DNA from: Deltaproteobacteria bacterium | GTDB taxonomy: Bacteria > Desulfobacterota > Syntrophobacteria > BM002 | Reading direction: 5' to 3' | DNA length: 64,000 nt | NCBI GenBank assembly: GCA_037384945.1 | Contig: JARRNM010000013.1 | Coordinates: forward strand, 1,321-65,320 | Part shown: in pieces, positions 1 to 64,000 of the stretch | Position numbering within the stretch: position 1 is the stretch's first letter | Layout of the letters: each line of letters opens with the position of its first letter | Notes under the pieces: model-generated | The model's database searches: none | What the model saw: only the letters and a program-made list of their open reading frames with translations | What the model was told of the DNA's origin: nothing | Position numbers and translations under genes: made by a program

Positions 1-1171
1 ACCGCATCAAGGGAGTCACCTGAAGTAGTTCGTTGGTGGCAATAGTTAAGATAAGACCGAGAAGCAATAAAGGCGACAAGTAGAAGAGGAATTTGCTCCA
101 AAGTAAGCGCTTAATGCTAAGGGGCGCACTCTGCATAATCCAGAAGGCCGAGCCTTCGGCGCTCACCGCCGTAAAGACAAAACGTACCCCAATTGATGCG
201 AGGACAAAGCCGGCCAACCCCACATTCAAAAAGGCGATGAGGTTTTGTAGATAAAAGGTGGGCAAACGAGGCCTGTCTAAGGGCAGAACACTGTAGTTAT
301 AAAGATAAAGAACAATGAGGGCAAAGATCAGGAGCAACTGTGACCACTGGGTATTGTCTCGGAAAACACTGGCCATAGCAGTTGTCCAGAGAAATCCTTG
401 ATAAAAAATGCTCGAGACACTCGAGGCTTGCAGAAGAGGCCAGACCGCCTCGCTGGCCCAACTGCTGGGTAAATAAGGTGAGGTGGGAGCGCTCAACGCT
501 CGGAAGTAGGTGATCACACCGGAAAAAGAGTCGGGATCTACCAACCGTTCCGGCCGGGTGAAGCGTAAGAGAAATAAGAGAAGTATAACTACCAGAATTG
601 ACAGGAGAAGAAGTATGTCCCGGGTACGCTGGGAAGGAAAGATCTGCACCAGAATCATTGTCAGGGTTATCCCCAGAGAGGCCGCCAGAATGAGGTAGGG
701 CACAATTACGCTGATAAGACCAAAATAATAGGCAAGGGATGCCCTGTACACCAGGCCATAGGCGGTAAAGACCGGAATGCCAAAAAGGAGAACCATCCAT
801 GAACTCTCGAGCAAGGTCTCCAGAAAACGAGCTGCAAATATCTCTGCTATGGAAACCGGGGTCGCGTGAATTGTTTCCAGATCTTGTGACAGGAAGAAGG
901 TGTTAAGAGCGACGAGCACGTTGCTGAAGACCAACAAGCCAAAAAAGGTGAGGAACACCATGGTAAGAAGCTTGTAGGCCAACAGGTCACCGAATTCTTC
1001 AACTGCCTGGAAGTAGCGCAGCACCCGGTGAAAGATCACATAGATCCCTGCCCAAAATCCGAGAGCCATGAGCAGCAAGGAGCCGGTCTTGACAAAAGAT
1101 CGGCGGCCGCCAAAGAGGAGGCTGTTTCTGAAACCCCACCATCGTGGGGCAAGTAAAACAAGTACTTTCAT
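1..1171 (-). CDS. Putative ABC-exporter-type integral membrane permease. Partial: the C-terminus runs off the window start.
   Basis: Uninterrupted minus-strand reading frame from ATG at 1171 to position 1. It is absent from the ORF track because it has no in-window stop. Translation MKVLVLLAPRWWGFRNSLLFGGRRSFVKTGSLLLMALGFWAGIYVIFH... is strongly hydrophobic and multi-TM. It lies downstream of the ABC ATPase gene on the same strand. Confidence 0.55.
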   Translation of the reverse strand, partial: MKVLVLLAPRWWGFRNSLLFGGRRSFVKTGSLLLMALGFWAGIYVIFHRVLRYFQAVEEFGDLLAYKLLTMVFLTFFGLLVFSNVLVALNTFFLSQDLETIHATPVSIAEIFAARFLETLLESSWMVLLFGIPVFTAYGLVYRASLAYYFGLISVIVPYLILAASLGITLTMILVQIFPSQRTRDILLLLSILVVILLLFLLRFTRPERLVDPDSFSGVITYFRALSAPTSPYLPSSWASEAVWPLLQASSVSSIFYQGFLWTTAMASVFRDNTQWSQLLLIFALIVLYLYNYSVLPLDRPRLPTFYLQNLIAFLNVGLAGFVLASIGVRFVFTAVSAEGSAFWIMQSAPLSIKRLLWSKFLFYLSPLLLLGLILTIATNELLQVTPLMR

Positions 1172-1174
1172 ACT

Positions 1175-1575
1175 AATACGTCCGTAGTCCGTGGTCCATT
1201 GCTCAAATAGTTCAAATCGTTGAAATCGTTAAGGTCGAAGAAATCGTCCAAACCGTAGAAACCGTAGAAGTCGTCAATTCGTCAAATGGTCAAATAGGTA
1301 ATGCGTCATTGACTCCATTCATAACCCTTTGACTAGTCGACAAATTGACCATTTGACTTGCTGTCGTCTGTCGTCTGACCTCTGATCTCCGACTTCCGAC
1401 CTCTGTCTCCTATCTCCTGTCTCCCGGATTCAGAATTCTGCCTCGGGGATACTCTCTCTATGCTCCATGCTCTGTGCCCTATGCCTTGTGCCCTGAGCCT
1501 TTCGCCACTTACCCTATGCTCTATGCGCCGCAAGGTTTTGAGCAACGGACAACTGACCGCGGACCACGGACATTT
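1175..1575. repeat. ~400 bp MITE-like composite element with imperfect ~30 bp terminal inverted repeats. It also carries internal heptamer-like tandem modules (GTCGTCT..., CTATGCTCCATGCTCT...).
   Basis: Left end GTCCGTAGTCCGTGGTCCATTGCTCAAA and right end TTGAGCAACGGACAACTGACCGCGGACCACGGAC are reverse complements. An inverted homologous copy lies at 35745-36160. ORF 1333..1545 inside it is judged spurious. Confidence 0.6.
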
Positions 1576-2335
1576 ATTGGTGAATGAACTCGGTGTGCTC
1601 GGAACTATCCCCCTCTCCCCCAGTTAAGTGTAGAAATATGGACTCCAAGCGTGTATCTTCCTGCCCGGCCAGATCCTTGAGCTCGCCAACCGTTCCCTCT
1701 GCCAAAAGTTTTCCCCTTTGGATAATGCCGATGCGATCGCAAAGCTCCTCAGCGATTCCCAGGGTATGAGTGGACATGAAGACGGTGAGGCCGTCCCTTC
1801 GCATTTCATGGAAGATTCGTTTGATCAGTCGGGCGCCTTTGGGATCCAAGCCTACTAGAGGTTCATCCACCACGAATACCCGGGGCTGGTGGAGAAGAGC
1901 AGCACTCATGATCAGCCGCTGTTTCATCCCATGGGAATAGCTCCCTACCAACTCCCCGCCCCACTCTGCCAGTTCGAAGAGCTCGAGAAACTGCTGAATC
2001 CTTTTCTCTCTTCCCCCGGTGTTGAGTCCGTAGAGGTTGGCCATCAAGGTCATGAATTCCACCCCGGTGAGCTTGTCGTAAAGAAACGGACGGTCCGGAA
2101 TGAATCCTACTCGTGCCTTCACTTCCAAAGGATTTTTCCTTAATTCCAGTCCATCAATAAATATACGACCGGAGGTGGGACGCATGATCCCTGCCAGCAT
2201 CTTGATGGTCGTCGTCTTGCCCGCGCCGTTAGGCCCTAGAAAGCCATAGATCTCCCCAGCGGCCACCCTTATGCTGACGTTGTCAACTGCAGTGACCTGT
2301 TTAAAATGTTTTGTCAGTTTCTCCAGACGGATCAT
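1574..2335 (-). CDS. ABC transporter ATP-binding protein (ABC-2/CcmA-like)
   Basis: Walker A GPNGAGKTT, ABC signature LSGGM-like HGMKQRL, Walker B VFVVDEP. Confidence 0.9.
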   Translation of the reverse strand: MIRLEKLTKHFKQVTAVDNVSIRVAAGEIYGFLGPNGAGKTTTIKMLAGIMRPTSGRIFIDGLELRKNPLEVKARVGFIPDRPFLYDKLTGVEFMTLMANLYGLNTGGREKRIQQFLELFELAEWGGELVGSYSHGMKQRLIMSAALLHQPRVFVVDEPLVGLDPKGARLIKRIFHEMRRDGLTVFMSTHTLGIAEELCDRIGIIQRGKLLAEGTVGELKDLAGQEDTRLESIFLHLTGGEGDSSEHTEFIHQ

Positions 2336-2355
2336 GGACCATCCCTCACCAGGCC

Positions 2356-3822
2356 CTATTCATAACCCAGCACCTTTATGGACACTCGTCCCAATGTTCT
2401 AACTAACTCAACCTGACGGTCCAACTCTCCTCTAGGAACTTGATTCATCAGAGAATCCACAGCGATCCACTCTCCAAGAAAGACTTCGTTCCAAGCGTGG
2501 TAATAGAAGCGACCCTCGGTGTAGAGCAGACCCGTAACGATCCTGGTAGGGATGCCCGCTGCCCGGGCGAGGGCAGCAAAAAGCACACTGTGCTCATTAC
2601 AGTCTCCCGCTCGTGATTCATAGACCGCCAAGGCATTAGGAATGGATAAGGTGGGCCGTTTTTCAAGGTTTTGGTAGACCCAAAAACTTATCATTTTTAC
2701 GGCTTGCAAACCATTCCTCTCCTGCCCAACGATTTCAGATGCCTGCTCTTTCATTTCTGCCGCGTCGCTTTGAACCAGCAAGCTTGGCTGTAAATCCCGA
2801 GCCAGCGGCGGACTGTTCACCGGGATTTTAGCAGAGGAGATTTCTTGCAGAGATTCTTTCACCACAACGAGTTCTCCGTTGCTCCACTTTTGCCTTCCTC
2901 CTGCCAAATCCCAACCGTCACCAGTAATACCCGTTAGTTGCAAGCGCAGACGTTTAAGCTGCCTGGGTTTAGCAATAGTCCGGTCTGGAACCACGGCAGC
3001 CTCTCGCACCAGTTCAGCACCCTTGCCTTCCCTAAACCCCTTGAGGGCATCCTCGCGATCACTCCTGACCATGGTCAACCCGAGGAATCCCTCTTCCTTG
3101 AGCAATTCCCCATAGGGGCTAATCCATGATCTGACTTGGACGCCGCGAAAGTCCATTAGCAGTCGGTAAGCCTCCAGGTCTCGCGAACGGACTCGGACAG
3201 TCTCCTTCCCTGCAACTCGTAACGGCACCATGGTTTGACTCATAGTGGCCGGATCGAAAAGGGCAAATCTATAGGTTTTCCCCACCTCCAAAGGCTGCTG
3301 AGAAATGAAAAACTTCATCCCGCTGCTCAGGTAAATGGGATGAGAGAGGGGTAATTGCTGGCTCTGTTCTTGACCGGCCATTTGGCTTACGAGTATCAAG
3401 TTGCCTTCCCTCACTCCGCCCCGCAGCCGGTAGTTTACCGGGCCGGCTTGAAGCCTAAAAATGAATGATTTCACGGAGAAATCTTCTTCAAGGTTTGCTT
3501 GAACCAAGGAGGATATATCCTGAACTTCCCCCAGGAAATTGAGACGCAGGAAGAGCTCCTCATTTACCATGTAGCCGACCGCCCGGGGCCGAAGCTCATT
3601 ATGAGCGTATCCTACCCTGTCTCCGTGTTGATATATGGCAAACCACTCCTGTTGAATTTCTTCTTTGGCAAGCTTTTGTACTTCTGGCGTGAGAACCTCT
3701 CCCCCGCCCCGGTTTAGTCGAGTGTAAAAAACCCCAGCATAGACCAGCCAAGCAACCAGAATGGCAATGCCAATGGAGATGGCAAACCTTCTTTTCCACA
3801 GGCTCTTACTGTCTGCGCTCAT
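2356..3822 (-). CDS. Transglutaminase-like cysteine protease domain protein with an N-terminal TM anchor
   Basis: N-terminal TM helix. C-terminal transglutaminase core GDCNEHSVLF ... YHAWNEV ... D. Confidence 0.8.
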   Translation of the reverse strand: MSADSKSLWKRRFAISIGIAILVAWLVYAGVFYTRLNRGGGEVLTPEVQKLAKEEIQQEWFAIYQHGDRVGYAHNELRPRAVGYMVNEELFLRLNFLGEVQDISSLVQANLEEDFSVKSFIFRLQAGPVNYRLRGGVREGNLILVSQMAGQEQSQQLPLSHPIYLSSGMKFFISQQPLEVGKTYRFALFDPATMSQTMVPLRVAGKETVRVRSRDLEAYRLLMDFRGVQVRSWISPYGELLKEEGFLGLTMVRSDREDALKGFREGKGAELVREAAVVPDRTIAKPRQLKRLRLQLTGITGDGWDLAGGRQKWSNGELVVVKESLQEISSAKIPVNSPPLARDLQPSLLVQSDAAEMKEQASEIVGQERNGLQAVKMISFWVYQNLEKRPTLSIPNALAVYESRAGDCNEHSVLFAALARAAGIPTRIVTGLLYTEGRFYYHAWNEVFLGEWIAVDSLMNQVPRGELDRQVELVRTLGRVSIKVLGYE

Positions 3823-4507
3823 TCTGTCTGCGCCTCACCAGATTCTCGCCGTTCCGCACCGTCTGTTGGAAGATTCTCTGGTCCAGGCCAGCCCCAAGGG
3901 CGATTTTCTCCCTCATATCCCTAGACAACAGGTCTCCCGGCCCATGGGCGTCCGAGTTCAGTATGAGCCTGGCTCCGGCTGCCTGAGCCACTCGGGCCAC
4001 GTGTCCATTGGTGAAGGAATGTCCTTTGCGCCCTGAGATCTCCAAGAGTATGCCGCGACGAGCGGCCAGGGCTGCCTCCTCCTCCGTCAGCAGTCCGGGA
4101 TGGGCCAGAATGTCTATGTCAGCCTCCAGACCAGCCCGGTTTGTACCGGTCAGAACCGGCTCCACAATTGTTTCGCCGTGAACCACCACCAACTTTGCCC
4201 CCAACTTCCTGGCCTCAGATGCAAGAGTTCCTATGGTTGCAGGCGGCACGTGGGTGAGTTCAATACCAGGAATCGCCTGGATTCGATTGTAACGGTTAAT
4301 CTCTTCCGTGGCCCTCACCACCCGGGGAATGATTAAATCCAGATTGCTGCGGTCAGCGTGATCGGTGATACCAATGTACTGGTACCCCATATGTTCAGCT
4401 CGTCGCACCAGCTCGCTTACCACTAATACGCCATCACTAAAGAGGGAGTGAGTATGGAGATCAATCAAAATGTGTCTCCTTTCGTTTCTCCTGTTCCGCG
4501 ACTTCAC
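3806..4507 (-). CDS. PHP-domain metal-dependent phosphoesterase (TrpH/YciV-like)
   Basis: ILIDLHTHSLFSDG ... GITDHAD motifs of the PHP superfamily. Overlaps the transglutaminase gene start, which suggests an operon. Confidence 0.8.
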   Translation of the reverse strand: MKSRNRRNERRHILIDLHTHSLFSDGVLVVSELVRRAEHMGYQYIGITDHADRSNLDLIIPRVVRATEEINRYNRIQAIPGIELTHVPPATIGTLASEARKLGAKLVVVHGETIVEPVLTGTNRAGLEADIDILAHPGLLTEEEAALAARRGILLEISGRKGHSFTNGHVARVAQAAGARLILNSDAHGPGDLLSRDMREKIALGAGLDQRIFQQTVRNGENLVRRRQNERRQ

Positions 4508-4640
4508 TTAACTGTACAGGCCCGGCTCGTGCGTTTTCTGTCTTACACACCACAGACTATGCACGAACCGTTCCGTGTCGAGCATTATAATCTGGACTCT
4601 GATCTTAATGGGTGCTAAAGGGGTTGACAAGGGTATTCAG

Positions 4641-4720
4641 AGATTTTTGATTTGGGATTGCGGATTGCGGATTTGGGAAGGCATAGGGCATGGGGTACCA
4701 AAATTTCGAATTTCGAAATC
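4641..4720. repeat. Intergenic hairpin repeat, family A (GATTGCGGATTGCGGATTTGGG ... AAATTTCGAATTTCGAAATC) with a CATAGGGCATGGGG module
   Basis: Related copies at 15484-15603, 17072-17210, 42415-42520, 45925-46030 and 59480-59530. Confidence 0.55.
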
Positions 4721-4759
4721 AATAGAGCCGGCTCCCGCATTCTTTGATTGCCACAGCTT

Positions 4760-5257
4760 TCACATCTTGTACTTGCCGAAGTCCTCCGGGGAGAGATTTT
4801 CCAGAATATCAGTCCATTTTTTGGCCTCCTCATCCTTGATCTCGGCCTTGGGTTCGGCTTCCAGTCTTCCAGACTTTTCTATTACTTTTTCGTCTACATA
4901 AATTTTTGCCTCGGTTCTCAGTGCTATAGCAAGGGCGTCACTGGGTCGGGCGTCTATCTTGCTCTCCTCGCCATTAATAGATAAATAGATCCAGGCATAA
5001 AAAGTGTTGTCTTTCAGGTCGCAGACCTCTACCTTGTTTACCTTGACCCCCAAGTGGCTCATTAAATTTCTGATTAGATCATGAGTCATGGGACGGGAAA
5101 ATTGTACCTTTTCAAGCTCGGTGGCAATGGCGGTAGCCTCTAATAAGCCAATCCAAATAGGCAGTGAGACCTCGCTCTGCGGATCCTTCAACACAACGAT
5201 GGGCGTATTGGTCTGCGGATCCATGGTAAGACCCGATATCTTCATCTCCCGCACCAT
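4760..5257 (-). CDS. Bifunctional nuclease family protein (DUF151) with a C-terminal UVR-like motif
   Basis: MVREMKISGLTMDPQTNTPIVVLKD... matches the DUF151/BFN fold. Start chosen at the internal Met to avoid the overlap with miaB. Confidence 0.7.
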   Translation of the reverse strand: MVREMKISGLTMDPQTNTPIVVLKDPQSEVSLPIWIGLLEATAIATELEKVQFSRPMTHDLIRNLMSHLGVKVNKVEVCDLKDNTFYAWIYLSINGEESKIDARPSDALAIALRTEAKIYVDEKVIEKSGRLEAEPKAEIKDEEAKKWTDILENLSPEDFGKYKM

Positions 5258-6639
5258 GATCTCTCCTTCGCGACTTTCAGATTCACCTTTTCTTCCAGAC
5301 AAACCACACCCTCTAAAGAGTGGGCATGGGCTGTGGTAATCAAGATGGGTATTTCCTCACCAACCATGTGGGGCGCACCCTCAAAATTTACCACCCTGTT
5401 CTGCGGAGTCCGCCCGCTCAGCTGATATCCGCCCATCTGACTCGGTCCTTCAACCAGTACCAGGGATGTCTGCCCCACCTGGGCTTCGTTCTTCTCCAAA
5501 GTTATCCGTTCTTGCAGTTCCTGTAATCTCTGCAAGCGCTCCAGCTTGATCTCTTCTTCAACCTTGCCGTCCAGCAACCTGGCGGCGGCTTTGGCTCGAT
5601 CCGAGTATTTGAAAGAGAAAAGTCCATCAAAGCGAACTTCTTCGAGCAGACTCAGGCTCAGTCGGAAATCCTCCTCTTTCTCACCTGGAAAACCTACTAT
5701 CATGTCTGAGGAGACCGCCACGTCCTTCCGGATTTCTCTTAAGTCCTTGATCAATTCCAGATAGTGACTTCTAGTGTAGCCGCGATTCATCCGCTGGAGA
5801 ATATCGTCAGAGCCCGACTGCACCGGGAGATGAATGTGAGGACAGAGCGGCGGCAGTTCAGAAAAACAGCGCATAAGCGTTGGCGACAGGTCTTTCGGAT
5901 GGGAGGTAGTAAAGCGAATACGCCACAACCCTTTCACTCTTGCCACTCGCTGAAGCAGGCCGGCAAAATCCACTTCCCCGGAAACACCCCGACCGTAGGA
6001 GTTCACATTCTGGCCGAGTAGAGTAACCTCCCGTACGCCGCATTCAATCAGGCTTTCCACCTCCCTGACAATCTCATGGCTTGGCCGACTGCACTCCCTG
6101 CCCCGGACCATGGGCACAATGCAGTAGCTACAAAAATTATCGCAACCTCTCATGATGGTCACGAAGGCCGAGACTTCAGGCTTACGAGGTTGCGTCCTGC
6201 CATCCGCTGCGTCGCCAAACTCGTAAGAGAAACTTACCCAGGCCTGCCTTTCTCCGGTGGCTTCAAAGCGGGCGAGCATGGCCGGAACTTTGCTTATAGA
6301 ATGAGTTCCCACCACCAGGTCCAAATGGGGCCATCGGACCAATAATTCCTCTCCATATTGCTGAGCCACGCAACCGCCCAAGGCCACCACCAGTTCCGGG
6401 CGATTACGTTTGAGAGTCTTGAGCCGTCCCAAATAGCTGAAGGCCTTTTGCTCTGCCTTGTCGCGCACAGAACAGGTGTTGATGAATATCAGATCTGCCC
6501 TCCGATAATCCTCCACAGCTATAAATTGCTCTCCTGCAAGGATCTCCACCAACCGTTCACTGTCGTAACGGTTCATCTGGCAACCGAAGGTTCGGACAAA
6601 TACTCCCTTTCCTTCATTCTTGCCGGATCGGCTCACCAT
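5242..6639 (-). CDS. miaB: tRNA-2-methylthio-N6-dimethylallyladenosine synthase (radical SAM methylthiotransferase, MiaB type)
   Basis: N-terminal MTTase domain FGCQMN, radical SAM CxxxCxxC (CDNFCSYC), C-terminal TRAM domain. Confidence 0.85.
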   Translation of the reverse strand: MVSRSGKNEGKGVFVRTFGCQMNRYDSERLVEILAGEQFIAVEDYRRADLIFINTCSVRDKAEQKAFSYLGRLKTLKRNRPELVVALGGCVAQQYGEELLVRWPHLDLVVGTHSISKVPAMLARFEATGERQAWVSFSYEFGDAADGRTQPRKPEVSAFVTIMRGCDNFCSYCIVPMVRGRECSRPSHEIVREVESLIECGVREVTLLGQNVNSYGRGVSGEVDFAGLLQRVARVKGLWRIRFTTSHPKDLSPTLMRCFSELPPLCPHIHLPVQSGSDDILQRMNRGYTRSHYLELIKDLREIRKDVAVSSDMIVGFPGEKEEDFRLSLSLLEEVRFDGLFSFKYSDRAKAAARLLDGKVEEEIKLERLQRLQELQERITLEKNEAQVGQTSLVLVEGPSQMGGYQLSGRTPQNRVVNFEGAPHMVGEEIPILITTAHAHSLEGVVCLEEKVNLKVAKERSWCGR

Positions 6640-7417
6640 CAGAGCTCCCTTCCAGTTCTTTCTGAAGCTTGCTTATCTTCTTTGTGGCCTGCGACAGTCG
6701 TCTGGCTAAATTGGCGATAATTTTCTTGGCAATCTCAGGATGTTCTTCAATCATATCTTGAATGTCATCGCCCGAATATACCTGAACCACGCTATTTCCT
6801 TTGGATATTATGGTTGCAGAGCGTGCTTCCTTCAGTACGCTCGCCATCTCCCCGAAAAACTCGCCAGGATTACTAATATAGCCGACCTCCTTGCCACCCT
6901 TCAATACCACCAGCCCCTGTTCTGCGGATACAAGTTTGAAAATATCAGTCTCTCTCGCCCCCTCGTGAATAATCACTTCGTTGTCTCCATAAAAACGCAT
7001 GTCTATGTTCTGCGTTTTGCTCTCAGAGTTCTCCAGCCCTACGGCTTGAATTGTCTGGGTCAGCTGACTCAGAAGAGAGGCCAAGATCCCTCTGCTCATC
7101 TGCGGCCGCTCGTACAGGATGAACTCTATGGCATCTCGGTCATACAGGGCTATTCTGGTACTATCTAGTGAGCGCGCACTTACGCTGGAAGGCCGATTCA
7201 AGAAACAGCTCTCCAACCCGAATACATCCCTTTCCCCGAGGATGGCCAGTTGGCGGTTGTGGCGGAGGATCTTCACATTTCCGCTGAGAACTACGTAAAA
7301 GTGATTGCTGTGCTCTCCCTCGGAAACAATCTCCTTGTCTTCGCCGTAGGTGCGAATTTCTAAAGCGGTTGCCCCGTCTTCTAGGTCTAAGTCTTTCTGC
7401 CCTTCTCCATCCACCAC
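6614..7417 (-). CDS. Tandem cyclic-nucleotide-binding (CAP_ED) domain protein
   Basis: Two cNMP-binding-like segments (FGEMASV..., FGLESCF...). Confidence 0.7.
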   Translation of the reverse strand: MVDGEGQKDLDLEDGATALEIRTYGEDKEIVSEGEHSNHFYVVLSGNVKILRHNRQLAILGERDVFGLESCFLNRPSSVSARSLDSTRIALYDRDAIEFILYERPQMSRGILASLLSQLTQTIQAVGLENSESKTQNIDMRFYGDNEVIIHEGARETDIFKLVSAEQGLVVLKGGKEVGYISNPGEFFGEMASVLKEARSATIISKGNSVVQVYSGDDIQDMIEEHPEIAKKIIANLARRLSQATKKISKLQKELEGSSDGEPIRQE

Positions 7418-7539
7418 AGCTGCACCTCGCAGGCCTCCCCCCTAGAGGCCATGTAGTGCGGCGGCGTTCAAGGATAACCCCGATGGAGGTTAACCTTTAT
7501 CCCAGCCGTCCGCAATTTTCAAGGGCAAATTATTTCTGA

Positions 7540-7773
7540 CTATGGAGCAGTGAGCCGCTCGAGCCCCAGTTCTCCACTCAGGGCCTGCAAGAGAGACTCC
7601 AGGCTGTCCTGGCGTCCCGGTGGCACTGCCAGTTGGATTAAACCTGTCTTAGAATTCAAAGTCGTCAGTGTTGCTAGCCCTTCGTAGGCTTCCAGAATAA
7701 ACTTAAGATAGTGAATCTCATAAGGATCGATCCGGTAGAACAGCAGGTCTGATCGCTTTAGAACAATGGCCAT
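7540..7773 (-). CDS. Hypothetical small protein (77 aa)
   Basis: ORF with reasonable codon usage. No recognisable motif. Confidence 0.35.
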   Translation of the reverse strand: MAIVLKRSDLLFYRIDPYEIHYLKFILEAYEGLATLTTLNSKTGLIQLAVPPGRQDSLESLLQALSGELGLERLTAP

Positions 7774-7914
7774 TGTTTACCTCACGCATCCTGTGTCGTC
7801 ACGTTACCATTTTTGACCAGTGGTTACAAGGGTCATGCCCAATGTCTCGAGGCGCTACGCTGTTCATCCAGAGCCATCGAGCTTTTCTCTAACAATGTTC
7901 AGTCCGGTGATGGC

Positions 7915-8010
7915 CAGTCCGTTGTCGGTAGTCCGTGGTCCGTTGCTTAAAAAAAGAGATCCGAGTTTCACTTTGCAAGGGACAACCGACTACGGACAAC
8001 GGACCTACCC
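7915..8010. repeat. Intergenic hairpin repeat, family B (GTAGTCCGTGGTCCGTTGC ... GACAACCGACTACGGACAACGGACC)
   Basis: GTCCGT-type motifs shared with 1175-1210, 1540-1575, 36120-36160, 46100-46145 and 49665-49780. Confidence 0.55.
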
Positions 8011-8230
8011 AGCTCTTTCCCCTTGACTATGATGGAGAGTTGCGATTTATTCTGCCAAACCACCCCAAGATGAATCGGAGACAGAGAAACGCGGACAAAC
8101 GGAGACCGGGAGGATTGACCACAAGGCCTATACTTGTCTGATTTGATCAAAATCGATATCTTACAGAAATTCGCCTCTCCATCTCACCACCTCGCGGTCT
8201 CACCCTGTCAGCTCCATCAGAAATTATTCT

Positions 8231-9997
8231 TTGTCCGCCCTTTGTGAGCAGGAAAGGATGAACGCTAAAAGTACGCTCGAAACCATTAGGGGAAATCGTT
8301 TCCTTTGGCACCTCAGGGCGGCCAACCACGCTCTCGCTTATGAAATAGAGAAGGCTCTGGCAATCCCTCCATTGATCTGTCTAATCCTCACCACTCGGAA
8401 TATTACTTGCCAGGTGCAGGCTAAGAATTTCCTCTACTCGCGACTCAAAGACATGCACTCTCCATACCAATTGCCAGGTATCGACAAAGCAGTTACCCGC
8501 ATTGCGGGCGCTATAGCTGAAGGAGAGCAAATGGCAATTTATGGGGACTACGATGTGGATGGGATTACCGGCACCGCTCTCCTTGTCCATTTCCTGTCCT
8601 CACTGGGGGGGAGAGTCCATTGGCACATATCCCACCGTATTAAAGAAGGTTACGGTCTCAACAGCGAACCGCTTCAAAGGTTCCACGGCAAGGGAGTCAC
8701 CCTGGTGGTTACGGTGGACTGCGGCAGCACAGACCATCAACCCATTCAGTTGGCACGCGAGCTCGGCATGGACATAATCGTTACCGACCATCATAAGCTG
8801 CCCGATGTCCTTCCGGATGCAAATGCTATTTTGAATCCCCAAGGAATTGAAGAAAAGGGAGAACTAGCAGATCTGGCCGGAGTCGGGGTGGCCTTCTATC
8901 TCGTAACCGCTGTCCGCGCCTATTTCCGTAGTCAGGGTCGATGGACCAGCTCCGAACAACCCAACCTCAAGAAATATCTCGAGCTGGTAGCCTTGGGCAC
9001 ATTAGCGGACATGATGCCACTCACCGGTACTAATAGAGTTCTGGCCTCGGTTGGCCTATCAGAGCTTTCTAAAACACCCAGCCTCGGCCTGCAGGCCCTC
9101 AAAGAAGTCTGTGGTATTCGGGGCAAGAAAGTAAGTGACTGGGATGTATTGTTTCGTTTGGGACCCCGCCTCAATGCTCCCGGACGTCTGGGCGACGGCG
9201 AGCCGGCTCTCCGCCTTCTTTTGACTTCCGACTCTGCAGAAGCGCAAAAACTAGCCCAGCAACTTGAACAGCTCAATCGTCAACGGCAAACATTGGAAAA
9301 ACAACTTTTGGCCGAGGCCTTAAGTCTCATCGACTCAAACAAAGCCCATCAGGAAAACAGCTCGCTTGTCCTCGCCTCGCCGGGCTGGCATAAAGGTGTT
9401 TTGGGGCTCGTAGCCTCGCGCTTGACTGAGCGCTTCGGCAAACCAACCATTCTCCTCACTCAGGTAGACGAGATCTGGGAGGGATCCGGGCGCAGTGTCG
9501 CCAACTTCGATCTTTATCGGGCACTAGCTCGGTGTAAGAAGTACCTGGCTCGATTCGGCGGTCATCGGTTAGCTGCGGGGGTAGGTCTTGCTCAGAGCCA
9601 ACTCGGTGAGTTCCGCCGCGCCTTTGAACAAGTGGTAAAGGAGGAGATTACTCCAGAAGACAGCCAGCAGCCAAGGAAATTCGATGCTATGGTTCGTCTG
9701 GAGGAAATCACCCCAGAGTTGATGACCTATCTCGAACGAATGCAACCTTACGGTGTGGGCAATCCGGAGCCTGTTTTTTGCTGTCGAGATTTCCAGGTGG
9801 AAGACCCTCAGATACTGCAGGGGAGTCATTGGCGTCTGAGGCTGCGGCAGGGCAGAGTTCGTTTGCCAGGCATAGGTTTCAATCTCTTGGAGTTCGATCA
9901 ATCGTTACCCTTGCCTCAGTTTTTACTGTTCAGCCCCAGATGGAACCACTGGCGCGGCGAGCGACAAATCCAGCTGCATATCATTGACTACAAATAA
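8231..9997 (+). CDS. recJ: Single-stranded-DNA-specific exonuclease RecJ
   Basis: DHH motifs (YGDYDVDGITG, VTVDCGS, TDHH) and the DHHA1 region. Confidence 0.9.
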   Translation: MSALCEQERMNAKSTLETIRGNRFLWHLRAANHALAYEIEKALAIPPLICLILTTRNITCQVQAKNFLYSRLKDMHSPYQLPGIDKAVTRIAGAIAEGEQMAIYGDYDVDGITGTALLVHFLSSLGGRVHWHISHRIKEGYGLNSEPLQRFHGKGVTLVVTVDCGSTDHQPIQLARELGMDIIVTDHHKLPDVLPDANAILNPQGIEEKGELADLAGVGVAFYLVTAVRAYFRSQGRWTSSEQPNLKKYLELVALGTLADMMPLTGTNRVLASVGLSELSKTPSLGLQALKEVCGIRGKKVSDWDVLFRLGPRLNAPGRLGDGEPALRLLLTSDSAEAQKLAQQLEQLNRQRQTLEKQLLAEALSLIDSNKAHQENSSLVLASPGWHKGVLGLVASRLTERFGKPTILLTQVDEIWEGSGRSVANFDLYRALARCKKYLARFGGHRLAAGVGLAQSQLGEFRRAFEQVVKEEITPEDSQQPRKFDAMVRLEEITPELMTYLERMQPYGVGNPEPVFCCRDFQVEDPQILQGSHWRLRLRQGRVRLPGIGFNLLEFDQSLPLPQFLLFSPRWNHWRGERQIQLHIIDYK

Positions 9998-9999
9998 GC

Positions 10000-10150
10000 A
10001 AGAGCATGGGGCATAGGGATGGAGGTTGGAGGAGCGCTCCGCTTCAGGTTGGAGGCAGGGATCAAGGCTTTTCAGCCGGAATGTTGGAATACTGCAAGGA
10101 TGGAATGATGGATCGTACAACCCTGTACCCAACATTCCAATATTCCATCA
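10000..10150. repeat. Intergenic composite repeat: a GCATAGGGATGGAGGTTGGAGG module plus a 34-bp inverted repeat (GGAATGTTGGAATACTGCAAGGATGGAATGATGG / CCAACATTCCAATATTCCATCATTCC)
   Basis: Perfect hairpin potential, read directly. Lies downstream of recJ. Confidence 0.5.
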
Positions 10151-10234
10151 TTCCTCCTAGGTGACTTCCGCCCTCTGTCTTCTTACCGGCCGACCCTTTG
10201 GTAAATATGGGTGAGCGGGGTAGCGTGAAAATCC

Positions 10235-11548
10235 TTGCTATTGCCTGAACCCTATGCTAGTAAGATGAAGCCTTGCCAATCCCTCTTTTTAAGCAACAAT
10301 GGCAGGACCAGCTACATGGTCTGTTCTAAAGACAAAATTGTACCTCTCCGAGTAAGGTTCACAGGTATTGGGGCGAGAAATATCTGGGTCGTGGTGGTTC
10401 TTTGCCTCTTGCTCTCTCTAGGTTCTCTCCCTGCCTCAGGGCAAGATAAGACTCTCAATAAACCGCTGGTTGCCTCCGGCCTAAGTCCAATGATGGGAAA
10501 GGACTCGGCAGATGCACGAAGCCTTGCCCTGCGGGAAGCTCTGCGCGCCGCGGTGGAACAGGCTCTCGGTTATCTCTTGCCTGCTCAAAACATTGTCCAC
10601 TACTACCCTCTTTTGTCGAACCGTATACTCAAAGAGCCCATGAGTTATGTGAAGGATTACCAAATAGTCCAAGAAGGCGAGGTATCTGGGCTCTATCGGG
10701 TTACGGTGCAAACTACTCTCTATTCTGAAAATCTAACCCGCGACTTGCGTCGACTTGGCATGTTTCTCGCTGCCAGTGAGCGCCCTAGGATAGCTATTTT
10801 GGTTGCTGAGCGCACCAGTCCCGACGAACCCTGGACATGGTGGTGGCAGACTGGGGTTGTCCATGAGAAGCCACCTCTTTTTCTGCCGGCTCTTTCGAAG
10901 CTCATGGCTGAACGGGGGCTAGTTCCGCTAACTCCTTCCTCACTGTCAGAGAGAATACCGCCAGACCCAAATTTCCAAGTACCCCTGCTGGACGACGCCC
11001 AGGGTGCCGCACTGGCAAAGGCTCTGGCGGCAGATGTAGCAGTACTGGGTCAGGTAAGTTACCGTGCTACCGGCATGGGCCAAACAGGAATGACCAGTGG
11101 TTCCCTCCGGGCTGTGCGGGCAGACAATGGCGAGACCCTTGCCAGGGTCTCCGCCACAGTACAGGTCCAGCCCTCCATCGAGCAGTCAATGATCGACTAC
11201 GGTTTTACTGCTCTGGCAGAACGTCTGGCCCCACACCTGGAGGATGGAATATTGGCCCCCTATGCGGCAGTATCCAAAGCTCCCATGGATGTTTCTCTCC
11301 AGGTGGAAGGGGTGCGTTCCTATGGAGATCTAATTCTCATTAAGGAGTACCTCCAACGCTCACCAGTAATAAAAGAAATAAGGCAGATTAAGCTGAAAGG
11401 TGACCTGGGGATTTTTTCTCTGATTCTCGCGGGAAGGGCCGATGCCCTAGAGCAGTCATTGGAGGGTAAAGACTTTGGTGGTTTTGTTACCAGCGCGGAA
11501 CTGGTGGGCGAAAACCTTGTAAAAGTTACCATCCTCAGTAAGAGGTAA
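10235..11548 (+). CDS. Periplasmic/lipoprotein-like protein with an LPP20/FlgT_N-like N-terminal domain after a signal peptide. The true start may be an internal Met.
   Basis: Signal-like NIWVVVVLCLLLSLGSLPASG, then SADARSLALREALRAAVEQALG, which is typical of LPP20/FlgT N-domains. Confidence 0.6.
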   Translation: MLLPEPYASKMKPCQSLFLSNNGRTSYMVCSKDKIVPLRVRFTGIGARNIWVVVVLCLLLSLGSLPASGQDKTLNKPLVASGLSPMMGKDSADARSLALREALRAAVEQALGYLLPAQNIVHYYPLLSNRILKEPMSYVKDYQIVQEGEVSGLYRVTVQTTLYSENLTRDLRRLGMFLAASERPRIAILVAERTSPDEPWTWWWQTGVVHEKPPLFLPALSKLMAERGLVPLTPSSLSERIPPDPNFQVPLLDDAQGAALAKALAADVAVLGQVSYRATGMGQTGMTSGSLRAVRADNGETLARVSATVQVQPSIEQSMIDYGFTALAERLAPHLEDGILAPYAAVSKAPMDVSLQVEGVRSYGDLILIKEYLQRSPVIKEIRQIKLKGDLGIFSLILAGRADALEQSLEGKDFGGFVTSAELVGENLVKVTILSKR

Positions 11549-11560
11549 GCCCCTGCTTAA

Positions 11561-12118
11561 ATGACCATTCCCAATCTACTCACCATTTTACGTGTCCTGC
11601 TGACACCCCTGTTGGTAATTTTTCTCCTGGAAGAAAGGCTCAACGAAGCTCTTGTCGTCTTCATAGTAGCAGGCATCACTGACGGGCTGGACGGCTTGAT
11701 CGCCCGTTTATACAGGCAAAAATCCAAGTTGGGAGCCTTCCTGGACCCCTTAGCGGACAAGCTGCTCCTGGCTACCACCTACGTGCTTCTAGCCGTAAAG
11801 AACCTGGTTCCTAGTTGGCTCACTGTAATTATATTGAGTCGAGACGTGCTCATCCTTGTGGGCATTTTTGTCTTATTTATGCAAGATCTGCCATTTGAAA
11901 TCAGGCCAACTATCGCCAGCAAACTCACCACCTGTTCCCAGATCTTCACTGCCATAGTCACCATGGCATCGGCCATCGCCACCCCCCACCCTCTTCTCAA
12001 GAGCATTCTCTTTAACATCACCGCCGGATTCACTATTGTTTCCTGGACTCAATACATGGTCAAGGGGATACGCCTGATGCAGGGAGCAGGGGACAATCAA
12101 GAGAACAGACGGCAGTGA
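11561..12118 (+). CDS. pgsA: CDP-diacylglycerol--glycerol-3-phosphate 3-phosphatidyltransferase (CDP-alcohol phosphatidyltransferase family)
   Basis: CDP-OH phosphatidyltransferase motif DGLDGLIAR...GAFLDPLADK. Confidence 0.85.
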   Translation: MTIPNLLTILRVLLTPLLVIFLLEERLNEALVVFIVAGITDGLDGLIARLYRQKSKLGAFLDPLADKLLLATTYVLLAVKNLVPSWLTVIILSRDVLILVGIFVLFMQDLPFEIRPTIASKLTTCSQIFTAIVTMASAIATPHPLLKSILFNITAGFTIVSWTQYMVKGIRLMQGAGDNQENRRQ

Positions 12119-12157
12119 GCAGCTGGCAACCGGCAACTGGATGGGCGGAAATTTTTC

Positions 12158-12186
12158 TTGACAGTGAACAACTGTCCTGATACTTA
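12158..12186 (+). promoter_or_regulatory. Candidate sigma70-type promoter for tRNA-Val: TTGACA, 17 nt spacer, TACTTA
   Basis: -35 TTGACA at 12158-12163 and -10-like TACTTA at 12181-12186, about 18 nt upstream of the tRNA 5' end. Confidence 0.4.
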
Positions 12187-12203
12187 GTAAAAGCTCTAGA
12201 TAT

Positions 12204-12278
12204 AGGCACGTAGCTCAGGGGGAGAGCACTACCTTGACGCGGTAGGGGTCTGGGGTTCAAATCCCCACGTGCCTACCA
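12204..12278 (+). tRNA. tRNA-Val (anticodon GAC) with encoded CCA
   Basis: Cloverleaf folded by hand. Acceptor AGGCACG/CGTGCCT, D-arm GCTC/GAGC, anticodon stem CTACC/GGTAG with loop TTGACGC, T-arm TGGGG/CCCCA with loop TTCAAAT, 3' CCA. Confidence 0.9.
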
Positions 12279-12342
12279 GAAATTGTTGATAAAGGTGTTA
12301 ATAACGACCTACATGTGCTGTAAAAACTAGTGGTAAGCAAGA

Positions 12343-12385
12343 GGCATCGGAGAACCTAGCGTTCGGATGCCTTTTCTTATTTTTT
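12343..12385 (+). terminator. Rho-independent terminator: GGCATCGGA...TTCGGATGCC hairpin plus a T-tract
   Basis: 9-bp stem with one mismatch, followed by TTTTCTTATTTTTT. Sits between tRNA-Val and the thrS RBS. Confidence 0.6.
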
Positions 12386-12399
12386 GACCAAGGAGCATT

Positions 12400-14328
12400 A
12401 TGGAAGAGATAAATGTGGTCAAGCGAGCTGGCGAGCGCCAGAGATTGCCAAAGGGCACAACCGCAGGGGAAGCCCTAAAAATAATGGAAGAGCAAAAGGG
12501 CAACCCGGCGGTGGCCGCCAAATTAGACGGCAAACTTGTTGATCTCAGCCGCACTCTGGAGCATGACTGTGTTCTCGAACCACTCGGGCAGGAAAGTGAG
12601 GAGGCTCTGGAGATCCTTCGCCACACTGCCTCGCACGTGATGGCCCAAGCGGTGCAAATCCTCTATCCGCAAGCGAAGATTACCATCGGACCTGCCATAG
12701 AAAACGGTTTCTATTATGACTTTGATTGCCCTGACACTTTTAGTGCGGAAGACCTCCCTCGGATCGAAGCCAAGATGGATGAGATAATTAAGCGGGCCAC
12801 ACCCATCCAGCGCAGAGTACTGGATAGACAGAAAGCAATCCAGCTCTTCAGGGAGAAAAATGAGACTTACAAGGTCGAAATGTTAGAGGAGATGGAAGAT
12901 CCCACGGTGTCGGTCTACGGACAGGACGACTGGCTTGATCTTTGTCGTGGTCCCCACCTGATCAATACAAGTGAGGTTAAGGCCTTCAAGCTCACCGGGG
13001 TTGCCGGGGCATATTGGCGTGGCGACGAGCGCAATCCCATGCTCCAGAGAATTTACGGTACGGCCTTTTTTTCCAAAAAGGATTTGAAGAGACATCTTCA
13101 CCTCCTCGAGGAGGCCCGCAAGCGAGATCACCGCAAGTTAGGCCGAGAACTCGATCTCTTTCAGGTCAGCGATGAGGCGGGGCCCGGGTTGATCATCTAT
13201 CATCCCAAAGGTGCCTTGCTTCGCCATGTCCTTGAGACCTTTGAGAAAGAAGCGCACCTTCGCCGTGGTTACCAAATGGTTATCGGACCGCAATTACTCA
13301 AGACCGAGATGTGGAAGAGGTCCGGCCACTTTGAAAACTACCGGGAAAACATGTATTTCACCGAGGTGGAAGGGCAATCATACGGCATCAAGCCCATGAA
13401 CTGCCTGGCCCACATGCTGATTTACAAGTCTACCATTCGTTCTTACCGTGATCTGCCCATTCGCTATTTCGAGATGGGTTTGGTGCATCGCCATGAAAAG
13501 TCCGGTGTACTTCATGGTCTGACCCGAGTGCGACAGTTCACCCAGGATGACGCTCATTTGCTTTGCACCCCTGAGCAACTCAACGACGAGATCAAGGGAA
13601 TTATTGATTTTGCCCTTGATATGCTCCAGCTCTTTGGCTTCGAGTACGAGATCGAACTCAGCACCCGGCCGGAAAAACGTATCGGCACAGACGAGGATTG
13701 GGAGAGGGCCACCACCGCCTTAGAAGAAGCCCTTCGGGACAAGGAGATTTCCTATAAGATTCGTGCCGGCGAGGGTGCCTTCTATGGCCCCAAGATTGAC
13801 ATACTGCTCAAAGATGCCCTGAACCGGCGGTGGCAGTGCTCAACCATTCAGTGCGATTTCACTTTGCCGGAGCGTTTCGATCTAACTTATATCGGAACCG
13901 ACGGCGAAAAGCATCGTCCGGTAATGCTTCACCGTACCCTACTCGGCAGTATGGAAAGATTTCTAGGGATTCTCATAGAACATTACGCCGGGGCCTTTCC
14001 TACTTGGCTGGCACCTGTACAGGCTATTATTCTCACGGTTACCGACCGGCAACTGGCCTACGGTGAAGGGTTGTACCAGCGTCTCCTGAGTGCAGGGGTC
14101 AGAGTCGAGAAGGACCTGCGCAATGAAAAATTGGGTTACAAGATCCGCGAAGCCCAGCTTCAGAAGATTCCATACATGCTGGTTGTGGGAGACCGGGAGG
14201 TAGAAACAGGTGGAGTCTCTCCCCGCCGGAGAGATGGAAAGGATTTGAAGCTCATGGAGACGGACGCTTTTGTCCGCTTGATAATGGAAGAAAACGGTGT
14301 CACCGATATGGTCCTTAAGGCGAAGTGA
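12400..14328 (+). CDS. thrS: Threonine--tRNA ligase
   Basis: TGS, second additional and class II core domains ([12 protein letters not shown], motif 3 region). Conserved thrS-infC-rpmI-rplT-pheST synteny. Confidence 0.95.
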
Positions 14329-14457
14329 TCAATCTCATACTTGGGATGTGGGCTATAAGATTGGGCGTGTGAGATTCAGTCTCTTAGAGAAGATCTGCCT
14401 ATGGCGTATCTCACATCTCAGATTTCACATCCTTTGCAATGAAAGGAGGGAAGCAAA

Positions 14458-14967
14458 ATAATCAAGCAAGTTAATGTCAACCAAAAGATTAGGGCTCCCC
14501 AAATCCGTCTCATTAGTGAAGACGGTACCCAATTGGGGATCGTGCCGCTGGAAGAGGCATTGGCTCGGGCCGCGGAAGAAAAACTTGATCTGGTGGAGGT
14601 GGCTCCCAAAGCATCCCCCCCTGTATGTAGAATAATGGACTATGGCAAGTATAAGTACATGCAGGCCAAGAAACTACAGGAAGCCAAAAAGAAGCAGACC
14701 ACCATTCAGATAAAGGAAGTGAAAATCCGCCCCAAAACAGAAGAGCACGACTATCAATTCAAACTACGTCACATCAAACGTTTTCTCAGCGAGAAAAACA
14801 AAGCCAAGGTAACTATAATGTTCCGCGGCCGGGAGATTGCCCATTCCGAGCTAGGGCTGAAGGTTCTCGAGCGTATTATTGCCGATATTGAGGAAGAAGG
14901 GATTGTGGAACAAGCGCCTAAGCTAGAGGGAAGAAACATGATCATGATCCTAGCTCCTCGGCAATAG
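14458..14967 (+). CDS. infC: Translation initiation factor IF-3, with a probable non-canonical AUA/AUC start
   Basis: The IF3 N-terminus IIKQVNVNQKIRAPQIRLISEDGTQLGIVPLEEAL lies upstream of the first ATG (14533) and is preceded by SD GGAGGG. infC classically uses an AUU-class start. Confidence 0.8.
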   Translation: MIKQVNVNQKIRAPQIRLISEDGTQLGIVPLEEALARAAEEKLDLVEVAPKASPPVCRIMDYGKYKYMQAKKLQEAKKKQTTIQIKEVKIRPKTEEHDYQFKLRHIKRFLSEKNKAKVTIMFRGREIAHSELGLKVLERIIADIEEEGIVEQAPKLEGRNMIMILAPRQ

Positions 14968-15049
14968 ATCTGCACCTACTCCTATAGACCAAAAGGTTCT
15001 TGGCTCGCTGTTTTGGCGGCAGTGAAGATTTGCGCCTCACTATCCGGGC

Positions 15050-15200
15050 TGGTTGCTTGGTCAGCAAGAATGCCATTACGGATTGAGCGATTTTAGATTT
15101 GAGATGTAAGATTGAAGATTTATCTCTACCAATGTTTTTTAATCTGCAATCTAAATTCTACAATCTGCAATGTGAGTGGTTTCCCCTCTTTTCCACGAGA
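15050..15200. repeat. Hairpin-forming repeat in the infC-rpmI leader (GATTTGAGATGTAAGATTGAAGATTT / AATCTGCAATCTAAATTCTACAATCTGCAAT)
   Basis: Imperfect inverted repeat arms read directly. Confidence 0.45.
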
Positions 15201-15206
15201 AATGAC

Positions 15207-15235
15207 TTGACAATCAACAGGCGACAGAATATTTT
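15207..15235 (+). promoter_or_regulatory. Candidate sigma70 promoter for rpmI-rplT: TTGACA, 17 nt spacer, TATTTT
   Basis: Consensus -35 hexamer, 17-nt spacer, A/T-rich -10. About 40 nt upstream of the rpmI start. Confidence 0.4.
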
Positions 15236-15275
15236 ACAGGATTGCTTTGGGTCCATTTGAGATTGTGGAGTAATT

Positions 15276-15473
15276 ATGCCTAAAATCAAGACTAATCGTG
15301 CTGCTGCCAAGCGTTTTAAGGTTACCGGTACCGGCAAAGTGCGCCGGTCGAAGGCCTACAAGAGTCACCTCCTTTCTAAGAAGTCACCCAAGAGAAAGAG
15401 AAACCTGCGTAGCGCCGGATTTGTCGATTCCACCAATATGCGGGGAATTCGCCGATTACTTCCGTACGCGTAA
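15276..15473 (+). CDS. rpmI: 50S ribosomal protein L35
   Basis: [21 protein letters not shown]... is the canonical L35 sequence. Confidence 0.9.
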
Positions 15474-15483
15474 AGGTGGAGTG

Positions 15484-15603
15484 ATGGACTAATGGAGTAA
15501 TTCGATTGCGGATTGGGGAATGGGGATTGCGGAATTTAATCCTTTCCATGGTCGTCTTAGTTAGTGTTTTCAATCCGAAATCCGCAATCCGAAATCCAAA
15601 ATT
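15484..15603. repeat. Family A intergenic hairpin repeat: GGAGTAAT-type terminus, then GATTGCGGATTGGGGAATGGGGATTGCGGAA / CAATCCGAAATCCGCAATCCGAAATCC arms
   Basis: Inverted arms read directly. Homologous to 17072-17210. Confidence 0.55.
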
Positions 15604-15671
15604 TTTAGCGTCCTTAATCTGTATTTACCTTTTTGACAAGAGATAGTTTGAAACTCGCATAGGGGTATATC

Positions 15672-16025
15672 ATGGCCCGGGTCACCAACGCGGTCTCTTC
15701 CAGAAAACGACGCAAGAAAATACTTAAACAGGCTAAAGGATATCGTGGCGCACGGGGCAAAGCGCTGCGTGCAGCCCGTTTGAATGTTGAGAGAGCACTC
15801 CAGTATGCTTATCGCGACCGTCGTGTCCGCAAGCGCCAATTCCGCTCTCTTTGGATTACCCGAATCAATGCGGCCAGCCGAATGCACGGCCTTTCTTACA
15901 GCAGGTTAATGGATGGTCTGCAGAAAGCCGGAATCGACCTGGATCGAAAAGTGTTGGCCGATCTCGCCCTGAACGATCCCCACGGCTTTGCTCAGATTGT
16001 GGAGTTAGCACGGCGCGGTACCTAG
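15672..16025 (+). CDS. rplT: 50S ribosomal protein L20
   Basis: [27 protein letters not shown]... is the canonical L20 sequence. Confidence 0.9.
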
Positions 16026-16044
16026 TTCTTCACCTCCCGGAACG

Positions 16045-17049
16045 ATGAAACAAGAAATCAATACCCTCCTCCAAGAAACCCTCAACCAATTGGCTCGTCT
16101 AGAAGGCGCTGAGGAACTGGAGCGCTTGAGAATCGAGGTGCTGGGGCGGAAGGGGAAACTTTCCGATCTTTTCAAGCAGTTGGGGGCCAGCCCGGCTGAA
16201 GAGCGTCCTACTCTGGGCAAACTGTTAAACGAGACTCGCTCTCGCCTCGAAAGTGCTTTTGAGGAGACCAAGTCGCAGACAGCCGGGGTATCGAGGCGAG
16301 AGCATGTCCTGGATGTTTCTTTGCCAGGCAGACTGCCTTATCTTGGGCATCTCCACCCTATAACTAAAGTCGGCGTGGAGATCACCGAGATCTTCCAACG
16401 TCTGGGTTTTGAGGTGGTAGAGGGACCAGATGTGGAATTGGATTATTATAATTTCGAGGCTCTTAATATCCCTAAAGACCATCCTGCCCGAGACATGCAA
16501 GATACTTTCTACGTCACCGACAACGTAGTGCTCCGTACCCACACCTCTCCCATTCAAGTACGGGTCATGGAAAAGCAGCCTCCACCTGTGCGGATAATTG
16601 CACCGGGTAAAGCTTACCGCTGTGATTCTGACATGACTCACACCCCCATGTTCCATCAGGTTGAAGGCCTGGTGGTGGACAAGGACGTTTCCTTTGGTGA
16701 TCTGAAAGGTGTGCTTACCATTTTCGTGCATCAGATGTTCGGACCTGAGGTGGATCTGCGGTTCCGCCCCAGCTTCTTCCCTTTCACTGAGCCTAGTGCG
16801 GAAGTGGATATTCAATGCGTCATGTGCGGGGGTGAGGGTTGTCGGGTGTGTTCTGAAACCGGTTGGCTGGAAATTCTAGGCTCGGGAATGGTGGATCCAG
16901 AAGTTTTCAAAATGGTCGGCTATGACCCGGAAAAGGTTAGCGGGTACGCTTTCGGCATGGGCATTGAGCGCATTGCCATGCTCAAGTATGGGATAAACGA
17001 CCTGCGTTTGTTTTTCGATAACGACCTGCGCTTCTTGCAGCAGTTCTAG
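16045..17049 (+). CDS. pheS: Phenylalanine--tRNA ligase alpha subunit
   Basis: Class II aaRS motifs ([22 protein letters not shown]). Confidence 0.95.
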
Positions 17050-17071
17050 CTTTTCATGCTAAGAGTCTATG

Positions 17072-17210
17072 CTGGAGTATTGGAGTATCTCGATTGCGGA
17101 TTTGGGAATGCGGAATGCGGATTGTGGACTTTAGATTGAGTTTGAGGATTTAATTTGTTTTTTCAATCCGAAATCCGAGATCCGAAATAGCCATATTCCA
17201 TTACTCCATC
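17072..17210. repeat. Family A MITE-like element with terminal inverted repeats CTGGAGTATTGGAGTA ... CCATTACTCCATC and internal GATTGCGGATTTGGGAATGCGGAATGCGG / CAATCCGAAATCCGAGATCCGAAAT arms
   Basis: Read directly. Sits in the pheS-pheT spacer. Confidence 0.6.
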
Positions 17211-17285
17211 AACCCCGGTACTGGAACCCTAACGACCGAGTGATCGGATTGGGACCCTTAATAATATATCTTCGAGGACTCCATC

Positions 17286-19694
17286 ATGCAGATTAGCTTC
17301 AAATGGCTTCAGTCTATGGTGCCCTGCAATGCTACACCCGATGAAATCGCCCATCGACTGACCATGGCGGGGCTGGAAGTTGAAGCCATTGAACCTTTTC
17401 AATTCGGCCTTGAAGGAATCGTAGTGGGCCGCATCCAGGGCATAGAAAAACATCCTAGTGCTGCGCACCTCCAGGTGTGTAAGGTACAAATTCCTGATAA
17501 TATTCTCGACGTGGTTTGCGGAGCTCCGAATGCAGCAGTGGGACAGCTTGTCCCTCTTGCGCTGGATGGGGCTTCTCTGGTCGACGGTACCGAGATTCGC
17601 TCAGCTGAGATTCACGGCGTTCTCTCCCAAGGTATGATCTGTTCTGAAAGCGAGCTGGGCCTGGCAGAGGACGCCAGTGGAATTATGGTGCTTGAGGCCG
17701 ACTTGCAGCTGGGCTCACCCCTGGCCGAGGCTCTCCAACTCAACGACCTCATCTACCATATCGGTATAACTCCTAATCGGGCCGACTGCCTCAGCGTCGT
17801 TGGCATTGCCCGCGAGATAGCTGCTCTTTTCGGAGAGACATGGTCTCTACCTAGGGTCAACCTGAAGGAGACCGGTCCCCCGGTAGAATCCCTATCTTCA
17901 GTAACAATCGAGGACGCCGACCTTTGTCCCCGCTATGCTGCTCGCATCGTCAGAAATATCAAGATCAAACCCTCTCCTTTATGGATGCGGCAGCGTTTGG
18001 AGGCTCAGGGACTTAGAGCGATTAATAATATTGTCGACGTCACCAACTACGTTATGATGGAGTTGGGCCAGCCCCTGCACGCCTTCGACTATCACCGTTT
18101 GGACGAACAGCGCATTGTCGTACGCCGGGCCACGCCAAATGAGACCTTTGTTACCCTAGACGGGCAGAAGCACCGACTGACAGGAGACATGCTGCTCATT
18201 TGTGACGCCACTCGCGGCGTGGCCTTGGCCGGCATTATGGGGGGGCTCAACTCGGAGATTACTCCTGAGACCAATACGGTTTTAATTGAAAGCGCTTATT
18301 TCCAGCCCACCGGTACGAGGCGTACCGCCAAAGGCCTCGGATTAAGTACTGAATCCTCCTACCGCTTCGAGCGAGGAGTGGATCCTGAAGGAGTAATCAC
18401 TGCCTTGGATCGGGCTGCTCAATTAATGGTTGAATTGGCTGAGGGGGAACTTGCCAGTGGCCGCCTGGATGTTTATCCCCTTCCAGTAAAACTTCAACCT
18501 ATAAAGCTTCGAGTTGCCAAAACCAACCGTTTTCTTGGGACAAATCTCTCTCGGGAAGAGATCTCAAAGCACTTGCAGTCAATCCAGTTGAAAATCAGCT
18601 CCGGTGGAGAAGACCTCTTGGTAGTGGAGCCACCTTCCTTTCGTGGTGATCTAACTCGGGAAGTGGACCTCATGGAAGAGGTGGCTCGGCTGGCCGGATA
18701 TGACCTCATCCCCAGTGCGGAGCCTGTGGCTCGATTGGCTTCGACGAAACGGTCAGAAGATCAGGTTATCAGACAGTACACCAAGGAGACCCTCAGAAGC
18801 TTGGGCTTTTGTGAGATTGTCACCTATTCCTTCATCAACCCACAAACTATTGACTTGCTCCGCTTTAAAGACGGCGACCGACGGCGACGGCTGCTGCCCC
18901 TGCGCAACCCTTTGAGCGAAGAACAGTCAGTAATGCGGACCTCTCTTGTGCCAAACATCTTAGAAACTGCTGCGAGAAACCAGCGTCAAAACAACTTCGA
19001 TCTCAGACTTGTCGAACTGAGCAAGGTCTTTTTCTCCAAAGAAGGTGATGAGCTGCCCGAAGAGCGGTTCAACCTCTGTGGTTTGCTTTCCGGCTTGCGA
19101 CGTCCTCCAGGGTGGAACGAGCCGAGTCAAGGTATTGATTTTTTTGACGTTAAAGGGGCGGTAGAAGCCCTTTTTATGCATTTAGGAATTAGAGATCTTC
19201 GCTGGTCCGCCAAGTCTCCCGCTCCCTACCTGAACCCTGAGGCTGCTGCCCAAATTCAGGCTGCCGATCTATATCTTGGGGACCTGGGTGAGGTGCATCC
19301 CGCTGTATTGGAAGGCTTTGATCTAAAGGGCCCAGTTTATCTCTTCGATCTCGACTTCGATCTTCTCATCGAAAGAACGGTATCAGTGAAAAAATTCCAA
19401 GCTCTACCAAGATTCCCCGCAGTGAATCGCGATCTCGCCATAGTGGTTGCTGATTCGGTGGCTGTTCAGGATCTGCTGGACTATCTGGAAGAACATCGAC
19501 CTCAATACGCTGAAAGTATGAGCTTATTCGATCAATACCGTGGCACCCAGGTGGGGACAGACAGGAAGAGCTTGGCCTTCCGCATCACCTACAGGTCTGC
19601 AGAACGCAGTCTCACCGATCTAGAGGTAAACGAGATCCACCAGGACCTGAGTCAAAAAATCGTTGATGCCTTCGAGGCTCAGCTGCGTTCCTAG
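17286..19694 (+). CDS. pheT: Phenylalanine--tRNA ligase beta subunit
   Basis: tRNA-binding, B3/B4, B5 and FDX-ACB domains. About 800 aa. Confidence 0.95.
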   Translation: MQISFKWLQSMVPCNATPDEIAHRLTMAGLEVEAIEPFQFGLEGIVVGRIQGIEKHPSAAHLQVCKVQIPDNILDVVCGAPNAAVGQLVPLALDGASLVDGTEIRSAEIHGVLSQGMICSESELGLAEDASGIMVLEADLQLGSPLAEALQLNDLIYHIGITPNRADCLSVVGIAREIAALFGETWSLPRVNLKETGPPVESLSSVTIEDADLCPRYAARIVRNIKIKPSPLWMRQRLEAQGLRAINNIVDVTNYVMMELGQPLHAFDYHRLDEQRIVVRRATPNETFVTLDGQKHRLTGDMLLICDATRGVALAGIMGGLNSEITPETNTVLIESAYFQPTGTRRTAKGLGLSTESSYRFERGVDPEGVITALDRAAQLMVELAEGELASGRLDVYPLPVKLQPIKLRVAKTNRFLGTNLSREEISKHLQSIQLKISSGGEDLLVVEPPSFRGDLTREVDLMEEVARLAGYDLIPSAEPVARLASTKRSEDQVIRQYTKETLRSLGFCEIVTYSFINPQTIDLLRFKDGDRRRRLLPLRNPLSEEQSVMRTSLVPNILETAARNQRQNNFDLRLVELSKVFFSKEGDELPEERFNLCGLLSGLRRPPGWNEPSQGIDFFDVKGAVEALFMHLGIRDLRWSAKSPAPYLNPEAAAQIQAADLYLGDLGEVHPAVLEGFDLKGPVYLFDLDFDLLIERTVSVKKFQALPRFPAVNRDLAIVVADSVAVQDLLDYLEEHRPQYAESMSLFDQYRGTQVGTDRKSLAFRITYRSAERSLTDLEVNEIHQDLSQKIVDAFEAQLRS

Positions 19695-19839
19695 CCTTTG
19701 TTGTAGTCGGTGTTGCAAAATAGACACCGGAAAAAGCACTAGGCACCTTTTTTGGCGGGACATAAGGTCGGGCGAGACGAGGCTTCAGCATGCAGCGGAC
19801 AACTGGCAGCAGGCAGGAAAAATATCATGTAGATAGAAT

Positions 19840-19935
19840 CATTTCTCCGTGGCACGAGCTGTCTGCTGTCCGCTGTCAGCTGCATGCTGACTCTATGCCC
19901 CATGCGCCATGCTCTACGCTCAGGGCTCCTGGCTC
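19840..19935. repeat. Family B low-complexity intergenic module (TGTCTGCTGTCCGCTGTCAGCTGCATGCTGACTCTATGCCCCATGCGCCATGCTCTACGCTCAGGGCTCC)
   Basis: CATGCGCCATGCTCT-type motifs shared with 1450-1540 and 35895-35965 (reverse complement). Confidence 0.45.
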
Positions 19936-20050
19936 CTATGTTTAAAAGTTGTCTTGAACCTTGCGGTTAATGGCCAATTTGTTTACTATTGCATCTTGGA
20001 TCTTGGTCTTCGACCTGCTTGTCTTTATTAACCCCCTCGGCGATTAGATT

Positions 20051-20368
20051 ATGGCTACCATTCCCAACAAACGTTTTTTCAAAATTGGAGAGGTCAGTCG
20101 AATTGTCGGCGTTCCAACCCATGTTCTCCGCTATTGGGAAAGGGAGTTTTCCCTGGTCAGACCTCGAAGGGCTCCATCAAAGCAGCGGATGTACAAACGA
20201 AAAGATGTTGAGATGCTCCTTTACATAAAGAAGCTGCTGCATCAGGAAAAATTCACCATTGCTGGTGCCCGCAAAAAGCTGCAACCAGCCTCCGCCCCAT
20301 CTTCACCCCACCAGACTTTAGAGGAAATCAGGCAAGAACTGATTGATCTCCGCCGCATGTTGGATTGA
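20051..20368 (+). CDS. MerR-family transcriptional regulator (small, HTH only)
   Basis: HTH FKIGEVSRIVGVPTHVLRYWEREF typical of MerR. It sits downstream of pheT, as in many proteobacteria. Confidence 0.7.
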   Translation: MATIPNKRFFKIGEVSRIVGVPTHVLRYWEREFSLVRPRRAPSKQRMYKRKDVEMLLYIKKLLHQEKFTIAGARKKLQPASAPSSPHQTLEEIRQELIDLRRMLD

Positions 20369-20553
20369 TCTTCCATCCACCTCTTCAACGCGGCATGATT
20401 CCTGCAGGCATGCGACATTACTGGAAAAAAGTATTTGCATTTTTAAAGTAATGCTGTTATAGAATGCGTGACCTATTTTAGTAGGGAAATTGAAAGCATA
20501 CGTCTCAAATCCCCTATTCGATCTGAGACCATGCTGGTGAAAGCGGGGGAGGT

Positions 20554-20949
20554 ATGGATCTCGTCTTATCCAAAGAAGCAATAGACAACATCATCAATGT
20601 TCTCGATGAAGATCTTCTCCGGGGTGGAGCTGACTGCGTTCTTTTGGTTGACCGCTCAGGCAACCTCATTGTCAACCGAGGCGATCCTGCTAATCTCGAC
20701 GTTGTGGCCCTAGCTGCGCTTTCCGCCGCCAATTTTGGCGCCACCGCCGAAATTGCTAAGCTAATTGGAGAAGATGACTTCGCCCTTCTCTTCCATAAAG
20801 GCAAGAATGAGAACATCCATTTCACCAAAGTGGGGAAAGGCTTCATCCTCATCACTCTATTTGGCAAGGAAGTCTCCCTGGGACTGATTAGATTGAACAC
20901 CGCGAAAGTCACCGAGACTCTGATACCTATTCTGGGCGGAGAGCAGTAA
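20554..20949 (+). CDS. mglB: Roadblock/LC7-domain protein (MglB-type GTPase-activating protein)
   Basis: Roadblock fold sequence LLVDRSGNLIVNRG...AALSAANFG. It ends 2 nt before mglA. Confidence 0.8.
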   Translation: MDLVLSKEAIDNIINVLDEDLLRGGADCVLLVDRSGNLIVNRGDPANLDVVALAALSAANFGATAEIAKLIGEDDFALLFHKGKNENIHFTKVGKGFILITLFGKEVSLGLIRLNTAKVTETLIPILGGEQ

Positions 20950-20951
20950 CT

Positions 20952-21563
20952 GTGTCATTCATTGATCTGAGTAAAAATGAAGTACAGTGCAAGATTGTCT
21001 TTTATGGACCTGGCCGGGGGGGTAAGACTACCAATCTACTCTACCTGCATCAGGCTATGACCGAGGCTGTTCGTGGCAAGATGGTTACCATCGATACCAA
21101 GGGTGACCGTACTCTGTTTTTTGACTTCCTACCCTTGGCACTCGGTAAAATTCAGGGACTGAGCATCAAGATCCAGCTCTATACAGTTCCCGGACAGGTC
21201 ATGTACAATGCCACCCGTAAACTAGTTCTCAAGGGCGTAGACGGCATTGTTTTCGTGGCCGATTCTCTAAAAGTTCAAAAAGAGAAGAACATGGAGAGCC
21301 TCGAAAACCTGAGACAGAATCTTGCTGAGGACAACTTAGACATCAAAGAAGTCCCTCTTGTTCTTCAGTTCAATAAGAGGGACCTTGGCGGTTCCAACAT
21401 TCCCATCCTCACCCTTGATGAGATGGAACAAGACCTGAATGGGGAACTCCAAGTACCTTGGTTCAGCGGCAGTGCATTAAAAGGCGACGGTGTGTTTGAA
21501 ACGCTTAGAGAGATCAGCAAGCGCACGGTCAAATACGTAAGCCGTAAGCTTTTATCTCGTTAA
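20952..21563 (+). CDS. mglA: Ras-like small GTPase MglA
   Basis: CKIVFYGPGRGGKTTN, TLFFDFLPL, YTVPGQVMYNATRKL, NKRDL. Near-identical motif set to Myxococcus MglA. Confidence 0.85.
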   Translation: MSFIDLSKNEVQCKIVFYGPGRGGKTTNLLYLHQAMTEAVRGKMVTIDTKGDRTLFFDFLPLALGKIQGLSIKIQLYTVPGQVMYNATRKLVLKGVDGIVFVADSLKVQKEKNMESLENLRQNLAEDNLDIKEVPLVLQFNKRDLGGSNIPILTLDEMEQDLNGELQVPWFSGSALKGDGVFETLREISKRTVKYVSRKLLSR

Positions 21564-21592
21564 AAACCCTCAGTTGCCAGAAGGAGGGGCAC

Positions 21593-23986
21593 ATGGATTT
21601 TACCGACGACCCCTTGGCTGGAGTCGATGCAAGCGAACTTGAGGCAGATATCGATAAGGCGATCGATGAGCTCTTCGTAAAAAAGGGTGAAGTTAAAGAG
21701 TCAGTGGTTGCCAAACCGGAAGAACCCGCTGAAGAACCGACACAAGAGCCCAAGGATGAGCCAGCGGAAGAACCCGACTTAGGGGAGCCATCCGATCTCG
21801 TAGATGATCCCCTGGCTGACCTGAAAGAGAGCCTTCTTACCTTAGACTGGGAAATCACCCCAGAGTCCATCAAGACCTTTGAAAAGGAGCTTAATCTTGT
21901 AAGCGACAAGCTGGGTGACGACCGTCACTGTATGGCGGTCATCAAGATGACTTTGGGAGTCATCCAATACCTGCGCGCTGCAAAGGAATCAGCCGCGCCC
22001 ATTTCCATTCAATTCTTGCACGGAGCCACACGAGGTCTTGACATTTTTGTGCGGGAGCCAGCACCCTCAGACTCTGAACGCAGTGAGGTAATGGATAAAT
22101 TACTCGGCCAGTTCAGGCGAGTGAAGGCAGAAATCCAGCGGGTGAAACCCCAGGAAACACCTGAAGGCGTGGAGGAACCCCCGGCAGTCGAACCGACCTT
22201 CGAGCCAGAGCCTGCCGAGGAGCTGATTTTAGAGGAAATTACAGCGGAGGAACCGGAGCTGGAAGAGTTGGCTGAGGAAGCACCGGTCTCTGAAGAGATA
22301 ATAGAAGACGAGCCTATCTTGGAGGAGGTCATACCAGAGATGGAGATAGGGGGTGCTCCATCCGAAAAAGAACCACTAATGGAAGAATTGGTGGGCGAGG
22401 AAGCAGTCGTAGAAGATGTATCCCCGGAAGAACTGGACTTCATGGCGGACCTCGAAGAGGAACCCATTCTGGAAGAACCGGCTGAAAAAGAGCCAACCCT
22501 GGAGGCAACAACTGCCGAAGAATTGACCTTGGATGAAGAGGAGCCAGTAGAACCCGGCCTGGTGGCGGATCTCGTGGAAGAGCCCATTCTGGAAGAGCCG
22601 ACTGAAAAAGAGCCAACCCTGGAAGCAACAACTGCCGAAGAATTGACCTTGGAGGAAGAGGAGCCAGCAGAACCCACCCTGGCGGCGGACCTGGAAGAAG
22701 AACCGTATCTGCCACTAGATCTCGATGAAGAACCCTCTTTCGAGGAGTTGTTCGAGGAGGAAGAGGTTTCCGCGGAAGTGGCCGAAGAAGAGCCACTTTC
22801 TGCCCCCCTTCTGGAGGAAGAACCGGAGGTAGAAGAAGTACTTGGAAAAGAATTGGAGCTGGAAGGACTTTCAGAGGAGGAGCCAGCTCTGGAGCCCATG
22901 CTGGAGGCCGAAGAGATTGCTCCCCCACCCGGGATACCGGCGGGAGAAATACCTCCATCTTTGCAAAATCTCATCCAGGAAGCAAAAGACCAGAGTGGCA
23001 TGCTTGCAGAAGCCGTGTCCAGCCTCACTCAGGAGACTGAAGACTTCTTTGGCCGCATTTTAAAAGCCATGTCTGGCAAGCCTTCACTGGCGAAGTTAGA
23101 AAAATATTTTGGTTCCGCCCACAATAAGTTGGAAGCCGAAACTTTACAGGCCCGAGAGTTATCTGGAAATCTGGTTAGAACCTTGGCCAAACTTGAGAAA
23201 AACCTTGGCCAGCAACAGCCGGAGAAGGCTACACCCCAGGCTCAGGCTGAAATAAGCTCTCAGGTCAAGACCATACAGCATGCCATTGACGACATAAGCC
23301 AGGCTGCCTCCAAATTGCAGCGAAGCCTTACCGGCGTGGCTGGAGCCCCAGTAGCCAGCTACGAGGCCACAACCTCGAAGGATGCTCGCGTGGAAACAGA
23401 AGAGTTTTCTTTGGATTCCGATGACCTCGTAGAATCTCTGGACTCCGAACCGGTACTGGACCTGCTCGAGGAGATTCCTTCAGAACCCCTGAGCCCGAAA
23501 TCTGGCGCACTGGCCACCAGATATCTAGCTGATGTGGCCAATAATACACTGGGAATACCCACGGAGGCAGTCGCCAATGTCTTCAAACTTTCCAAGGGCA
23601 AAGTCAAGGCTGTACGTAAGAGAGGTTACGTCAGACTGGCCGACTTCAAGGGAGCCTTTAGCAGTATCAAGCGGGGAGTTACCGGTCCCCTTGCGGATTT
23701 AAAGCCCAAAGAGCTTAAAAAGATACAATTCCCCCTTGTCAGTCTGCGTCCGGAGACTCTTGGCAGCGATGACACCGAGGCAGTAGCCCCCCCAGTCAGA
23801 GGTATCGTCCTTCTTAGCACCGGTCAGCGCCATGGTGCCTTGCTGACTGACGAATTTATGCAAAGGACGCCCTATGACGTCAAAGGCTATCAGAAAGCCG
23901 GACTACCAGGAGAGGTGAGTGGCACGGCCACTATCGAAGGAGACTTTGAGATCAACGTTATTGATCCGGACTACTTACTTTCTTAG
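21593..23986 (+). CDS. Hyper-acidic Glu/Pro-rich tandem-repeat protein (~800 aa) with a distinct C-terminal domain
   Basis: Two ~40 aa tandem repeats (EEPILEEPxEKEPTLEATTAEELTLxEEEPxEP) at 22430-22700, a long E/P-rich low-complexity core, and a non-repetitive C-terminal ~250 aa. Starts 27 nt after mglA. Confidence 0.7.
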   Translation: MDFTDDPLAGVDASELEADIDKAIDELFVKKGEVKESVVAKPEEPAEEPTQEPKDEPAEEPDLGEPSDLVDDPLADLKESLLTLDWEITPESIKTFEKELNLVSDKLGDDRHCMAVIKMTLGVIQYLRAAKESAAPISIQFLHGATRGLDIFVREPAPSDSERSEVMDKLLGQFRRVKAEIQRVKPQETPEGVEEPPAVEPTFEPEPAEELILEEITAEEPELEELAEEAPVSEEIIEDEPILEEVIPEMEIGGAPSEKEPLMEELVGEEAVVEDVSPEELDFMADLEEEPILEEPAEKEPTLEATTAEELTLDEEEPVEPGLVADLVEEPILEEPTEKEPTLEATTAEELTLEEEEPAEPTLAADLEEEPYLPLDLDEEPSFEELFEEEEVSAEVAEEEPLSAPLLEEEPEVEEVLGKELELEGLSEEEPALEPMLEAEEIAPPPGIPAGEIPPSLQNLIQEAKDQSGMLAEAVSSLTQETEDFFGRILKAMSGKPSLAKLEKYFGSAHNKLEAETLQARELSGNLVRTLAKLEKNLGQQQPEKATPQAQAEISSQVKTIQHAIDDISQAASKLQRSLTGVAGAPVASYEATTSKDARVETEEFSLDSDDLVESLDSEPVLDLLEEIPSEPLSPKSGALATRYLADVANNTLGIPTEAVANVFKLSKGKVKAVRKRGYVRLADFKGAFSSIKRGVTGPLADLKPKELKKIQFPLVSLRPETLGSDDTEAVAPPVRGIVLLSTGQRHGALLTDEFMQRTPYDVKGYQKAGLPGEVSGTATIEGDFEINVIDPDYLLS

Positions 23987-24056
23987 GCCGCCGTCAGCTT
24001 CAACGAACAACCTCTTCTCGTCTTAGGAAATTTATTGCCCGGGGTCCTCTCTGACC

Positions 24057-26210
24057 ATGCAAGCAAATATCAGTAACAACTCCAGCCTCAATGACTTTCC
24101 AGAAATTCAGGAGAAGATTGATGAGGCTGAACTATACCTTACCCAAGGTCTCTTCGACGAAGCCCGTCAGATCTACCAAGATCTCCTGAACGAGGTTGCA
24201 TCCCTTGCAGGACAAGGAGTTGCCGATCCTGCCAAGCTTCAATTCACCAAGAACCGCCGCGCATTCATTCAGAAGCAGCTAACCACTATTGACCGTCTGG
24301 AGGCCGAATTCCACGGGCAGCCCCTAGAGGCCTCAGCAGAAGAACCGGTCGCTCCTCAAGAAGGTAAAGGCAACGCTGCTTTCAATCGGGGACAAGCCTT
24401 CTTGGACATAGGGATGTATGCCGATGCAATTCAGGAGTTTCACCGGGCTGTCGAATTAGGGTATCAACCTACTGAATGCTCTCTCCAGATTGGCAAGGCC
24501 TATATCCAACTGGGACAATATGGGGAAGGCATTCGAGTGCTCCAGGAGGCTTACAAGCGCAAGAATTTAAGCGAGCCTGAAAGAAATCTCGTCCTAGCTC
24601 AGTTGGCCTTAGGCTATGAAACGGCTGGCGACAAGGAAGAAGCACTACAGGTTTATCAGCAACTGGCTGAACGGGATCCCAAGCATTCAACCGCGGCCAA
24701 TAAGGTCAAGACCCTGGCCCAGGAGGGTGATCGCTATTATTTCAATATGGTCAAGCTTCACCTGAAAAATAAGCAGTTTTCCAAAGCGATTAAAACTCTC
24801 AGGCAACTGGAGAAGGAGAAACAGACTTCTCTTGCTGAGATAAAGCCATTTTATGAGCAAATACTGGAGAAAGATCCGGGGAATAATGAGGCGGTTGAGC
24901 AGATCACCATTATTTACCGGCAAATGCTTGACAATGGCAGTGCCGGAGTTGACACCCGGCTTAAGCTCGCCCGCCTCCTTCTTCGGGCCGGTCAGTTCGA
25001 CAAGGCTGCCAACGAGTATCTGGAAGTAATGCTCGAGGACAACCCTTATAAAATAACCGCGCTTAGCGAGCTGGGCGAGTCCCTGTTGGAACGCCAGGAC
25101 TATGACCGCATATTGGAACTCCTTGAAGACGCTGCTCCCTGGGTAGAGTCCCTCGATCCAGGACCGGAAACCCTGAACTACTACATACTGCTCGGAAAGG
25201 CATGTGAAAAGAAAAACCTCTATGACCAGGCGCGCTCCTACTTCCAGCGAGCTGCAGCCATTGATCCCACCCATGAGGCTATTCGGGCCAAAGCTGACAC
25301 CCAGAGCAAAGATCCTCTTGTCTCCCGAGGTAAGGCCCTACTCGCACTCAAAGTGGACGAAAACATCCATTATAAGATTCAAGAGAAAATCGGCGAGGAT
25401 ACGATTCATCAGTTTTTCAAGGTCGAGGAGGTTCCTAGCGGAACTCTGCGCGTTGCCAAGTGTCTTTCTCCCGCCCTATCAGGGGAAATCACCGCGAAGG
25501 ACTTCATGGTCAAATGGGGCTACGAACAAGTGAATATGGAAAATCGCAACGTCACCCGGATTCTGGACGTGGCCGAGAGGAAGGGGCTTTATTACCTTAT
25601 TACAGAGGATTTCGACACTACCTTGGAGGATTTGCTCAAAAAGAAAACCCACCTGTCTATAAAAGAGGCGGTCCGTTTGGCCAGAGCCCTGCTCAACGGT
25701 TTGGCTTATGCCCATTCGCATCGGGGCACCGACGATACCCTGAGAAAGATATTTCACCTCGGTTTAAATCCCAAAAGGGTCCTGATCCGAGGTGAGTTGA
25801 TCAGGGCCAAGATTGCTGATTTTGGCCTCATCTCGAATTTGGCTAGCCAGTTGGGTTTTACCCTGGACTACAAAGAACTCTCTAACTACGAACTCACCTA
25901 TCTGGCGCCCGAATTGTTCAGCCGGGCGCCCACGCGCATGCCGGAAAAAATGAAACAGGCCGCAGACCTCTATTCCTTCGGCCTGGTTTTTTACCGAGCC
26001 CTCACAGGCAAGGTGCCTTTCGAAGGGCCATCACCCGAGGATTTCAAAAAACAGCACAACGAGCAATACCCCGTACCGCCGCGGGTGCATATCTCCAGCA
26101 TTCCTGCCAAACTGGATGAAGCCATTCTAAAATGTCTACACAAGGATCCCAAGAAGCGCTGGCGCACGCCTACCGAGCTGGATCTCGCTTTGGAAAAGAT
26201 TCAAACCTAG
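24057..26210 (+). CDS. TPR-repeat protein with a C-terminal degenerate protein-kinase-like domain (predicted pseudokinase)
   Basis: TPR-like helices in the N-terminal ~400 aa. The C-terminus has VAK, DFG (IADFGL), APE (YLAPELF), DLYSFG and HKDPKKRW motifs. The catalytic loop is HLGLNPKRV instead of HRDLKPxN, and the Gly-loop is degenerate. Confidence 0.7.
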   Translation: MQANISNNSSLNDFPEIQEKIDEAELYLTQGLFDEARQIYQDLLNEVASLAGQGVADPAKLQFTKNRRAFIQKQLTTIDRLEAEFHGQPLEASAEEPVAPQEGKGNAAFNRGQAFLDIGMYADAIQEFHRAVELGYQPTECSLQIGKAYIQLGQYGEGIRVLQEAYKRKNLSEPERNLVLAQLALGYETAGDKEEALQVYQQLAERDPKHSTAANKVKTLAQEGDRYYFNMVKLHLKNKQFSKAIKTLRQLEKEKQTSLAEIKPFYEQILEKDPGNNEAVEQITIIYRQMLDNGSAGVDTRLKLARLLLRAGQFDKAANEYLEVMLEDNPYKITALSELGESLLERQDYDRILELLEDAAPWVESLDPGPETLNYYILLGKACEKKNLYDQARSYFQRAAAIDPTHEAIRAKADTQSKDPLVSRGKALLALKVDENIHYKIQEKIGEDTIHQFFKVEEVPSGTLRVAKCLSPALSGEITAKDFMVKWGYEQVNMENRNVTRILDVAERKGLYYLITEDFDTTLEDLLKKKTHLSIKEAVRLARALLNGLAYAHSHRGTDDTLRKIFHLGLNPKRVLIRGELIRAKIADFGLISNLASQLGFTLDYKELSNYELTYLAPELFSRAPTRMPEKMKQAADLYSFGLVFYRALTGKVPFEGPSPEDFKKQHNEQYPVPPRVHISSIPAKLDEAILKCLHKDPKKRWRTPTELDLALEKIQT

Positions 26211-26333
26211 TTGGCATATCTTACAGCGTTTGAGGGGTAACCGCTCACTTCGATGATCAGGTTGCGGAACTGGAGAAGGAAGTGGCAAAGGGCGTTCTGA
26301 CATTAATTTTCGAGAAAGGAGCTGTAACAGAAA

Positions 26334-26723
26334 ATGGATCAGAATCCGACAGGTGAGATTACATCAACTGAGCTCGCCAGAGAACGCAGTCGGGAAGCTG
26401 CAGAGCGAACGCTCATGGCGTCGGTGCGCACCTCCCTTACGCTCATTGGCTTTGGCTTTGGTCTCGGCAAGTTACATGGGTACCTGCAAGCAGTTGGCTT
26501 GAGAGAAAAAATCGATCCCATCCACAGCACCCTGATTTTCGGACTGAGTTTTATCACCTTCGCTATCCTCGGCCTGTTCGCGGCGGTATTCCAGCATCGG
26601 CTAGTCTTGAGGCGACTTAAAGGGGGCCAGTTTGTCTATGTACCTTCCTGGCCCTTGGAGACAATAACGGCGGTTTTCCTGTTCTTCATGGGCTTGTTTG
26701 GCTTAATTGAACTTTTTATTTGA
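26334..26723 (+). CDS. DUF202/YidH-family small membrane protein
   Basis: ERTLMASVRTSLTLIGFGFG motif and two TM helices. Confidence 0.7.
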   Translation: MDQNPTGEITSTELARERSREAAERTLMASVRTSLTLIGFGFGLGKLHGYLQAVGLREKIDPIHSTLIFGLSFITFAILGLFAAVFQHRLVLRRLKGGQFVYVPSWPLETITAVFLFFMGLFGLIELFI

Positions 26724-27123
26724 ACTGGCAGCGGCACAGTTGATGCTCCACCGCTATATTTTCTTCCCAAGTGAATGAGCTATAAGCAAATGACGGCAGT
26801 TAGCAATCGCCCGTCACCCTGGTCCCGCATCACCGATGAATCGGGATCTCCGCTTCACTCCGGCAAGCTGCGGGATGGGCTCCGGCTGGGATGCAGGTAG
26901 GTCATGCCTTCAAGTCATCCGAAGACTGAATTATTGAACAGTCTGGATTTGCCAAGAGGAGGAATTCCACAATGAATGTCATGGCGGTTCTTACCCAAGT
27001 GGAGTCGGCAACGTTCCTGGTGCGCTGGGCAGCAAGATTTGCTCAAGGGCAGCCATCGGCTTCATCCGTCTCGAGAGTCTGGTAGGTAAGCCGTCATGGC
27101 TCGGTTTAATCGGAAGCCGTATC

Positions 27124-28101
27124 TTGGGCTGGCTGCCGGTTCTCGATGCTGAGGACCGGATCGACTTGTTTGATCGACTTCAGGTGGGTGCCCGGTGGAA
27201 TGTTGATTTCATCATGATGATTTCTTTGTCAACGGCCATTGCCTCTCTTGGATTGATCCAGAATTCTACTGCAGTGGTGATTGGCGCCATGGTCGTGGCC
27301 CCCCTGATGACACCGCTCATTGGCTCAGGGCTCGCTCTTGTCCAGGGAAATACCTCACTTTTTCGTGATTCTCTCAAGGCAATGTGATTCGGGATCGGTG
27401 CGGCTTTGCTCATCTCAATCTTTTTCGGCTTAACTGCCCCCATGGAAGCTTTGACCCCGGAGCTACTTGCCCGGGGAGCGCCTACCCTCATTGATCTGGC
27501 AGTGGCCTTTCTTTCTGGGGTTGCCGCCGCTTATGCCGTGGCCCGACCCTCATTACTGGGGGCCCTCGCCGGGGTGGCAATAGCCGCAGCTCTTGTGCCT
27601 CCCCTGGCAACCGTTGGCATTGCCTTTGCCACGGGCGCCTGGAAAATCTCTCAAGGTGCAGCTATTCTTTTCCTCACCAACCTGGTTGCCATTATCCTCG
27701 GTGCGGCATTTATATATCGTCGCCTCGGTATCCAAGGCACCAGGTTAGGCATCAGGTCGCCTCTGTGGATGCGACGGACGGTTCTCTCTCTGATTCTCAT
27801 CGCAGTGATGTTAACTGCGCCCCTGGGATTCAAGCTGGCCCGGCAACTGCGCGAAGGCCAGACCCGCCCATACACTTTGCCGGTAAGCCTTTCAGTTTAC
27901 CAGGCTATCAAAGAACGCATCCATCAAGAATATGGGGTAACCCTAATCTCTGCCCTTCGTTTTGGGATCAAGAGCGACACTGATGCTGCCATCATCCTGA
28001 GTGCTCAAAAGCCCGTATCCGTGAATCTCTTATCGGATCTCAAACAACTGGTAAACGATAAAATAGGGGAAAATGTTCGCGTGGCGGTTCATGTGCTCTA
28101 G
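27124..28101 (+). pseudogene. DUF389-family membrane protein interrupted by an in-frame TGA (27388-27390). A likely additional frameshift lies upstream near 27080.
   Basis: ORFs 27124..27387 and 27406..28101 are in the same frame and together match DUF389 (…SLKAM*FGIGAALLISIFFG…). An upstream RBS+ATG at 26955 opens a different frame that stops at 27083. Confidence 0.55.
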
Positions 28102-28173
28102 GAAGCAAGAGTTAAACGGACCAAATTTTGATGAGACCGGAGCGAGGGTAACTTATTCGTCAACCGTTATATC

Positions 28174-28340
28174 GTCTCCATCCGGAGACTTGCTTTTCCG
28201 TTGTCATTCTGAGGAGTCCCGCGAATGGCGGGACGACGAACAATCTCGTGGCTATGGGGATTGCGGGAGATTCTTCGCGGAGCTTGTCCTGAGGAAAACG
28301 AAGGGCTCAGAATAAAAATGTTGAGTTTCCGGATGGAGAC
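28174..28340. repeat. Family C MITE-like element, copy 1 (~167 bp). TIR GTCTCCATCCGGAGAC / GTTTCCGGATGGAGAC; internal hairpin TCATTCTGAGG ... CTCAGAATAA.
   Basis: Second copy at 44787-44958, about 80% identical. ORF 28073..28315 inside it is judged spurious. Confidence 0.65.
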
Positions 28341-28661
28341 TATATAGTTCTAATAGTTGATATTCATCAATATTTGACCAATGCTTATCAGGTGTACACT
28401 CGGATGTCTGACTTATCTAGGGTCTGTCTAAGGTCCCGGTGAGTGATTTAACCCGTCCAATCCACACTTTGCTTTGAATACCAAGGTATTATATTCTGGG
28501 TTAAGCTCAGACCATGCGGAGTTAAATGAATATCCCTTTTGATAAAATTTTAAGATGAACTTACAACTTAAATTAGGAATTCAAATGAGAGGAAAATTTA
28601 ACAGCGGAATTTTTTCTTTGCAAGTCTTCTTATAATTCCTGCACTTGGTGAAGAAGTCAAA

Positions 28662-29228
28662 ATGGATATGAATCTCGATTTGCAAGTAAGAAGATTTATA
28701 GAAAGCCATAGAGGCCAGTGGGTGGACTGGAATATTCCCGCAGTTGATGGTCAGGTTCTGTATGATCTTATCATACAGAATAAGTATAAAAAAGCAGTTG
28801 ATATTGGCACTTCCACAGGGCACTCGGCGATTTGGATGGCATGGGCATTAAGCAAAACCGGTGGAGAACTTATTACGATCGAGATAGATGAAGGGCGCTA
28901 TAGAGAGGCCCTGGCGAACTTTAAACAAGCCGGACTCGACGGTTACATCGATGCACGGCTTGCTGATGCCCATGGACTCGTTAAAAAATTGGCAGGTCCC
29001 TTTGATTTTGTTTTTTGTGATGCGGACAAAGAGTGGTATAAGAACTACTTCGTAGCCTTAGCTCCCAAACTCGAAGTTGGCGGCTGTTTTACTGCACATA
29101 ATGTCTCTTGGAGGTCTGATAGAGGCATCAAAGAGTTTCTTGATTATGTACTAAGCTTACCTAATTTCGAGACCAAAATAGACAGGTCCAGCCAACAGAA
29201 CATTTCGATTAGCTTTAAGAAGTGGTAG
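28662..29228 (+). CDS. Class I SAM-dependent O-methyltransferase (caffeoyl-CoA OMT-like)
   Basis: VDIGTSTGHSAIWMA (motif I) and FDFVFCDADK (motif post-I/II). Low-GC gene. Confidence 0.8.
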   Translation: MDMNLDLQVRRFIESHRGQWVDWNIPAVDGQVLYDLIIQNKYKKAVDIGTSTGHSAIWMAWALSKTGGELITIEIDEGRYREALANFKQAGLDGYIDARLADAHGLVKKLAGPFDFVFCDADKEWYKNYFVALAPKLEVGGCFTAHNVSWRSDRGIKEFLDYVLSLPNFETKIDRSSQQNISISFKKW

Positions 29229-29359
29229 TTTTAGGGACAATGGGCCCGAAATTTCGCTAGGAGAGTCCTTGGTTTTGCTATAACTATTGGGTATCACCAG
29301 CCCATCCCCTTCACGGAAGCTCCACATGGTTATACCAAGCTACTATCTCACCAATGGAG

Positions 29360-29557
29360 CTATGCTATTTTAGCTTCAAGCTCTTCTTCTCGAGCATGGA
29401 GAAATAAAGACTCTGCCGCTGAGTCGCTCTGATCTATTTCCAAAAATCTGCTTCTGAGGGCCGGACATTCCAGGAATAGATTTAAGCGCTTCTCCAGGTC
29501 CCCTTTCCTGTATTCCTCCAAAATACTCTCGCTCCTGGTCATTTCTTTATCCTCCAT
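29360..29557 (-). CDS. Hypothetical small acidic protein (65 aa)
   Basis: ORF immediately downstream of the hydrolase gene. No motif. Confidence 0.3.
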   Translation of the reverse strand: MEDKEMTRSESILEEYRKGDLEKRLNLFLECPALRSRFLEIDQSDSAAESLFLHAREEELEAKIA

Positions 29558-30448
29558 TTACTTTATCTTATCCCCCAAGTAATCCAAGGCGCTATTTACT
29601 ACCGAGCTTTCAGTCAGGATTTTTTTGTGACCCAAACGCTCGGTCGTGTGCAATTCAATGTTTGGAAACCTTTCTGAGATCTCTCTGGAATCATCATATG
29701 GGATAGTGGGGTCATTCTTGTCGTGAACTATCAGAATCTTTGAGTCGATTTTTCTCAATAGATTGATCGGGTTGTCTCGCTGCATATTGTAGCCGAACTC
29801 ATCTTCATACTCTTTTATAAGGATTTCATAGATGGTCCGGGGGATACCGACATGATCGAAAAAACCATACAAGACTTCCTTGAGCCTCAAGGCCGGGGCG
29901 ATGAGAACCACTTCCAGGGGATGATTTTCTTTTTCCATGCTGTTGACCACAGCCGAACCTCCCAGGGAGTGGGCAATTACACCCCGGATATTGTAACCAT
30001 CACGAGACCTTATCAGGGCCCTGATGGTGTCGCTAAACTCGAAGTAACTTGATGTTCTCCCCTGAGACTCTCCATGGCCTGGAGCGTCATAGGTAAGTAC
30101 CGAATATCCTCTTTGTATAAGTGGTTCAATAAAGCGATGTAATTGGATCCCCCTGCCGTTCCATCCGTGAGCCAGGAGAACGCCGGGGCCACTCCCCCAC
30201 TTCCAACACTTTACAGCCTTGTCGCTTATAGAAATCTCAAATCTCTCGCCGTTGTCAAGATACTCTCTTTCCACAGGAGTGATTTTGTAGATAGCGGGGG
30301 TGAAGAGCATCCTCTTGATGATTCCTTTCGAAAGACTGGCTGTATGGTTCCAGAGTAAATTGAAAAAGGTGTGAGTAACTTTTTGTCTCAGCTTGTATAA
30401 ACGAACGTTCGTGCTATTACATCCCAATGCTAAAATTTTAGTAGACAT
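29558..30448 (-). CDS. Alpha/beta-fold hydrolase (esterase/lipase-like)
   Basis: HGWNGRG oxyanion region and the nucleophile elbow AHSLGG. Confidence 0.8.
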   Translation of the reverse strand: MSTKILALGCNSTNVRLYKLRQKVTHTFFNLLWNHTASLSKGIIKRMLFTPAIYKITPVEREYLDNGERFEISISDKAVKCWKWGSGPGVLLAHGWNGRGIQLHRFIEPLIQRGYSVLTYDAPGHGESQGRTSSYFEFSDTIRALIRSRDGYNIRGVIAHSLGGSAVVNSMEKENHPLEVVLIAPALRLKEVLYGFFDHVGIPRTIYEILIKEYEDEFGYNMQRDNPINLLRKIDSKILIVHDKNDPTIPYDDSREISERFPNIELHTTERLGHKKILTESSVVNSALDYLGDKIK

Positions 30449-30510
30449 TGTTTCCCTCCTGAGAGCAGATTGCCAACCATAGTGCAGTAAGCAAAAAACG
30501 ATAACAACTA

Positions 30511-31128
30511 TTATTGATAGTTGGCCACGAGTTGATTCAGAGCTTGTTCTTGACGCTTTTTGGTTTCAGAGTCGTCAAGTAATTTGTCATAAAGGTGAAA
30601 ACCAAGCAAAAGAGAATAAAGGTCAAAGGCAAATTGTTCACAGTCCGCATCCTTCCTGAATGCGCCGACCTTTATTGCCGATTGGGCAATACGGCGAAGG
30701 CAATCGATCCAATCGTTTTGTTGACGCAACAAACATTCCCTCACTCTTCCGGGCCTGTCGCTATAGTCTGCGCTGGCCGAAACAAAGATACATCCACCCG
30801 TCAATTGGGAAGTCCAGTCTATCCAATTATTGACCAACGCTTTTATTCTTGGAATACCGGGCTCGGTGTCCAAGGCCGGAACAATGACACTCTTGGCAAA
30901 AACACGGGCAGCGTACTCCAATATTTCAATCTGCAGGTTCTCCTTAGATTGGAAGTGAGCGAATAATCCACTTTTGGACATGTTCATGGCCTTCGCAAGG
31001 GAGCCAATGCTCACACCTTCGAGGCCCAGTTGACTGGCCATATCGAGCCCGGCTTCCAGGATGGCCATTTTTGTCTCTTTCCCCTTTTGCATGTCCAACA
31101 ATATAGTACGAACGTTCGTTTTTGTCAA
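30511..31128 (-). CDS. TetR/AcrR-family transcriptional regulator
   Basis: N-terminal HTH LEGVSIGSLAKAMNMSKSGLFAHFQSKENL. Confidence 0.8.
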   Translation of the reverse strand: MTKTNVRTILLDMQKGKETKMAILEAGLDMASQLGLEGVSIGSLAKAMNMSKSGLFAHFQSKENLQIEILEYAARVFAKSVIVPALDTEPGIPRIKALVNNWIDWTSQLTGGCIFVSASADYSDRPGRVRECLLRQQNDWIDCLRRIAQSAIKVGAFRKDADCEQFAFDLYSLLLGFHLYDKLLDDSETKKRQEQALNQLVANYQ

Positions 31129-31444
31129 GTTTTTTAAAATCCATGAGTTTCCCCAAAAATCAGTGGATCATTCTTCTAAATTCTGTTTAAGAGCCAGTTT
31201 GCCTTGAGTTTGCAAGTGCAAGTTGCTGCTGAGCAACCGCTCCTCACTCTCTCAGCTTTGCGAGGGCCAGCATGAAGATATGGTGCTCACTAAGTAGGAA
31301 TCCTGCCAATAGATGGAGCGAATCATGCCCGTTGTGGAGTAGCTTCCCCGGGGCCTATATCTCTAAAATATTTTTGGGGAAACTTCTGCATTCAAGTCCC
31401 CCGGGGTAATTTCTATGTGGAGGGTGGAGGGGAAAAAGGAGAGC

Positions 31445-32668
31445 TTATTTACGCTTGAGGAAAGACAGGATGCCCTTTCCCTTGCCTTTGCCGTCCTTAT
31501 CAAACCCTTGTTGAAATTGTTCCACCGTTTGAATGATCGAACTAAGGATTGCCCCTTTGAGGTTGGATTTAACCGGGAACTGCTGCCAAGATGAGGCGGG
31601 ATTGGTCAATGCTTGCAGGATCGCCCCCATTTGCTCCTCATTGAAAATCTCCTTCTGCTTGTGGAGGATGGCAAAAATCCAGGCATTGAAACCATTGAGC
31701 AGCTCTTGATTGCTCGGAGTGGATTTAGGTGAACTCCCGAGGATCAGTTTGAGATTCCTTTTGGCATCGCCCCGGCAATCGTAAACTCGAAGAAACTTCG
31801 AGTACTGGGCGGGCACTTGAGCTTTGGCCTCTTCCAGAAGATTTTGAGCCCGACTGCCCACAGTCTTTTCAGTGATCTCCAGTACATTGAGGAGCACTCG
31901 GTGATATATCTGGATAATAGCAGGGGCCTCACTTTTGTCTTCAGAAGTGACTGCCGCCACACTCATGCCTTGTTCAATTAGACCTGAGGAAATTAAGGAG
32001 TTAATCACCCGGTAGACGCTAAACTCATCGTTGCCGCTATCCTCTATTACCTGTTGCACCGTTCGCTTGCCATTGATAAGAGAAATGATGCGCCACTCAT
32101 TGGCGGTCAAGTTCACAGTGTCGCGCTGTTCCTCCACGGACCTGTTGATCTTGAAAACCATTTGTTTATCTGGAATGTTCTTCTTTAGAATACCCCATTC
32201 ATCCACCCGCCGAGTGCCTTCAAGAATGACCTCCATATGGTTCAGCTCTGTGACAAACTCTTGATCCAGATTGAAATCCTGGTCTACATATTCGAAGTCT
32301 CCTTGTTTCCATAGGAACAAGTCGTAGAGAATATCGCGCACCTGTTGATGAATAAACTTCTTGAGTGTTTCAACCGAGATGAAGCCCTTTTCCACCAAGA
32401 TCTTCCCCAGTTTTTCATTTCTTTGTTTGGCGAGAGCAAGGGCTTTCTGGAGCTCTTCGGCTGAGATAATACCTTTGGTGCGAAGGAGATAACCAAGCCT
32501 TACCTCTTTTTGGGTGCCCACTGCATAAACGATATTGCCATTCTTGATGTAAACCCGCACAAGGCGGTCTTGTTCGGCAATGGTGAGGATACCGGTCTTT
32601 TTATCCTGAGCAAGAAGCTGGAGGATACTGGATAAATATAATGTCCCGATATTACCCTTTAGTGCCAT
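31445..32668 (-). CDS. DUF4388 (PATAN-like) domain protein with a Lys/Gly-rich C-terminal tail
   Basis: N-terminal GNIGTLYLSSILQLLAQDKKTGILTI is the DUF4388 signature. Confidence 0.65.
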   Translation of the reverse strand: MALKGNIGTLYLSSILQLLAQDKKTGILTIAEQDRLVRVYIKNGNIVYAVGTQKEVRLGYLLRTKGIISAEELQKALALAKQRNEKLGKILVEKGFISVETLKKFIHQQVRDILYDLFLWKQGDFEYVDQDFNLDQEFVTELNHMEVILEGTRRVDEWGILKKNIPDKQMVFKINRSVEEQRDTVNLTANEWRIISLINGKRTVQQVIEDSGNDEFSVYRVINSLISSGLIEQGMSVAAVTSEDKSEAPAIIQIYHRVLLNVLEITEKTVGSRAQNLLEEAKAQVPAQYSKFLRVYDCRGDAKRNLKLILGSSPKSTPSNQELLNGFNAWIFAILHKQKEIFNEEQMGAILQALTNPASSWQQFPVKSNLKGAILSSIIQTVEQFQQGFDKDGKGKGKGILSFLKRK

Positions 32669-32776
32669 AAAGAAAAGCCGCCTATTATTTCCTAGTGTTT
32701 TCTTGCAGCTGCGTCGTGCTTCCCGTCAACAAGCAAGTTTGTATAGATCCTTCAAGGTTTTGTCAACTCTTTTGTC

Positions 32777-33745
32777 TCAGCCCTTCCTCTCTCCCCCAGG
32801 AGCAATAAACTCTTTCACCAATCCGGCGATCTCTTCCGTCTCCTCAGGGTGGAACCACCTGATCTCCTGGTCGCCCCTGAACCACGTCAGCTGCCTCTTG
32901 GCATAGCGGCGCGTATCTCTTTTCATTGTCCTTACTGCCTCAGCAATTTTCATTCCGTTTATGAGATGTTGCACCATATGGCGATAACCTAAGGCCTGCA
33001 TACTCTTGAGATTAGGTCCGTAGCCCCGGTCTAAAAGCCCTCTTACCTCGGCAAGAAGCCCCAGTTCCATCATCTCTTCAACTCTTCTGTTGATTCTCTT
33101 ATAGAGTTCGGACCGGGGAAGTTTTAACCCGATCTTCAAGGTAAAGAACGGGTTTTCCTTGAAACCGTGCTCCTTTTGAAGCACGGACAGGGGCTTACCT
33201 GTCAATTCCCATACTTCCAAGGCCCTGATGATTCGAAAAAGGTCATTTGGGTGAACTCTCCCTGCACTGCCGGGATCTATCTGTTTCAGTCGGTTATAAA
33301 GCTCCACTCCGCCGTCTTTTTCCCCTTGTCGACGCAGACGCTCTCTGATGCTCTCGTTGGAGTAATCGGCGGGGAACAGTCCATGGAACAAAGCTTTCAG
33401 GTAAAGCCCGGTTCCACCCGCCACAATGGCAACCTTACCCTCCTCCACCAGACTGTTTATGGCCTCCCGTGCCATCTGGCTGTAAAGGCTTGCATCGAAG
33501 TCCTGGTCGGGATCGACAATATCCAACAGATGGTGAGCCACTTCCGTTCTTTCCGCTGCTGTGGGCTTGGCCGTGCCAATGTCCATATAACGGTAGATCT
33601 GCATGGAGTCCGCATTTACAATCGCACCAATAAAATCCTTGGCCACTTGCAAAGCGAGCCCGGATTTCCCCACGGCAGTGGGACCCATCACTGCAATTAC
33701 CTTGGACCTCTTTGCCTGCATTTGGCCTTGGTTTTTCGCCTCCAT
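32777..33745 (-). CDS. miaA: tRNA dimethylallyltransferase
   Basis: P-loop GPTAVGKS and DSMQIYR motifs. Start placed at the internal Met (MEAKNQGQMQAKRSKVIAVMGPTAVGKS) rather than the 5'-extended ORF that runs into a repeat. Confidence 0.85.
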   Translation of the reverse strand: MEAKNQGQMQAKRSKVIAVMGPTAVGKSGLALQVAKDFIGAIVNADSMQIYRYMDIGTAKPTAAERTEVAHHLLDIVDPDQDFDASLYSQMAREAINSLVEEGKVAIVAGGTGLYLKALFHGLFPADYSNESIRERLRRQGEKDGGVELYNRLKQIDPGSAGRVHPNDLFRIIRALEVWELTGKPLSVLQKEHGFKENPFFTLKIGLKLPRSELYKRINRRVEEMMELGLLAEVRGLLDRGYGPNLKSMQALGYRHMVQHLINGMKIAEAVRTMKRDTRRYAKRQLTWFRGDQEIRWFHPEETEEIAGLVKEFIAPGGERKG

Positions 33746-33764
33746 GGTCGTTGCCCTAAACAGC

Positions 33765-33855
33765 TGGCAGCAGCCAGCTGGCAGATTTATGAATCGATTG
33801 CCATGCCTCTGCCTGCTGCCCGCTGCATGCTGCCAGCTGGTCTCTGGCGCTTTGC
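33765..33855. repeat. Family B low-complexity module (GCTGGCAGCAGCCAGCTGGCAG ... CTGCCTGCTGCCCGCTGCATGCTGCCAGCTGG) in the mutL-miaA spacer
   Basis: CAGCTGGCAG motifs shared with 42680-42715 and 52660-52690. Confidence 0.45.
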
Positions 33856-35634
33856 TCAGGCTCTGCCGAACATCCGTTCTAGTTCCCCCAAAGTTAGCTT
33901 CCACCAGAGTGGTCGGCCATGAGGGCAGGTTGAAGAGAGCTCCAATCCGTCCAATTGGTGCAAGAGCGCCGCCATCTCATGGTTCCCCAGCTTCTGACCC
34001 GCTTTGATGGCCACCCGGCAAGCCATAGATTGAAGCAGTTTCTCCAGGAGAGCTTCGGTCCCCAAGGACCTCGCCCCCTCGCAACCCGAAGCGACAAGCT
34101 CCAAGAGAAGTCTTTGCGGTTCCTGTCTCAAGGCCGCCGCCGGCACTGCCCGTAGCACAAAGGTGTTTATCCCGAAGGGCTCCAACGCAAAGCCCAATCG
34201 TGAAAACAGGGGCAGGGAGTCTTTCAGCCAAGCGCCTTCTTCCCCGGTTACCTCTATGGTTTCAGGAATCATCAGAATCTGACTTGCTAACTCCCCTCCC
34301 ATGGCCTCTCGTCGGAAAATTTCGAAGAACACCCGTTCGTGAGCCGCATGCTGATCTATGAGAATTAGACCATCTTCCGCCTCACAAAGAATGTAGCTGT
34401 GGTGTAGCTGACCAATTAAGCTCAGGTCGCCGAATAAACCCCTTGGTTTCTCTTCCTCCCCCGCTGCCAGATCCTCGTCTACTGGAGACCGAACCGGCAG
34501 GAAGTCCTGTGCTGCATAACCTGCACCTCCAGGCTCGGCTACGCTCATATTTTCCAGCGGTACCTGCCTCCATTCTTTCCGAGACGGAATCCCCGCAGAT
34601 CGCTGCCAACCTTTGGCGGCAAGGGGCCGAGTCCATCGTCGTCTTTCCATGCCGCTCAGAGCGGTACGCACCGCCGTTGTCACCATTTTTGCGACAGCGC
34701 CGGGATCTTGGAAGCGCACTTCCGCCTTGGTCGGATGAACATTGACATCCACCTGCTGGTAAGGCAGATTCAGGAGAAGCACGCCCAGAGGGAATTGTCC
34801 TTTGGGGAGTAAGGTCCTATAAGCTTCTAAAATGGCAATTCTTAAAAGCTGATCTCTAACCGCCCTACCATTCACATAAAGAAAAAGCATACTGCCACTG
34901 GATCTGTGGAGTTCAGGCGGACTGAAATGACCCTCGATCTTCACAGGTCCTTGCTGCTGAGACAGGGATAGCCAGGATCGTGAAAAATCCTTGGAAAAGA
35001 CCTGGGCTAACCGCTGCTGCAGATTTACGGTTCCAGGCCAGTCATGCACCTGGCGATTCCTCAAACGGAGAGAGAAATGCACCTCGGGCCTGCTTAAGGC
35101 CAGTCTGGTCAGTAGATCCGCTACATGGCCAAACTCGGTCTTTTCCCTTTTCAAAAATTTGCGCCGTGCTGGTTGGTTGAAAAAGAGATCGCGCACCCAC
35201 ACTTGTGTGCCCGGCGGACAACCACATTGGCCGACCTTTTTGACAACCCCGCCGGAAACAAAAATCTTAGTGCCTGCTGCGGAAGCCCTCGTTCTGCTGA
35301 TTAGCTCGAACTTCGATACCGCTGCAAGACTCGGCAGGGCTTCGCCGCGAAAACCCAGGGTTTGAATTGCCGCCAAGTCCTCATCCTTTTCGAGCTTGCT
35401 GGTTGCATGCCTCTCAAGGGCCAGAATAACATCATCTTCTTCCATCCCGGAACCATCGTCTACAACTCTAATCGTCCGGCATCCATTTCCTTGAATCTCA
35501 ATGGAAATTCGGCGAGATTCCGCGTCCATGGCATTCTCAACCAGCTCCTTGACTACTGAAGCAGGCCTTTCCACCACCTCGCCAGCCGCAATTTTGTTGG
35601 TCAGCCCTTCTGGCAACACCCTAATCCTGGCCAT
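33856..35634 (-). CDS. mutL: DNA mismatch repair protein MutL
   Basis: GHKL ATPase N-terminus (LTNKIAAGEVVERPASVVKELVENAMDA) and the C-terminal dimerisation domain. Confidence 0.9.
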   Translation of the reverse strand: MARIRVLPEGLTNKIAAGEVVERPASVVKELVENAMDAESRRISIEIQGNGCRTIRVVDDGSGMEEDDVILALERHATSKLEKDEDLAAIQTLGFRGEALPSLAAVSKFELISRTRASAAGTKIFVSGGVVKKVGQCGCPPGTQVWVRDLFFNQPARRKFLKREKTEFGHVADLLTRLALSRPEVHFSLRLRNRQVHDWPGTVNLQQRLAQVFSKDFSRSWLSLSQQQGPVKIEGHFSPPELHRSSGSMLFLYVNGRAVRDQLLRIAILEAYRTLLPKGQFPLGVLLLNLPYQQVDVNVHPTKAEVRFQDPGAVAKMVTTAVRTALSGMERRRWTRPLAAKGWQRSAGIPSRKEWRQVPLENMSVAEPGGAGYAAQDFLPVRSPVDEDLAAGEEEKPRGLFGDLSLIGQLHHSYILCEAEDGLILIDQHAAHERVFFEIFRREAMGGELASQILMIPETIEVTGEEGAWLKDSLPLFSRLGFALEPFGINTFVLRAVPAAALRQEPQRLLLELVASGCEGARSLGTEALLEKLLQSMACRVAIKAGQKLGNHEMAALLHQLDGLELSSTCPHGRPLWWKLTLGELERMFGRA

Positions 35635-35744
35635 AAAATCCTCCTTGGGTCACAATTCCCTTATCCTAATCTTATTTAGTGGAATTTGACAACCGCAACA
35701 AAGCTCAAATTGGAGTGTAGGAGTGGAAGGGTTGCTTATTGCGC

Positions 35745-36160
35745 ATTATGAATTGTGGATTTGATAAGGCATGGGGAGCGGAGGGGGAAGTGAGACGGGC
35801 GAGACGGGGTCAGCGGTCGGAGCTCGGAGGTCAGAGGTCGGAAGTCAGAAGACAGATGGCACTGTGTCAGTTGTCAGTGGTCCGTTATTAAAGAAGCATG
35901 GCGCAGGGCGCAGGGCGTGAGGCAGAGTGCACAAGGCCAAGGGCAAAGGGCAGAGGACAGTAGTTACATTAGGGAATTAGAGAATTGGGAGGGTATTCCT
36001 TGCTTCTCACGGTTTATACTTTACGCGTTGACGAATTGGCTAATTGTCTAATCGACTAATTTTCTAATTGACGGTTTCTACGATTTGGACGATTTCTTCG
36101 ACTTGAACGATTGGAACGTCTTGAACGGTTTGAGCAACGGACTACTGACGACGGACAATG
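35745..36160. repeat. ~400 bp MITE-like composite element: an inverted-orientation homologue of 1175-1575
   Basis: The reverse complement shares GTCGAAGAAATCGTCCAAA(C/T)CGTAGAAACCGT, the GTCCGT-type terminal repeat and the heptamer-tandem modules. Confidence 0.6.
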
Positions 36161-36286
36161 GACAAAGATGCGGTTAGTGGTTGACAGAGCTCTTTAAATA
36201 GGCTATTCATGGACCCGAAATCTGACGAGATAACATCCGGTAACAATTACTATTCTCGGTCAGCTCGAGTCAGACAACCATGATAA

Positions 36287-37801
36287 TTGTCGTGGCTGCC
36301 GAGGGTGCTTCCTTTATATCCTTCTTTGTCCCGCCTATGGGTCGATATGTCAGTTGATCGCCAACTCGACGACATCACAGTTTTGTTGAGTAACTGTTTG
36401 GATGCATACACGGCAGCCGTCTTTATCTGGGACGACCCTAGCAAGCTCCTTACCCTCCGGGCCTTTCACACTCTGAGCAAGCACATTATCTCCAAGCTAC
36501 GATTTCCCCCTGAAGATGGAGGCCTTATAGGCTGGGTAGCCAAAAACAAGCAGCCACTAACCGTCGATCACTTCGACCGTGACTCCAGAATTCTCCCCTA
36601 CTACGGAAGTGACGAGAACATCAAATCTTTCCTGGCTGTCCCGTTGCCTGGTCCTAGAGGCGTTATTTGCGTGGACAGTAAACGGCAGTATGTCTTCACC
36701 AATAAAGACCAAAAACTCCTCTCAGGCTTTGCAACCGTCGCAGCAAACGCCCTCAGTGCTGAGCGCGAAAGTATGCGCCACCTGCGTCAGCGCCAGCTCT
36801 TGACCTTGTGGCGTCGGGCAGATGCACTGCCCGCTGATACGGACGATCCCGCTCCATATCTAACCCGGTTACTGGATTCTGTCTGTCCATATTTGCAAGC
36901 CAACGCTGGCCTGGTTGCCGTCCCAATCAAAGATGGAGAATTCTTGCAACCGGTGGCCGCATCCGGCACCTTGCCAGCAACACTCCTGAAAAATGCTTAT
37001 CCAGTCGATCAGGGAATCATGGGTTGGATCTATCAGAATCGCAAATCCCTCACTATCCCTAAATTTCGCTCCCCTACTCGTATTCCCTTTCTTTTTGGCC
37101 CCCGAGACGGTATCGGCAGTATAGGTGGCCTGATTGGTATGCCCCTTGCCTGGGAAGCAGAAGAGGTTGGCGGCGTTATGGCCTTTATCTGTCGCACCGA
37201 AGCCAAGTGGGGCAAAGAAGAAATTGGTGCGGTTACCTCGGTGGTGAGGAGAGCTTCCCTGGTTTTACAGAACTTTACCCTCAAACGGGAATTAGCCCTG
37301 GTCCGGAATTTGGATCCCATCACCGAAGTCTGCAACACTGAGGCATTTGATCGTGTACTCCAGAAAAGATTACAACGCTGTCGGGAAAAGGGCACTAGCC
37401 TTGCTCTGGGCATAATTGCGATCCGTGAGTTCGAGGCATTAAGCACTCGAGTTGCTTTACCAGCCCTGGCGGCTCTTCGCCAACGGGTTGCCTCAACTCT
37501 GCTCCAGCGACTCAAGCGAGGACAGCTCATGGGATGTCTCGATCAAGCTCGTTTCGCCCTGTTATTTGAAGATGACGAGGAGAAAGAAATTCGTGAGCAA
37601 CTCCTGGCGATTTCCGTTGCTCTGGATCAGGAGGTGCTGGCACCCTTGGGCGACGCCCCCCGCTTGCAAGCGTCGTTCGGTTTTGCCATCTTTCCTCGAG
37701 ATGCGGCCTCTGCAAATGAACTCTGGACTATGGGCTTCAGAGCCCTGACGGATCAAACACCTAGTATGCCGGTTAGCAGGACCAAGATGAGATCTGCTTG
37801 A
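36287..37801 (+). CDS. Tandem GAF-domain protein with a C-terminal degenerate GGDEF-like domain. The start is probably an internal Met near 36341.
   Basis: Two GAF-like segments. The C-terminal domain aligns to GGDEF, but the signature is GCLDQ instead of GG(D/E)EF. Confidence 0.65.
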   Translation: MSWLPRVLPLYPSLSRLWVDMSVDRQLDDITVLLSNCLDAYTAAVFIWDDPSKLLTLRAFHTLSKHIISKLRFPPEDGGLIGWVAKNKQPLTVDHFDRDSRILPYYGSDENIKSFLAVPLPGPRGVICVDSKRQYVFTNKDQKLLSGFATVAANALSAERESMRHLRQRQLLTLWRRADALPADTDDPAPYLTRLLDSVCPYLQANAGLVAVPIKDGEFLQPVAASGTLPATLLKNAYPVDQGIMGWIYQNRKSLTIPKFRSPTRIPFLFGPRDGIGSIGGLIGMPLAWEAEEVGGVMAFICRTEAKWGKEEIGAVTSVVRRASLVLQNFTLKRELALVRNLDPITEVCNTEAFDRVLQKRLQRCREKGTSLALGIIAIREFEALSTRVALPALAALRQRVASTLLQRLKRGQLMGCLDQARFALLFEDDEEKEIREQLLAISVALDQEVLAPLGDAPRLQASFGFAIFPRDAASANELWTMGFRALTDQTPSMPVSRTKMRSA

Positions 37802-37930
37802 TTATACAAATTTAGCCTATGCGAGATTAGGGCAGTACTGAAGTGATCCCACCTTATTCCTCCCCTCGATCGGGGAGGAAAGTCTTTTACCTTTAGATGG
37901 AAAAGAGCCAATAGGAGAACAGAGCCACTT

Positions 37931-38959
37931 ATGAGATTGCTGGACGGAATTGCGGGACTTTTTGCTAAGGATATGGCAATGGACCTTGGCACTGCCAATA
38001 CCCTAATTTATGTGAAAGGTGAGGGTATCGTGCTTAACGAACCATCGGTGGTAGCCTTGAGTCGAGATACGGGTAAGGTAGTCGCAGTGGGCCGCGAGGC
38101 CAAGGAGTATCTTGGTCGCACGCCTCAAAAAATAGTTGCCATTCGCCCCATGAAAGACGGGGTAATCGCCGATTTCGAAGTTACCAGTGTGATGATTAAA
38201 TATTTTCTCAAAAAGGTCAGGAAAAGAGCCACTCTCTTTCGCCCACGATTGATAGTCGCAGTACCCACAGGCATTACCCAGGTGGAAAAACGGGCGGTTA
38301 TTGACTCGGCAGAGGAATCAGGAGCGCGTCAGGTCAATCTTATTGAGGAACCTATGGCGGCTGCCGTCGGCACTGGTCTGCCCATCCACAAGCCTGTGGG
38401 CAACATGATTGTGGATATAGGTGGCGGCACAACAGAGGTGGCAGTTATTTCACTTTCTGCCGTGGCCTACTCAGAATCAGTGCGGGTTGCCGGCGACGAG
38501 GCCAACGAGGCCATAATTCGCTACGTTCAGAACCACCACCAGATTGCCATTGGAGAAAATGAGGCGGAAAGAATCAAGCTGAAAATCGGCTCTGCCTGCC
38601 CACTTCCTCAGACCTTGACCGCCAAGGTGGCTGGCAAGGAGATACTTACAGGTATACCGAGATCTTTCGAGATGAGCGACGAGGAAATCAGAAGGGCCTT
38701 GACTGAACCGGTGAACGTCATCATAGAGAGTATCAAGCGGACTTTCGAGAAGACACCGCCAGAACTGGCGTCGGACATCAGTAACAGCGGTGTGTGGTTG
38801 GCGGGAGGCGGTGCTCTTCTGAGAGGGTTGGACACCTTGCTTGCTGATATTCTTCAGCTTGCAGTGAATGTGGAACAAGATCCTCTGACCACGGTAACCC
38901 GCGGCGCCGGCAAGGTGATGGAATCAATTAATGAATATCAGCAGGTTTTTATAAACTAG
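37931..38959 (+). CDS. mreB: Rod-shape/cytoskeletal actin homologue MreB
   Basis: DLGTANTLIYV, ASG family signature and ~340 aa. No mreC/mreD downstream. Confidence 0.9.
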   Translation: MRLLDGIAGLFAKDMAMDLGTANTLIYVKGEGIVLNEPSVVALSRDTGKVVAVGREAKEYLGRTPQKIVAIRPMKDGVIADFEVTSVMIKYFLKKVRKRATLFRPRLIVAVPTGITQVEKRAVIDSAEESGARQVNLIEEPMAAAVGTGLPIHKPVGNMIVDIGGGTTEVAVISLSAVAYSESVRVAGDEANEAIIRYVQNHHQIAIGENEAERIKLKIGSACPLPQTLTAKVAGKEILTGIPRSFEMSDEEIRRALTEPVNVIIESIKRTFEKTPPELASDISNSGVWLAGGGALLRGLDTLLADILQLAVNVEQDPLTTVTRGAGKVMESINEYQQVFIN

Positions 38960-38974
38960 CCTCCATCCGGCAGT

Positions 38975-39075
38975 CGGGGATTTTCGGATGGAGGTTTCAG
39001 TGTTCAGTGTTCAGGTTTCAGCTTCTATGCCGCTTTTCCCTGAAACCTGACATCTGACACCTCAATTCTCCATTA
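38975..39075. repeat. Mosaic hairpin repeat: CCATCCGG...CGGATGG arm, GTTTCAGTGTTCAGG ... CCTGAAACCTGACA hairpin module, and a CCATTACTC family-A terminus
   Basis: Modules shared with 57085-57170 and 59640-59720. Confidence 0.5.
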
Positions 39076-39081
39076 CTCTCA

Positions 39082-39813
39082 CTAGAGGATTTGACTGAGG
39101 AATAGCTTGGTGCGGTCGTGGGTGGGATTGTGAAAGAAATGCTCTGGCGTGCCCACCTCAACAATTTTGCCCTCGTCCATAAAAATTACCCGATCCGCAA
39201 CCTCCCGGGCAAAACCCATCTCATGGGTTACCACCACCATAGTCATCCCTTCCCCGGCCAGTGCTTTCATGACATCAAGCACCTCTCCGATCATCTCAGG
39301 ATCGAGAGCCGAGGTCGGCTCGTCAAAGAGCATCACCTTGGGGTCCATTGCCAAGGCCCTGGCGATGGCAACCCTTTGCTGCTGACCACCGGAGAGGTTG
39401 TCCGGGTAGGAGTCGGCCTTCTCAGGGATGCCCACCTTTTTCAAGAGGGCCATGGCTTTTTCTGCCGCCTCTTTTTTGGAGCGTTTTCGCACTACTGTCT
39501 GGGCCAGAGTCAGATTTCCCATAACCGTCTTGTGGCCAAAAAGATTGAAGGACTGAAAGACCATACCCATTTCCTCTCTGACCTTGTTGATGTTGGTCTT
39601 GTGATCGAGAATATCAATCCCGTCTATGTAAATATGGCCTTTGTCAGCTTTCTCCAGCATATTCAGACAACGCAGCAATGTGCTCTTGCCCGATCCCGAG
39701 GGGCCGATGATCACCACCACCTCCCCTTTATCAATTTGGCATGAAACATCGACCAGTGCCTCGACCTTGTGGGTGGTATAGAAGGTTTTATGAACGTGTT
39801 CCGCCCTAACCAC
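39082..39813 (-). CDS. Polar amino acid ABC transporter ATP-binding protein
   Basis: Walker [18 protein letters not shown], Walker [15 protein letters not shown] start overlaps the corrected permease stop (GTGGTTAG). Confidence 0.9.
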
Positions 39814-40754
39814 CGATTGCAGTCCTCCTTTCCAGATATTGAACGAACATGGACAGGGTAAAGGTCAGCATTAGATAAAGAATAGCACAGATGAACCAAA
39901 GTTCGAAAGGCTGCAAGCTGCTGGTGACCACTGAACTGACCTGCCAACGGCGGCAGAATCCGGCGGAAGGCCTGTGGCAGGATAATGTAGCCCATGGATT
40001 GCGGATAGGTCATCCCAAGAGAACGAGCCGCTTCCATCTGCCCCCGGTGAATAGACTGGATGCCGGCTCGAACAATCTCGGCCACATAAGCCCCGGCGAA
40101 CACTGCCAGGGCAGCCACACCGTACCACAGGGCTGAGAGTTGGCCTATGCCCTGTTTGGCCAGCAAGGTATTGAACACGGTCCCCAGGACGAAATACCAG
40201 ATAAAAATCTGCACAAGAAGAGGTGAACCCCTTATGAGTTCGATGTAGGTAATCGCTGTCCACCTGAGGGCAGGATTCTTGGAGATCCTGGCCAGACCGG
40301 CAAAGAGGCCTATTATAATTCCCAGGAACACGGCAATGATACTGACTTTCAGGGTAATCCACAGCCCTATAAGCAGTATGCCAACTTTCCATTTCTGGTA
40401 GACGCCAAGGATGTCACCGGGATAAATGTAGGCCCCCTTGCTCACCTGCAGCGAACGGGCAGGGACTGGATAAACCTCCTCCACATCACCTCCCCGGACG
40501 GCGACCTCCACTTGATCCCCTTTGGGTACCAGAGAGACCACTTTGCCGCCTATCTGCGAGCGGACTTCAATGGTGTCTTTGTAGAAGAAGTACTGGGGTA
40601 TCCGGTACCAGCGCCAGACATAATCCACCTTCTTAGTGGCTATCAAAAGCAAGAGGATGACTGTGGCCATCATCAAGAAAAAGAAAATTATTGAGATGTG
40701 ACGCCAGCCACGGGTTCGTAGATAGTCAGTGAGTGAAAAGCTGCCTGTGGTCAC
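39806..40754 (-). CDS. Polar amino acid ABC transporter permease (HisM/GlnP family) with a long N-terminal extension and an apparent 1-nt frameshift near 39926-39940
   Basis: Frame 0 matches the family up to ...[16 protein letters not shown]. The last TM ([38 protein letters not shown]) is encoded in the +1 frame, which ends at TAG 39806-39808. Confidence 0.7.
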
Positions 40755-40921
40755 AACTTCTTTCCTATTCCATCTTTCTGCCTACCCAGGGAGAATCACC
40801 CAGCCTTCAGCTCTAGCAGTTTTATGCCTACAAGGGGCTCAACGGTCAGATAGTAACCAGAGAGCCCCTGGCTCCAGTCGTCTAAGGTATTGGGGACGAA
40901 TGATCTTTGTTCCCTGAAATT

Positions 40922-41794
40922 CTAGGCTTGGACCTCACTCAGCCATTCGTTACTCTTGATCCACTTGTTGTAGATCTGCTCGTAACGGCCGTCGTTTTTC
41001 ACCTGTCTGAGAAAGTTATTCAGCCAGTTCAGTAAGTCCGGGTCTCCCTTGTTGATCGCCCAAGCCAGCGGCTCAAAGGTGAAGGGTTTGTCGAGAAATA
41101 CCAGCTTGCCTTTGCCTTGCTGGGCGTTGAATACCGCACAGTAAGGTAGGTCGTAGACGAAGGCGTCCGCCTTGCCGTTGACCACCTCTAGGGCCGCTTC
41201 AGGCTCGGTCTCGAAAGACTTGTAGGTGGCCTTGGGTATCAGCCGTTTCACCGCCATCTCGCCAGTGGTTCCGAGCTTGGAGGTTACAATGTACTTGGGG
41301 TTGTTCAAATCTTTGTAGGAATTCACCTTGCCAGCGAGTTTCTTGTTCAGCAATATGGTCTGACCCACTATGATGTAGGGGTCGGCGAAGTTGATCTTGA
41401 GGTTGCGTTCCTGGGTAATGGTCATGCCGCTCATAATAATGTCAAACTTTTTGGTGGTCAGAGCAGGAATGATCCCGTCCCAGGCAGTGTTTACCGGGAC
41501 AAACTTGACACCCATGGCTTTGGCCATCGCTTTCGCCATGTCAATGTCGAATCCGACAAAGCCACCCTTTTTGTCTGTCATCTCAAAGGGCATATAACCC
41601 GATTCAAACCCAACCCTTAGCTCACCCCGCTGGAGAATTCCCTCAAGGGTAGATTGCTCAACCAGATCCATTCGGACATTTGTACTTGCCGGGGCCGCTT
41701 TTTCGGTCTGCTGTGGTTGTTGCGCACAGCCAACCAAATAGAATACAGTGAGGAGAGCGAAAAGCAATCCGGATAACTTAAGCGACTTCTTCAT
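40922..41794 (-). CDS. ABC transporter substrate-binding protein, family 3 (polar amino acids), lipoprotein-type signal
   Basis: Signal peptide plus LVGC lipobox. SBP_bac_3-like. Confidence 0.85.
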   Translation of the reverse strand: MKKSLKLSGLLFALLTVFYLVGCAQQPQQTEKAAPASTNVRMDLVEQSTLEGILQRGELRVGFESGYMPFEMTDKKGGFVGFDIDMAKAMAKAMGVKFVPVNTAWDGIIPALTTKKFDIIMSGMTITQERNLKINFADPYIIVGQTILLNKKLAGKVNSYKDLNNPKYIVTSKLGTTGEMAVKRLIPKATYKSFETEPEAALEVVNGKADAFVYDLPYCAVFNAQQGKGKLVFLDKPFTFEPLAWAINKGDPDLLNWLNNFLRQVKNDGRYEQIYNKWIKSNEWLSEVQA

Positions 41795-41863
41795 ACTGCA
41801 CCTCCCATATGGTTGTAATTGCCTTCCCTCAACCTATGGCCTTCCACCTCAGGCAGGGAGTCG

Positions 41864-42016
41864 TCAATAAGACTTACCTTCGTCAAGAAGCTCTTCGATG
41901 TTCATCTGGATCTTGCACTCTGGACATTTGGGAATATCTTCTTCCGGGATGTAGACTATTTGTGTTCTTTTACATTTGGGGCACTTGACCTGGACGGCTT
42001 CCCTTTTGTCTCGCAT
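41864..42016 (-). CDS. Small zinc-ribbon protein (50 aa, CxxC...CxxC)
   Basis: MRDKREAVQVKCPKCKRTQIVYIPEEDIPKCPECKIQMNIEELLDEGKSY. Below the ORF-track size cutoff. Confidence 0.35.
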   Translation of the reverse strand: MRDKREAVQVKCPKCKRTQIVYIPEEDIPKCPECKIQMNIEELLDEGKSY

Positions 42017-42124
42017 GGTTGGATTCTCCTGCTCCTGGACCTATTACCATAACCACAGGAGTAGAACAAGAGAGAAAAACTCTTTGAACCGTATCTTAAC
42101 CTTGATGCTGGAAGGGTTTTTCAT

Positions 42125-42457
42125 TTACTTTACTTGGAGACGCTCCCGCACTCGAGCTCCTGAAATGGACCGGACGGCGATGGACTTGTTCTTGGATGTG
42201 GCACCCGATTTGATTGATAGCTGCCCCTGAGGGACCTTCAGTTTCTTGGCGAGAAATTTGAGTAAATGCTTGTTCGCCCCGCCCGCCACAGGAGCTGCAG
42301 TTATTCGTACCTTGAGAACGCCGCCGTGGAGGCCCACCACCTCGTCCCGAGATGCCCGGGTTTGAACCTGCACTCTGATGGTTACTCCAGCTTGGTTCTC
42401 AGTCAGATAGCTATGCACTTTGGTCACTGCGAATTTCGGATTTCGCCTGCCCGCCAT
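42125..42457 (-). CDS. DUF167 (YggU-like) protein. The start is uncertain because the 5' end overlaps a hairpin repeat.
   Basis: GVTIRVQVQTRASRDEVVGLHGGVLKVRITAAPVAGGANKHLLKFLAKKLKV is the DUF167 signature. Confidence 0.7.
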   Translation of the reverse strand: MAGRRNPKFAVTKVHSYLTENQAGVTIRVQVQTRASRDEVVGLHGGVLKVRITAAPVAGGANKHLLKFLAKKLKVPQGQLSIKSGATSKNKSIAVRSISGARVRERLQVK

Positions 42458-42520
42458 CGCGAGAATGAGCTCGCCTCAGGCGAGGCGGGCGGGGATTGTG
42501 GATTTGACAAGGCATAGGGC
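42415..42520. repeat. Family A hairpin repeat (ATTTCGGATTTCGCCTGCCCGCC ... GGCGGGCGGGGATTGTGGATTTG) plus CATAGGGC
   Basis: Inverted arms read directly. Confidence 0.5.
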
Positions 42521-42619
42521 CTACGGCACAGTTTCATTTCTCATTGCTCATTTCGCATTTATCATTGCCCATTTAAGACGAGGGACTCTGCAGTGGTTCA
42601 CACAAATTAGAAATGAAAA

Positions 42620-42715
42620 ATGCTAAATGTGAAGCGAGAGATTTCCTGCCCTCTGTCTTCCGTCGTCTGACCTCTGCCCGCTGCTCCCTGCCAGCTGCTA
42701 GCTGTCTTTAATGGG
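42620..42715. repeat. Family B low-complexity module (CTGTCTTCCGTCGTCTGACCTCTGCCCGCTGCTCCCTGCCAGCTGCTAGCTG)
   Basis: Shares GTCGTCTGACCTCTG with 1366-1385. Confidence 0.45.
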
Positions 42716-43589
42716 GCCACAACCGCATATTGTCAATCAATCTTGCCTTGCCGACAAAAACCGCCATAGCCATTAGCGCCTTGGGAGTCACTTCGGCTAT
42801 ATCGGTCATAGTATCCTCGTCAACCACTTGCACATACTGAATTGTACAGTGGGGCTCAGCGCGTATAATTGCCTCGGTCTTGTCTATCAACACCTCCACT
42901 CGACGCTCGCCCCCCTGCACCATTTCGCGGGCAGCGAGGAGAGAGCGGTACAGGGAGAGAGCCGATTGCCTTTCCTCTGTGGAAAGGTAGGTGTTGCGGC
43001 TGCTCATGGCCAGGCCATCGGACTCACGCACAGTGGGGTGAGGGATAATTTCCACTCCCAAATTAAGGTCTTTACTCAGCCTTCTGACCACGACAAATTG
43101 TTGGAAGTCCTTTTCTCCCATGACGGCGATATGGGGGCGAACTGCACAAAACAGCTTGGTGACAATCAGGGTGACACCTGGGAAAAAATCTGGTCGGTAG
43201 AGGCCGCAGAGGTTCTGGGTAAGATCGTCCACCAACACACGCGTTTGAAAGCCGACCGGATACATCTCTTCAACTTCCGGGGCAAAGATGGCGTGCGCCC
43301 CCAATTCAGCGCAGAGATCAACGTCCCGTTTAAAATCGCGGGGATACTGGTCGAGATCTTCACCCGGGCTAAACTGGCTGGGGTTGACAAATATGCTTAC
43401 AACTACCTGGTCCGCCCTGCGCAAGGCCTCTTTCACCAAGGCGAGGTGTCCCTGATGCAGGTACCCCATGGTAGGGACGAAGGCGACGGTTTGGCTTTTG
43501 CGGCAGCATTCATCTCGCCACCTGGCCATCTCAGCAGTGGTTCGCAGTATTTCCATGAGACGGGGCTCCTCGCAGGCGAAGTCAGACAT
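42708..43589 (-). CDS. panC: Pantoate--beta-alanine ligase
   Basis: PTMGYLHQGHLALV (HxGH motif). Confidence 0.9.
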   Translation of the reverse strand: MSDFACEEPRLMEILRTTAEMARWRDECCRKSQTVAFVPTMGYLHQGHLALVKEALRRADQVVVSIFVNPSQFSPGEDLDQYPRDFKRDVDLCAELGAHAIFAPEVEEMYPVGFQTRVLVDDLTQNLCGLYRPDFFPGVTLIVTKLFCAVRPHIAVMGEKDFQQFVVVRRLSKDLNLGVEIIPHPTVRESDGLAMSSRNTYLSTEERQSALSLYRSLLAAREMVQGGERRVEVLIDKTEAIIRAEPHCTIQYVQVVDEDTMTDIAEVTPKALMAMAVFVGKARLIDNMRLWPH

Positions 43590-43689
43590 TTGAAAGTGGG
43601 GGCAAAGGCAAAGTCTGAACAGACAGGCACACTTCTAAAGATGGGAAGAAAACTATGACCTTCTTGGTTTAGAGGGAAGACAACCTACT

Positions 43690-44193
43690 TTATGGTTTGG
43701 TAAAAAACTTCAACTTGCTTTCCAAATCTTCCGCCTCGGCCTCCTCCTGTTTCTGCATGTCGAGCATTTTCTGGTATGTCTCGATGGTGGCGCGCAGCTT
43801 TAATTCAAACTGAATCCGCTGCCTCTTGAGTTCAGCTATATCTTCGTGAATTTGGGCTAAGCGGTTATGGGCATTGTTCAGTATGCGTTCTGCCTTAACC
43901 TCAGCTTCGGAGACCAGGAGTTTTGACTCTTTCTGGGCGTTAACCTTCATTTGCTCCACGGTCTTCTGCGCACTAATTAGAGTGTTTTTTAAGGTTTGCT
44001 CCCGCTCACGGTGCTCGCCGAGTTGCCTCTGCTTTTCTCCTAGATCCTGCTTCAATTCGTCTATCTCTTTGAGCAGGCCACTCATTTGATCTGCAACTTT
44101 TTGCAGAAAGGATTCAACCTCTTTGGCATCCAATCCCCTAAAGAACCTGAGGCGAAACTGTTTTTGCTGAATCTCGAGAGGGCTCATTATCAT
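43690..44193 (-). CDS. DivIVA-domain cell-division protein
   Basis: MIMSPLEIQQKQFRLRFFRGLDAKEVESFL is the DivIVA N-terminus, followed by coiled coil. Confidence 0.8.
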   Translation of the reverse strand: MIMSPLEIQQKQFRLRFFRGLDAKEVESFLQKVADQMSGLLKEIDELKQDLGEKQRQLGEHREREQTLKNTLISAQKTVEQMKVNAQKESKLLVSEAEVKAERILNNAHNRLAQIHEDIAELKRQRIQFELKLRATIETYQKMLDMQKQEEAEAEDLESKLKFFTKP

Positions 44194-44244
44194 TGCTGTC
44201 TCCTGTTTTCGAGAAATCTATGGCAACCTTGTCCAACCCTCTTG

Positions 44245-44547
44245 TCAGTGGACAAATTGTCTAGCCAGATCATGAAGCGAAGCGACCAGAAATCTCTGCA
44301 AAAATATAATGGCCAAAATTACCAGGACGGGCGAAAAATCAATACCTCCAAAAGACAGGGGTAAACGCCTTCTTATGGCCAGTAGAACCGGATCGGTAAT
44401 ACTGTAAAGAAACCGGACAATCGGATTGTATGGATCCGGGTTGACCCACGATAAAACTGCTCTGGCAATAATAATCCACATGTAGAGATTGAGAACGAGG
44501 CCAATAATAGTCGCCAAGGCTACTAACAGATTGCCCAGAACAAACAT
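44245..44547 (-). CDS. YggT-family membrane protein
   Basis: Two-TM protein of ~100 aa sitting next to divIVA/proC, which is the typical synteny. Confidence 0.75.
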   Translation of the reverse strand: MFVLGNLLVALATIIGLVLNLYMWIIIARAVLSWVNPDPYNPIVRFLYSITDPVLLAIRRRLPLSFGGIDFSPVLVILAIIFLQRFLVASLHDLARQFVH

Positions 44548-44786
44548 TCATCTTTCCTTTCAACCTACCTTTTAGCCAAGGAAACATTATCTTTATTTCC
44601 TCACCCTGTCAAGAAAGATCCCAAATTTTCAAGAAGATAAACGGTTAACCCTTGTTTAGCCAATCCGGACGCATTGACATTTCTGAGACCTTCTCTGATA
44701 ATAGCCAGCGTGTCTTTATGGGGTTAATCGCCGCTCAAAGTATAGCCAAATGGCACAATTTGCTCTTGGATAGTAACTAGTTAGTG

Positions 44787-44958
44787 CTCATCCGGAAACG
44801 GGTCCTTTTGGATGTCATTCTGAGGAGTCCCGCCGGGGCGGGACGACGAAGAATCTCCAAATTATCGGCTTTCGGGGAGATTCTTCGCGTAGTTTATCCT
44901 GAATTAACCGAAGGGCTCAGAATGACAATGCCGACTTTCCGGATAGACACTACCTATA
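44787..44958. repeat. Family C MITE-like element, copy 2 (~172 bp)
   Basis: Aligned by eye to 28174-28340 (GTCATTCTGAGGAGTCCCGC...GGGACGACGAA.AATCT...GGGAGATTCTTCGCG...CCGAAGGGCTCAGAAT...GACTTTCCGGAT). ORF 44784..44978 is judged spurious. Confidence 0.65.
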
Positions 44959-45053
44959 GAGGGGGAACCTCCGCCTAAGTTAATTAGCAATTCTCGTACC
45001 CAAAACTTAGATGATTTTAACTTTGGCTCTTATTTTACTGCTAAACGAGGGAG

Positions 45054-45875
45054 ATGATTATGGTTGGTTCCAAGAAAATAGGACTTATCGGCGGAGGAAA
45101 TATGGGTGAGGCCCTCATCAAAGGGTTATTGCAATCCGGTCATTTTGACACCAGCCAGGTGACCGTAAGTGACATAAGCCGGGATCGACTTAACTATCTC
45201 CAGGACAATTACCAGGTGTCGACTCTCAGCGACAATGGCAAGGTGGCCTGGGCGTCTGAGGTAATCATCCTCGCAGTCAAACCACAGCAGATGGGGGATG
45301 TCCTAAGTGAAATAAATGGACAGGTCGAACACCTGCCCTTAGTAATCTCCATTGCCGCCGGAGTGACCATTGCCGCTATTGAGCAGAGACTGATTAAGGG
45401 TGTACCTGTGGTCAGAGTTATGCCCAATACTCCTGCCCTGGTCTTGACCGGCGCTGCTGCCATCGCCGGGGGATCTCAGGCAACCAGAGATCATCTTGCC
45501 ACCACCAGAGTGCTCTTTGAATCAGTTGGCTTGGTAGTCGAGGTGGACGAAGCCCATATGGATGCGGTCACCGGTTTGAGTGGTAGCGGACCCGCCTATG
45601 TTTACCTGTTCATGGAGGCCCTCACTGATGCCGGTGTTTTTATGGGTCTGTCTCGGCCGGTTGCCCGGGATTTGGCGGTCCAAACCACACTGGGTGCTGC
45701 GAGACTAGCAGCCAATAGTGCCAGCCACCTCGCTGCCCTCAAAGACCAGATTACCTCTCCTGGCGGCACAACCATGCATGGTCTGGCCGTCTTAGAAAGC
45801 GGTGGGATGCGTGGGTTGCTCATGGAAGCCGTGGAGGCAGCAACTAGACGATCCGCTGAACTCGGCAAGAAGTAA
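45054..45875 (+). CDS. proC: Pyrroline-5-carboxylate reductase
   Basis: IGLIGGGNMGEALIKGL Rossmann motif and the P5CR C-terminal domain. Confidence 0.9.
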   Translation: MIMVGSKKIGLIGGGNMGEALIKGLLQSGHFDTSQVTVSDISRDRLNYLQDNYQVSTLSDNGKVAWASEVIILAVKPQQMGDVLSEINGQVEHLPLVISIAAGVTIAAIEQRLIKGVPVVRVMPNTPALVLTGAAAIAGGSQATRDHLATTRVLFESVGLVVEVDEAHMDAVTGLSGSGPAYVYLFMEALTDAGVFMGLSRPVARDLAVQTTLGAARLAANSASHLAALKDQITSPGGTTMHGLAVLESGGMRGLLMEAVEAATRRSAELGKK

Positions 45876-45879
45876 GTCC

Positions 45880-46145
45880 GCCGGCAAGCGCTGAGCGCCA
45901 TGCGAACTAGACACTATGCGCCAGAGATAAAAATGCGGAATTCGGAACGCGGAATTCGGAATATTTCTGTAAAGCGTATCCCAATCAGTTTTGTCTTAAT
46001 TTCTGTGATTCCCCGTTCCCCATTCCCCGTTCCGAGTTATAGTGCCTAGTGCTTACTGCCTAGTGCCAAGTTTTCCAAGCTCTATGCTCGCTGCGCCATA
46101 CGGTTTTATGCAACGGACCACTGACGACTGACCACTGACAACCGA
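45880..46145. repeat. Composite intergenic repeat: a family A GCGGAATTCGGAACGCGGAATTCGGAAT / GATTCCCCGTTCCCCATTCCCCGTTCCGAG hairpin plus a family B terminus GCAACGGACCACTGACGACTGACCACTGACAACCGACC
   Basis: Read directly. Confidence 0.5.
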
Positions 46146-46149
46146 CCAC

Positions 46150-46986
46150 CTAGGTCGGTACTATCTCCATACTCATATCAACTGCGCGGGCTGAGTGGGT
46201 TAGAGCTCCAATTGATATCAAATCAACCCCTGTAGCAGCAATCTCTCTGACATTTGCCAGGGTAATTCCACCGGAGGCCTCAAGGGGGATTTTGCCTTTG
46301 GTTCGCCGCACTGCCTCAGCCATGGTTTGTAAGTCCATGTTGTCCAACATTATTACGTGAGCACCTGCAGCAATTGCTTCGGCCAACTGGTCGAGGGTTT
46401 CCACCTCCACTTCCACCCTCAGAGTATGAGCCTTGCTATCCAGTGCCGCCTTAACCGCCATAGCCATCGAGCCCGCTGCCGCAATGTGGGGGTCTTAGAT
46501 TAACACCCCATCCTCAACTCCGAGGCGAAGGTTGTTAACCCCCCCGGCGCGCACTGCAGCCTTTTCCAATAAACGGTATCCCGGGGTGGTCTTACGGGTG
46601 TCCAGAATGTGTGCTCTGGTTCCCCCTATCTTGTCCACAAAAGCCCTAGTGAGCGTGGCGATACCGGAAAGCCTCTGAAAAAAATTGAGGGCCGTCCGTT
46701 CCGCCGTGAGGATGGCTGCCAGATCGCCCGCTACCTCCAAAAGCGTATCCCCCTCATTAGCACGGCTCCCGTCTTTTAGGGGAAGATGAATCTGCAACTC
46801 GCTATTAATAGCCCAGAAAACTTGTCTCGCCACGTCAACGCCTGCAAGCACCAGCGGCTCTTTGGCTGTGATCCGCCCCTTTCCCTGAATCCCTGGCTTC
46901 ACTGTGCAAGAAGTGGTTATATCGCCACTTCCTACGTCCTCCTCCAGGGCTGTGCGAATTAACATTTCCAGGTTTGGAGATAGCAA
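46150..46986 (-). pseudogene. nadC: Nicotinate-nucleotide pyrophosphorylase (NadC) with an in-frame TAA at the conserved catalytic Lys codon
   Basis: Two adjacent same-strand ORFs align end to end with NadC. The junction reads GVLI*DPHIAAAGS where the family has (F/V)LIKDNHI. The stop TAA is at 46495-46497. Confidence 0.7.
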
Positions 46987-46989
46987 GTT

Positions 46990-49644
46990 TCAGCCCTCTT
47001 TGCTGATCTTCGTGAGCCTTTCAAGCTGTTTTTGGAGCTTATTCAATTTGTCAGCCAACCGATCAAATTTCTCTCGCTCCTTTGCCACCACCTCATCGGG
47101 TGCTCGGTCGAGGAATTCCTGGTTGGCCAGTTTTTTCTTGGATCGGGCCAATTCGGGCTCAAGTTTACTGATTTCCTTCTGCAACCGCTGACTCTCCTCT
47201 CTGAAGTCAAGGACACCCTCGAGGGGCACAAACAACTCAAGCTCTCCCACCACCGCGGACGCCGCCACCTTAGGCCGTTTTCCATCCCTCTGCAATTTCA
47301 AACTCGATAGCCTGGCAAGGTCTTCTATGTAATGGCCATAAGCCTGGACAGTACTGGTGAGGCTATCTGGGCCAAAAACCACTGCATCTACCTGGGCTGC
47401 CGGAGCGATATTCATCTCTCCCCGGATATTGCGGATGGCCGTGGTAACCTCCATTACAACTGCCATTTGTTCCTCCGCCTCGCGGTCAATTATGGACTCA
47501 TTCGGCTTGGGAAAATCTGCTACCATAATGCTACCTTGGCTATTGGGCAGATGGTGCCACAACTCCTCAGTAACATATGGCATAAAGGGATGAAGCAGCC
47601 TGAGAACGGAAGAAAGTCCATAAAGGAGCAATTGCTGAGTTTCCTCACGTTCCTTGTCGTTTTCGCCGTAGAGAACCGGCTTGACCATCTCAAGGTACCA
47701 GTCACAGAACTCGTGCCAGGTAAACTGGTAGATTAAGCTGGCAGCATCATTGAAATGATAGGATTCCAGCGCCTCATTGACCTTGGCGAATATTTCCTGA
47801 AGCCGACTAAGCATCCAGCGATCCGCCAACCTTTGCGGCTCGGGCAAGGGTGCCGCGGCCATCACTCCCTCTAGATTCATCAGGGTGAAACGGCTGGCAT
47901 TCCAGATTTTATTGACAAAATGCCGGTAGCCCCCAATCCTTTCTTCTGAAAGTCGTATATCTCTTCCCTGGGCTGCAAAGGCGGCCAGGGTAAAGCGAAA
48001 GGCATCTGTGCCATAGCGGTCCATAATAATCAGTGGATCGATGACATTGCCCTTGGACTTGCTCATTTTCATGCCCTCGGCATCGCGGACCAGGGCGTGG
48101 ATGTATACGTCCCGAAATGGTACGTCTTTCATGAAATGCAAGCCCATCATCATCATCCTTGCCACCCAGAAAAAGAGAATGTCGAAAGCGGTCACCAGCA
48201 CTGAGGTGGGGTAAAAGGTTTCAAGTTCCGGAGTCTTTTCTGGCCACCCCAAGGTGGAAAAGGGCCAAAGGGCTGAACTGAACCAGGTATCCAGTACATC
48301 GCTATCTTGCACCAGGTTGTTGCTATTACAACGACTGCATTCTTGCGGCTCCTCCAGGGCAACAATGACTTCGCCGCAATCCTTACAATACCAGGCAGGA
48401 ATACGATGTCCCCACCAAATCTGTCTTGATATGCACCAGTCTTCGATGTTTTCCAGCCAGTCGAAGTAGTTTTTCTCCCACATTTCAGGAATTATACGGG
48501 TTTTTCCTTCCCGCACCGCTGCCATGGAAGCCTCGGCAATTTGCTTCACCGAGACAAACCATTGCTCGGACAGGGTCGGCTCGATGATTGTTTTGCAGCG
48601 ATAACAGTGTCCCACCCGATGTTGGTAGTCCTCGGTCTTAACAAGAAATCCCTGTTCTCTGAGGTCCGCAACTATCTTCTCACGACATTCATAGCGCCCC
48701 AGGCCCATATAGGGACCAGCCTCCTTGTTCATGACACCCTGATCATCCATTACCTTAATTGGCGGCAGTTCGTGTCTCTGACCGATTTCAAAATCGTGAG
48801 GGTCATGGGCTGGAGTTACTTTGAGGGTGCCGGAGCCGAAATTCATCTCAACATATTCGTCAGCAATCACAGGCAGCTCCCGGTTCAGCAGGGGCAGCAT
48901 TACTGTCTTGCCGACAAACTCCCGGTAGCGTTCATCTTCCGGGTGAACTGCCACGCCGGTATCACCTAGCATGGTCTCTGGCCGGGTGGTAACCACTACC
49001 AAACCACCACTCCCATCCGGAAAAGGGTAGCGGATATGATAAAGTTGGCCGGGTATTTCTTCAGCCTCCACCTCCAGGTTGGCCAGGGCGGTTATACAGC
49101 GAGGACACCAGCTGATAATCCGTTGACCTCGATAAATTAGACCTTCATGGTAGAGGGTGACGAAAACCAAGCGCACCGCCTTGGAAAGGCCTTCGTCCAT
49201 GGTGAAACGCTCTCTACTCCAATCACAGCTGGCTCCCAGCCTCTTGAGTTGGTTGATTATTTTGCCTCCATATAATTCACGCCATTGCCAGACTCTTTCG
49301 ATGAACTTTTCTCTTCCCAAGTCGTGTCTATCCAATCCTTCTTCGGTCAGTCGGCGCTCCACTACATTCTGGGTGGCGATGCCGGCGTGGTCGGTTCCCG
49401 GCATCCAGAGGACGTTGTCTCCTTGCATCCGCCTGTAGCGGCAGAGAATATCCTGGAGTGTGTTATTGAGGGCATGACCCATATGCAAGTCGCCAGTGAC
49501 GTTGGGTGGGGGGATAACAATGGAATAGGCCGAGGCATCACTTGTTTCCTCAGCCCGAAACAGACCCTGTTCCTCCCAAAATCGGTACCACTTTTCCTCC
49601 ACTTCTGCAGGTTCGTATGCTTTGGGTAGCATGAGATTCTTCAT
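46990..49644 (-). CDS. valS: Valine--tRNA ligase
   Basis: HMGHALN (HIGH) and KMSKS motifs. 884 aa with a C-terminal coiled coil. Confidence 0.95.
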   Translation of the reverse strand: MKNLMLPKAYEPAEVEEKWYRFWEEQGLFRAEETSDASAYSIVIPPPNVTGDLHMGHALNNTLQDILCRYRRMQGDNVLWMPGTDHAGIATQNVVERRLTEEGLDRHDLGREKFIERVWQWRELYGGKIINQLKRLGASCDWSRERFTMDEGLSKAVRLVFVTLYHEGLIYRGQRIISWCPRCITALANLEVEAEEIPGQLYHIRYPFPDGSGGLVVVTTRPETMLGDTGVAVHPEDERYREFVGKTVMLPLLNRELPVIADEYVEMNFGSGTLKVTPAHDPHDFEIGQRHELPPIKVMDDQGVMNKEAGPYMGLGRYECREKIVADLREQGFLVKTEDYQHRVGHCYRCKTIIEPTLSEQWFVSVKQIAEASMAAVREGKTRIIPEMWEKNYFDWLENIEDWCISRQIWWGHRIPAWYCKDCGEVIVALEEPQECSRCNSNNLVQDSDVLDTWFSSALWPFSTLGWPEKTPELETFYPTSVLVTAFDILFFWVARMMMMGLHFMKDVPFRDVYIHALVRDAEGMKMSKSKGNVIDPLIIMDRYGTDAFRFTLAAFAAQGRDIRLSEERIGGYRHFVNKIWNASRFTLMNLEGVMAAAPLPEPQRLADRWMLSRLQEIFAKVNEALESYHFNDAASLIYQFTWHEFCDWYLEMVKPVLYGENDKEREETQQLLLYGLSSVLRLLHPFMPYVTEELWHHLPNSQGSIMVADFPKPNESIIDREAEEQMAVVMEVTTAIRNIRGEMNIAPAAQVDAVVFGPDSLTSTVQAYGHYIEDLARLSSLKLQRDGKRPKVAASAVVGELELFVPLEGVLDFREESQRLQKEISKLEPELARSKKKLANQEFLDRAPDEVVAKEREKFDRLADKLNKLQKQLERLTKISKEG

Positions 49645-49659
49645 AACCTTAATTCCTTC

Positions 49660-49780
49660 CGGAACGTCCGTTGTCCGTGGTCCGCAGTCTGTGGGGAGTT
49701 ATCATTGCCTGGCAATAGTATTGCTTATTCTGAGCATTACTTTTTACCACGGACCGGTGACAACCGGCAACTGGCGGCTG
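49660..49780. repeat. Family B hairpin repeat (GGAACGTCCGTTGTCCGTGGTCCGCAG ... CCACGGACCGGTGACAACCGGCAACTGG)
   Basis: Inverted arms ~90 bp apart, read directly. Confidence 0.55.
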
Positions 49781-49848
49781 GGGCAAAAGAAAATGGGGAT
49801 TATGCAAATAACCCCCATTCGCGACCCGCCAATAATTGCGGGATGTGA

Positions 49849-51111
49849 TCACTCCCCTGATTCCAGAGAACTCTTTATCTTTTCAATCTCCTGAGCTAGT
49901 AAGCGTTCAACAATATCAGGCAATCGCTCTTCAACCAGACGGGTCAACACTTCTTCAACCTGACCACTCACCAGGGATGCCAACTCCTCGGCTACATTCG
50001 GGGCGATTTCCTCAGAAATATTCATCTGCTTTTCCTCTTCTGTCTCCCCTTCCAAGTCGGCAACCAACCCTTCGGACTCTTCCTCTACGGCCAGAGCCGA
50101 CGCCGCCGCTACTGTCTCGTCGATAAGGCTGTCCAATTCCCCTTCAAAATCGCTAGCCACGTCTTCAGAACCTTCTTCTCCAGCAGAAGCTGAGGCTTCG
50201 GCTACCTTCTCGTCGAAAGCGCTATCTAATTCCCTGTCAAAATCGGTCACGACTTCAGCTGGAACTTCTTCTTCAATAGCAGGTCTTGTCTCGGAAGTGT
50301 CCCCTTCCTCGCCTACACCTTCAGCCTCCATCTCCAAGTCTGCAAAAATATCTTCGGGCAGCTCTTCCTCCGACACTGGGGCCGCCTCAAAAGCCTCCCC
50401 TTCCTCGCTTACACCTTCAGCCTCCGCCTCCAGATCTGCAAAAAGATCTTCAGGCAGCTCTTCCTCCGACACTGGAGCCGCCTCGGAAGTGTCCCCTTCC
50501 TCGCCTACACCTTCAGCCTCCATCTCCAAGTCTGCAAAAAGATCTCCGCCCGGTTCTCCCTCTGATACTGGGGCCGCCTCAAAAGCCTCCCCTTCCTCGC
50601 TTACACCTTCAGCCTCCGCCTCCAGATCTGCAAAAAGATCTTCGGGCAGCTCTTCCTCCGATACCGGAGCCGCCTCACCAGAAGGACCACTTTCAATTTC
50701 CCCGGGAGAACCAGCGGCCTCCTCTAAGAGCTTAGCAACTTCACTTTCGTGGGAGGCAAAGAGTTCGGCGAGAGCCTCGTCGCTGAAAAGCTCGTCTTCG
50801 GCGATTTCCTCGTCTGCTTCTCCCGCAGCGGCTTCGCTTGTCTCATCCTCATCCCTGAGTGATCCTCCAAGCTCGCTTTCCCTCTCACTCCAAGAATCGC
50901 TCTGGCTATCTCCCTCATCTTCACGAGGTTCCATCATAGAGTCTTGCGAAGGTTCATCCTCCCCAAGCTCCAGTTCCACATCAAAATCTTCCAAGGAAAG
51001 ATCCCTGTCCTCGTTCAATATTTCATCATGGGCAAGGGAATCATCGGATTCCGCACCTTCCCCCTCCAACGGATCAACCAGATCGATGATCTCATCGTCA
51101 AAGTCATCCAA
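49849..51111 (-). CDS. Hyper-acidic tandem-repeat protein (420 aa) with ~30 aa repeats (EELPEDLFADLEAEAEGVSEEGEAFEAAPVS) and a short conserved basic/hydrophobic C-terminus
   Basis: Nucleotide-level tandem repeats at 50290-50690. The opposite-strand Ser-rich ORFs are artefacts. Confidence 0.65.
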   Translation of the reverse strand: MDDFDDEIIDLVDPLEGEGAESDDSLAHDEILNEDRDLSLEDFDVELELGEDEPSQDSMMEPREDEGDSQSDSWSERESELGGSLRDEDETSEAAAGEADEEIAEDELFSDEALAELFASHESEVAKLLEEAAGSPGEIESGPSGEAAPVSEEELPEDLFADLEAEAEGVSEEGEAFEAAPVSEGEPGGDLFADLEMEAEGVGEEGDTSEAAPVSEEELPEDLFADLEAEAEGVSEEGEAFEAAPVSEEELPEDIFADLEMEAEGVGEEGDTSETRPAIEEEVPAEVVTDFDRELDSAFDEKVAEASASAGEEGSEDVASDFEGELDSLIDETVAAASALAVEEESEGLVADLEGETEEEKQMNISEEIAPNVAEELASLVSGQVEEVLTRLVEERLPDIVERLLAQEIEKIKSSLESGE

Positions 51112-51384
51112 TTGGAAATCAAGATCATCTCGTTTGAATTCCGGCTCATGGCTCCGATTTCCAAGTTAATTAGGGATGTTAGCGACTTATAAAACCGTCC
51201 TACGAATAGCACATGCCTTCCAACGCTGTCAAGCGATTTTCCCTCGTGGCTAAATCTCCGTTTACAAACCTACCACCATTGGTTAGACTCAATTGCGACT
51301 CAGCCTGGATGTCTTGGAGGCAAAGAATCCGGGCCCCAGGAGCGGCTTGAAGTCGCATCCAAAGGTCTTTTCTTTATCTGTAAG

Positions 51385-51478
51385 TCTCCTGGAGTGATGG
51401 AGCAGTGGAGCAAGGAGTAATGAAAGAACTGGTTCAAGTTGCATGTGGGTTTTCGGCTTTTCCCAGTACTCCATCGCT
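51385..51478. repeat. Family A element (CTGGAGTGATGGAGCAGTGGAGCAAGGAGTAATG ... CCAGTACTCCATCGCTC)
   Basis: GGAGTAATG / ACTCCAT termini as in 17072-17210. Confidence 0.45.
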
Positions 51479-51524
51479 CTAACTCATAACATTCAGCACA
51501 AGGACGCATCGAGATACTTATGCC

Positions 51525-52604
51525 ATGCGGATCGTTAGCCGCTACATTAGCCTGGAGCTCGCCAAGATAATTGCAATTTGTCTGGGTGCGTTTATCGCCA
51601 TATATTTGGTTATTGATTTCTTTGAACGCATAGATGATTTCCTAGAGGCTAAACTCCCCCTTTCCCTTGCCTTACATTTCTTTATGTTGAAACTCCCACT
51701 CGTCATTCAGCAAGGCATCCCTATGTCAGTTTTGATGGGTACCCTTATTACCCTCGGATTGATGGTTTGGAGCAACGAACTCCTGGTATTGAAGGCCAGT
51801 GGAATCGGCCCTGTTCTTGTCGTGGGACCGATAGTTGCTCTCGCCCTGCTGGCGAGTACTTTAGACTTCGCTCTATCCGAATATCTAGTTCCTCTAACCA
51901 GCACCCGGGCAAACTACATCTGGAATGTTCGGGTAATGAATCGGCCGTCACCAACTAGCTTTGCAGAAGAGAAAGTCTGGTACAAAAGCGGGCGGACAAT
52001 CTATAACATTCGTGTGCTAAACGCCAATCGTGGACTGCTCGAGGGAGTTACCATACACATCCTCGATGGTAATTTTCGATTGACCGAGAGACTTGACGCA
52101 AGAAGGGGCGAGTGGGATGGAAAGTCCTGGATATTCTCGGACGGTATTTTCATCCACCGGACAGCCGATGGCAATTTCGCCGCAGAACATTTTCAAAGTC
52201 GACGCTTAGCTTTAAAGGAGCGTCCCCAGGACTTCCAACACCTTGAAAAGTCCTCTGAAGAGATGACTCTGGCCGAACTTGCCCGTTATGTTACCGAAAT
52301 AGAAAGTGAGGGTTACGACGCCACCCGCTATCGAGTGGATTTTCACGGTCGAATCGCTTTCCCCTTCACTTCCTTAATTATGGCGCTTTTGGGAATTGGC
52401 GTTGCTCTCTATCAAGGGAAAAGGGGTGGCATCGCAGTGGGAGTTGCCGCCAGCGTTGCTCTGGCTTTCGTATACTTTCTCATGTTTCAGTTCATGCTGT
52501 CCGTTGGTTACACCGGTAACCTGCAGCCCGTGCTGGCCGCCTGGATGCCCAATATCTTATTCGGCATTGCGAGCGTGTATATATTTTCCCAGGCTATGCA
52601 TTAG
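51525..52604 (+). CDS. LptF/LptG-family lipopolysaccharide export permease (YjgP/YjgQ)
   Basis: N-terminus MRIVSRYISLELAKIIAICLGAFIAIYLVIDFFERIDDF and six TM helices. Confidence 0.85.
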   Translation: MRIVSRYISLELAKIIAICLGAFIAIYLVIDFFERIDDFLEAKLPLSLALHFFMLKLPLVIQQGIPMSVLMGTLITLGLMVWSNELLVLKASGIGPVLVVGPIVALALLASTLDFALSEYLVPLTSTRANYIWNVRVMNRPSPTSFAEEKVWYKSGRTIYNIRVLNANRGLLEGVTIHILDGNFRLTERLDARRGEWDGKSWIFSDGIFIHRTADGNFAAEHFQSRRLALKERPQDFQHLEKSSEEMTLAELARYVTEIESEGYDATRYRVDFHGRIAFPFTSLIMALLGIGVALYQGKRGGIAVGVAASVALAFVYFLMFQFMLSVGYTGNLQPVLAAWMPNILFGIASVYIFSQAMH

Positions 52605-52745
52605 ATGGGACGGCATGGATCATAGAGCATAGGGCAAAGAGCATGGAGCAAGAGGTTTCAGCTGGAAGCAGGCAACGGGCAGCTGGCAGAAAACAGTGTA
52701 GAGACGACAGACGACAGAGGACAGATGACGGAGGACAGGGGGATG
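52605..52745. repeat. Family B low-complexity module (CATAGAGCATAGGGCAAAGAGCATGGAGCAAGAGG...CAGCTGGCAG...GACGACAGACGACAGAGGACAGATGACGGAGGACAGGGGGATGGGC)
   Basis: Reverse complement of the GTCGTCTGTCGTCTG / CTATGCTCCATGCTCT modules of 1360-1540. Confidence 0.5.
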
Positions 52746-52761
52746 GGCAAGTTTTCTCCAT

Positions 52762-53257
52762 GAAATACATGGATCTCATGGTGTTACTTCCGATTTTTCT
52801 GTTTCTAAGTTGTGCCAGTCACCAGATTTCTACACGAGAGTATAATGATATTAAGGCAACTAAGACCTGGTATCTTTGTTTGTCGGGTGAAATGGAAATA
52901 TTCGAAAAGGCCTTGGATAGTGAAGAAGTGGGTGAGATAAAATCGAGAAAGTCTGTACTATTAAGGTGCGATGTTCAATTACTTGACGCCATAGCTAGTA
53001 GTCTGGTTAATAAACACAAAATTGAAATTGTAAAAAAGCCAAATTCTACTTCTGGTTATATTCGTATCGAGTCTTTATGCCGATGGGAACAATACATAAG
53101 TGCCGATATTAATATTTATGGGCCGAAACAAAATCTCTTAGCTAAAGTAAAGGTTAAGAACGGAGAAGATTTTTTTGTAAAAAATGATGAAGAATTTGCT
53201 GAATATTGCGCTGACATCATTGCGGGAATTGTCTTAGGTCCATGGAGAAAGGAATAG
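52762..53257 (+). CDS. Low-GC predicted lipoprotein (~165 aa). The start is trimmed to the Met preceding the signal/lipobox FLFLSC.
   Basis: Signal peptide MKYMDLMVLLPIFLFLSCAS. Strikingly AT-rich relative to its surroundings. Confidence 0.6.
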
Positions 53258-53274
53258 AGGCAACCACGGTTCTT

Positions 53275-53640
53275 TTAGGAGGCACCGCTCGCCTCTAGAG
53301 CCATTTGAATCTTCTTTTTTAGTTCAGTCAGATCGAAAGATTTCACCACATAAAAATCGGCGGCAATGGATTTCATGTCCTCCTTAAAGGTGTCGTAGGC
53401 AGTGGAGAGTATAACCGGCAAATCGTAGAACTTGTTACGGATATCCTGCAATAAATCCAAACCGTTGTAGTCCACCATCTTTATATCAAGGACGACCAAA
53501 TCAGGCTTTTCCTGTTCAATCCGTTCCAGTAATCGATGCCCCCCTTCTGCCGTTATAACGTCGTACCCTTCTTCTTTAAGCTCCTCGGAGTAGAGCAACC
53601 TGATGTGCTCTTCATCATCAACAACTAGTATCTTGGCCAT
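53275..53640 (-). CDS. Single-domain response regulator (CheY-like receiver)
   Basis: MAKILVVDDEE...DLVVLDIKM with the phospho-acceptor Asp context. Confidence 0.85.
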   Translation of the reverse strand: MAKILVVDDEEHIRLLYSEELKEEGYDVITAEGGHRLLERIEQEKPDLVVLDIKMVDYNGLDLLQDIRNKFYDLPVILSTAYDTFKEDMKSIAADFYVVKSFDLTELKKKIQMALEASGAS

Positions 53641-53693
53641 AATTTAATCCTCCAAACTGCCTGAGCAGTTCTTGAATCGAGCGGTTAATCTAT

Positions 53694-54911
53694 TTATTGA
53701 GCGTTTAGCCACTGATTGAGCAAATAAGGCTTGGCCTCCTCGAATATCATACATTCGTTTTCGATGTATTCCTCTGCCTGCTGGATGGACATTCTTTCGG
53801 TTTTCTTGATCAACGACAGCGTCTTACCAACAAAGAGAGGCAATAGTGATTTCAGCAGCACATCCCTTCCCACCACTTCATTCTTATAGGCCACCGAGCA
53901 ACTATAAAGTAGGCGAGCCCAGATTTCCGAAGGAAAGCTAAAATGCGCCTGAGGCAGCTCCTTGATTTCCCCCAGCTTATTATTGATGTTGTTTGGCAAA
54001 AAGGTTTCCCATAAGTCTTTATATTGGCTAAAGCCCTCAACAAAAGCTCGGTGAAGTTCGTCCTGCAAGATCTCAATTGGTGGGGGCGTTTCTACTTCAC
54101 CCATGCCGAAACCGTATATTGCCGTGGGCTTACTCCACTTTACTCTTTCCCAGACATCCTGAAAACGGATCATCAGATCAAGAACGGTACCCACCACTTG
54201 AGAGAAAGTCGGCTCAGAGGCAACACCATTTCCGTTATTCTGGGAGACTCTCGGTTTACCTACAAAGGCCTGACAGATTGGGACGCCTTGACACATGGCT
54301 AGAGTGGTCATCCAGATATCAACCCCATATTGAGCCACTCGATCATTCCAGCTGGGATGGTTGAGATAAGTCTCAGCCATCACTGCATCAAAGGCAAAAT
54401 CGCCACCGATGGGCTGCCGCACCCGGCGACCATAGAGAGCTCGTGTCATCGGATAAACTATGCCGTTTGCCATGGCATCATTGTACTTGTGCCTCACGTA
54501 CAATGGGGCTACAAAACCGAATCCGGCGAAAATGGGCTCTCCGAGGTTTTTGATCCACATGGGAGTAATACTCTCCACCCCTGCGTCCACTGCTATCACC
54601 GCTTGCGCCTGTAGTTCAACTGCCTTGGCTGTAAGATTTCTTAGGTTATAGCCTCGCCCGACCACTCCCGGGGGTGTTGACAGGTATATTAGAAATGCTT
54701 CTTTGGTTCCATCCTCGGAGTGATTATCGCAATTGATAATCACCGAACTTTTCTCACCAAAATGATCTACGAGACCTTTGGCAGCTTGCTCAGTTGACAG
54801 GGCGATGTTCCCTGCATTGGTATGAGAGGATAAGCCGACAACCAGGTCAGCCCGTTCCACTTTTCCGGGATTTTCCTCGTATGCTAGCATATTTGTACTT
54901 TCCCCAGGCAT
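53694..54911 (-). CDS. GT-A-fold glycosyltransferase (GT2/GT81-like; possibly a glycosyl-glycerate/phosphoglycerate synthase type)
   Basis: ADLVVGLSSHTNAGNI, then VIINCDNHSEDGTKE (the DxxSxDxT-type motif of GT-A enzymes) and AVIAVDAGVES (DxD-like). Confidence 0.5.
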   Translation of the reverse strand: MPGESTNMLAYEENPGKVERADLVVGLSSHTNAGNIALSTEQAAKGLVDHFGEKSSVIINCDNHSEDGTKEAFLIYLSTPPGVVGRGYNLRNLTAKAVELQAQAVIAVDAGVESITPMWIKNLGEPIFAGFGFVAPLYVRHKYNDAMANGIVYPMTRALYGRRVRQPIGGDFAFDAVMAETYLNHPSWNDRVAQYGVDIWMTTLAMCQGVPICQAFVGKPRVSQNNGNGVASEPTFSQVVGTVLDLMIRFQDVWERVKWSKPTAIYGFGMGEVETPPPIEILQDELHRAFVEGFSQYKDLWETFLPNNINNKLGEIKELPQAHFSFPSEIWARLLYSCSVAYKNEVVGRDVLLKSLLPLFVGKTLSLIKKTERMSIQQAEEYIENECMIFEEAKPYLLNQWLNAQ

Positions 54912-55082
54912 CGTATTTAATCCAAAAATATAGTAATTACAGATTATTGCCTTGGCTTTGACTATTTACACTATCAGAGATAAAAAGTAAACTGTTTTTC
55001 CCTGCGACTTGACCACCCAACCGGCAAAATCGACCTCAGCTTTTCCAGCAGCGCATATTCTGCTTATCCTTCACCATGTTTT

Positions 55083-55255
55083 CACTCTTCCCACTCCCCA
55101 CACAACCACTCGAGGTTTCCTAGGAGTTCAGCATATTCCTCGGGGTTCTCCCGGCAAATCTTAAGTATGTCCCTGCATTCCTCCTGAACTCTGTGGAAGT
55201 CCTCGATCAATTTCGCTGCCCCTTCCGTCATTTGGTCTTTGCAGTCCCTCTTCAT
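55083..55255 (-). CDS. Hypothetical small Cys-containing protein (57 aa)
   Basis: Hand-translated MKRDCKDQMTEGAAKLIEDFHRVQEECRDILKICRENPEEYAELLGNLEWLCGEWEE. Below the ORF-track cutoff. Confidence 0.25.
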
Positions 55256-55763
55256 CTCTTTAACATAGTTACTTTCAAGGGGTTAAACTAGCCCGGATGT
55301 TTCATGAATTCACACCCTGGCGTGACTGCGACCGTGGGTTTGGCCGCCCTTCCGGGCATACTTCTTGCCTAGTATATCTTTAGAATCGCCCAGATCGACC
55401 TAAAAAAGCAACACAATTCCAATTAGTTGTATAAGTTTGTCCAATGTTGGTTTTTTGTTACCCACAAGGGGACACTAGGAGAGTAGTTTGATGATACCCT
55501 CGCCAACACCGAAAGATATGACTGTGATGATTTTCCTGGCTATTGCCTGGTGGCTATTTTTGGTGGGGATGGTCTTTTGAATTTGCCATTCCCTATCATG
55601 ATCGTGGTTTTTTAACTTGACAGAGGGAACCTTGTTTATGTTAAGCTGCATTCACTGCGCTGTTTGGTTTTTCTCTTCCTGGGGCTTGCCTTTTGCCTCA
55701 ACAATAGCCCTATTTGTCTAACCCACCTGCATAACCATAAGTTGTGTTACCCCAGAGAAAAAC

Positions 55764-56210
55764 ATGGCATTGGTAAAATTATTACGCCCTGTACTTTGGG
55801 CAAGGAGGGATCCATCAATGAGTGCAAAAAGAATTGTAATCATCGATGATGATCCGGAAATTTGTGATGCCTTGAGCCAAATTCTCTCCCAGTATGGCTA
55901 TGAGGTTTTCACCGCTCTGGATACAAGCAAAGGCTACCAGCTTTTTGTCGACACTCGACCGGATCTGCTCATCCTAGACATCATGATGGAAACCATGGAT
56001 GAGGGGCTAAACTTTGCCACCGAAATCAAAAAGAACGATGGTGTTTTCGGAGTGCCCATACTCATTGTTTCTGCCAGGCCACCGGCGGAAAAGGGATACG
56101 GCCGATCCCTGGATGAGGATTTGGACTGGATTCATGCGGATATCTTCATGGAAAAGCCCATCGAGCCTGAAGAACTTATCCACAATGTGAAACTTCTAGT
56201 TAAAGACTAG
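55764..56210 (+). CDS. Single-domain response regulator (receiver)
   Basis: RIVIIDDDPEI...DLLILDIMME...PILIVSA. Confidence 0.8.
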   Translation: MALVKLLRPVLWARRDPSMSAKRIVIIDDDPEICDALSQILSQYGYEVFTALDTSKGYQLFVDTRPDLLILDIMMETMDEGLNFATEIKKNDGVFGVPILIVSARPPAEKGYGRSLDEDLDWIHADIFMEKPIEPEELIHNVKLLVKD

Positions 56211-56547
56211 TGTCGCCGGATCGGTCTGCCCTCACTTCCAACCGACTTCCATCTGTTTGTCGTCCTGTCGCCCTTGGGGGTATTGAGTCGCAAAAGAACC
56301 CTTCCCCCTTTATCTCTACTCCCTGAACTTACTTACGCTATGGCAAGATAGTCGGGTTGACTTTTCAGCTCCAACCCGTATATTTCCCCGAGTAAAGCAT
56401 CCCTCCCGACGCCGGGAGGGCTTTGATCCATGAGCCGACCCGAAACCGTGGCGCCCCATAGGGGGCTCACAGCAGCAAAGGTCAGTGCAATGTCCGTTTC
56501 AAAATCCCCCCACCTTCCCTTTAGTAAAGGGGGATAAAGGAGGATTT

Positions 56548-56595
56548 ATGTCTCAGCCAGACATTCCTCAAATCCATTCAGATATTATCAATTGA
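56548..56595 (+). other. 15-codon upstream ORF (MSQPDIPQIHSDIIN) with a perfect SD AAAGGAGGA. Candidate leader peptide.
   Basis: RBS 56535-56543 and ATG 56548. Preceded by several stem-loops (CGGGTTG...CAACCCG, CCCTCCCG...CGGGAGGG) and followed by a terminator. Confidence 0.35.
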
Positions 56596-56615
56596 TAAGC
56601 AAAGCTAAACTATAC

Positions 56616-56640
56616 CACCTGCATAGCAGGTGGGTTTTGA
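56616..56640 (+). terminator. Rho-independent terminator/attenuator hairpin CCACCTGC-ATA-GCAGGTGG + GTTTTGA
   Basis: Perfect 8-bp stem plus a U-rich tail. About 40 nt upstream of the 124-aa ORF start. Confidence 0.5.
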
Positions 56641-56681
56641 AACTACTAAGCTCTTTGTAGGAAGCAGCAAAGGTGGCATAA

Positions 56682-57056
56682 ATGACTAGCGAAGAAAGAG
56701 AAAAAATTGGAGCCGAACTGGAAGAAAGACACGGCGAGGCCATAAGGGTGTTTAGCAAAGAAGTTTACCAAATAGAACCCAGGGCAATCGGCATGGCCGT
56801 TACCTATTTTGATTGTGGCTGTGTTTTGTTGCGCGCCTTCGATGAGAGCGCGGACATTACTGGTGACCCTGGGGTTATCGAGAGTGCGGGATCCTGCAAG
56901 ATCGACCATGGCGAGGCCTTAAAACATGGTTCTGAGGCTGGAGCCTACCAGGCCATTTTTTGGAAAGACGGCCATGAGGAATTCGACCGTAAATACGGTA
57001 ACCAACAAAGGGTAATTATTGCCAGGAAACTATTCCCTCCCCAAGAAGAGGAATAA
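56682..57056 (+). CDS. Hypothetical protein (124 aa)
   Basis: ORF with an RBS. No recognisable motif. Confidence 0.45.
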   Translation: MTSEEREKIGAELEERHGEAIRVFSKEVYQIEPRAIGMAVTYFDCGCVLLRAFDESADITGDPGVIESAGSCKIDHGEALKHGSEAGAYQAIFWKDGHEEFDRKYGNQQRVIIARKLFPPQEEE

Positions 57057-57084
57057 ACAAACCAGGCCCAGAGGATTTAGCTCT

Positions 57085-57170
57085 GAGCTGACACCACTGT
57101 GGGCTTTGGGTCTCAGGTTTCAGGTGTCAGGTTTCAGAAATGAAAGACCTGAACACTGAAACCTCGCTCT
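57085..57170. repeat. Hairpin module GGTCTCAGGTTTCAGGTGTCAGGTTTCAG ... CCTGAACACTGAAACC
   Basis: Homologous to 59640-59720 and 39005-39060. Confidence 0.5.
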
Positions 57171-57202
57171 CTAGTATTTGAAATTCGTTCTGGAGGATCA
57201 CC

Positions 57203-57898
57203 TTGAACGCCCAGCACTTTGGCCCTCACCTTTGTCAGCCAGAGAAACGAAAGTCATGTGCCTGGTGTTGCGGACTATATAATAGCTACCACAGGAGTAG
57301 AGCTGAACTGGTCCGTGGACTAAAAGCCAGAACCGAGGAGTTCGCCAGAACTGAGAGAACTGTGGAGGCTATTCTCCATTTCTCCGATAGGAACAGAGTC
57401 AAAAAAGAATCCCAGCTCTTCGATCCCGATTTCTACTCTTGTGAGTTCGTCGGCTTCTTAAATCAAGAAGAAACCCTGGTGGGCTGCATGCTCCACCCCC
57501 TTGCCCGCGGAAATGGTGGCGCAGACTGGCGTGGCCTCTCTTTTCACGGAGCTATGGCGTGCCAGGGCTTCTACTGCCGCTCTTACCGGGAGCTGAGCCC
57601 ATTTTCAAAAGAAATCATCCTCTCTACTGTGAATGACTGGTATCTTTACGGATTGCTGATCGGCAACGTTGACTATATTCATAGCTTCTTCCGGCTGGTC
57701 GAAGAAAATTCCCTCGATCCTGCCACACTTTTAACGGCCCCCGCTTTAAAGTTACTGGAGGAATTCTTTATTTCTCTCGACCCCTTGGATCAAAAGTTCG
57801 TGAGTCCGTCCGCCAAAATTCGCTCTCTCTCCGAGGGTAAGAGAGCTGAAGAGAAGCTTAAGCTGCTCTTCTCCCGTTTGAGAAAAGTTTTTTCGTAG
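57203..57898 (+). CDS. YkgJ/CxxCxxCC-family putative Fe-S/Zn-binding protein
   Basis: N-terminal CQPEKRKSCAWCCG cluster plus additional conserved Cys (YSCEF, GCMLHP, ACQGFYC). Confidence 0.5.
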   Translation: MNAQHFGPHLCQPEKRKSCAWCCGLYNSYHRSRAELVRGLKARTEEFARTERTVEAILHFSDRNRVKKESQLFDPDFYSCEFVGFLNQEETLVGCMLHPLARGNGGADWRGLSFHGAMACQGFYCRSYRELSPFSKEIILSTVNDWYLYGLLIGNVDYIHSFFRLVEENSLDPATLLTAPALKLLEEFFISLDPLDQKFVSPSAKIRSLSEGKRAEEKLKLLFSRLRKVFS

Positions 57899-58023
57899 CA
57901 GGAAGAATTCCATCGTTGGTTGCGGCTGGTCGGGAAGTTAGTGAAGCCTTGCGAACCCCGAAACAGTGCTTATTTTGCATATATGATTGCTGATTATCTC
58001 CTCACTCTTCCTCGGAAAACGAT

Positions 58024-58434
58024 ATGAAAAAAAGCGTACTCTTTATCTGTTATGGTAACGCCTGCCGAAGCATCATGGGTGAAGCTCTGACCAGGTACCA
58101 CTGGAATGACGCCCTGGAGGCGGCTTCCGCCGGATTGAGTGCTTTGGGCTATGTGCCTGAAGAAACAACATCCGTTCTTGAGGAGATGGGGGTCTCCACC
58201 CATGATCTTTATTCCAAAGGATTGTCCGAGGTGGAGCTCGACAGTTTTGACCTGATTGTGGATTTCCTGGGGTATCCCTTGGAAAACCTTATGCCTCCAG
58301 GTTTCAAGGGCAAAATAGTTCATTGGCAGGTAATGGATCCTTTTTCGGAAAGTTTGGAGTCCTTCAGGCAGACAAGGGACACCATTCAGTGGCTGGTGAC
58401 TGAGCAGCTTCCTAAGTGGGTTGACGGGGAATGA
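58024..58434 (+). CDS. Low-molecular-weight protein tyrosine phosphatase / ArsC-LMWP family
   Basis: P-loop VLFICYGNACRS (CX5R-S). Confidence 0.8.
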   Translation: MKKSVLFICYGNACRSIMGEALTRYHWNDALEAASAGLSALGYVPEETTSVLEEMGVSTHDLYSKGLSEVELDSFDLIVDFLGYPLENLMPPGFKGKIVHWQVMDPFSESLESFRQTRDTIQWLVTEQLPKWVDGE

Positions 58435-58615
58435 GCTGGATTTGCGCTCAGCCCCATCTCACATTTCACCATAGTCTTCTCTCATTACTCGTTGTACATT
58501 TGAAGATCAAACAATTACTTGAAAATTTACTGCAATGAAAAAATGATAAATGCGCGATGAGAAATGATAAATGACGCTGTGCGCTATGCACCAAGCTCTA
58601 GGCTAGTGGAAAATC

Positions 58616-59425
58616 ATGAAAGACTATTATAAACTTCTTGAAGTGGACCGCCATGCTTCTGATGAGCAGATTCGCAAGTCTTATCGAAAATTAGCCCTTA
58701 AGTACCACCCGGACCGTAACCCAGGTAATCCAAGAGCAGAGGAACATTTCAAGGAGATTGCTGAAGCCTATGGCGTTCTCATTGACCCTGCCAAGCGCTC
58801 CGAGTACGATCGGTGGCTCGGAACCGGGGCTCAGGAGAGGAGGACTGGCGGAGGCTTTCACTATTCTCGGGAGGAAATTTTTCAGGATCTTTTCAAGGAT
58901 CCAAGATTCAGCCGTGTTTTCCAAGATCTTTTCAGTGAGTTTGAAAAAGCCGGCTTCCGTTTCGATCAAAAATTTTTTGATCAAACCTTTTTTGGCGGCC
59001 GTGGAGTATTTTTTGGCACCTTTTTCCTTTGGGGTCCCTTTGGTTTTCGTCGAATGAAAATAGGAAGACCTCAACAGGGCTCCAAGCTTGTGCGGTTCGG
59101 GACTCGACAAACTCAGCCTTTTGGATTGTTAAAGCGCTTGGGAAAGAAAATTGGTAACTTACTCCTGGGAAGCCAGAAAGAACTGCCGGCAGGAAGACAA
59201 AACACTACCCTTAGACCTCAAGATCTCACCTATAATCTTACCATTCCTACTACAGAGGCCGAGCGCGGCACCTGGGTAACAATCTCCATCGATCGGGGAC
59301 GAGGACAGGAAAAGTTAAAGGTAAAAATACCACCTGGGACTCACTCTGGACGCCGATTGCGCCTCAAAGGCAAAGGAAGGGCCGATGGGAACGGCGACCT
59401 CTACCTCACTGTTAATCTGGATTAG
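58616..59425 (+). CDS. J-domain protein (CbpA/DnaJ-like, without the zinc-finger region)
   Basis: J domain with HPD ([10 protein letters not shown]), and C-terminal DnaJ_C-like GDLYLTVNL. Confidence 0.8.
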
Positions 59426-59586
59426 CCCGGAGACTTTTGGAGTGGAAAAACAGCAGTTATTTGTTGATTTTAGAACATTCCCTTCCGATTTAGGATTGCG
59501 GATTTATGGATCAAGTAAAGAATCCGACTCCTGAGGACCAGGTTTCGGGCATCCCCGGAACTGGTCTATCCTCGTGAGGGACTCTG

Positions 59587-59850
59587 CTGGAGTAATGGAA
59601 CCTATGAAATCCCAAACTCCAAGCACCAAATCTTAGGGTTTTAGGTGTCGGGTGTCAGGTGTCAGCCTTTGTGTTTCTCCTCCCTGACACCTGAAACCTG
59701 AACACTGAAACCTTAGTCCTTCTTCTGTGGAATTTTCGGATACTCCACTACTCCAGTACTCCAATAGAGCTTACGATCTTTAACGGCAAAGCCTTCAGTT
59801 TTCACCTGGCTCAGAGGACCAGTTTCTCTTCGATCAAATAAACCCGCCAA
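59587..59850. repeat. ~260 bp composite repeat (family A termini GGAGTAATGGA ... ACTCCACTACTCCA, internal GGTGTCAGG hairpin, 3' conserved tail), upstream copy flanking the GGDEF-EAL gene
   Basis: The termini and the ~80 bp 3' tail (CCAAT.GAGCTTA...GGCAAAGCC.T..AGTTT.ACCTGG..CAGAGGACC.G.TTTCTCT) are shared with 62316-62545 in the same orientation. Confidence 0.6.
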
Positions 59851-59895
59851 TAAACCTTCTCAGACAGGCCTGATCGGCCAATCTCTCCATTAGAC

Positions 59896-62079
59896 TTGGC
59901 ACAGGATGTGCTTATCCTCAGTGAGATGAAATCACACCGAGAAGATGGACTATTAAACAAGGGTTGTGATCCAGTGGAAAAGTCCAATGTAGTTTTGGTG
60001 GCTGAGAACGACAACGAGATCAGAGATCTGGTTTACACTCAGCTCGAAGCAGACGGGTTCAAAGTAATTTGTGTTACCAGCGGTGACCAGGCGGTTAGCG
60101 AGAGTCGCAGCCTGAAACCAGATGTCATTGTCATGGATCTGAAGATGCCAAGAATGAACGGCATCGAGGCTATAAAAATACTGAAAAAGGACAAAAGCAC
60201 CCGGCATATTCCCATTATAGTGGGGACGGTGGCCGAGGAAAGAGAAGACATAGTAAAGAGCTTTGAAGCCGGGGCAATATCTTACATCTCAAGACCTTAC
60301 TACATGCCGGAATTGAAGGCGAAGATCAATTCTGTTCTTGAATCAAAGAAGCTTTATGACAACTTGATGCAGTCGGAAGAGAAATACCGCCTGCTGGTTG
60401 AAAATGCCAACGACGCCATTCTGGTCATCCAGGACGAAATTCTCACATTCTATAATCCGAGAGCTTCTGAGCTCTTTGATTATCCAGAGAAAAAGCTAAG
60501 GTCCACCCGCTTTGTGGAATTTCTCCACGGGGAAGACAAGGACGAGTTTCATGAGTACCAAGACAGAATCCTCTTGGGCAGAAGAGCCTGCCCGGCCCTT
60601 TCTTTTCGCCTCCTGTCGAATGATGGGAATTTCAGATGGGTGGAGGCAAAGGGTGTCCTCATAGACTGGGATGGCAACCCCGCAACTCTTCATTTTCTTA
60701 CTGATATTACGGCCCGCAAGCGGACAGAAGAAGAGATGCGCTTTCTGGCCTTCTATGATTGTCTGACCGGTTTGCCTAACCGGCTGATGTTTAATGAACA
60801 CATGAATCAAACCCTGGCTTATGCCAGACGCAATAATACTCTCGTTGCCGCGCTATTCTTGGATCTCGATCATTTTAAGCGGGTTAATGATACACTTGGC
60901 CATCACTTGGGTGACACTCTGTTAAACGCTGTGGGAGAACGCTTAATAAGGATAATACGTAAGAGCGACATTCTCGCCCGCAATGTCGAAGACATATGCA
61001 ACACAAATATAGCCCGCTTCGGTGGAGACGAGTTTGTCTTGCTCCTTACTAATATCAAGAAAGCGCAAGACGCGGCTAAGGTAGCCAGACGCATTCTTTA
61101 TACACTTTCCGACGCTTTTGTTTTGGATTCTCACAAAATATTTATTACCACCAGCATTGGCATCAGCCTCTTTCCTGCTGACGGGCAAGACGGTGAGACT
61201 TTGATAAAAAATGCCGATAAAGCAATGTATCATGCGAAGAACTTGGGTAGAAACAATTACCAGTTTTATGCAGACTCTATCCAGGGTGGCACCTCCGAGA
61301 GGGTTACACTCAAAGCGGACCTCTACAAGGCCCTGGAGGCTAAGGAGCTGATTCTTTACTATCAACCACAACTGTCCATTGACACAAGATCGATCATCGG
61401 TACTGAGGCTCTTATACGCTGGCAGCATGCAAATTTAGGTGTGGTGCCTCCAGCAGACATCATACCGCTGGCTGAAGAAAGCGGTCTCATTGAATCTGTG
61501 AGCAAGTGGGTGCTTCAGACCGCCTGCCAGCAAAATCTGGCCTGGAGAGAGGCCGGGATGACAGAAATGCGCATGTCCGTGAATCTGTCCAGTCTCCTGT
61601 TAAAAGAGCAAAAACTGGCAGATCTGATCGCTGAGGTCTTAAGCGACACCGGGGCGGACCCATCTTTTTTGGAGATTGAACTTCCGGAAAGCTCCTTAAT
61701 TCAAGAAGAAGACGCGGTTAAAGTTTTGCGGGATCTAAAGGATATAGGTGTTAGGATAGCCGCTGATGATTTTGGCACTGGTTATTCATCCCTGCACCAT
61801 CTAAGGAACGTCCCTCTGGATGTCTTGAAGATAGATCGATCCTTCATAAAGAATATTCCCGAAAATGGTGATAATGCCGCGATTGTTGCCGCCACCATTG
61901 CCATGGCACACAGCCTGAACCTGGAAGTTGTGGCAGTGGGAGTAGAGACTGAAGCGCAGCTGGAATTTTTGCGCGAGCGAGGATGTGACACCATTCAAGG
62001 ATACCTGTTCAGCCCACCTCTACCGGCCTATGATATTATCCCACTGCTGCAGGAAGAAGGCCTCGAAGTCACGATGTAA
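59896..62079 (+). CDS. Response-regulator receiver / PAS / GGDEF / EAL multidomain c-di-GMP turnover protein
   Basis: REC (VVLVAENDNE...VIVMDLKMP), PAS, GGDEF (RFGGDEFVLL) and EAL (EALIRW ... DDFGTGYSSL) motifs. Confidence 0.9.
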   Translation: MAQDVLILSEMKSHREDGLLNKGCDPVEKSNVVLVAENDNEIRDLVYTQLEADGFKVICVTSGDQAVSESRSLKPDVIVMDLKMPRMNGIEAIKILKKDKSTRHIPIIVGTVAEEREDIVKSFEAGAISYISRPYYMPELKAKINSVLESKKLYDNLMQSEEKYRLLVENANDAILVIQDEILTFYNPRASELFDYPEKKLRSTRFVEFLHGEDKDEFHEYQDRILLGRRACPALSFRLLSNDGNFRWVEAKGVLIDWDGNPATLHFLTDITARKRTEEEMRFLAFYDCLTGLPNRLMFNEHMNQTLAYARRNNTLVAALFLDLDHFKRVNDTLGHHLGDTLLNAVGERLIRIIRKSDILARNVEDICNTNIARFGGDEFVLLLTNIKKAQDAAKVARRILYTLSDAFVLDSHKIFITTSIGISLFPADGQDGETLIKNADKAMYHAKNLGRNNYQFYADSIQGGTSERVTLKADLYKALEAKELILYYQPQLSIDTRSIIGTEALIRWQHANLGVVPPADIIPLAEESGLIESVSKWVLQTACQQNLAWREAGMTEMRMSVNLSSLLLKEQKLADLIAEVLSDTGADPSFLEIELPESSLIQEEDAVKVLRDLKDIGVRIAADDFGTGYSSLHHLRNVPLDVLKIDRSFIKNIPENGDNAAIVAATIAMAHSLNLEVVAVGVETEAQLEFLRERGCDTIQGYLFSPPLPAYDIIPLLQEEGLEVTM

Positions 62080-62248
62080 TCTCACCCAGCATTTTTTCTA
62101 ACCCGGCGATTGTTTCCTCAAGTTCTTCGATCTCTTGAACCTGGTGCGGTCGAACAGAATGAGCCGGCAAAGCAGTTTCTCTATCGCGAAGCCTCGCTTT
62201 CAGTTCCTCAATTTCCTCAAGCAATCTTTCTCTTTTGCTCTTAGCCAT
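62069..62248 (-). CDS. Hypothetical 59-aa coiled-coil protein (SlyX-like flavour). Its stop overlaps the 3' end of the GGDEF-EAL gene.
   Basis: Hand-translated MAKSKRERLLEEIEELKARLRDRETALPAHSVRPHQVQEIEELEETIAGLEKMLGEITS. Confidence 0.25.
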   Translation of the reverse strand: MAKSKRERLLEEIEELKARLRDRETALPAHSVRPHQVQEIEELEETIAGLEKMLGEITS

Positions 62249-62315
62249 CTATTGTTCCCCTTCAGTCTAGGCTAATCCGCCCAGGGAGATATAAGAGGTG
62301 AGATGCGGTAGCCTG

Positions 62316-62545
62316 CCGGAGTAATGGAGTCCAGCGATTTTAAATTTTAGAATGAAGATTTCAGATTTAAGAGCTCAGAACTCACCGGCACGAGATGCAT
62401 GAAGCTTCATTCTGCAATCAACAATCCAAAATCATAAATGATATTTGCTCCACTACTCCAATGTAGCTTATTTAAAGGCAAAGCCCTTGAGTTTGACCTG
62501 GCCCAGAGGACCTGGTTTTCTCTACGGTTAAAGAATAATTCCTCT
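62316..62545. repeat. ~230 bp composite repeat, downstream copy flanking the GGDEF-EAL gene. Same termini and 3' tail as 59587-59850 but a different internal hairpin (GAATGAAG...CTTCATTC).
   Basis: See 59587-59850. Confidence 0.6.
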
Positions 62546-63594
62546 AAACAGTTTTCAAATGCTCCCGAATCATCAGGGCTGCACTGGCCCCCTCACCGGC
62601 AGCACTAGCCACCTGCTTGGTGCTTCTGTCCCGCACATCACCGGCAGCAAAGATACCAGGCACACTGGTCTCCAGTAGATGAGGATCTCGCTTTTCGTAA
62701 CCCTTGGGTCGTTTGCCACTGTGAACCAGATCATGGCCTGTTACGATGAAACCCCATTGATCCAAGATCACACCGCTTCCGGTGAGAAAGCCAGTGTTCG
62801 GCTCCAGACCAATAAAAATAAAGGCTCCATCTATAGGCAGATCCTCTTCCACACCATTTTGATTGTTCGCTATTCTGAGCTTCTTTAACCGGGAGCCCTC
62901 ACCCAGAAATTCTTTTACTTCTGTATGCCAGAGCACATCAATTCTGGGATGGCTCAAAACACTCTCCTGAATGATCTGGGTGGCCTTGAACTGGCCGCTT
63001 CTCACCAGCAAGGTCACCCTTTCGGCAAATTTGGTCAATAAAAGGCTCTCCTCGGTGGCGCTGTTACCACCACCCACCACTGCAACACTCTTTCCTTTAT
63101 AAAAGGGGCCATCGCAGGTGGCACAAAAATGCACACCGGCTCCCATGAATTCGCTTTCACCGGGCACATTCAGTCTTCGGTAGCGGCTTCCCGTGGTAAT
63201 GAGCAGGGCGCGACCGCTATACTCGGAACCGTCTCCGGTTTGCACGCAATGGTAGTTTTCATGACTATGAACGCGATCCACCTCCTGCGCCTGAAGTAAC
63301 TCCACCCCAAAGCGTTCCGCTTGTTGACGCAACCGTTGAGAGAATTCCATACCAGCCACCCCGTCTGGAAAGCCGGGCATATTGTCCAGTTTTTCCGTGC
63401 CTGCAGCCTGTCCTCCGAAGGCAGCCCGTTCTATCACCAGGGTATCGATGAACTCTCGAGCCGTGTAAACGGCTGCAGTCAGACCGGCAGGCCTGTTCCC
63501 CTAGAAACTGCTTGCTTTGCCGGCAATCTGGGCACCAGTAGGCGCCATAAACGGTTATTTCTCCTTTCGCCATATCTCTCATCTCCTTTTGCAT
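62544..63594 (-). pseudogene. trxB: Thioredoxin-disulfide reductase (TrxR, CATC active site) with a disrupted N-terminus. The FAD-binding GxGxxG region is in frame with a TAG (63500-63502). An upstream out-of-frame ATG opens a glutaredoxin/thioredoxin-fold-like leader (ITVYGAYWCPDCRQSKQFLGEQ).
   Basis: The intact ORF 62544..63437 starts at residue ~45 of TrxR. The same frame upstream reads MAPTGAQIAGKASSF*GNRPAGLTAAVYTAREFIDTLVIERAAFGGQ. The frame -1 ORF 63265..63594 begins with the CxxC motif. Confidence 0.6.
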
Positions 63595-64000
63595 CTGAAC
63601 TCAGAGGGGTGTCACTCCAAAACCGTTGATACTTGAAGATACTTGCCGATGTTTTGTCACCACCAGCCGCGCCAAGGCGAAAATCAAAATCTTCAGTATT
63701 ATATGATAATCACTTTGTCTTCTCTGTGCCCTTTCTGGCCGAAAGGAGTCTCAGCAGTTGCTTTGTCGGATCTCCGGGTAAAATGTTTGATCTTATCTAA
63801 AAAAATTGACTTTTTGCCAGACCCTGGTCAATCCCGGACAATGGATTTTCTTTCCCATTTCAGCAGGTAGATTGTGCTCATATATTTACTCTTGGGAATC
63901 CAGGTAAATCACCTCCTGCACTTAGTTGGCACACTTTAGATTTTCTTCTATCTATGATCCGAATGACTCCGATAAAAAGATATTTCGAACCACTTGACAA

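Follow-up and report, generated by a model that had tools for sequence, protein, structure and literature searches.

A probable mosaic of lineage-specific heptamer arrays in the ATPase-permease spacer of an ABC transporter operon from uncultured Syntrophobacteria

The spacer between the ATPase and permease genes of an ABC transporter operon in the 64-kb stretch of DNA analysed here (hereafter the window) consists in its entirety of a 402-nt non-coding element, element A (positions 1172-1573), whose sense strand is the minus strand, like that of the operon. We favour, with modest confidence, a reading in which element A is a single-copy mosaic drawn from its lineage's system of short tandem arrays, a system that spreads by copying anchored in the arrays themselves, and in which any REP-like influence on the operon is a side effect.

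An element of about 400 bp between ABC ATPase and permease genes had been reported in the preliminary description of this DNA, and we found it to be real, at the positions given above (Table 1). Pfam domains agree with the operon composition proposed in that description: the upstream neighbours of the ATPase gene encode PF01841 (transglutaminase) and PF02811 (PHP) domains, all of these genes lie on the minus strand, and the order PHP-transglutaminase-ATPase-permease is kept in five related contigs. The permease start codon is conserved among relatives. The exact ATPase protein is also encoded on JGI metagenome contigs and on the NCBI MAG GCA_037385085.1, and homologues carry the labels Syntrophobacteria, Syntrophobacterales or Deltaproteobacteria. 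The JGI samples in which the contig occurs are 3300056896, 3300057003, 3300056879, 3300057030 and 3300057004. Across six same-species contigs, element A is 99.3-100% identical, with zero to three point changes and an unchanged number of repeat units. Contigs fetched for comparison are referred to below by L-numbers (L001, L017, L131 and so on), with L001, L017 and L035 originating from Syntrophobacterales/Syntrophobacteria MAGs. L137 belongs to CP070689.1, a complete 3.2-Mb genome of the clade in which the arrays are present, and L134 to CP070692.1.

Table 1 Element A, its flanking genes and related arrays in the window.
Feature	Positions	Strand	Composition, evidence or context
Permease gene	1-1171	minus	PF16949 ABC_tran_2; ATG at 1169-1171; runs off window
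Permease-side arm (3′ in mRNA)	1178-1207	minus	TTTGAGCAAT then (GGACNAC)3
9-mer array AACGAYTTS (sense strand)	1203-1269	minus	Directly before 3′ arm
Inner hairpin	1268-1357		Arms are 8-mer arrays TCGTCAAA / TTTGACNA; inverted repeats and TRF period 8
AGAGGTC / AGACGAC-type heterogeneous heptamer array (sense strand)	1357-1429	minus	TRF
Small internal palindrome	1419-1452	not assigned	CCCGGATTCAGAATTCTGCCTCGGGG; inverted-repeat search
GGCATRG-type heterogeneous heptamer array (sense strand)	1455-1526	minus	TRF and direct repeats
ATPase-side arm (5′ in mRNA)	1537-1573	minus	(GTCCGTN)4 then TTGCTCAAA; inverted repeat, TRF, helices
ABC transporter ATPase gene	1574-2335	minus	PF00005 ABC_tran; TAA stop at 1574-1576
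Minimal hairpin	7916-8006		A-type arms, short loop; recJ/DUF4911 spacer
Separate array block adjoining copy B	35745-35860	plus	GGATTGT, GGCATGG, AGAGGTC
Copy B	35862-36165	plus	Inverted relative to A; same family, same module order
Five-unit A-family arm	46100-46152		TTTTATGCAACGGAC then NACTGAC units; abuts stop of minus-strand ORF 46150-46467
Hairpin	49663-49783		GTCCGTN / NACNGGC-type arms

Element A is closed by imperfect terminal inverted repeats, as had been described: its 28-nt arms (1180-1207 and 1537-1564) are 82% complementary, and 23 of the 28 positions match, where 300 shuffles gave 13.9 on average and never more than 19. Read in the sense of the mRNA, the element runs from (GTCCGTN)4-TTGCTCAAA through a GGCATRG array, the small palindrome, an AGAGGTC / AGACGAC array, the 8-mer-armed inner hairpin and the AACGAYTTS 9-mers to TTTGAGCAAT-(GGACNAC)3. 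The internal heptamer arrays that had been noted before are present, with TRF reporting period 7 at 1361-1424, 1456-1501 and 1545-1571, but they share the element with a period-9 array (1203-1269) and a period-8 array (1271-1295). The GGCATRG module, together with a non-repetitive signature, GTAAGTGG, is also present in L135, and the junction between the GGCATAG array and the palindrome is common to two loci in L136. The AGAGGTC / AGACGAC module is matched in L017, L131, L135 and L137, the inner hairpin includes perfect 13-nt arms (1281-1293 and 1345-1357), and the 9-mer array is the part of element A that copy B and other species share most closely.

Searches against Rfam 15 returned a single match at the gathering threshold in the whole window, a tRNA, with none in element A, and a search of positions 1100-1650 gave no match at E <= 1. 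A minus-strand scan, covering the inside and the end of the element, picked up nothing resembling a promoter or a terminator on the transcribed strand. Sequence inspection led us to reject a G-quadruplex in element A, in which G-runs are short and widely spaced, and a role as a phase-variation or contingency locus was also discarded, as the units are heterogeneous and their number does not change among the six same-species contigs.

Heptamer arrays are a genome-wide feature and are not peculiar to element A. According to a periodicity count over the 64-kb window, period-7 arrays occupy 9.5% of non-coding versus 0.06% of coding bases; periods 5, 6, 10 and 11 showed neither enrichment nor a coding/non-coding contrast in the same count. 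TRF lists dozens of arrays, and the 52 arrays in the window are drawn from a small recurring vocabulary (GTCCGTN, GGATTGC, GGCATAG, AGAGGTC, GGTTTCA, GCAGCTG, TGGAGTA, CATTTCT and their complements). Many of these arrays form nested hairpins, including some inside the infC-rpmI-rplT and pheS-pheT operons; the partner of the five-unit arm at 46100-46152 has shrunk to one unit, at 45876. Arrays in the window lie closer to stop codons (median gap 51.5 nt) than to start codons (101 nt; one-sided Mann-Whitney p = 0.011), and gaps of <=7 nt account for six of 22 stop-side cases versus one of 22 start-side cases, the lone start-side case being element A itself. Arms that start 1-4 nt from a stop codon recur in L131, L132:13378, L017 and at position 46150 of the window.

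The same vocabulary is common to the clade. Array density is 15-58 bases per kb in related contigs, 3.3 in L134 and 6.4 in unrelated controls, and period-7 arrays are about five-fold denser than in unrelated genomes; the vocabulary is absent from L134, a complete genome with 76% ATPase identity. Scanning a genome collection with the 14-mer TTTGAGCAACGGAC was unspecific, giving 120 matches that are mostly due to chance, with L001, L017 and L035 as the real ones; a metagenome scan with a longer, 21-nt pattern gave four loci. The arm core GTCCGTTGCTCAAA / TTTGAGCAACGGAC and the module order recur at unrelated loci in other species: L017 and the locus shared by L001, L035, L127 and L129 both present an arm, a GGCATRG array, purine-rich heptamers, 9-mers, TTTGAGCAACGGAC and an arm, and the order of modules is the same in A, B, L017 and the L001/L035/L127 locus. 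To judge from these sequences, element A is a member of a real dispersed family, since a non-repetitive arm core and a module order are conserved across loci and species.

One further member lies within the window. The preliminary description had placed an inverted homologue of element A at 35745-36160, between mutL and the gene for a GAF protein, and domain annotation bears out those neighbours as genes for MutL and a GAF-GGDEF protein. The homologue is real and inverted, but the likeness is partial and the A-like unit, copy B, occupies 35862-36165, with 35745-35860 forming a separate block of arrays. Homology between A and B extends over 86 nt at 85% complementarity (1180-1265 versus 36071-36156), or over 129 nt at 78% identity by blastn (E = 6e-26). 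Copy B has its left arm at 35865-35893 (GTCAGTTGTCAGTGGTCCGTT) and continues with GCAxGGC heptamers, an inner hairpin armed with 8-mers of a sequence unlike that of A, 9-mers and the second arm. The mutL/GAF spacer that holds it comprises some 470 nt that differ in every species, bracketed by conserved promoter-like flanks; a TTGACA-17-TATTCA motif downstream of copy B, conserved in four species and not listed by a consensus promoter scan, is probably the promoter of the GAF gene. L135, with 94% MutL identity, keeps the 9-mers, right arm and right junction of copy B and is missing the left arm, and the GGCATAG module in its mutL/GAF spacer, marked by GTAAGTGG, corresponds to A and not to B.

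The ATPase-permease spacer likewise differs between relatives: it measures 402 nt in the window, 159 nt in L131, 300 nt in L132, 245 nt in L133 and 92 nt in L134. L131, with 93% ATPase identity, has GTCCGTG / ACGGAC arms at A-like distances from the stop and start codons, enclosing an unrelated interior; L132 and L133 hold other heptamer hairpins; and L134 has no arrays and an ordinary Shine-Dalgarno sequence. The earlier view of this as an otherwise tight spacer is not supported: its length is 92-300 nt in the relatives, and in three of them it contains heptamer hairpins of other kinds. The recJ/DUF4911 spacers of the window and of L132 agree in their arms and in both flanks but not in the loop, where L132 has an additional inner hairpin made of GCATAGC / GCTATGC arrays; the element is absent from this spacer in L131, L133 and L134. 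Arm unit counts are unequal on the two sides and vary among orthologs.

A pair of composites in L136 illustrates how such sequences may spread. Both are built as [GGATTGC]n [GGCATAG]n - inner hairpin - [GACCTCT]n and, lying 3.3 kb apart in inverted orientation, they agree at 273 of 275 positions; the agreement breaks off within a GGATTGC array at one end and within a GCGCTNN array at the other, and the pair has neither a terminal inverted repeat nor a target-site duplication. One copy contains a further 35-nt GC-rich hairpin inside its GGATTGC array. Array-anchored copying is the simplest model, because it accounts for this pair, for interiors that are replaced between stable arms and for modules that move between loci; we infer the mechanism from one clean pair and several mosaics. 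On this model, element A would have been assembled from lineage-specific, short, heterogeneous tandem arrays, mostly heptamers with some 8- and 9-mers, into a mosaic closed by an inverted (GTCCGTN)n pair with the conserved core GTCCGTTGCTCAAA / TTTGAGCAACGGAC, as part of a repeat system that takes up about one-tenth of non-coding sequence across a clade of uncultured Syntrophobacteria. Copying between intergenic spacers would involve modules and at times entire composites, and would proceed by non-reciprocal recombination (gene conversion) or by template switching during replication, starting and ending in shared arrays and involving no terminus-recognising transposase; single units would be gained and lost in addition, and arrays would spread up to sequence under constraint, for example a stop codon, a -35 box or a ribosome-binding site. 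A near-identical pair whose identity runs out in arrays offers a concrete, testable model of transposase-free spread, a question as old as STRRs and REPs.

A true mobile element with defined ends could also account for the non-repetitive arm core and the module order that are conserved between species, and the preliminary description had called element A MITE-like. Part of that description stands, in that the element is non-coding, bounded by inverted repeats, placed within an operon and related to a dispersed family. Nonetheless, we found no evidence for transposition of element A, and its kinship with an inverted-ended repeat family leaves the MITE-like reading partly supported. A classical MITE would be a deletion derivative of an IS, moved in trans via (GTCCGTN)n-TTGCTCAAA termini into a formerly tight operon, and this we consider unlikely. 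The significant terminal inverted repeat, the arm core common to several loci and species, the conserved internal module order and the existence of arm-only minimal versions (window 7916-8006; L130) speak for such an origin, but target-site duplications, for which a check had been proposed, are present at none of about ten copies: no direct repeat flanks element A (AATAAAT / GTATTAG) or the copies in L131, L017, L130, L132 and at window position 7916. A proposed blastn check of copy number turned up no second, full-length copy of the 402-nt unit within the 64 kb of the source genome or the fetched contigs, only modules of 40-130 nt; a plasmid collection held no match to the element, and in a phage collection the sole matches, 32 nt long and located in genes of Klebsiella phages, are due to chance. 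Comparison with the orthologous spacers of relatives, also proposed earlier, revealed other mosaics, the same arms around a new interior or a single arm, and no clean empty site. The unequal numbers of arm units between sides and between orthologs count against a classical MITE too, as does the only recent duplicate pair seen, that in L136, with its missing terminal inverted repeat. Spacer turnover, single-sided arms and missing duplications are not what a terminus-recognising transposase would leave. Mobilisation as a REP/REPIN system by a RAYT (a Y1 HUH transposase) strikes us as very improbable: the elements are extragenic hairpin doublets of high density and a PF01797 Y1_Tnp gene adjoins the orthologous operon in L133, but this gene, the only RAYT found, is flanked by GTAG-type REPs of its own (CTGTAGGAGCAAGCTCCCGCTTGCGA) and not by heptamer arrays, and the arms of element A are tandem heptamers rather than short self-complementary REP units. 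Equally hard to credit is an account in which all of these arrays are purely local simple-sequence repeats, produced in place by polymerase slippage and alike between loci through convergence. Orthologs do differ in unit number and, according to secondary accounts, heptamers are the most over-represented long SSRs in many bacteria (Mrazek et al. 2007 in PMC4692102, PMC4679880). Against this, non-repetitive junctions (TTTGAGCAACGGAC, GTAAGTGG and GGCATAG array-AGAATTCTGAATCC) are conserved across loci and species, A and B are linked by 86 nt at 85%, the 275-nt duplicates of L136 are 99% identical, and units are heterogeneous with no polymorphism in their number in the six same-species contigs; the conserved junctions and the L136 pair already contradict local slippage.

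The predicted fold of the sense RNA has an energy of -138.7 kcal/mol, versus -110.4 ± 5.8 for dinucleotide shuffles (z = -4.9), and the antisense strand scores similarly against shuffles (z = -4.3). The predicted stem formed by the arms consists of a 14-bp and a 13-bp helix with one 7-nt unit looped out between them; it starts 1 nt past the UAA of the ATPase gene and ends 6 nt before the AUG of the permease gene, and the sole Shine-Dalgarno-like GGA before the permease gene sits inside it, in the 3′ arm. Within the composite family, seven of seven members fold better on the sense strand. This advantage is mostly compositional, a product of G+U richness, given that for element A the two strands score alike against shuffles.

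If element A is transcribed through, its arms would pair and loop out about 340 nt, bringing the ATPase stop codon and the permease start codon to the foot of one interrupted 27-bp stem and burying the ribosome-binding region. Translational coupling can work by the unmasking of a ribosome-binding site. A ribosome finishing the ATPase gene would have to melt the stem, thereby exposing the permease start, or it would stall; the long imperfect duplex would also be a plausible RNase III site. Coupling or stalling is predicted here from the stop-stem-start geometry and from the analogy with stop-proximal REPs: those lying <=15 nt from a stop codon are reported, in a secondary account, to stall ribosomes and lower expression (Liang et al. 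2015 in PMC12306157), and the same account describes stabilisation of upstream mRNA by REP hairpins (Newbury et al. 1987 in PMC12306157). The outcome would be REP-like, with translation of the permease coupled to that of the ATPase and/or the mRNA processed or protected, and on the strength of the modelled fold and of this analogy we regard an effect on coupling, processing, polarity or mRNA stability as plausible. Such an effect would be a side product of element A and not the reason for its existence. The geometry predicts coupling or processing in the operon that should be measurable.

A stronger proposal, that element A is a selected cis-regulatory RNA whose fold sets the ATPase:permease ratio, whether through translational coupling, RNase III processing, protection from 3′ exonucleases or protein binding via single-stranded GGA-rich repeats, seems doubtful to us. 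The foot of the stem joins stop and start codons in the L131 ortholog and at the unrelated L017 locus as well, the element contains no internal terminator, and all seven composites share the better fold on the sense strand, but neither strand folds consistently better over 13 co-directional spacers (7 vs 5). The four independent composites with asymmetric interiors (A, B, L017 and L001/L035/L127) share an orientation to the downstream gene, although four same-orientation loci give a p of only ~0.125; moreover, copy B and the L128 copy are probably untranscribed, since each is placed between promoter and terminator signals, the L128 copy having a terminator-like hairpin on one side and a promoter-like site on the other. 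Relatives with 82-93% identical proteins show complete turnover of spacer content, a 92-nt spacer with an ordinary Shine-Dalgarno sequence suffices in L134, and the lack of any Rfam match also counts against a selected RNA. Rather improbable, in our estimate, is a more speculative proposal in which the heptamer vocabulary is a recognition code for a factor of this lineage and not debris, and in which the closing arm pair inside an operon loops out hundreds of bases, letting a ribosome that finishes the upstream gene uncover the start of the downstream one. Were that so, the factor would copy, maintain or bind the arrays, translation would be coupled across a 400-nt insert and the GGA-rich single strands would provide a protein-binding platform.

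Among known systems, element A fits best among bacterial intergenic repeats of the heptamer-array / BIME-like class. Cyanobacterial STRRs have units such as CCCCAGT, TTGGTCA and CAACAGT, none of which is shared by the vocabulary of the window. Like STRRs and the GGGAATC / GGGGAYT heptamers of Xanthomonas and Nostoc, the arrays described here are heterogeneous, tandem, abundant and nearly all intergenic, with some inverted stem-loop pairs and with length and sequence at the same site variable between close relatives. The heptamers of Nostoc and Xanthomonas have been described as strikingly intergenic, heterogeneous, sometimes inverted, variable between close relatives and of no known function (PMC4692102). 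Our arrays depart from these in belonging to another phylum, in having other heptamer sequences, in including 8- and 9-mers, in not being of G-quadruplex type and in forming composites of 200-400 nt with a fixed order, closed by an arm pair with a non-repetitive core.

Enterobacterial BIMEs and REPs offer a second parallel, as they too are extragenic, occur within operons and after stop codons, and form modular mosaics of inverted units, with spread proposed to occur by gene conversion and with effects on mRNA stability and stop-proximal translation. Those are imperfect palindromes of 20-40 nt, often tagged GTAG or CGTC, whereas here the units are tandem heptamer arrays; the arms of element A pair only with the distant partner arm, and nothing connected the elements to a RAYT, the single RAYT found (in L133) being accompanied by other REPs. 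True GTAG-type REPs do occur in relatives, with a sequence different from that of the arms.

With bacterial MITEs such as Nezha, Chunjie of Geobacter, Correia and ERIC (PMC3184786), element A shares a length of 100-400 bp, terminal inverted repeats, a stable predicted hairpin and both intergenic and intra-operon placement. It differs from them in the lack of flanking direct repeats and of a known cognate IS, in the mosaic nature of its copies and in termini built of tandem repeats whose unit number varies. A MITE of Porphyromonas gingivalis reportedly carries a minisatellite, that is, internal tandem repeats. The TAACTGA repeats of marine Beggiatoaceae are intergenic, often near start codons and common to related genomes, and a post-transcriptional role has been proposed for them (PMC4679880). 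Our arrays resemble them as intergenic heptamers common to related genomes; the TAACTGA system consists of one heptamer in two to six copies, oriented to start codons and almost never inverted, unlike the many heptamer types, nested hairpins and bias toward stop codons seen here.

Our literature search brought up no earlier account of arrays like these from Desulfobacterota or Syntrophobacteria. Heptamer arrays, known mainly from cyanobacteria and Xanthomonas, thus extend to uncultured syntrophic Thermodesulfobacteriota, where they are more organised, with nested hairpins and a fixed order of modules. They also matter for annotation, as they could pass for MITEs, terminators or sRNAs and as they generate spurious ORFs, among them 55-aa calls in the JGI contigs and a 70-aa ORF within element A (1333-1545), which we rejected as coding and regard as a by-product of the arrays, given its TTG start and its low-complexity product rich in R, G and E.

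Further repeats, some of them distinct from the heptamer arrays, the heterogeneous 7-nt tandem repeats of non-coding DNA, are present in the window and in the contigs compared with it. In the more distant relative L134, the small hairpin of the ATPase-permease spacer may represent the starting point for growth of the GTCCGTN / NACGGAC arms, or its presence may be coincidental. In L126, from an NCBI MAG, the permease is split into two called ORFs of 348 and 171 aa (1429-2941), which is probably due to a frameshift or an assembly error.

Coordinates of additional repeats, associated genes and promoter-like motifs
Feature	Position	Remarks
~140-nt dispersed element	window 28202-28342 and 44813-44952	79% identity between copies
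Hairpin GTGTCC...GGACAC	L134 10757-10848	ATPase-permease spacer; relative without arrays
~35-nt GC-rich hairpin CCCGCC...GGCGGGCGGG	window 42458-42500; L136 about 9850-9890	
120-nt tandem repeat	window 22443-22704	within long ORF 21593-23986, plus strand
96-nt tandem repeat	window 50290-50677	within long ORF 49849-51111, minus strand
Hairpins, rpmI-rplT and pheS-pheT spacers	window 15482-15595 and 17070-17188	homologous, one element
NNATGAC-unit repeat family	L136 2738-2910 and 11849-12022	174 nt, 83% identity
Y1_Tnp (RAYT-like) gene	L133 12896-13390	flanked by GTAG-type REP palindromes CTGTAGGAGCAAGCTCCCGCTTGCGA
GTAG-type REP	L132 13420-13460	in loop of GTCCGTN hairpin
mutL promoter-like motif TTGTCA-18-TAGGAT	window 35663-35692	divergent from GAF-GGDEF motif
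GAF-GGDEF promoter-like motif TTGACA-17-TATTCA	window about 36185-36215	divergent from mutL motif

The ~35-nt GC-rich hairpin lies within or adjoining GGATTGC arrays. Of the 99%-identical pair of composites in L136, a single copy carries it, which suggests a tiny separate insertion. The GTAG-type REP palindromes form a repeat family separate from the heptamer arrays. A relative of the NNATGAC-unit repeat also occurs in L134 (about 4100-4300), although the other arrays are missing there. Between the rpmI-rplT and pheS-pheT hairpins, identity is 85-87% in each of two arms. The 120-nt and 96-nt tandem repeats probably encode repetitive protein segments.

The ~140-nt element, also distinct from the heptamer-array composites, carries internal GC-rich hairpins, and its termini form an inverted repeat of their own (GTCATTCTGAG ... 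CTCAGAATGAC). It includes a stretch, CUGAGGAG...CGACGAA, that is reminiscent of a hammerhead core; an Rfam search of the element at E ≤ 5 gave no meaningful match.

Between mutL and the GAF-GGDEF gene, both promoter-like motifs are kept in four species, while the intervening ~470 nt are hypervariable.

Follow-up and report, generated by a model that had tools for sequence, protein, structure and literature searches.

Short tandemly repeated repetitive (STRR) heptamers were reportedly described in cyanobacteria by Mazel et al. in 1990 and, to our knowledge, heptamer arrays have been known there since that year without an accepted function or origin. Geobacter metallireducens, which presumably belongs to the Desulfobacterota as does the bacterium studied here, is the host of a further system. 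Its paired tandem-repeat sites comprise Gmet_I classes 1-3 and the heptanucleotide Gmet_H4 elements, with published consensus units GTTGCTYN, TCTCCGTS[Y], MTYCTGA and GGACCGG; IHF/HU or an unknown global regulator was proposed as the binder, and the function was guessed (Aklujkar et al. 2009, PMC2700814). Heptamer repeats have also been reported from Nostoc (GGGGA(T/C)T) and Xanthomonas (GGGAATC) (Rehm et al. 2015, PMC4692102) and from marine Beggiatoaceae, as direct repeats of TAACTGA in 2-6 copies (MacGregor 2015, PMC4679880). According to the accounts of Mrazek (2007) given in PMC4679880 and PMC4692102, long simple repeats in bacteria are most often heptamers, as has been recognised since 2007.

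The window, by which we mean the whole 64-kb stretch of DNA that was analysed, carries repeat elements (Table 1) in about twenty spacers that separate housekeeping genes. They belong to this described but poorly understood bacterial repeat type, are an abundant example of it and form no new category. At least three head-to-tail copies of a 7-nt unit occur, mainly in intergenic DNA and at many dispersed loci. Unit number differs among species-level relatives but not among contigs of the same species, whose array segments are nearly identical throughout. Compared by published description, the elements are like the Geobacter sites in having tandem arrays of 3-5 units, each 7-9 nt long, that face one another from opposite strands across a variable spacer; the window pairs are inverted, with loops of 14-67 nt overall and folding z-scores down to -6.3, the strongest of any element. 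Tens of intergenic copies and absence from sister species are further resemblances (PMC2700814), and the Geobacter unit MTYCTGA resembles TTCTGAA/TTCCTGA arrays found between pheT and merR in relatives L165 and L168, although not clearly anything in the window. Unlike Geobacter, with its few fixed consensus classes, the window has at least ten unit families, concentric nesting and partnerless series.

The heptamers of cyanobacteria and Xanthomonas share with the window the 7-nt unit, the intergenic position, the many loci and some inverted pairs, and at conserved positions they differ strongly in length and sequence from one close species to another, as here (PMC4692102); the window words GGGGAAT and GGGGATT (15512-15536) are nearly the same as theirs. 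Their arrays are mostly direct, longer, more perfect and studied as G-quadruplex formers (PMC4692102), whereas the window arrays are short and imperfect, and most of them form hairpins. No enrichment of the cyanobacterial HIP1 motif was seen in the window; on this ground, and because gene content and best matches are Syntrophobacterales, a cyanobacterial origin was rejected. The TAACTGA repeats likewise form short intergenic arrays, also in ribosomal-protein operons and with a patchy spread across phyla, but they consist of a single unit, nearly always direct and just upstream of start codons (PMC4679880), whereas the window elements have many units, mostly inverted pairs and no fixed position relative to start codons. 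As with the REP/BIME/REPIN families of Proteobacteria, the elements are abundant intergenic palindromes arranged in mosaics, often within operons and after stop codons; unlike these families they lack a constant REP sequence and a GTAG foot, and their arms are internally periodic. A literature search with array strings returned no matching paper.

Period-7 arrays and their unit repertoire

The modules that the first-pass annotation had listed at 15 loci were found at every one of them (15/15), and all follow a common rule: they are imperfect tandem arrays of a 7-nt unit or, in a few cases, of 8 or 9 nt. A scan of the window yielded 42 period-7 segments against 0.33 in block shuffles, and Tandem Repeats Finder agreed with this census (2-6 copies, 67-100% match). 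Periods 3-6, 10, 11 and 13 gave 0-2 segments each, periods 8, 9, 12 and 15 gave 6, 4, 4 and 3, and period 14, which is 2 x 7, gave 19. Non-coding DNA, 18% of the window, holds 1401 of the 1539 period-7 bases (91%). An element is present in 19 of the 38 spacers of at least 60 nt and, by our delimitation, the elements total ~3.4 kb or ~29% of the non-coding DNA. Their earlier description as dispersed intergenic mosaic repeats is supported.

Table 1. Repeat elements of the window, with their setting, composition and folding z-score
Position	Setting	Composition	z-score
1172-1573	spacer of two minus-strand ABC genes	composite; outer GTCCGTx / xACGGAC arms 1180-1198, 1546-1571; period-9 arrays 1203-1295; hairpin 1268-1354; CTGTCGT/TCTGACC arrays 1357-1433; CTATGCC arrays 1455-1502	
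4639-4720		GGATTGC array 4640-4682, CATAGGG units 4683-4697, AATTTCG array 4702-4717; weak fold	-1.1
7915-8010	divergent spacer, upstream of recJ	GTCCGTx x4 / xACGGAC x4 hairpin; 30-nt arms, 87% complementary, 28-nt loop	-6.0
9998-10165	abutting recJ stop codon	CATGGGG/CATAGGG units, then period-8 hairpin GGAATGTT... / ...AACATTCC (10078-10154)	-3.5 (hairpin)
12112-12140	overlapping stop codon of CDP-alcohol phosphatidyltransferase gene	GCAGCTG/GCAACCG array	
14340-14430	thrS-infC spacer	degenerate GGGATGT/GAGATTC ... ATCTCAC hairpin remnant, clearer in L168 and L005	
15085-15180	infC-rpmI spacer	AT-rich hairpin, GATTTWA x5 / AATCTNC x4 arms	
15477-15610	rpmI-rplT spacer	outer left TGGAGTRA arm and inner GCGGATT-type / AATCCGM hairpin; right outer arm lost	
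17070-17211	pheS-pheT spacer	two-layer hairpin; outer TGGAGTAT x2 / ATTCCATTACTCCA, inner GCGGATT-type x5 / AATCCGA x3	-4.9
within 19735-19752 (by reading)	upstream of the pheT-merR element	2-unit AAGCACT AGGCACC seed	
19780-19940	pheT-merR spacer	CAGCxGC-type hairpin, arms 19785-19816 / 19859-19890, 84% complementary; then CCCCATG-type array 19891-19938	-5.9 (hairpin)
33755-33845	mutL-miaA spacer	CAGCTGG-type hairpin	-4.1
35700-36170	divergent mutL / GAF-GGDEF spacer	large composite, in order: TGGAGTG, GATTGTG, CATGGGG and GGTCGGA arrays, GTCAGTT arm, GCAGGGC and GGCAAAG arrays, period-8 hairpin, period-9 ACGATTTGA array, AACGGAC arm	
38975-39080	convergent mreB / ABC-ATPase spacer	GGTTTCA-type hairpin enclosed by GGATGGAG / CTCCATTAC arms	-3.3
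42415-42715		composite; CGAATTTCGGATTTCG / GGGGATTGTGGATTTG-arm hairpin around GC-rich palindromic core 42446-42496; CATAGGG units; TCATTKC / GMAATGA hairpin 42530-42642; pyrimidine-rich array series 42652-42704	
45880-46150	convergent proC / nadC spacer	GCGGAAT / TTCCCCG hairpin 45931-46040; partnerless arrays TAGTGCC 46038-46072, GACCACT 46109-46154	
49660-49785	immediately upstream of valS (minus strand)	GTCCGTx / CGGACC... hairpin	-2.3
51385-51480	upstream of lptF/G	TGGAGYRx period-8 arms, one ACTCCATC partner; weak fold	-1.7
52605-52745	abutting lptF/G stop codon	partnerless purine-rich series GCATAGA x6, CAGCTGG x4, GACGACA x5	+1.0
57085-57170		GGTTTCA/GGTGTCA hairpin	-4.3
59585-59770		three-layer composite; outer CTGGAGTAATGGA / TACTCCACTACTCCAGTACTCCAA; middle GAAATCCCAAACTCC... 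/ ...GGAATTTTCGGA; inner hairpin GGTGTCR x4 / CCTGAMA x4 (59633-59716)	-6.3
62310-62465		outer CCGGAGTAATGGAGT / GCTCCACTACTCCAA arms around GATTTWA-type inner hairpin	

In the 64-kb window each module is also 5-19 times commoner than in shuffled controls. Counted on both strands against 50 dinucleotide shuffles, with overlapping registers inflating the counts, GATTGCGGATTTGGG occurs 14 times (2.6 in shuffles), CCGAAATCCGAAATC 21 times (2.3), GGAGTAATGGA 13 times (1.2), GTCCGTGGTCCG 21 times (3.5), GACGACAGACGACAG 15 times (0.8), CATAGGGCA 3 times (0.4) and GTTTCAGGTGTCAGG 13 times (1.8). The matches are almost all non-coding and every module occurs at 3-8 distinct loci.

Arrays contain 3-7 units drawn from a favoured but broad set (GCGGATT, GGTGTCA/GGTTTCA, CATAGGG, GTCCGTx, CAGCTGG, GACGACA, TAGTGCC, TGGAGTAx and GGAATRTT); conservation in TGGAGTAx covers the first seven bases and leaves the eighth free. 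The window clade has at least 49 distinct consensus units, and the unit families among the arms are unrelated to one another. Single-linkage clustering of units at one mismatch was uninformative, merging nearly all of them and the random controls too. The units are 7-9 nt long and abut directly, which sets them apart from CRISPR arrays with their 24-47-nt repeats and unique spacers of similar length. In the window, arrays were linked neither to gene orientation nor to local GC content.

Folding, nesting and setting of the elements

In about two thirds of the loci an array is matched by a complementary array, mostly 15-50 nt further on, to form long, often nested hairpins, and to these the earlier description as hairpins applies; the remaining loci hold array series on one strand only, which do not fold. 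Structure prediction, which the first-pass annotation had proposed, agreed in part. Eight elements reached z <= -3 (7915-8010, 10060-10165, 17072-17210, 19780-19895, 33755-33845, 38975-39080, 57085-57170 and 59630-59720), some were weak, and the array series at 52605-52745, 46035-46150 and 35800-35930 folded no better than shuffles or less well than these (z -0.5 to +2.0); these scores are for elements folded individually, folding of whole spacers having given weak, mixed z-scores. Stems are long with regular mismatches and can fold from either DNA strand or from the transcript. Complementarity of paired arrays is 0.79 in register and 0.62 when shifted by one unit, the register being that of best fit, so that selection bias accounts for part of the excess.

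The layers are concentric with TGGAGTAx arms always outermost, and the junctions TGGAGTAx to GCGGATT, GCGGATT to CATAGGG and GTCCGTx to TTGCTCAAA are each conserved at 3-5 loci. The submodules had been called shuffled; the rule is instead the 7-nt periodicity, and module order is non-random. Relative to transcription the units run in either direction. The reported setting in ribosomal-protein and tRNA-synthetase operons was confirmed, with elements in the thrS-infC-rpmI-rplT-pheS-pheT spacers and beside valS. A long miaA ORF overlaps the element at 33755-33845; its Pfam matches start only at residues 68 (PF01745) and 102 (PF01715).

Comparison of elements within the window revealed that the 3' ~100 nt of the composite at 35700-36170 share ~85% identity with the opposite strand of 1200-1300, and that 59560-59870 and 62290-62545 have in common the outer arms and a 75-nt tail, but not the inner hairpins; the tail, which follows 59585-59770, recurs at 62458-62530.

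Turnover of modules in syntenic relatives

Gene content and best matches of the window (thrS-infC-rpmI-rplT-pheS-pheT, mutL-miaA, valS, mreB) are those of Syntrophobacterales, and its source is an uncultured member of that order. Syntenic relatives at 94, 93, 89, 87 and 84% PheS identity were assembled by protein search and look-up of the encoding contigs, and a scan of metagenome contigs for nearer relatives gave nothing above 76% identity. Perfectly syntenic relatives share the repeat units with the window but carry different modules in the same spacers. The pheS-pheT spacer is nearly empty in L168 and L169 and holds only the outer arms in L171 and L007, while in the window these arms enclose a GCGGATT hairpin, and in L165 and L006 they enclose one of GGTGTCA type. 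Nesting and turnover follow the same pattern in the rpmI-rplT spacer. The hairpin at 15085-15180 is missing from the infC-rpmI spacer of all relatives examined, and a near-copy lies in the rpmI-rplT spacer of L007.

Between the window and near relatives, elements agree at 48-59% of positions and the remainder of the same spacers at 70-79%; judged by these identities, the elements are changing faster than the remaining spacer sequence. Contigs of the same species showed no change of unit number and no indels in arrays, which is a weak test as the array regions lie within near-identical blocks; strain-level differences are concentrated in two recombined blocks that lie apart from the arrays.

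With slightly less than even confidence, we favour the reading that the elements are non-coding, non-autonomous repeat DNA with dynamics at the DNA level. Slipped-strand mispairing would alter array length by whole units, as seen in one array, since AAGCACT AGGCACC has 2 units in the window and L171, and L165 has 7 at this site. Whole hairpin modules would be copied to other spacers together with their imperfections, because such non-periodic detail is shared: AGGTGTCGGGTGTCAGGT is identical at window position 59643, in the L165 pheS-pheT spacer and in L006, and CCTGAAACCTGAACACTGAAACC (window 59690) recurs in L165 with 1 mismatch. Comparison of the same spacers across related genomes suggests that modules may enter or replace each other at the apex of an existing hairpin, with outer arms inherited vertically. 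The reading also draws on the dominance of period 7 and its confinement to non-coding DNA, the conserved junctions, the arms and tail shared by 59560-59870 and 62290-62545 around different inner hairpins, the nesting and turnover in the pheS-pheT and rpmI-rplT spacers, the faster divergence of the elements, and the absence of both a G·U strand bias and a gene-orientation preference. Counting against it, the window holds no transposase, RAYT or candidate enzyme, and no target-site duplication was seen between filled and near-empty orthologous sites, which are too diverged for a firm verdict; the copying step is therefore without a mechanism. Inverted arms as in MITEs are present, and no insertion sequence lies in the window. 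The unchanged unit number in same-species contigs also speaks, if weakly, against the reading. Transcript effects (3' end protection, polarity) would at most be a by-product.

Distribution of the units and alternative readings

The module set had been thought lineage-specific, a view contradicted by the same units in Syntrophobacteraceae metagenome genomes (68-69% PheS identity), in a more distant lineage (63-66%), where a TGGAGTAx hairpin directly follows the pheS stop codon, and in many high-GC contigs of a viral catalogue. One of these contigs has Planctomycetota-like genes and is probably planctomycete, a DUF7453 protein on one array-rich viral contig points to Planctomycetota, and three successive spacers of a planctomycete-like phage region each carry a single GGTGTCA hairpin. 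Capsid and portal similarity of the array-rich viral contigs indicated no close cultured phage, and BLAST of two composite elements against plasmids gave no match. About 270 distinct units occur in the viral sample.

It is rather unlikely that the intercistronic stem-loops act in the transcript, where they would shield upstream mRNA against 3' exonucleases, define processing sites or partly terminate transcription, and would tune relative gene expression within operons such as rpmI-rplT-pheS-pheT. Similar intercistronic roles have been proposed for REP/BIME. Many elements do lie between co-directional genes of one operon, several abutting a stop codon, eight fold far better than shuffles, the TGGAGTAx hairpin stands at the pheS-pheT junction in both the window clade and the distant lineage, and the phage region repeats its hairpin in three successive spacers. 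However, the hairpins have no U-tract, which the canonical U-tailed hairpin upstream of thrS (12342-12385) does have, G·U pairs under symmetric scoring number 34 sense and 33 antisense, about a third of the loci have no fold, units point either way, some orthologous spacers of close relatives have no element, and the elements are less conserved than the remaining spacer. A search of Rfam 15 at gathering score matched tRNA-Val (12204-12275) alone and no element. Loops of 14-67 nt and tails that on reading are not T-rich separate the elements from intrinsic terminators; this is stronger evidence than a terminator scan of 1-20000, which placed no site on any element (25 sites, 21 by chance) and, covering loops of 3-8 nt only, is blind to these hairpins. 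The window and its relatives argue against a strand-specific RNA role, and for the processing or attenuation role proposed in the first-pass annotation nothing favourable was seen in U-tails, G·U bias, orientation or conservation.

The distant-lineage TGGAGTAx hairpin and an excess of (AATCCGC)3 in viral contigs, where it forms 54 stretches against 1 and 10 for two permuted controls (5-50-fold), are a hint of possible sequence-specific selection or recognition, beyond neutral DNA, and so weigh against the favoured reading. The arrays might be imagined as multi-site platforms at which a nucleoid-associated or global regulatory protein that reads a 7-8-nt repeat binds double- or single-stranded nucleic acid, which we regard as improbable. 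The (AATCCGC)3 excess suggests that units are preferred across phyla, 21 of the 49 clade units also occur in the viral set against 12 +/- 2.9 expected, the first seven bases of TGGAGTAx are fixed with the eighth free, three units would span 21 bp or, by our reckoning, about two helical turns, and the Geobacter sites offer a precedent (PMC2700814). Yet the units of the clade and of the viral sample are too many for one or a few proteins, no candidate protein was found, and arrays are gained and lost at orthologous sites with no visible consequence.

It is very doubtful that no copying takes place and that each array arose by in-place slippage of a chance 7-nt duplication, the resemblances reflecting compositional or mutational bias, an account that follows the polymerase-footprint idea of Mrazek (2007) as cited in PMC4679880 and PMC4692102. 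By the same second-hand account, long repeat units in many bacteria are most often heptamers; the units are also diverse, and one in-place expansion was directly observed. Against this, copies at unrelated sites have non-periodic detail in common, as well as their flanks, module junctions and order of layers, and complementary arrays are paired far too regularly and in register, even though part of that excess is selection bias. That the elements are REP/BIME or REPIN elements mobilised by a RAYT encoded elsewhere in the genome is extremely improbable: they are intergenic, palindromic, mosaic and abundant, and a distinct palindrome of ~50 nt, GC-rich (42446-42496) and found dispersed in L165 and L047 too, is more REP-like, but the heptamer hairpins and their flanks, on reading, show no constant 20-40-nt palindrome or conserved GTAG-type foot, the arms fall into at least ten unrelated families, and a Pfam scan of 50 window ORFs found no RAYT (IS200/IS605-like Y1 transposase) in the 64 kb, so that REP/BIME membership is not borne out.

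The window and its syntenic relatives form a convenient natural experiment, in which arrays expand in place, modules replace one another and nesting occurs at the tips of hairpins; the units also turn up in other phyla and in phage-like contigs. The arrays matter for annotation, as spurious ORFs and start codons overlap them, and for the assembly of such genomes. It seems hardly likely, if conceivable, that heptamers such as GCGGATT, GGTGTCA and TGGAGTA, among others, are recognised by a conserved putative factor that drives module insertion at the hairpin apex; if this were true, the elements would be a new class of non-autonomous mobile DNA made of nested, internally periodic palindromes and common to Desulfobacterota, Planctomycetota and phage genomes.

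Periodicity and architecture of the intergenic repeats

Analysis of the window revealed that a 7-nt tandem periodicity, in a few cases one of 8 or 9 nt, is the property uniting the repeat modules, among them arrays of GCGGATT, GGTGTCA/GGTTTCA, CATAGGG, AATCCGM, the period-8 unit TGGAGTAx and TGGAGTAT. A scan in 21-nt sliding windows, with a threshold of 15 bases identical to the one lying 7 nt further on, recovered 42 period-7 segments against 0.33 in shuffled sequences, and Tandem Repeats Finder was in agreement. Period 14, twice the heptamer, gave 19 segments, and the other periods gave six (period 8), four (9 and 12), three (15) or 0-2 (3-6, 10, 11 and 13). Non-coding DNA, 18% of the window, holds 1401 of the 1539 period-7 bases. 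The first-pass annotation had reported mosaic intergenic hairpins built from a few modules, and this observation was confirmed: all of the loci that it listed carry the sequences claimed, and each named module exceeds its frequency in dinucleotide shuffles 5-19-fold and lies almost entirely between genes. By our delimitation the 21 elements span about 3.4 kb; half of the spacers that are 60 nt or longer contain one, irrespective of whether the flanking genes are tandem, convergent or divergent, and without a significant link to local GC across the whole window (p = 0.14).

Two kinds of element were distinguished. The first consists of inverted pairs of complementary arrays that form hairpins with arms of 20-50 nt and loops of 14-67 nt, and eight hairpin elements folded with z <= -3 relative to shuffles. 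The second consists of strand-asymmetric series of differing arrays without a partner; three array series folded no better, or worse, than shuffles. Arm complementarity was 0.79 in register, 0.62 and 0.53 when slid by one and two units and 0.20 off-period, the register having been picked as the best fit, so that selection bias forms part of the in-register excess. The hairpins are layered: TGGAGTAx arms invariably form the outer layer and enclose hairpins of the GCGGATT or GGTGTCA type.

The random order implied by the earlier description of shuffled submodules was not borne out, as the junctions TGGAGTAxxTCGATTGCGGATT, GGATTGYGGATTTGrnAAGGCATrGGG and GTCCGTGGTCCrTTGCTyAAA each recur at 3-5 loci. 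A composite of about 100 nt is common to two loci, and another pair of loci has outer arms and a 75-nt tail in common but different inner hairpins. The two copies of this tail (GGCAAAGCC..GTTT.ACCTGGC.CAGAGGACC..TTTCTCT) come after the right outer arm and gave no convincing fold on either strand.

Two other dispersed sequences were noted. A 116-nt repeat without heptamer periodicity is present in two copies that are 78% identical, each with an inverted repeat of its own, 21-23 nt long, on either side; it has the appearance of a MITE-like element distinct from the heptamer elements. A GC-rich palindrome of about 50 nt, CCTGCCCGCCATCGCGAG...CTCAGGCGAGGCGGGCGGG, caps a hairpin with heptamer arms and occurs also in the close relative L165 and in the Desulfobacteraceae MAG L047; it is closer to the REP type than the heptamer elements are.

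Positions of the features described (window coordinates unless a contig or locus is named)
Feature	Position
Layered hairpins with outer TGGAGTAx arms	17070-17211; 15477-15610; 38975-39080; 59585-59770; 62310-62465
Array series compared with shuffles	52605-52745; 46035-46150; 35800-35930
Composite of about 100 nt	1150-1620 (reverse strand); 35760-36230
Loci with common outer arms and tail	59560-59870; 62290-62545
Tail of about 75 nt	59767-59840; 62458-62530
116-nt repeat	28227-28342; 44837-44952
Inverted repeats flanking 116-nt copies	28168-28190 / 28324-28346; 44778-44798 / 44936-44956
GC-rich palindrome	42446-42496; L165 near 3975 and 20383; L047 near 330 and 4602
Identical copies of AGGTGTCGGGTGTCAGGT	59643; L165 11086; L006 2712
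merR-mglB spacer	20369-20553
Stem with U-tract	12342-12385
TGGAGTAx hairpin 3' of pheS	L094 6400-6508; L098 2513-2628; L104 4167-4290
Split nadC	46495-46986 (QRPTase_N and part of QRPTase_C); 46150-46467 (remaining QRPTase_C)
Split DUF389 gene	27124-27387; 27406-28101
In-frame repeat, 96 nt x 5-6	50194-50769 (ORF 49849-51111)
In-frame repeat, 120 nt x 2	22424-22663 (ORF 21593-23986)
Regions of lower GC	28000-32000; 52000-56000

Host genome and comparison with relatives and other lineages

The window derives from the chromosome of an uncultured Syntrophobacterales bacterium (Desulfobacterota) and carries, among others, thrS-infC-rpmI-rplT-pheS-pheT-merR, mglB-mglA, mutL-miaA, mreB, valS, recJ, a miaB-like gene and lptF/G. 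Contigs 99.9% identical to it occur in four JGI metagenomes; the source samples are JGI 3300057003, 3300057004, 3300057030 and 3300056879. The nearest genomes, with PheS identities of 87, 87 and 84%, are MAGs bearing the label Deltaproteobacteria or Syntrophobacterales. The sole tRNA gene of the window, tRNA-Val, is also its sole Rfam match, and enrichment of the cyanobacterial HIP1 octamer was absent in the window. The nadC and DUF389 genes are each split over two adjacent ORFs, which are frameshifts, pseudogenes or assembly errors. Long in-frame tandem repeats, whose copy number differs among relatives, were found inside two ORFs without a Pfam match, that with the 120-nt repeat coding for a large acidic protein 3' of mglA. 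Two regions with a GC content of 0.44-0.47, against about 0.51, contain long array-free spacers.

The spacers were compared in relatives with PheS identities of 94% (L165-167), 93% (L168-170), 89% (L171-172), 87% (L005 and L006) and 84% (L007), in which synteny is perfect from miaB through the Ser/Thr kinase gene. The repeat units are the same throughout and the occupant of each spacer varies. Between pheS and pheT, L168 and L169 are nearly empty (112 nt, only TTGGAGTAATCCAA), L171 and L007 carry the outer TGGAGTAx arms alone, the window adds a GCGGATT hairpin to these arms, L165 and L006 add a GGTGTCA hairpin, and L005 carries a GGTTTCA hairpin without outer arms. The rpmI-rplT spacer has the same left outer arm but four different interiors in the window, L165, L168 and L171. 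In the pheT-merR spacer, AAGCACT AGGCACC numbers 2 units both in the window and in L171 but 7 in L165, whose central hairpin differs and is a period-8 module. Copies at non-orthologous sites agree exactly in non-periodic detail, AGGTGTCGGGTGTCAGGT being identical in the window, L165 and L006.

Positions that match the near relatives make up 48-59% of the elements but 70-79% of the other parts of these spacers, and some array-free spacers are almost invariant, for example that between merR and mglB in all relatives examined. This spacer contains CTGGAAAAAAGTATTTGCAT, which on our reading resembles a sigma-54 -24/-12 promoter. The near-identical strains L168 and L169 showed 187 differences over 8.9 kb, clustered in thrS and mglB and absent elsewhere, a pattern that is a recombination mosaic and not uniform divergence.

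Among 84 pheS-centred genome loci, those of the window clade alone had a high period-7 density, at 0.2-1.3 per kb; elsewhere it was sporadic. Arrays of AATCCGM were nevertheless found in the Syntrophobacteraceae MAGs L010 and L013 and of GGAATACT in the Desulfobacterales MAG L018. IMG/VR contains 89 stretches with GGTGTCRGGTGTCAGGT and at least 120 with three units of AATCCGM; exact (AATCCGC)3 was found in 54, whereas two permutations matched in composition gave 1 and 10. Median GC of the fetched viral loci is 0.62; they hold at most 2 arrays per kb and about 270 different consensus units, and 21 of 49 clade units recur in them versus 12 +/- 2.9 for permuted units. One, L252, combines a phage portal gene with a gene for a DUF7453 protein, all of whose named homologues come from Planctomycetota, and three consecutive spacers of this locus each contain a near-perfect GGTGTCA hairpin; another, L337, carries a capsid gene and direct GCGGATT arrays. 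Since the units extend to other lineages and viral contigs, the module set is not lineage-specific, and of the first-pass interpretation the dispersed intergenic repeats stood, while random shuffling and lineage specificity did not. The constant feature across lineages is the period, with some units clearly favoured.

Possible roles and origin of the elements

A role as transcript-level stem-loops is unlikely, although it fared best among the alternatives. In its favour, three metagenome contigs at 63-66% PheS identity have, immediately 3' of the pheS stop codon, a (TGGAGTAx)4 / (xTACTCCA)4-5 hairpin that matches the window clade in both unit and site; this hairpin is absent from intermediate Syntrophobacteraceae, and may reflect ancient conservation, site preference or transfer. 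Against it, G·U pairs, counted in 24 stems whose direction of transcription is known, numbered 34 in the sense and 33 in the antisense orientation (104 other mismatches), thus giving no sign of selection on a transcript helix; no element matched an Rfam family, the hairpin tails were by reading not T-rich, and the CATAGGG family occurs, on our reading, in either orientation relative to transcription. None of the terminator-like sites in positions 1-20000 fell on an element, in a scan that allowed loops of 3-8 nt and could not flag these hairpins. U-tailed hairpins are in use in this genome, as shown by a canonical terminator or attenuator between tRNA-Val and thrS, conserved in all relatives examined, with stem GAGGCATC...GATGCC followed by TTTTCTTATTTTTT.

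The elements belong to a kind of repeat that has been described before but is little understood. Passages of PMC4679880 and PMC4692102 that cite Mrazek et al. 2007 state that in many genomes no long repeat unit is more over-represented than the heptanucleotide, and that slippage tied to the DNA polymerase footprint was proposed as the cause. Intergenic repeats of GGGAATC in Xanthomonas and GGGGA(T/C)T in Nostoc, some of them inverted, vary strongly between close species (Rehm et al. 2015, PMC4692102), and TAACTGA repeats have been described (MacGregor 2015, PMC4679880). Geobacter metallireducens carries opposite-strand paired sites of 3-5 tandem 7-9-nt units and, in addition, a GGACCGG x4 element in 49 copies, all of which are missing from G. 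sulfurreducens and for which IHF/HU or unknown regulators were guessed as binders (Aklujkar et al. 2009, PMC2700814). The window elements are of one kind with these sites but have more families and explicit nesting. Protein-binding arrays are a candidate role, if a rather doubtful one. Slippage without any copying is improbable in view of the detail shared between non-orthologous copies, and a REP/RAYT system, that is, one with a REP-associated tyrosine transposase, is very improbable, no transposase having been found within the 64-kb window.

The best-supported reading, which we put forward tentatively, is one of DNA-level repeat dynamics. Arrays would change length by whole-unit slippage, as shown once; whole hairpin modules would be copied to other sites, as the shared detail shows; and modules may enter or be replaced at hairpin tips inside vertically inherited outer arms.

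Follow-up and report, generated by a model that had tools for sequence, protein, structure and literature searches.

MglA and MglB constitute the best-studied Ras-like polarity switch of bacteria, and the partners of this switch were discovered singly in Myxococcus, where they are encoded at scattered loci. In a 64,000-nucleotide stretch of DNA from a Deltaproteobacteria bacterium (Syntrophobacteria; contig JARRNM010000013.1), here termed the window, a first-pass annotation had described four co-directional, tightly packed genes, and the ORF coordinates (20554-26210), the + strand orientation and the inter-ORF gaps of 2, 29 and 70 nt were all reproduced. The genes encode, in order, MglB, MglA, an acidic protein that we call X and a TPR-pseudokinase. 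We favor, with moderate confidence, the reading that they form a conserved functional unit in which the MglA/MglB switch is combined with two dedicated, non-catalytic signaling scaffolds.

A short MglB and a group-1 MglA

The roadblock/LC7 protein encoded by the first gene (20554..20949, + strand, 131 aa) matches Pfam Robl_LC7 (PF03259, 1.3e-10), and its best NCBIfam match is the MglB equivalog (1.8e-15), although with 57.4 bits this match stays under the cutoff of 200. The gene sits immediately 5' of mglA, as is the case for MglB, with a gap of 2 nt, and the protein is 88-100% identical between loci of the window clade. The earlier naming as MglB stands. The alignment spans positions 6-132 of the 161-position NCBIfam profile, indicating that the C-terminal extension is absent and that this is a short form, in contrast to the MglB of the polarity module.

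The second gene (20952..21563, + strand, GTG start, 203 aa; protein record MEJ2427775.1) encodes a small GTPase that aligns over residues 1-193 with the structures of MglA from M. xanthus (6hjh_A, E 4.5e-61) and T. thermophilus (3t12_A, E 1.3e-54) and shares 54.6% identity with the M. xanthus protein. Group-1 MglA proteins are defined by the P-loop GxxxxGK[ST], a G3 motif TVPGQ that replaces DxxGQ, and NKxD (PMC4316618). All three are found here, in the form of GPGRGGKT (at 19), TVPGQ (at 78) and NKRD (at 141), together with RTLFFDF and SAL. The intrinsic arginine finger lies beside the switch-I Thr in a segment, GDRTLFFDF, that is the same as in the M. xanthus alignment. Thus, the gene encodes an MglA with the Myxococcus signature motifs, as had been proposed, and the mglB-mglA pair, the arginine finger region, TVPGQ and NKRD are common to this locus and the polarity module of M. 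xanthus and T. thermophilus. From this strong homology, MglA is presumed to be the switch and MglB its GAP.

No intrinsic terminators were predicted on the + strand inside the four-gene cluster and the number of promoter-like matches is not above shuffle expectation, which makes co-transcription of mglB, mglA, X and the pseudokinase gene plausible; most likely the four genes are one operon. The spacer between X and the pseudokinase gene (23987..24056, + strand, 70 nt) has a length of 70-71 nt in most loci of the window clade, and the sequence TTGCCCGGGGTCyTCyCTGACC that precedes the ATG is kept across this clade. A canonical Shine-Dalgarno sequence was not found in this spacer, and covariation gives no support for a structure in it.

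The gene order is conserved in unrelated genomic contexts

The order mglB-mglA-X-pseudokinase was found in about 45 non-redundant loci, all from uncultured MAGs or metagenomes. In 39 of 43 loci mglA lies directly 5' of X, MglB is in place in 38 of 39, and the pseudokinase gene lies directly 3' of X in 45 of 49; since the loci were gathered through X or the pseudokinase, these counts describe how often mglBA is found given X, not how often X is found given mglBA. Nearly all loci recovered through X or the pseudokinase carry both genes behind mglBA. Loss of the downstream genes beside mglBA in relatives would speak against a unit; we see the opposite, even where the flanks are unrelated.

Could this order simply be inherited synteny, with mglBA functionally uncoupled from the genes downstream? 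The module of the window clade is embedded in a conserved thrS-infC-rpmI-rplT-pheST-merR ... miaA-mutL-mreB block, and this wider block is also syntenic within the clade. However, the same order is kept between wholly different flanks in L041 and in L045-L069, the loci of the Syntrophobacteraceae type, where none of pheST, merR, miaA or mutL was found. In these distant loci X shares only about 20% identity with the window protein. Maintenance of the module order with unrelated flanks and such a diverged X indicates more than inherited gene order. Furthermore, pheT and merR are absent upstream in L011 and L013, and spacer lengths are tightly conserved. Where DNA has been inserted, as in L008, L001 and the window, it lies at one or the other edge of the module and never within. 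Synteny alone is therefore largely refuted and we regard it as highly improbable.

A second alternative is that X and the pseudokinase share a transcript with mglBA yet act in a separate pathway without contacting MglA or MglB, for example as accessory of a chemosensory array and as adaptor in Ser/Thr signaling. Their link to MglA or MglB is indeed an inferred one, and in the subfamily of L042 and L043 X is found beside a roadblock protein alone, with MglA and the pseudokinase not adjacent. Yet these exceptions still have a roadblock (MglB-like) gene immediately 5' of X, and the adjacency to MglA/MglB is near-universal over deep divergence. In one MAG (L011) a 54-nt deletion even joins MglA in frame to X. 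Taken together, a separate pathway appears unlikely. The fusion is a single case that could be an assembly error.

The conserved neighborhood is not limited to the four genes; it includes a gene for a PATAN-domain (DUF4388/PatA_N) protein, which occurs alongside the module in the two major clades. In most related loci this gene is convergent and lies about 0.2-0.4 kb past the pseudokinase gene. In the window (31445..32668, - strand, 407 aa; Pfam PF14332, 2.1e-33) it is displaced by an insertion of about 5.2 kb. PATAN-MglAB neighborhoods have been noted before (PMC4316618). Unlike PatA, PixE and PixG, the proteins found here are not PATAN-REC proteins; the form of the window clade combines PATAN with a possible wHTH, while the Syntrophobacteraceae-type form combines pentapeptide repeats with PATAN. 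PATAN domains of Synechocystis bind PilB1 and PilC (bioRxiv 10.1101/2021.06.11.447907). Within the window no chemoreceptor or pilus genes were found. In L041 a pilin-like gene precedes mglB, and the remote members L042 and L043 have PilB-like ATPases, PilZ, CheB and CheW nearby.

A TPR protein with a degenerate kinase domain

Profile searches were run for the last two proteins of the unit. The fourth (24057..26210, + strand, 717 aa) matches Pkinase (PF00069, 6.8e-25) over residues 439-703 as well as many TPR models, and its similarity to the structures of PknB and StkP (~1e-17) places it in the protein kinase fold. TPR matches are spread across residues 103-414 of a helical-repeat region (residues ~20-415; 24114..25301, + strand) that is expanded in the window clade compared to ~150-250 residues in other clades; N-terminal regions are shorter in L040, L041, L045 and L053. 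The family of orthologs comprises more than 100 clusters, after which similarity falls sharply to generic kinases.

The kinase domain (residues 436-715; 25362..26201, + strand) was delimited by alignment with S. aureus PknB and the family alignment A1, and it has lost its catalytic residues, in agreement with the initial description as catalytically dead. The segment IVHRDIKPQNILI aligns with IFHLGLNPKRVLI of S. aureus PknB, showing that the HRD Asp and, in the catalytic loop, both the Lys and the Asn are replaced: the loop reads HLGLNPKR, with HRD changed to HLG, Lys to Asn and Asn to Arg. For this pairwise alignment the PDB sequence of PknB was used. Within A1, H567 and L568 are invariant and the HRD Asp position is occupied by G, A, S or C throughout the window clade. 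The Gly-rich loop GxGxxG is replaced by GEDTIH in the window protein, and an invariant Trp487 takes the position of the αC Glu. The β3 Lys (RVAKC) and the DFG Asp (ADFG) are retained in the window protein; in some orthologs DFG reads DLG or DSG. Replacement of the αC Glu by Trp and of the catalytic Asn by Arg is found in every clade. The remaining losses differ, since the HRD Asp is gone in the window clade, while the proteins of L040, L041 and the Syntrophobacteraceae-type loci lack the β3 Lys and the DFG Asp. Hence, judged from these residues, nucleotide binding is possible in the window clade only.

Might the protein still be active as an atypical kinase, with non-canonical residues doing the catalysis and MglA, MglB or X as its substrate? 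The retention of the β3 Lys and, mostly, of the DFG Asp in the window clade would fit such an activity, the C-lobe is very strongly conserved, and MasK provides a precedent of a Ser/Thr/Tyr kinase that is genetically linked to mglA (PMC3546991). However, the HRD Asp, catalytic Asn, αC Glu and Gly-rich loop on which an active kinase depends are all gone in the window protein, and sister clades lack a different set, β3 Lys and DFG Asp. Loss of different catalytic residues in different clades is the pattern expected without selection on catalysis, and we consider an active kinase very unlikely.

Kinase domains of this type are also met in anti-phage defense (PD-T4-6, MADS or BREX-type Ser/Thr kinases), and the PADLOC models PD-T4-6 and mad6 (3.7e-35 and 8.1e-32) and NCBIfam MAD6 (1.3e-26) match the domain. 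These matches are limited to the generic kinase fold, with 93 bits against an NCBIfam cutoff of 460. Moreover, catalytic residues are missing, no other defense component or partner gene was matched, and the gene is a stable chromosomal neighbor of mglBA amid housekeeping genes, so that the chance of a defense function is next to negligible.

X is predicted to be a kinase-less, CheA-like scaffold

The third gene (21593..23986, + strand) encodes the 797-aa protein X, an acidic protein (pI 4.1, net charge -129) that is predicted to be a cytoplasmic scaffold resembling CheA without its kinase domain. It had been described before as a Glu/Pro-rich tandem-repeat protein of about 800 aa. This holds for its composition and its repeat, but X is more than a repeat protein, as P1-like and P5/CheW-like folds are predicted at its two ends. 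The family comprises 128 representative clusters at 50% identity, and its subfamilies are only ~20% identical to each other.

X begins with an amphipathic helix (residues 13-28, ELEADIDKAIDELFVK; 21629..21676, + strand; pLDDT ~85) that carries the family motif IDxxIDxLFVP, contains invariant columns in alignment A2 and recurs as a motif in remote homologs. The helix could serve for docking, and a disordered acidic linker comes after it. Next comes a predicted five-helix bundle with a fold like that of CheA P1 (Hpt) and an LSLDWE motif (residues 72-185; 21806..22147, + strand), in which Trp86 is the sole invariant residue across the family. Helical bundles resemble many folds, a caveat to this P1-like assignment. 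The bundle leads into a disordered Glu/Pro-rich region (residues 186-440; 22148..22912, + strand; pLDDT <50) with 36.5% Glu, 12.5% Pro and a net charge of about -98. It harbors a tandem repeat of 120 nt (40 aa) in 2.2 copies (22443..22704, + strand; TRF score 426, 87% matches), and indels between orthologs, which range from 644 to 808 aa, are restricted to it. Three long helices then form a predicted coiled-coil bundle (residues 455-581; 22955..23335, + strand; pLDDT 78-94), conserved around FFGRILKAMxGKPAL in A2 and with weak fold matches to bMERB and BAR-type helical bundles. The C-terminal domain (residues 640-797; 23510..23983, + strand) is a basic α/β domain (pI 9.3) with a predicted CheW/CheA-P5-like fold and the family motif RGYATLxDFKPxFRSIKxGxxGP.

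Thus, in the predicted structure both the P1 Hpt five-helix bundle and the P5 CheW-like domain of CheA have their counterparts in X, with only helices and disorder between them. Searches of X against Pfam and NCBIfam gave no match to the P4 HATPase_c domain, and P2 is likewise absent. When X was compared at profile level to a CheW and to a CheA P1 sequence, no significant match resulted. Going by the predicted structure, X may be derived from CheA or may resemble it.

A parallel in domain order is CheA3 of R. sphaeroides, a split CheA composed of P1, a 794-aa region and P5, in which the middle region has CheY-P phosphatase activity and the P1 His is phosphorylated in trans (PMC2817712). Both proteins start with P1 (or a P1-like domain), end with P5 (or a P5-like domain), have a long non-kinase stretch between and lack P2, P3-P4 and the ATPase, for X as far as the prediction goes (PMC2817712). 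X could be imagined as a true CheA3-type phosphotransfer protein: a separate CheA4-like kinase would phosphorylate its P1-like domain in trans, a response regulator would accept the phosphate, and a His-Asp relay would feed MglAB. This is quite unlikely. A phospho-acceptor His is not conserved across the X family: His112 is confined to some clades, other subfamilies having N, S, Y, T or D in its place, and lies at a helix start in the predicted structure, and it is Trp86, not a His, that is invariant. In neither candidate mapping, itself not significant, does a His fall at the position of CheA His48, and HATPase or CheA4-like genes are absent from all loci examined. Sequence similarity to CheA3 is not apparent in X, its middle is predicted to be polyanionic disorder and a three-helix coiled coil and not a known phosphatase region, and it is tied genetically to MglAB and not to a che operon.

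Relation to known MglA systems

In M. xanthus, the MglA partners RomR/RomX, MglC, SgmX and Frz are encoded elsewhere (PMC3546991, PMC4316618), whereas the window module encodes two partner candidates in one unit. No such genes lie downstream of M. xanthus mglBA (PMC3546991), and Wuichet and Sogaard-Andersen described group-1 MglA neighborhoods as widely variable (PMC4316618). A published description of an mglB-mglA-X-pseudokinase unit was not found in the literature, in line with the initial remark that this architecture is not a standard one.

Several known proteins share features with the two candidates. The gene next to M. xanthus mglBA, masK (MXAN_1929), also codes for a Hanks-type protein, which is described as a kinase and encoded in the divergent masABK operon with the membrane protein MasA and the lipoprotein MasB (PMC3546991). 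The window pseudokinase gene is, in contrast, co-directional and downstream, its product combines TPRs with a kinase domain that has lost catalytic residues, and MasA-like or MasB-like membrane protein or lipoprotein genes are absent from the unit; the parallel to MasK is an analogy only. SgmX of M. xanthus and Bd2492 of Bdellovibrio are TPR effectors of MglA-GTP (PMC7519303, PMC7668184, PMC3983030) and, as TPR proteins functionally linked to MglA, resemble the fourth protein, but their descriptions contain no kinase-like domain. The NCBIfam SgmX model weakly matches the TPR region (3e-8; 32.4 bits, cutoff 1800), over a generic TPR stretch only, and identity with SgmX was rejected. RomR, another polar partner of MglA, has regions of low complexity rich in Pro and in Glu (PMC2034494, PMC3441718), which recall the 255-residue Glu/Pro-rich region of X. 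Identity with RomR was also rejected: RomR has an N-terminal receiver domain while the folded domains of X are predicted to be CheA-like, and no Response_reg match was found in X, even with E up to 10 on sub-domains.

As a whole, the unit is reminiscent of the actinobacterial conservons CvnA-D. These conserved four-gene units encode, besides an MglA-family GTPase and a roadblock protein, one protein of kinase type and one whose function is unknown (PMC4316618). In conservons, a group-2 MglA (CvnD) is combined with a membrane histidine kinase (CvnA), the roadblock protein CvnB and CvnC, while the window unit combines a group-1 GTPase (TVPGQ, Arg finger) with a soluble Hanks-type pseudokinase and with X, which is predicted to be CheA-like. 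With MglA of group 1 and the histidine kinase absent, an actinobacterial conservon was rejected.

A switch with two proposed partners

From gene order and predicted folds, we infer how the favored four-gene unit might work. X would dock via its CheW-like domain on a polar landmark such as an array of the chemoreceptor type and self-associate through its coiled coil, while its acidic linker, N-terminal helix and P1-like bundle would bring in MglA-GTP together with MglB and the TPR-pseudokinase, the latter acting as an adaptor and not as an enzyme. Such an assembly would set the site of MglA activity. Type IV pili or a chemosensory array are the probable targets of the unit, and the pili could be reached via the co-conserved PATAN-domain protein. 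A bolder, rather unlikely reading is that X descends from CheA and that the phosphorelay was swapped for the GTPase. The P5/CheW-like domain would then insert into a chemoreceptor array, MglA/MglB and the pseudokinase would sit on the P1-like bundle and the acidic linker, and the array signal would be read as level or location of MglA-GTP instead of CheY phosphorylation. If true, this would be a chemosensory pathway with a Ras-like switch as output and without a His-Asp step.

The module packages the switch with two fixed partner candidates that both resemble signaling enzymes stripped of catalysis, a CheA minus its kinase and a Hanks kinase minus its catalytic residues. X and the pseudokinase each stand for a protein family that is new, widespread and without annotation, and a concrete functional hypothesis can now be given for both. 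They also suggest that the architecture of a chemosensory array may be linked to a small GTPase by direct physical contact. The clade-specific loss of catalytic residues makes the fourth protein a natural case study in pseudokinase evolution, and the module as a whole raises the question of which role MglAB plays in Syntrophobacteria.

Results

Four co-directional genes on the plus strand form the cluster under study, mglB (20554-20949, 131 aa), mglA (20952-21563, 203 aa, GTG start), the gene for a 797-aa acidic protein, here termed X (21593-23986), and the gene for a 717-aa TPR protein with a degenerate Hanks-type kinase domain, the pseudokinase (24057-26210). The ORF list has all four where the first-pass annotation had placed them, and the gaps measured from it, 2, 29 and 70 nt, equal those it had claimed. 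The cluster is preceded by pheS, pheT and a MerR-family gene (20051-20368) and followed by a DUF202 gene. A putative co-transcription of the four genes fits the gap sizes, and the terminator scan predicts no intrinsic terminator on the plus strand within the cluster, while promoter-like matches do not exceed shuffle expectation; the promoter and terminator scan as a whole is uninformative. Rfam reports a single tRNA-Val in the whole window and nothing else. Two minus-strand ORFs antisense to the acidic region of X (22009-23028, 339 aa, Ser-rich; 22440-22958, 172 aa, Pro/Leu-rich) were dismissed as genes, being shadows of the GAA/GAG/CCN-rich coding strand of X. A reading of the TPR-kinase gene as part of an anti-phage defence system was likewise rejected.

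The roadblock/LC7 assignment of the first gene holds, with a match to PF03259 at 1.3e-10 and the MglB equivalog as top NCBIfam match (1.8e-15). The latter scores under the model cutoff because the protein stops at profile position 132 of 161, and it is therefore a short form of MglB without the C-terminal extension. MglA aligns over residues 1-193 with the solved M. xanthus MglA (E 4.5e-61, 54.6% identity) and, over the same residues, with T. thermophilus MglA (E 1.3e-54). It had been described as carrying the Myxococcus signature motifs, and GPGRGGKT, RTLFFDF (the switch-I Arg-finger segment), TVPGQ, NKRD and SAL are all present; these are group-1 MglA signatures according to Wuichet and Sogaard-Andersen (PMC4316618). 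The protein is identical to MEJ2427775.1 from a MAG labelled "Deltaproteobacteria bacterium". By homology the pair is a switch and its presumed GAP.

Exact-protein look-ups place all pseudokinases that are 49-56% identical to that of the window in a pheST-merR-mglB-mglA-X-pseudokinase arrangement, followed by a convergent gene with a PATAN domain (DUF4388/PF14332), miaA, mutL, a GAF protein gene and mreB. Orthologues occur in about 19 genomes in a scan of species-representative genomes, all uncultured and labelled Deltaproteobacteria, Syntrophobacterales, Syntrophobacteria, Desulfobacteraceae or Desulfobacterota. Loci found by tblastn have the four genes in order wherever unmasked upstream DNA suffices, and a metagenome scan with the RGYATLxDF pattern of X yielded 35 loci in which HMM annotation recovers mglB-mglA-X-pseudokinase wherever the DNA suffices. 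Since all loci were retrieved via X or the pseudokinase, the counts over non-redundant loci (MglA directly 5' of X in 39/43, MglB upstream in 38/39, the pseudokinase directly 3' of X in 45/49) mean that X and the pseudokinase nearly always accompany mglBA, not the converse. In nearly all loci retrieved in this way the downstream genes follow mglBA, the gene-neighbourhood check proposed at the outset, and they do so in unrelated flanks as well. Exceptions are an N-masked locus (L009), one with only a fragmentary X ORF (L063), two in which the ORF 3' of X has no match to the pseudokinase model (L044, L048), and L042 and L043, a separate subfamily with neither MglA nor a pseudokinase adjacent. 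In both of these loci (L042 9533-13120; L043 9318-13864) a roadblock/LC7 gene precedes an unusually long X homologue, of 1039 and 1287 aa, in which the P1-like LDWE repeat occurs two or three times. Genes nearby encode two PilB-like ATPases, PilZ, receiver proteins, CheB, CheW and a PATAN-REC-CheB fusion; L042 also has a second mglB-mglA pair among its neighbours.

Loci with remote X proteins read merR-mglB-mglA-X (L039), mglA-X-TPR start (L038), pheST-merR-mglB-mglA-X-TPR/Pkinase (L040) and mglB-mglA-X (L044). A further one, L041 (GCA_054038965.1), has two radical-SAM genes and a type IV pilin-like gene (8530-8955; N_methyl, T2SSG), the latter directly 5' of mglB, ahead of mglB-mglA-X-TPR/Pkinase; it is the one locus with the four-gene unit described as standing in a wholly unrelated genomic context. 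In a second large group of loci the MglA proteins fall into clusters that bear the name Syntrophobacteraceae, Syntrophobacter sp. SbD1 among them, and the flanks of these Syntrophobacteraceae-type loci have no pheS, pheT, merR, miaA or mutL. Within the window clade, that is loci related to that of the window, insertions occur in the merR/mglB interval (L001, L008) and after the pseudokinase (window, L006, L008), and never inside the four-gene unit. Spacers are near-constant across loci, at 29 nt and 70-71 nt. The X-pseudokinase spacer (23987-24056 in the window) is 70-71 nt long in most loci of the clade, and its alignment (A8) shows the sequence TTGCCCGGGGTCyTCyCTGACC directly 5' of the pseudokinase ATG, conserved across the clade although the proteins of those loci share just 50-87% identity. 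It lacks a canonical Shine-Dalgarno sequence and could form a small GGUC/GACC hairpin, and no covariation for RNA structure was detected in this spacer. A single MAG, L011 ("uncultured Desulfobacteraceae bacterium", ERP108616_co2_158), has lost 54 nt, comprising the last 14 codons of mglA together with its stop codon and some of the spacer, and this deletion puts MglA(1-189) in frame with X (5285-7930; compare window 21480-21600), while the ribosome-binding site of X, AAGGAGGGG, is kept. This single observation is suggestive; the fusion could be genuine, of the Rosetta-stone type, or could stem from misassembly. Taken together, the four genes are strongly indicated as a conserved functional unit that is independent of its context.

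Earlier work had already noted PATAN genes in the vicinity of MglA and MglB (PMC4316618). In most related loci the PATAN gene lies convergently about 0.2-0.4 kb 3' of the pseudokinase gene. The window orthologue (31445-32668, minus strand, PF14332 at 2.1e-33) is parted from it by some 5.2 kb (26211-31444), and this stretch looks like an insertion because the two genes adjoin in most relatives. Its G+C is 0.476 compared with 0.512 in the flanks, falling to 0.446 at 28.1-31.4 kb, and it contains the DUF202 gene, a membrane protein gene and further ORFs, one of them methyltransferase-like; at the equivalent site, the insertions in L006 and L008 are shorter. Syntrophobacteraceae-type loci instead carry a pentapeptide-repeat plus PATAN (DUF4388) gene on the same strand directly 5' of mglB, in all loci with enough DNA (L045, L047, L050, L052-L054, L056-L057, L062, L066, L067 and L069; for example L053 3613-4764), which is 9/9 after removal of redundancy, and hence have a five-gene unit. 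As a separate observation, a GAF-GGDEF protein adjoins mreB in the window (36287-37801, 37931-38959), a position conserved in relatives, a REC-PAS-GGDEF-EAL protein is encoded at 59896-62079, and Syntrophobacteraceae-type loci have GGDEF and GGDEF-REC-HD-GYP genes soon after the four-gene unit (L053); cyclic-di-GMP genes therefore recur near the unit.

The fourth protein had been read as a TPR protein with a dead kinase-like domain, and this is what we find. Its TPR region spans about residues 100-415 and its Pkinase domain residues 439-703 (6.8e-25), where IVHRDIKPQNILI aligns with IFHLGLNPKRVLI of S. aureus PknB (PDB sequence) and catalytic residues are replaced; in the same alignment the Gly-rich loop reads GEDTIH and DFG is retained. 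Homologues form more than 100 full-length clusters at 45-100% identity, beyond which there is an abrupt drop to E about 1e-19, the level of generic kinases. An 18-sequence alignment has His567 and Leu568 invariant, G, A, S or C at the HRD Asp position, Asn replaced by Arg in all, and an extremely conserved C-lobe, for example KDPKKRWRTPTE. In a wider alignment with distant orthologues, for which M. tuberculosis PknB was the reference, the alpha-C Glu is Trp and the catalytic Asn is Arg in all clades. In the window clade the HRD Asp is gone while the beta-3 Lys and, mostly, the DFG Asp persist; the pseudokinases of L040, L041 and the Syntrophobacteraceae-type loci keep H-L-D and have Gln or Asp at beta-3 and NGG, NQG or YGG for DFG. 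On these losses an active kinase is unlikely. A fold under strong conservation whose clades have lost different catalytic residues in a complementary way shows the pattern expected of a non-catalytic scaffold, and nucleotide binding might be retained in the window clade alone.

X has a pI of 4.1 and a net charge of -129. Glu makes up 36.5% and Pro 12.5% of residues 186-440, which have a net charge of -98, and this region contains a 120-nt repeat in 2.2 copies, which agrees with the earlier description of a Glu/Pro-rich tandem-repeat protein of about 800 aa; a hydrophobic segment was not found. Searches of the whole protein and its sub-domains against Pfam and NCBIfam at E up to 10, and against PDB sequences with phmmer and a profile of the C-domain, gave no meaningful match. 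Among 16 orthologues from related loci (644-808 aa), residues 1-30 and 72-185, the helical middle and, highly so, the final 160 residues are conserved, while the acidic region is highly variable in length. A profile of the C-terminal half retrieved 128 clusters at E <= 1e-3 among 1.84 billion representatives. Members have 350-1287 aa and a common full layout, an N-terminal IDxxIDxLFVP motif, an LSLDWE domain (two or three copies in some), an acidic or Pro-rich linker and a C-terminal RGYATLxDFKPxFRSIK domain; Pfam gave no meaningful match in any of ten members, one of these (P0175) being a spurious Ig-repeat protein, and a word-indexed search with the N-domain alignment added five fragments and no new architectures. 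Database copies are mostly fragments on short contigs, and the 33 metagenome matches (P0120-P0152) are mostly partial. Short-read assemblies probably break at the acidic repeat region, and such breaks may be the reason why the family escaped annotation.

A first AlphaFold2 model of residues 431-797 from a shallow 17-sequence alignment (pLDDT 54) was discarded as too poor, and we used a full-length model from a 91-sequence alignment. It predicts a helix at 13-28 (pLDDT ~85), a five-helix bundle at 72-185 (95-98), disorder at 187-440 (<50), three long helices at 455-581 (78-94), disorder at 583-638 (<50) and an alpha/beta domain at 640-797 (93-97). The top Foldseek matches in the PDB are CheA (6s1k_A 1.5e-5, 1b3q_A 1.2e-4) and CheW (6s1k_C 1.4e-4, TMt 0.58; 8c5v_E), and X is therefore predicted to have an N-domain like P1 and a C-domain like P5/CheW, and to lack P2, P4 and an ATPase. 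Profile comparison with hhalign was not significant either for the C-domain with the Pfam-labelled CheW of L043 or for the N-domain with P1 of E. coli CheA; the CheA-like assignment is therefore structural only, and the end domains are predicted to be CheA-like with the proviso that helical bundles match promiscuously. A phosphotransfer (Hpt) role of the P1-like domain was judged unlikely because no His is conserved: His112 is invariant in the window clade and N, S, Y, T or D elsewhere, Trp86 being the sole invariant residue of the domain. Judged from these sequences, a phospho-acceptor His is not a feature of the X family.

Discussion

The unit is a MglAB system, a known kind, with two fixed partners that are unannotated families. 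The first-pass annotation did not regard the exact four-gene architecture as a standard described unit, and our literature search found no paper describing the mglB-mglA-X-pseudokinase arrangement. In M. xanthus no such genes follow mglBA (PMC3546991), and gene neighbourhoods of group-1 MglA are widely variable (PMC4316618). Actinobacterial conservons are alike in logic, joining a kinase-type protein and one of unknown function to a GTPase and a roadblock protein; their group-2 GTPase and histidine kinase are absent here. The layout of X resembles that of R. sphaeroides CheA3, in which P1 and P5 are separated by 794 residues (PMC2817712), with the two domains far apart and no kinase between them, but X has no conserved phospho-acceptor His and no detectable sequence similarity to it.

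As a hypothesis for the unit as a whole, we propose that X would be a scaffold whose CheW-like domain docks on a chemoreceptor-type array or a polar landmark and whose coiled coil allows self-association, so that its N-terminal helix, P1-like bundle and polyanionic linker could present MglA, MglB and the TPR-pseudokinase. The latter may be an adaptor that binds MglA-GTP or X, by analogy with SgmX and Bd2492, which are TPR effectors (PMC7519303, PMC3983030). Type IV pili are suggested as the output mainly because the PATAN domain of Synechocystis binds PilB1 and PilC (bioRxiv 10.1101/2021.06.11.447907), in addition to the PATAN-MglAB neighbourhoods. The output would reach the pilus motor via the PATAN protein.
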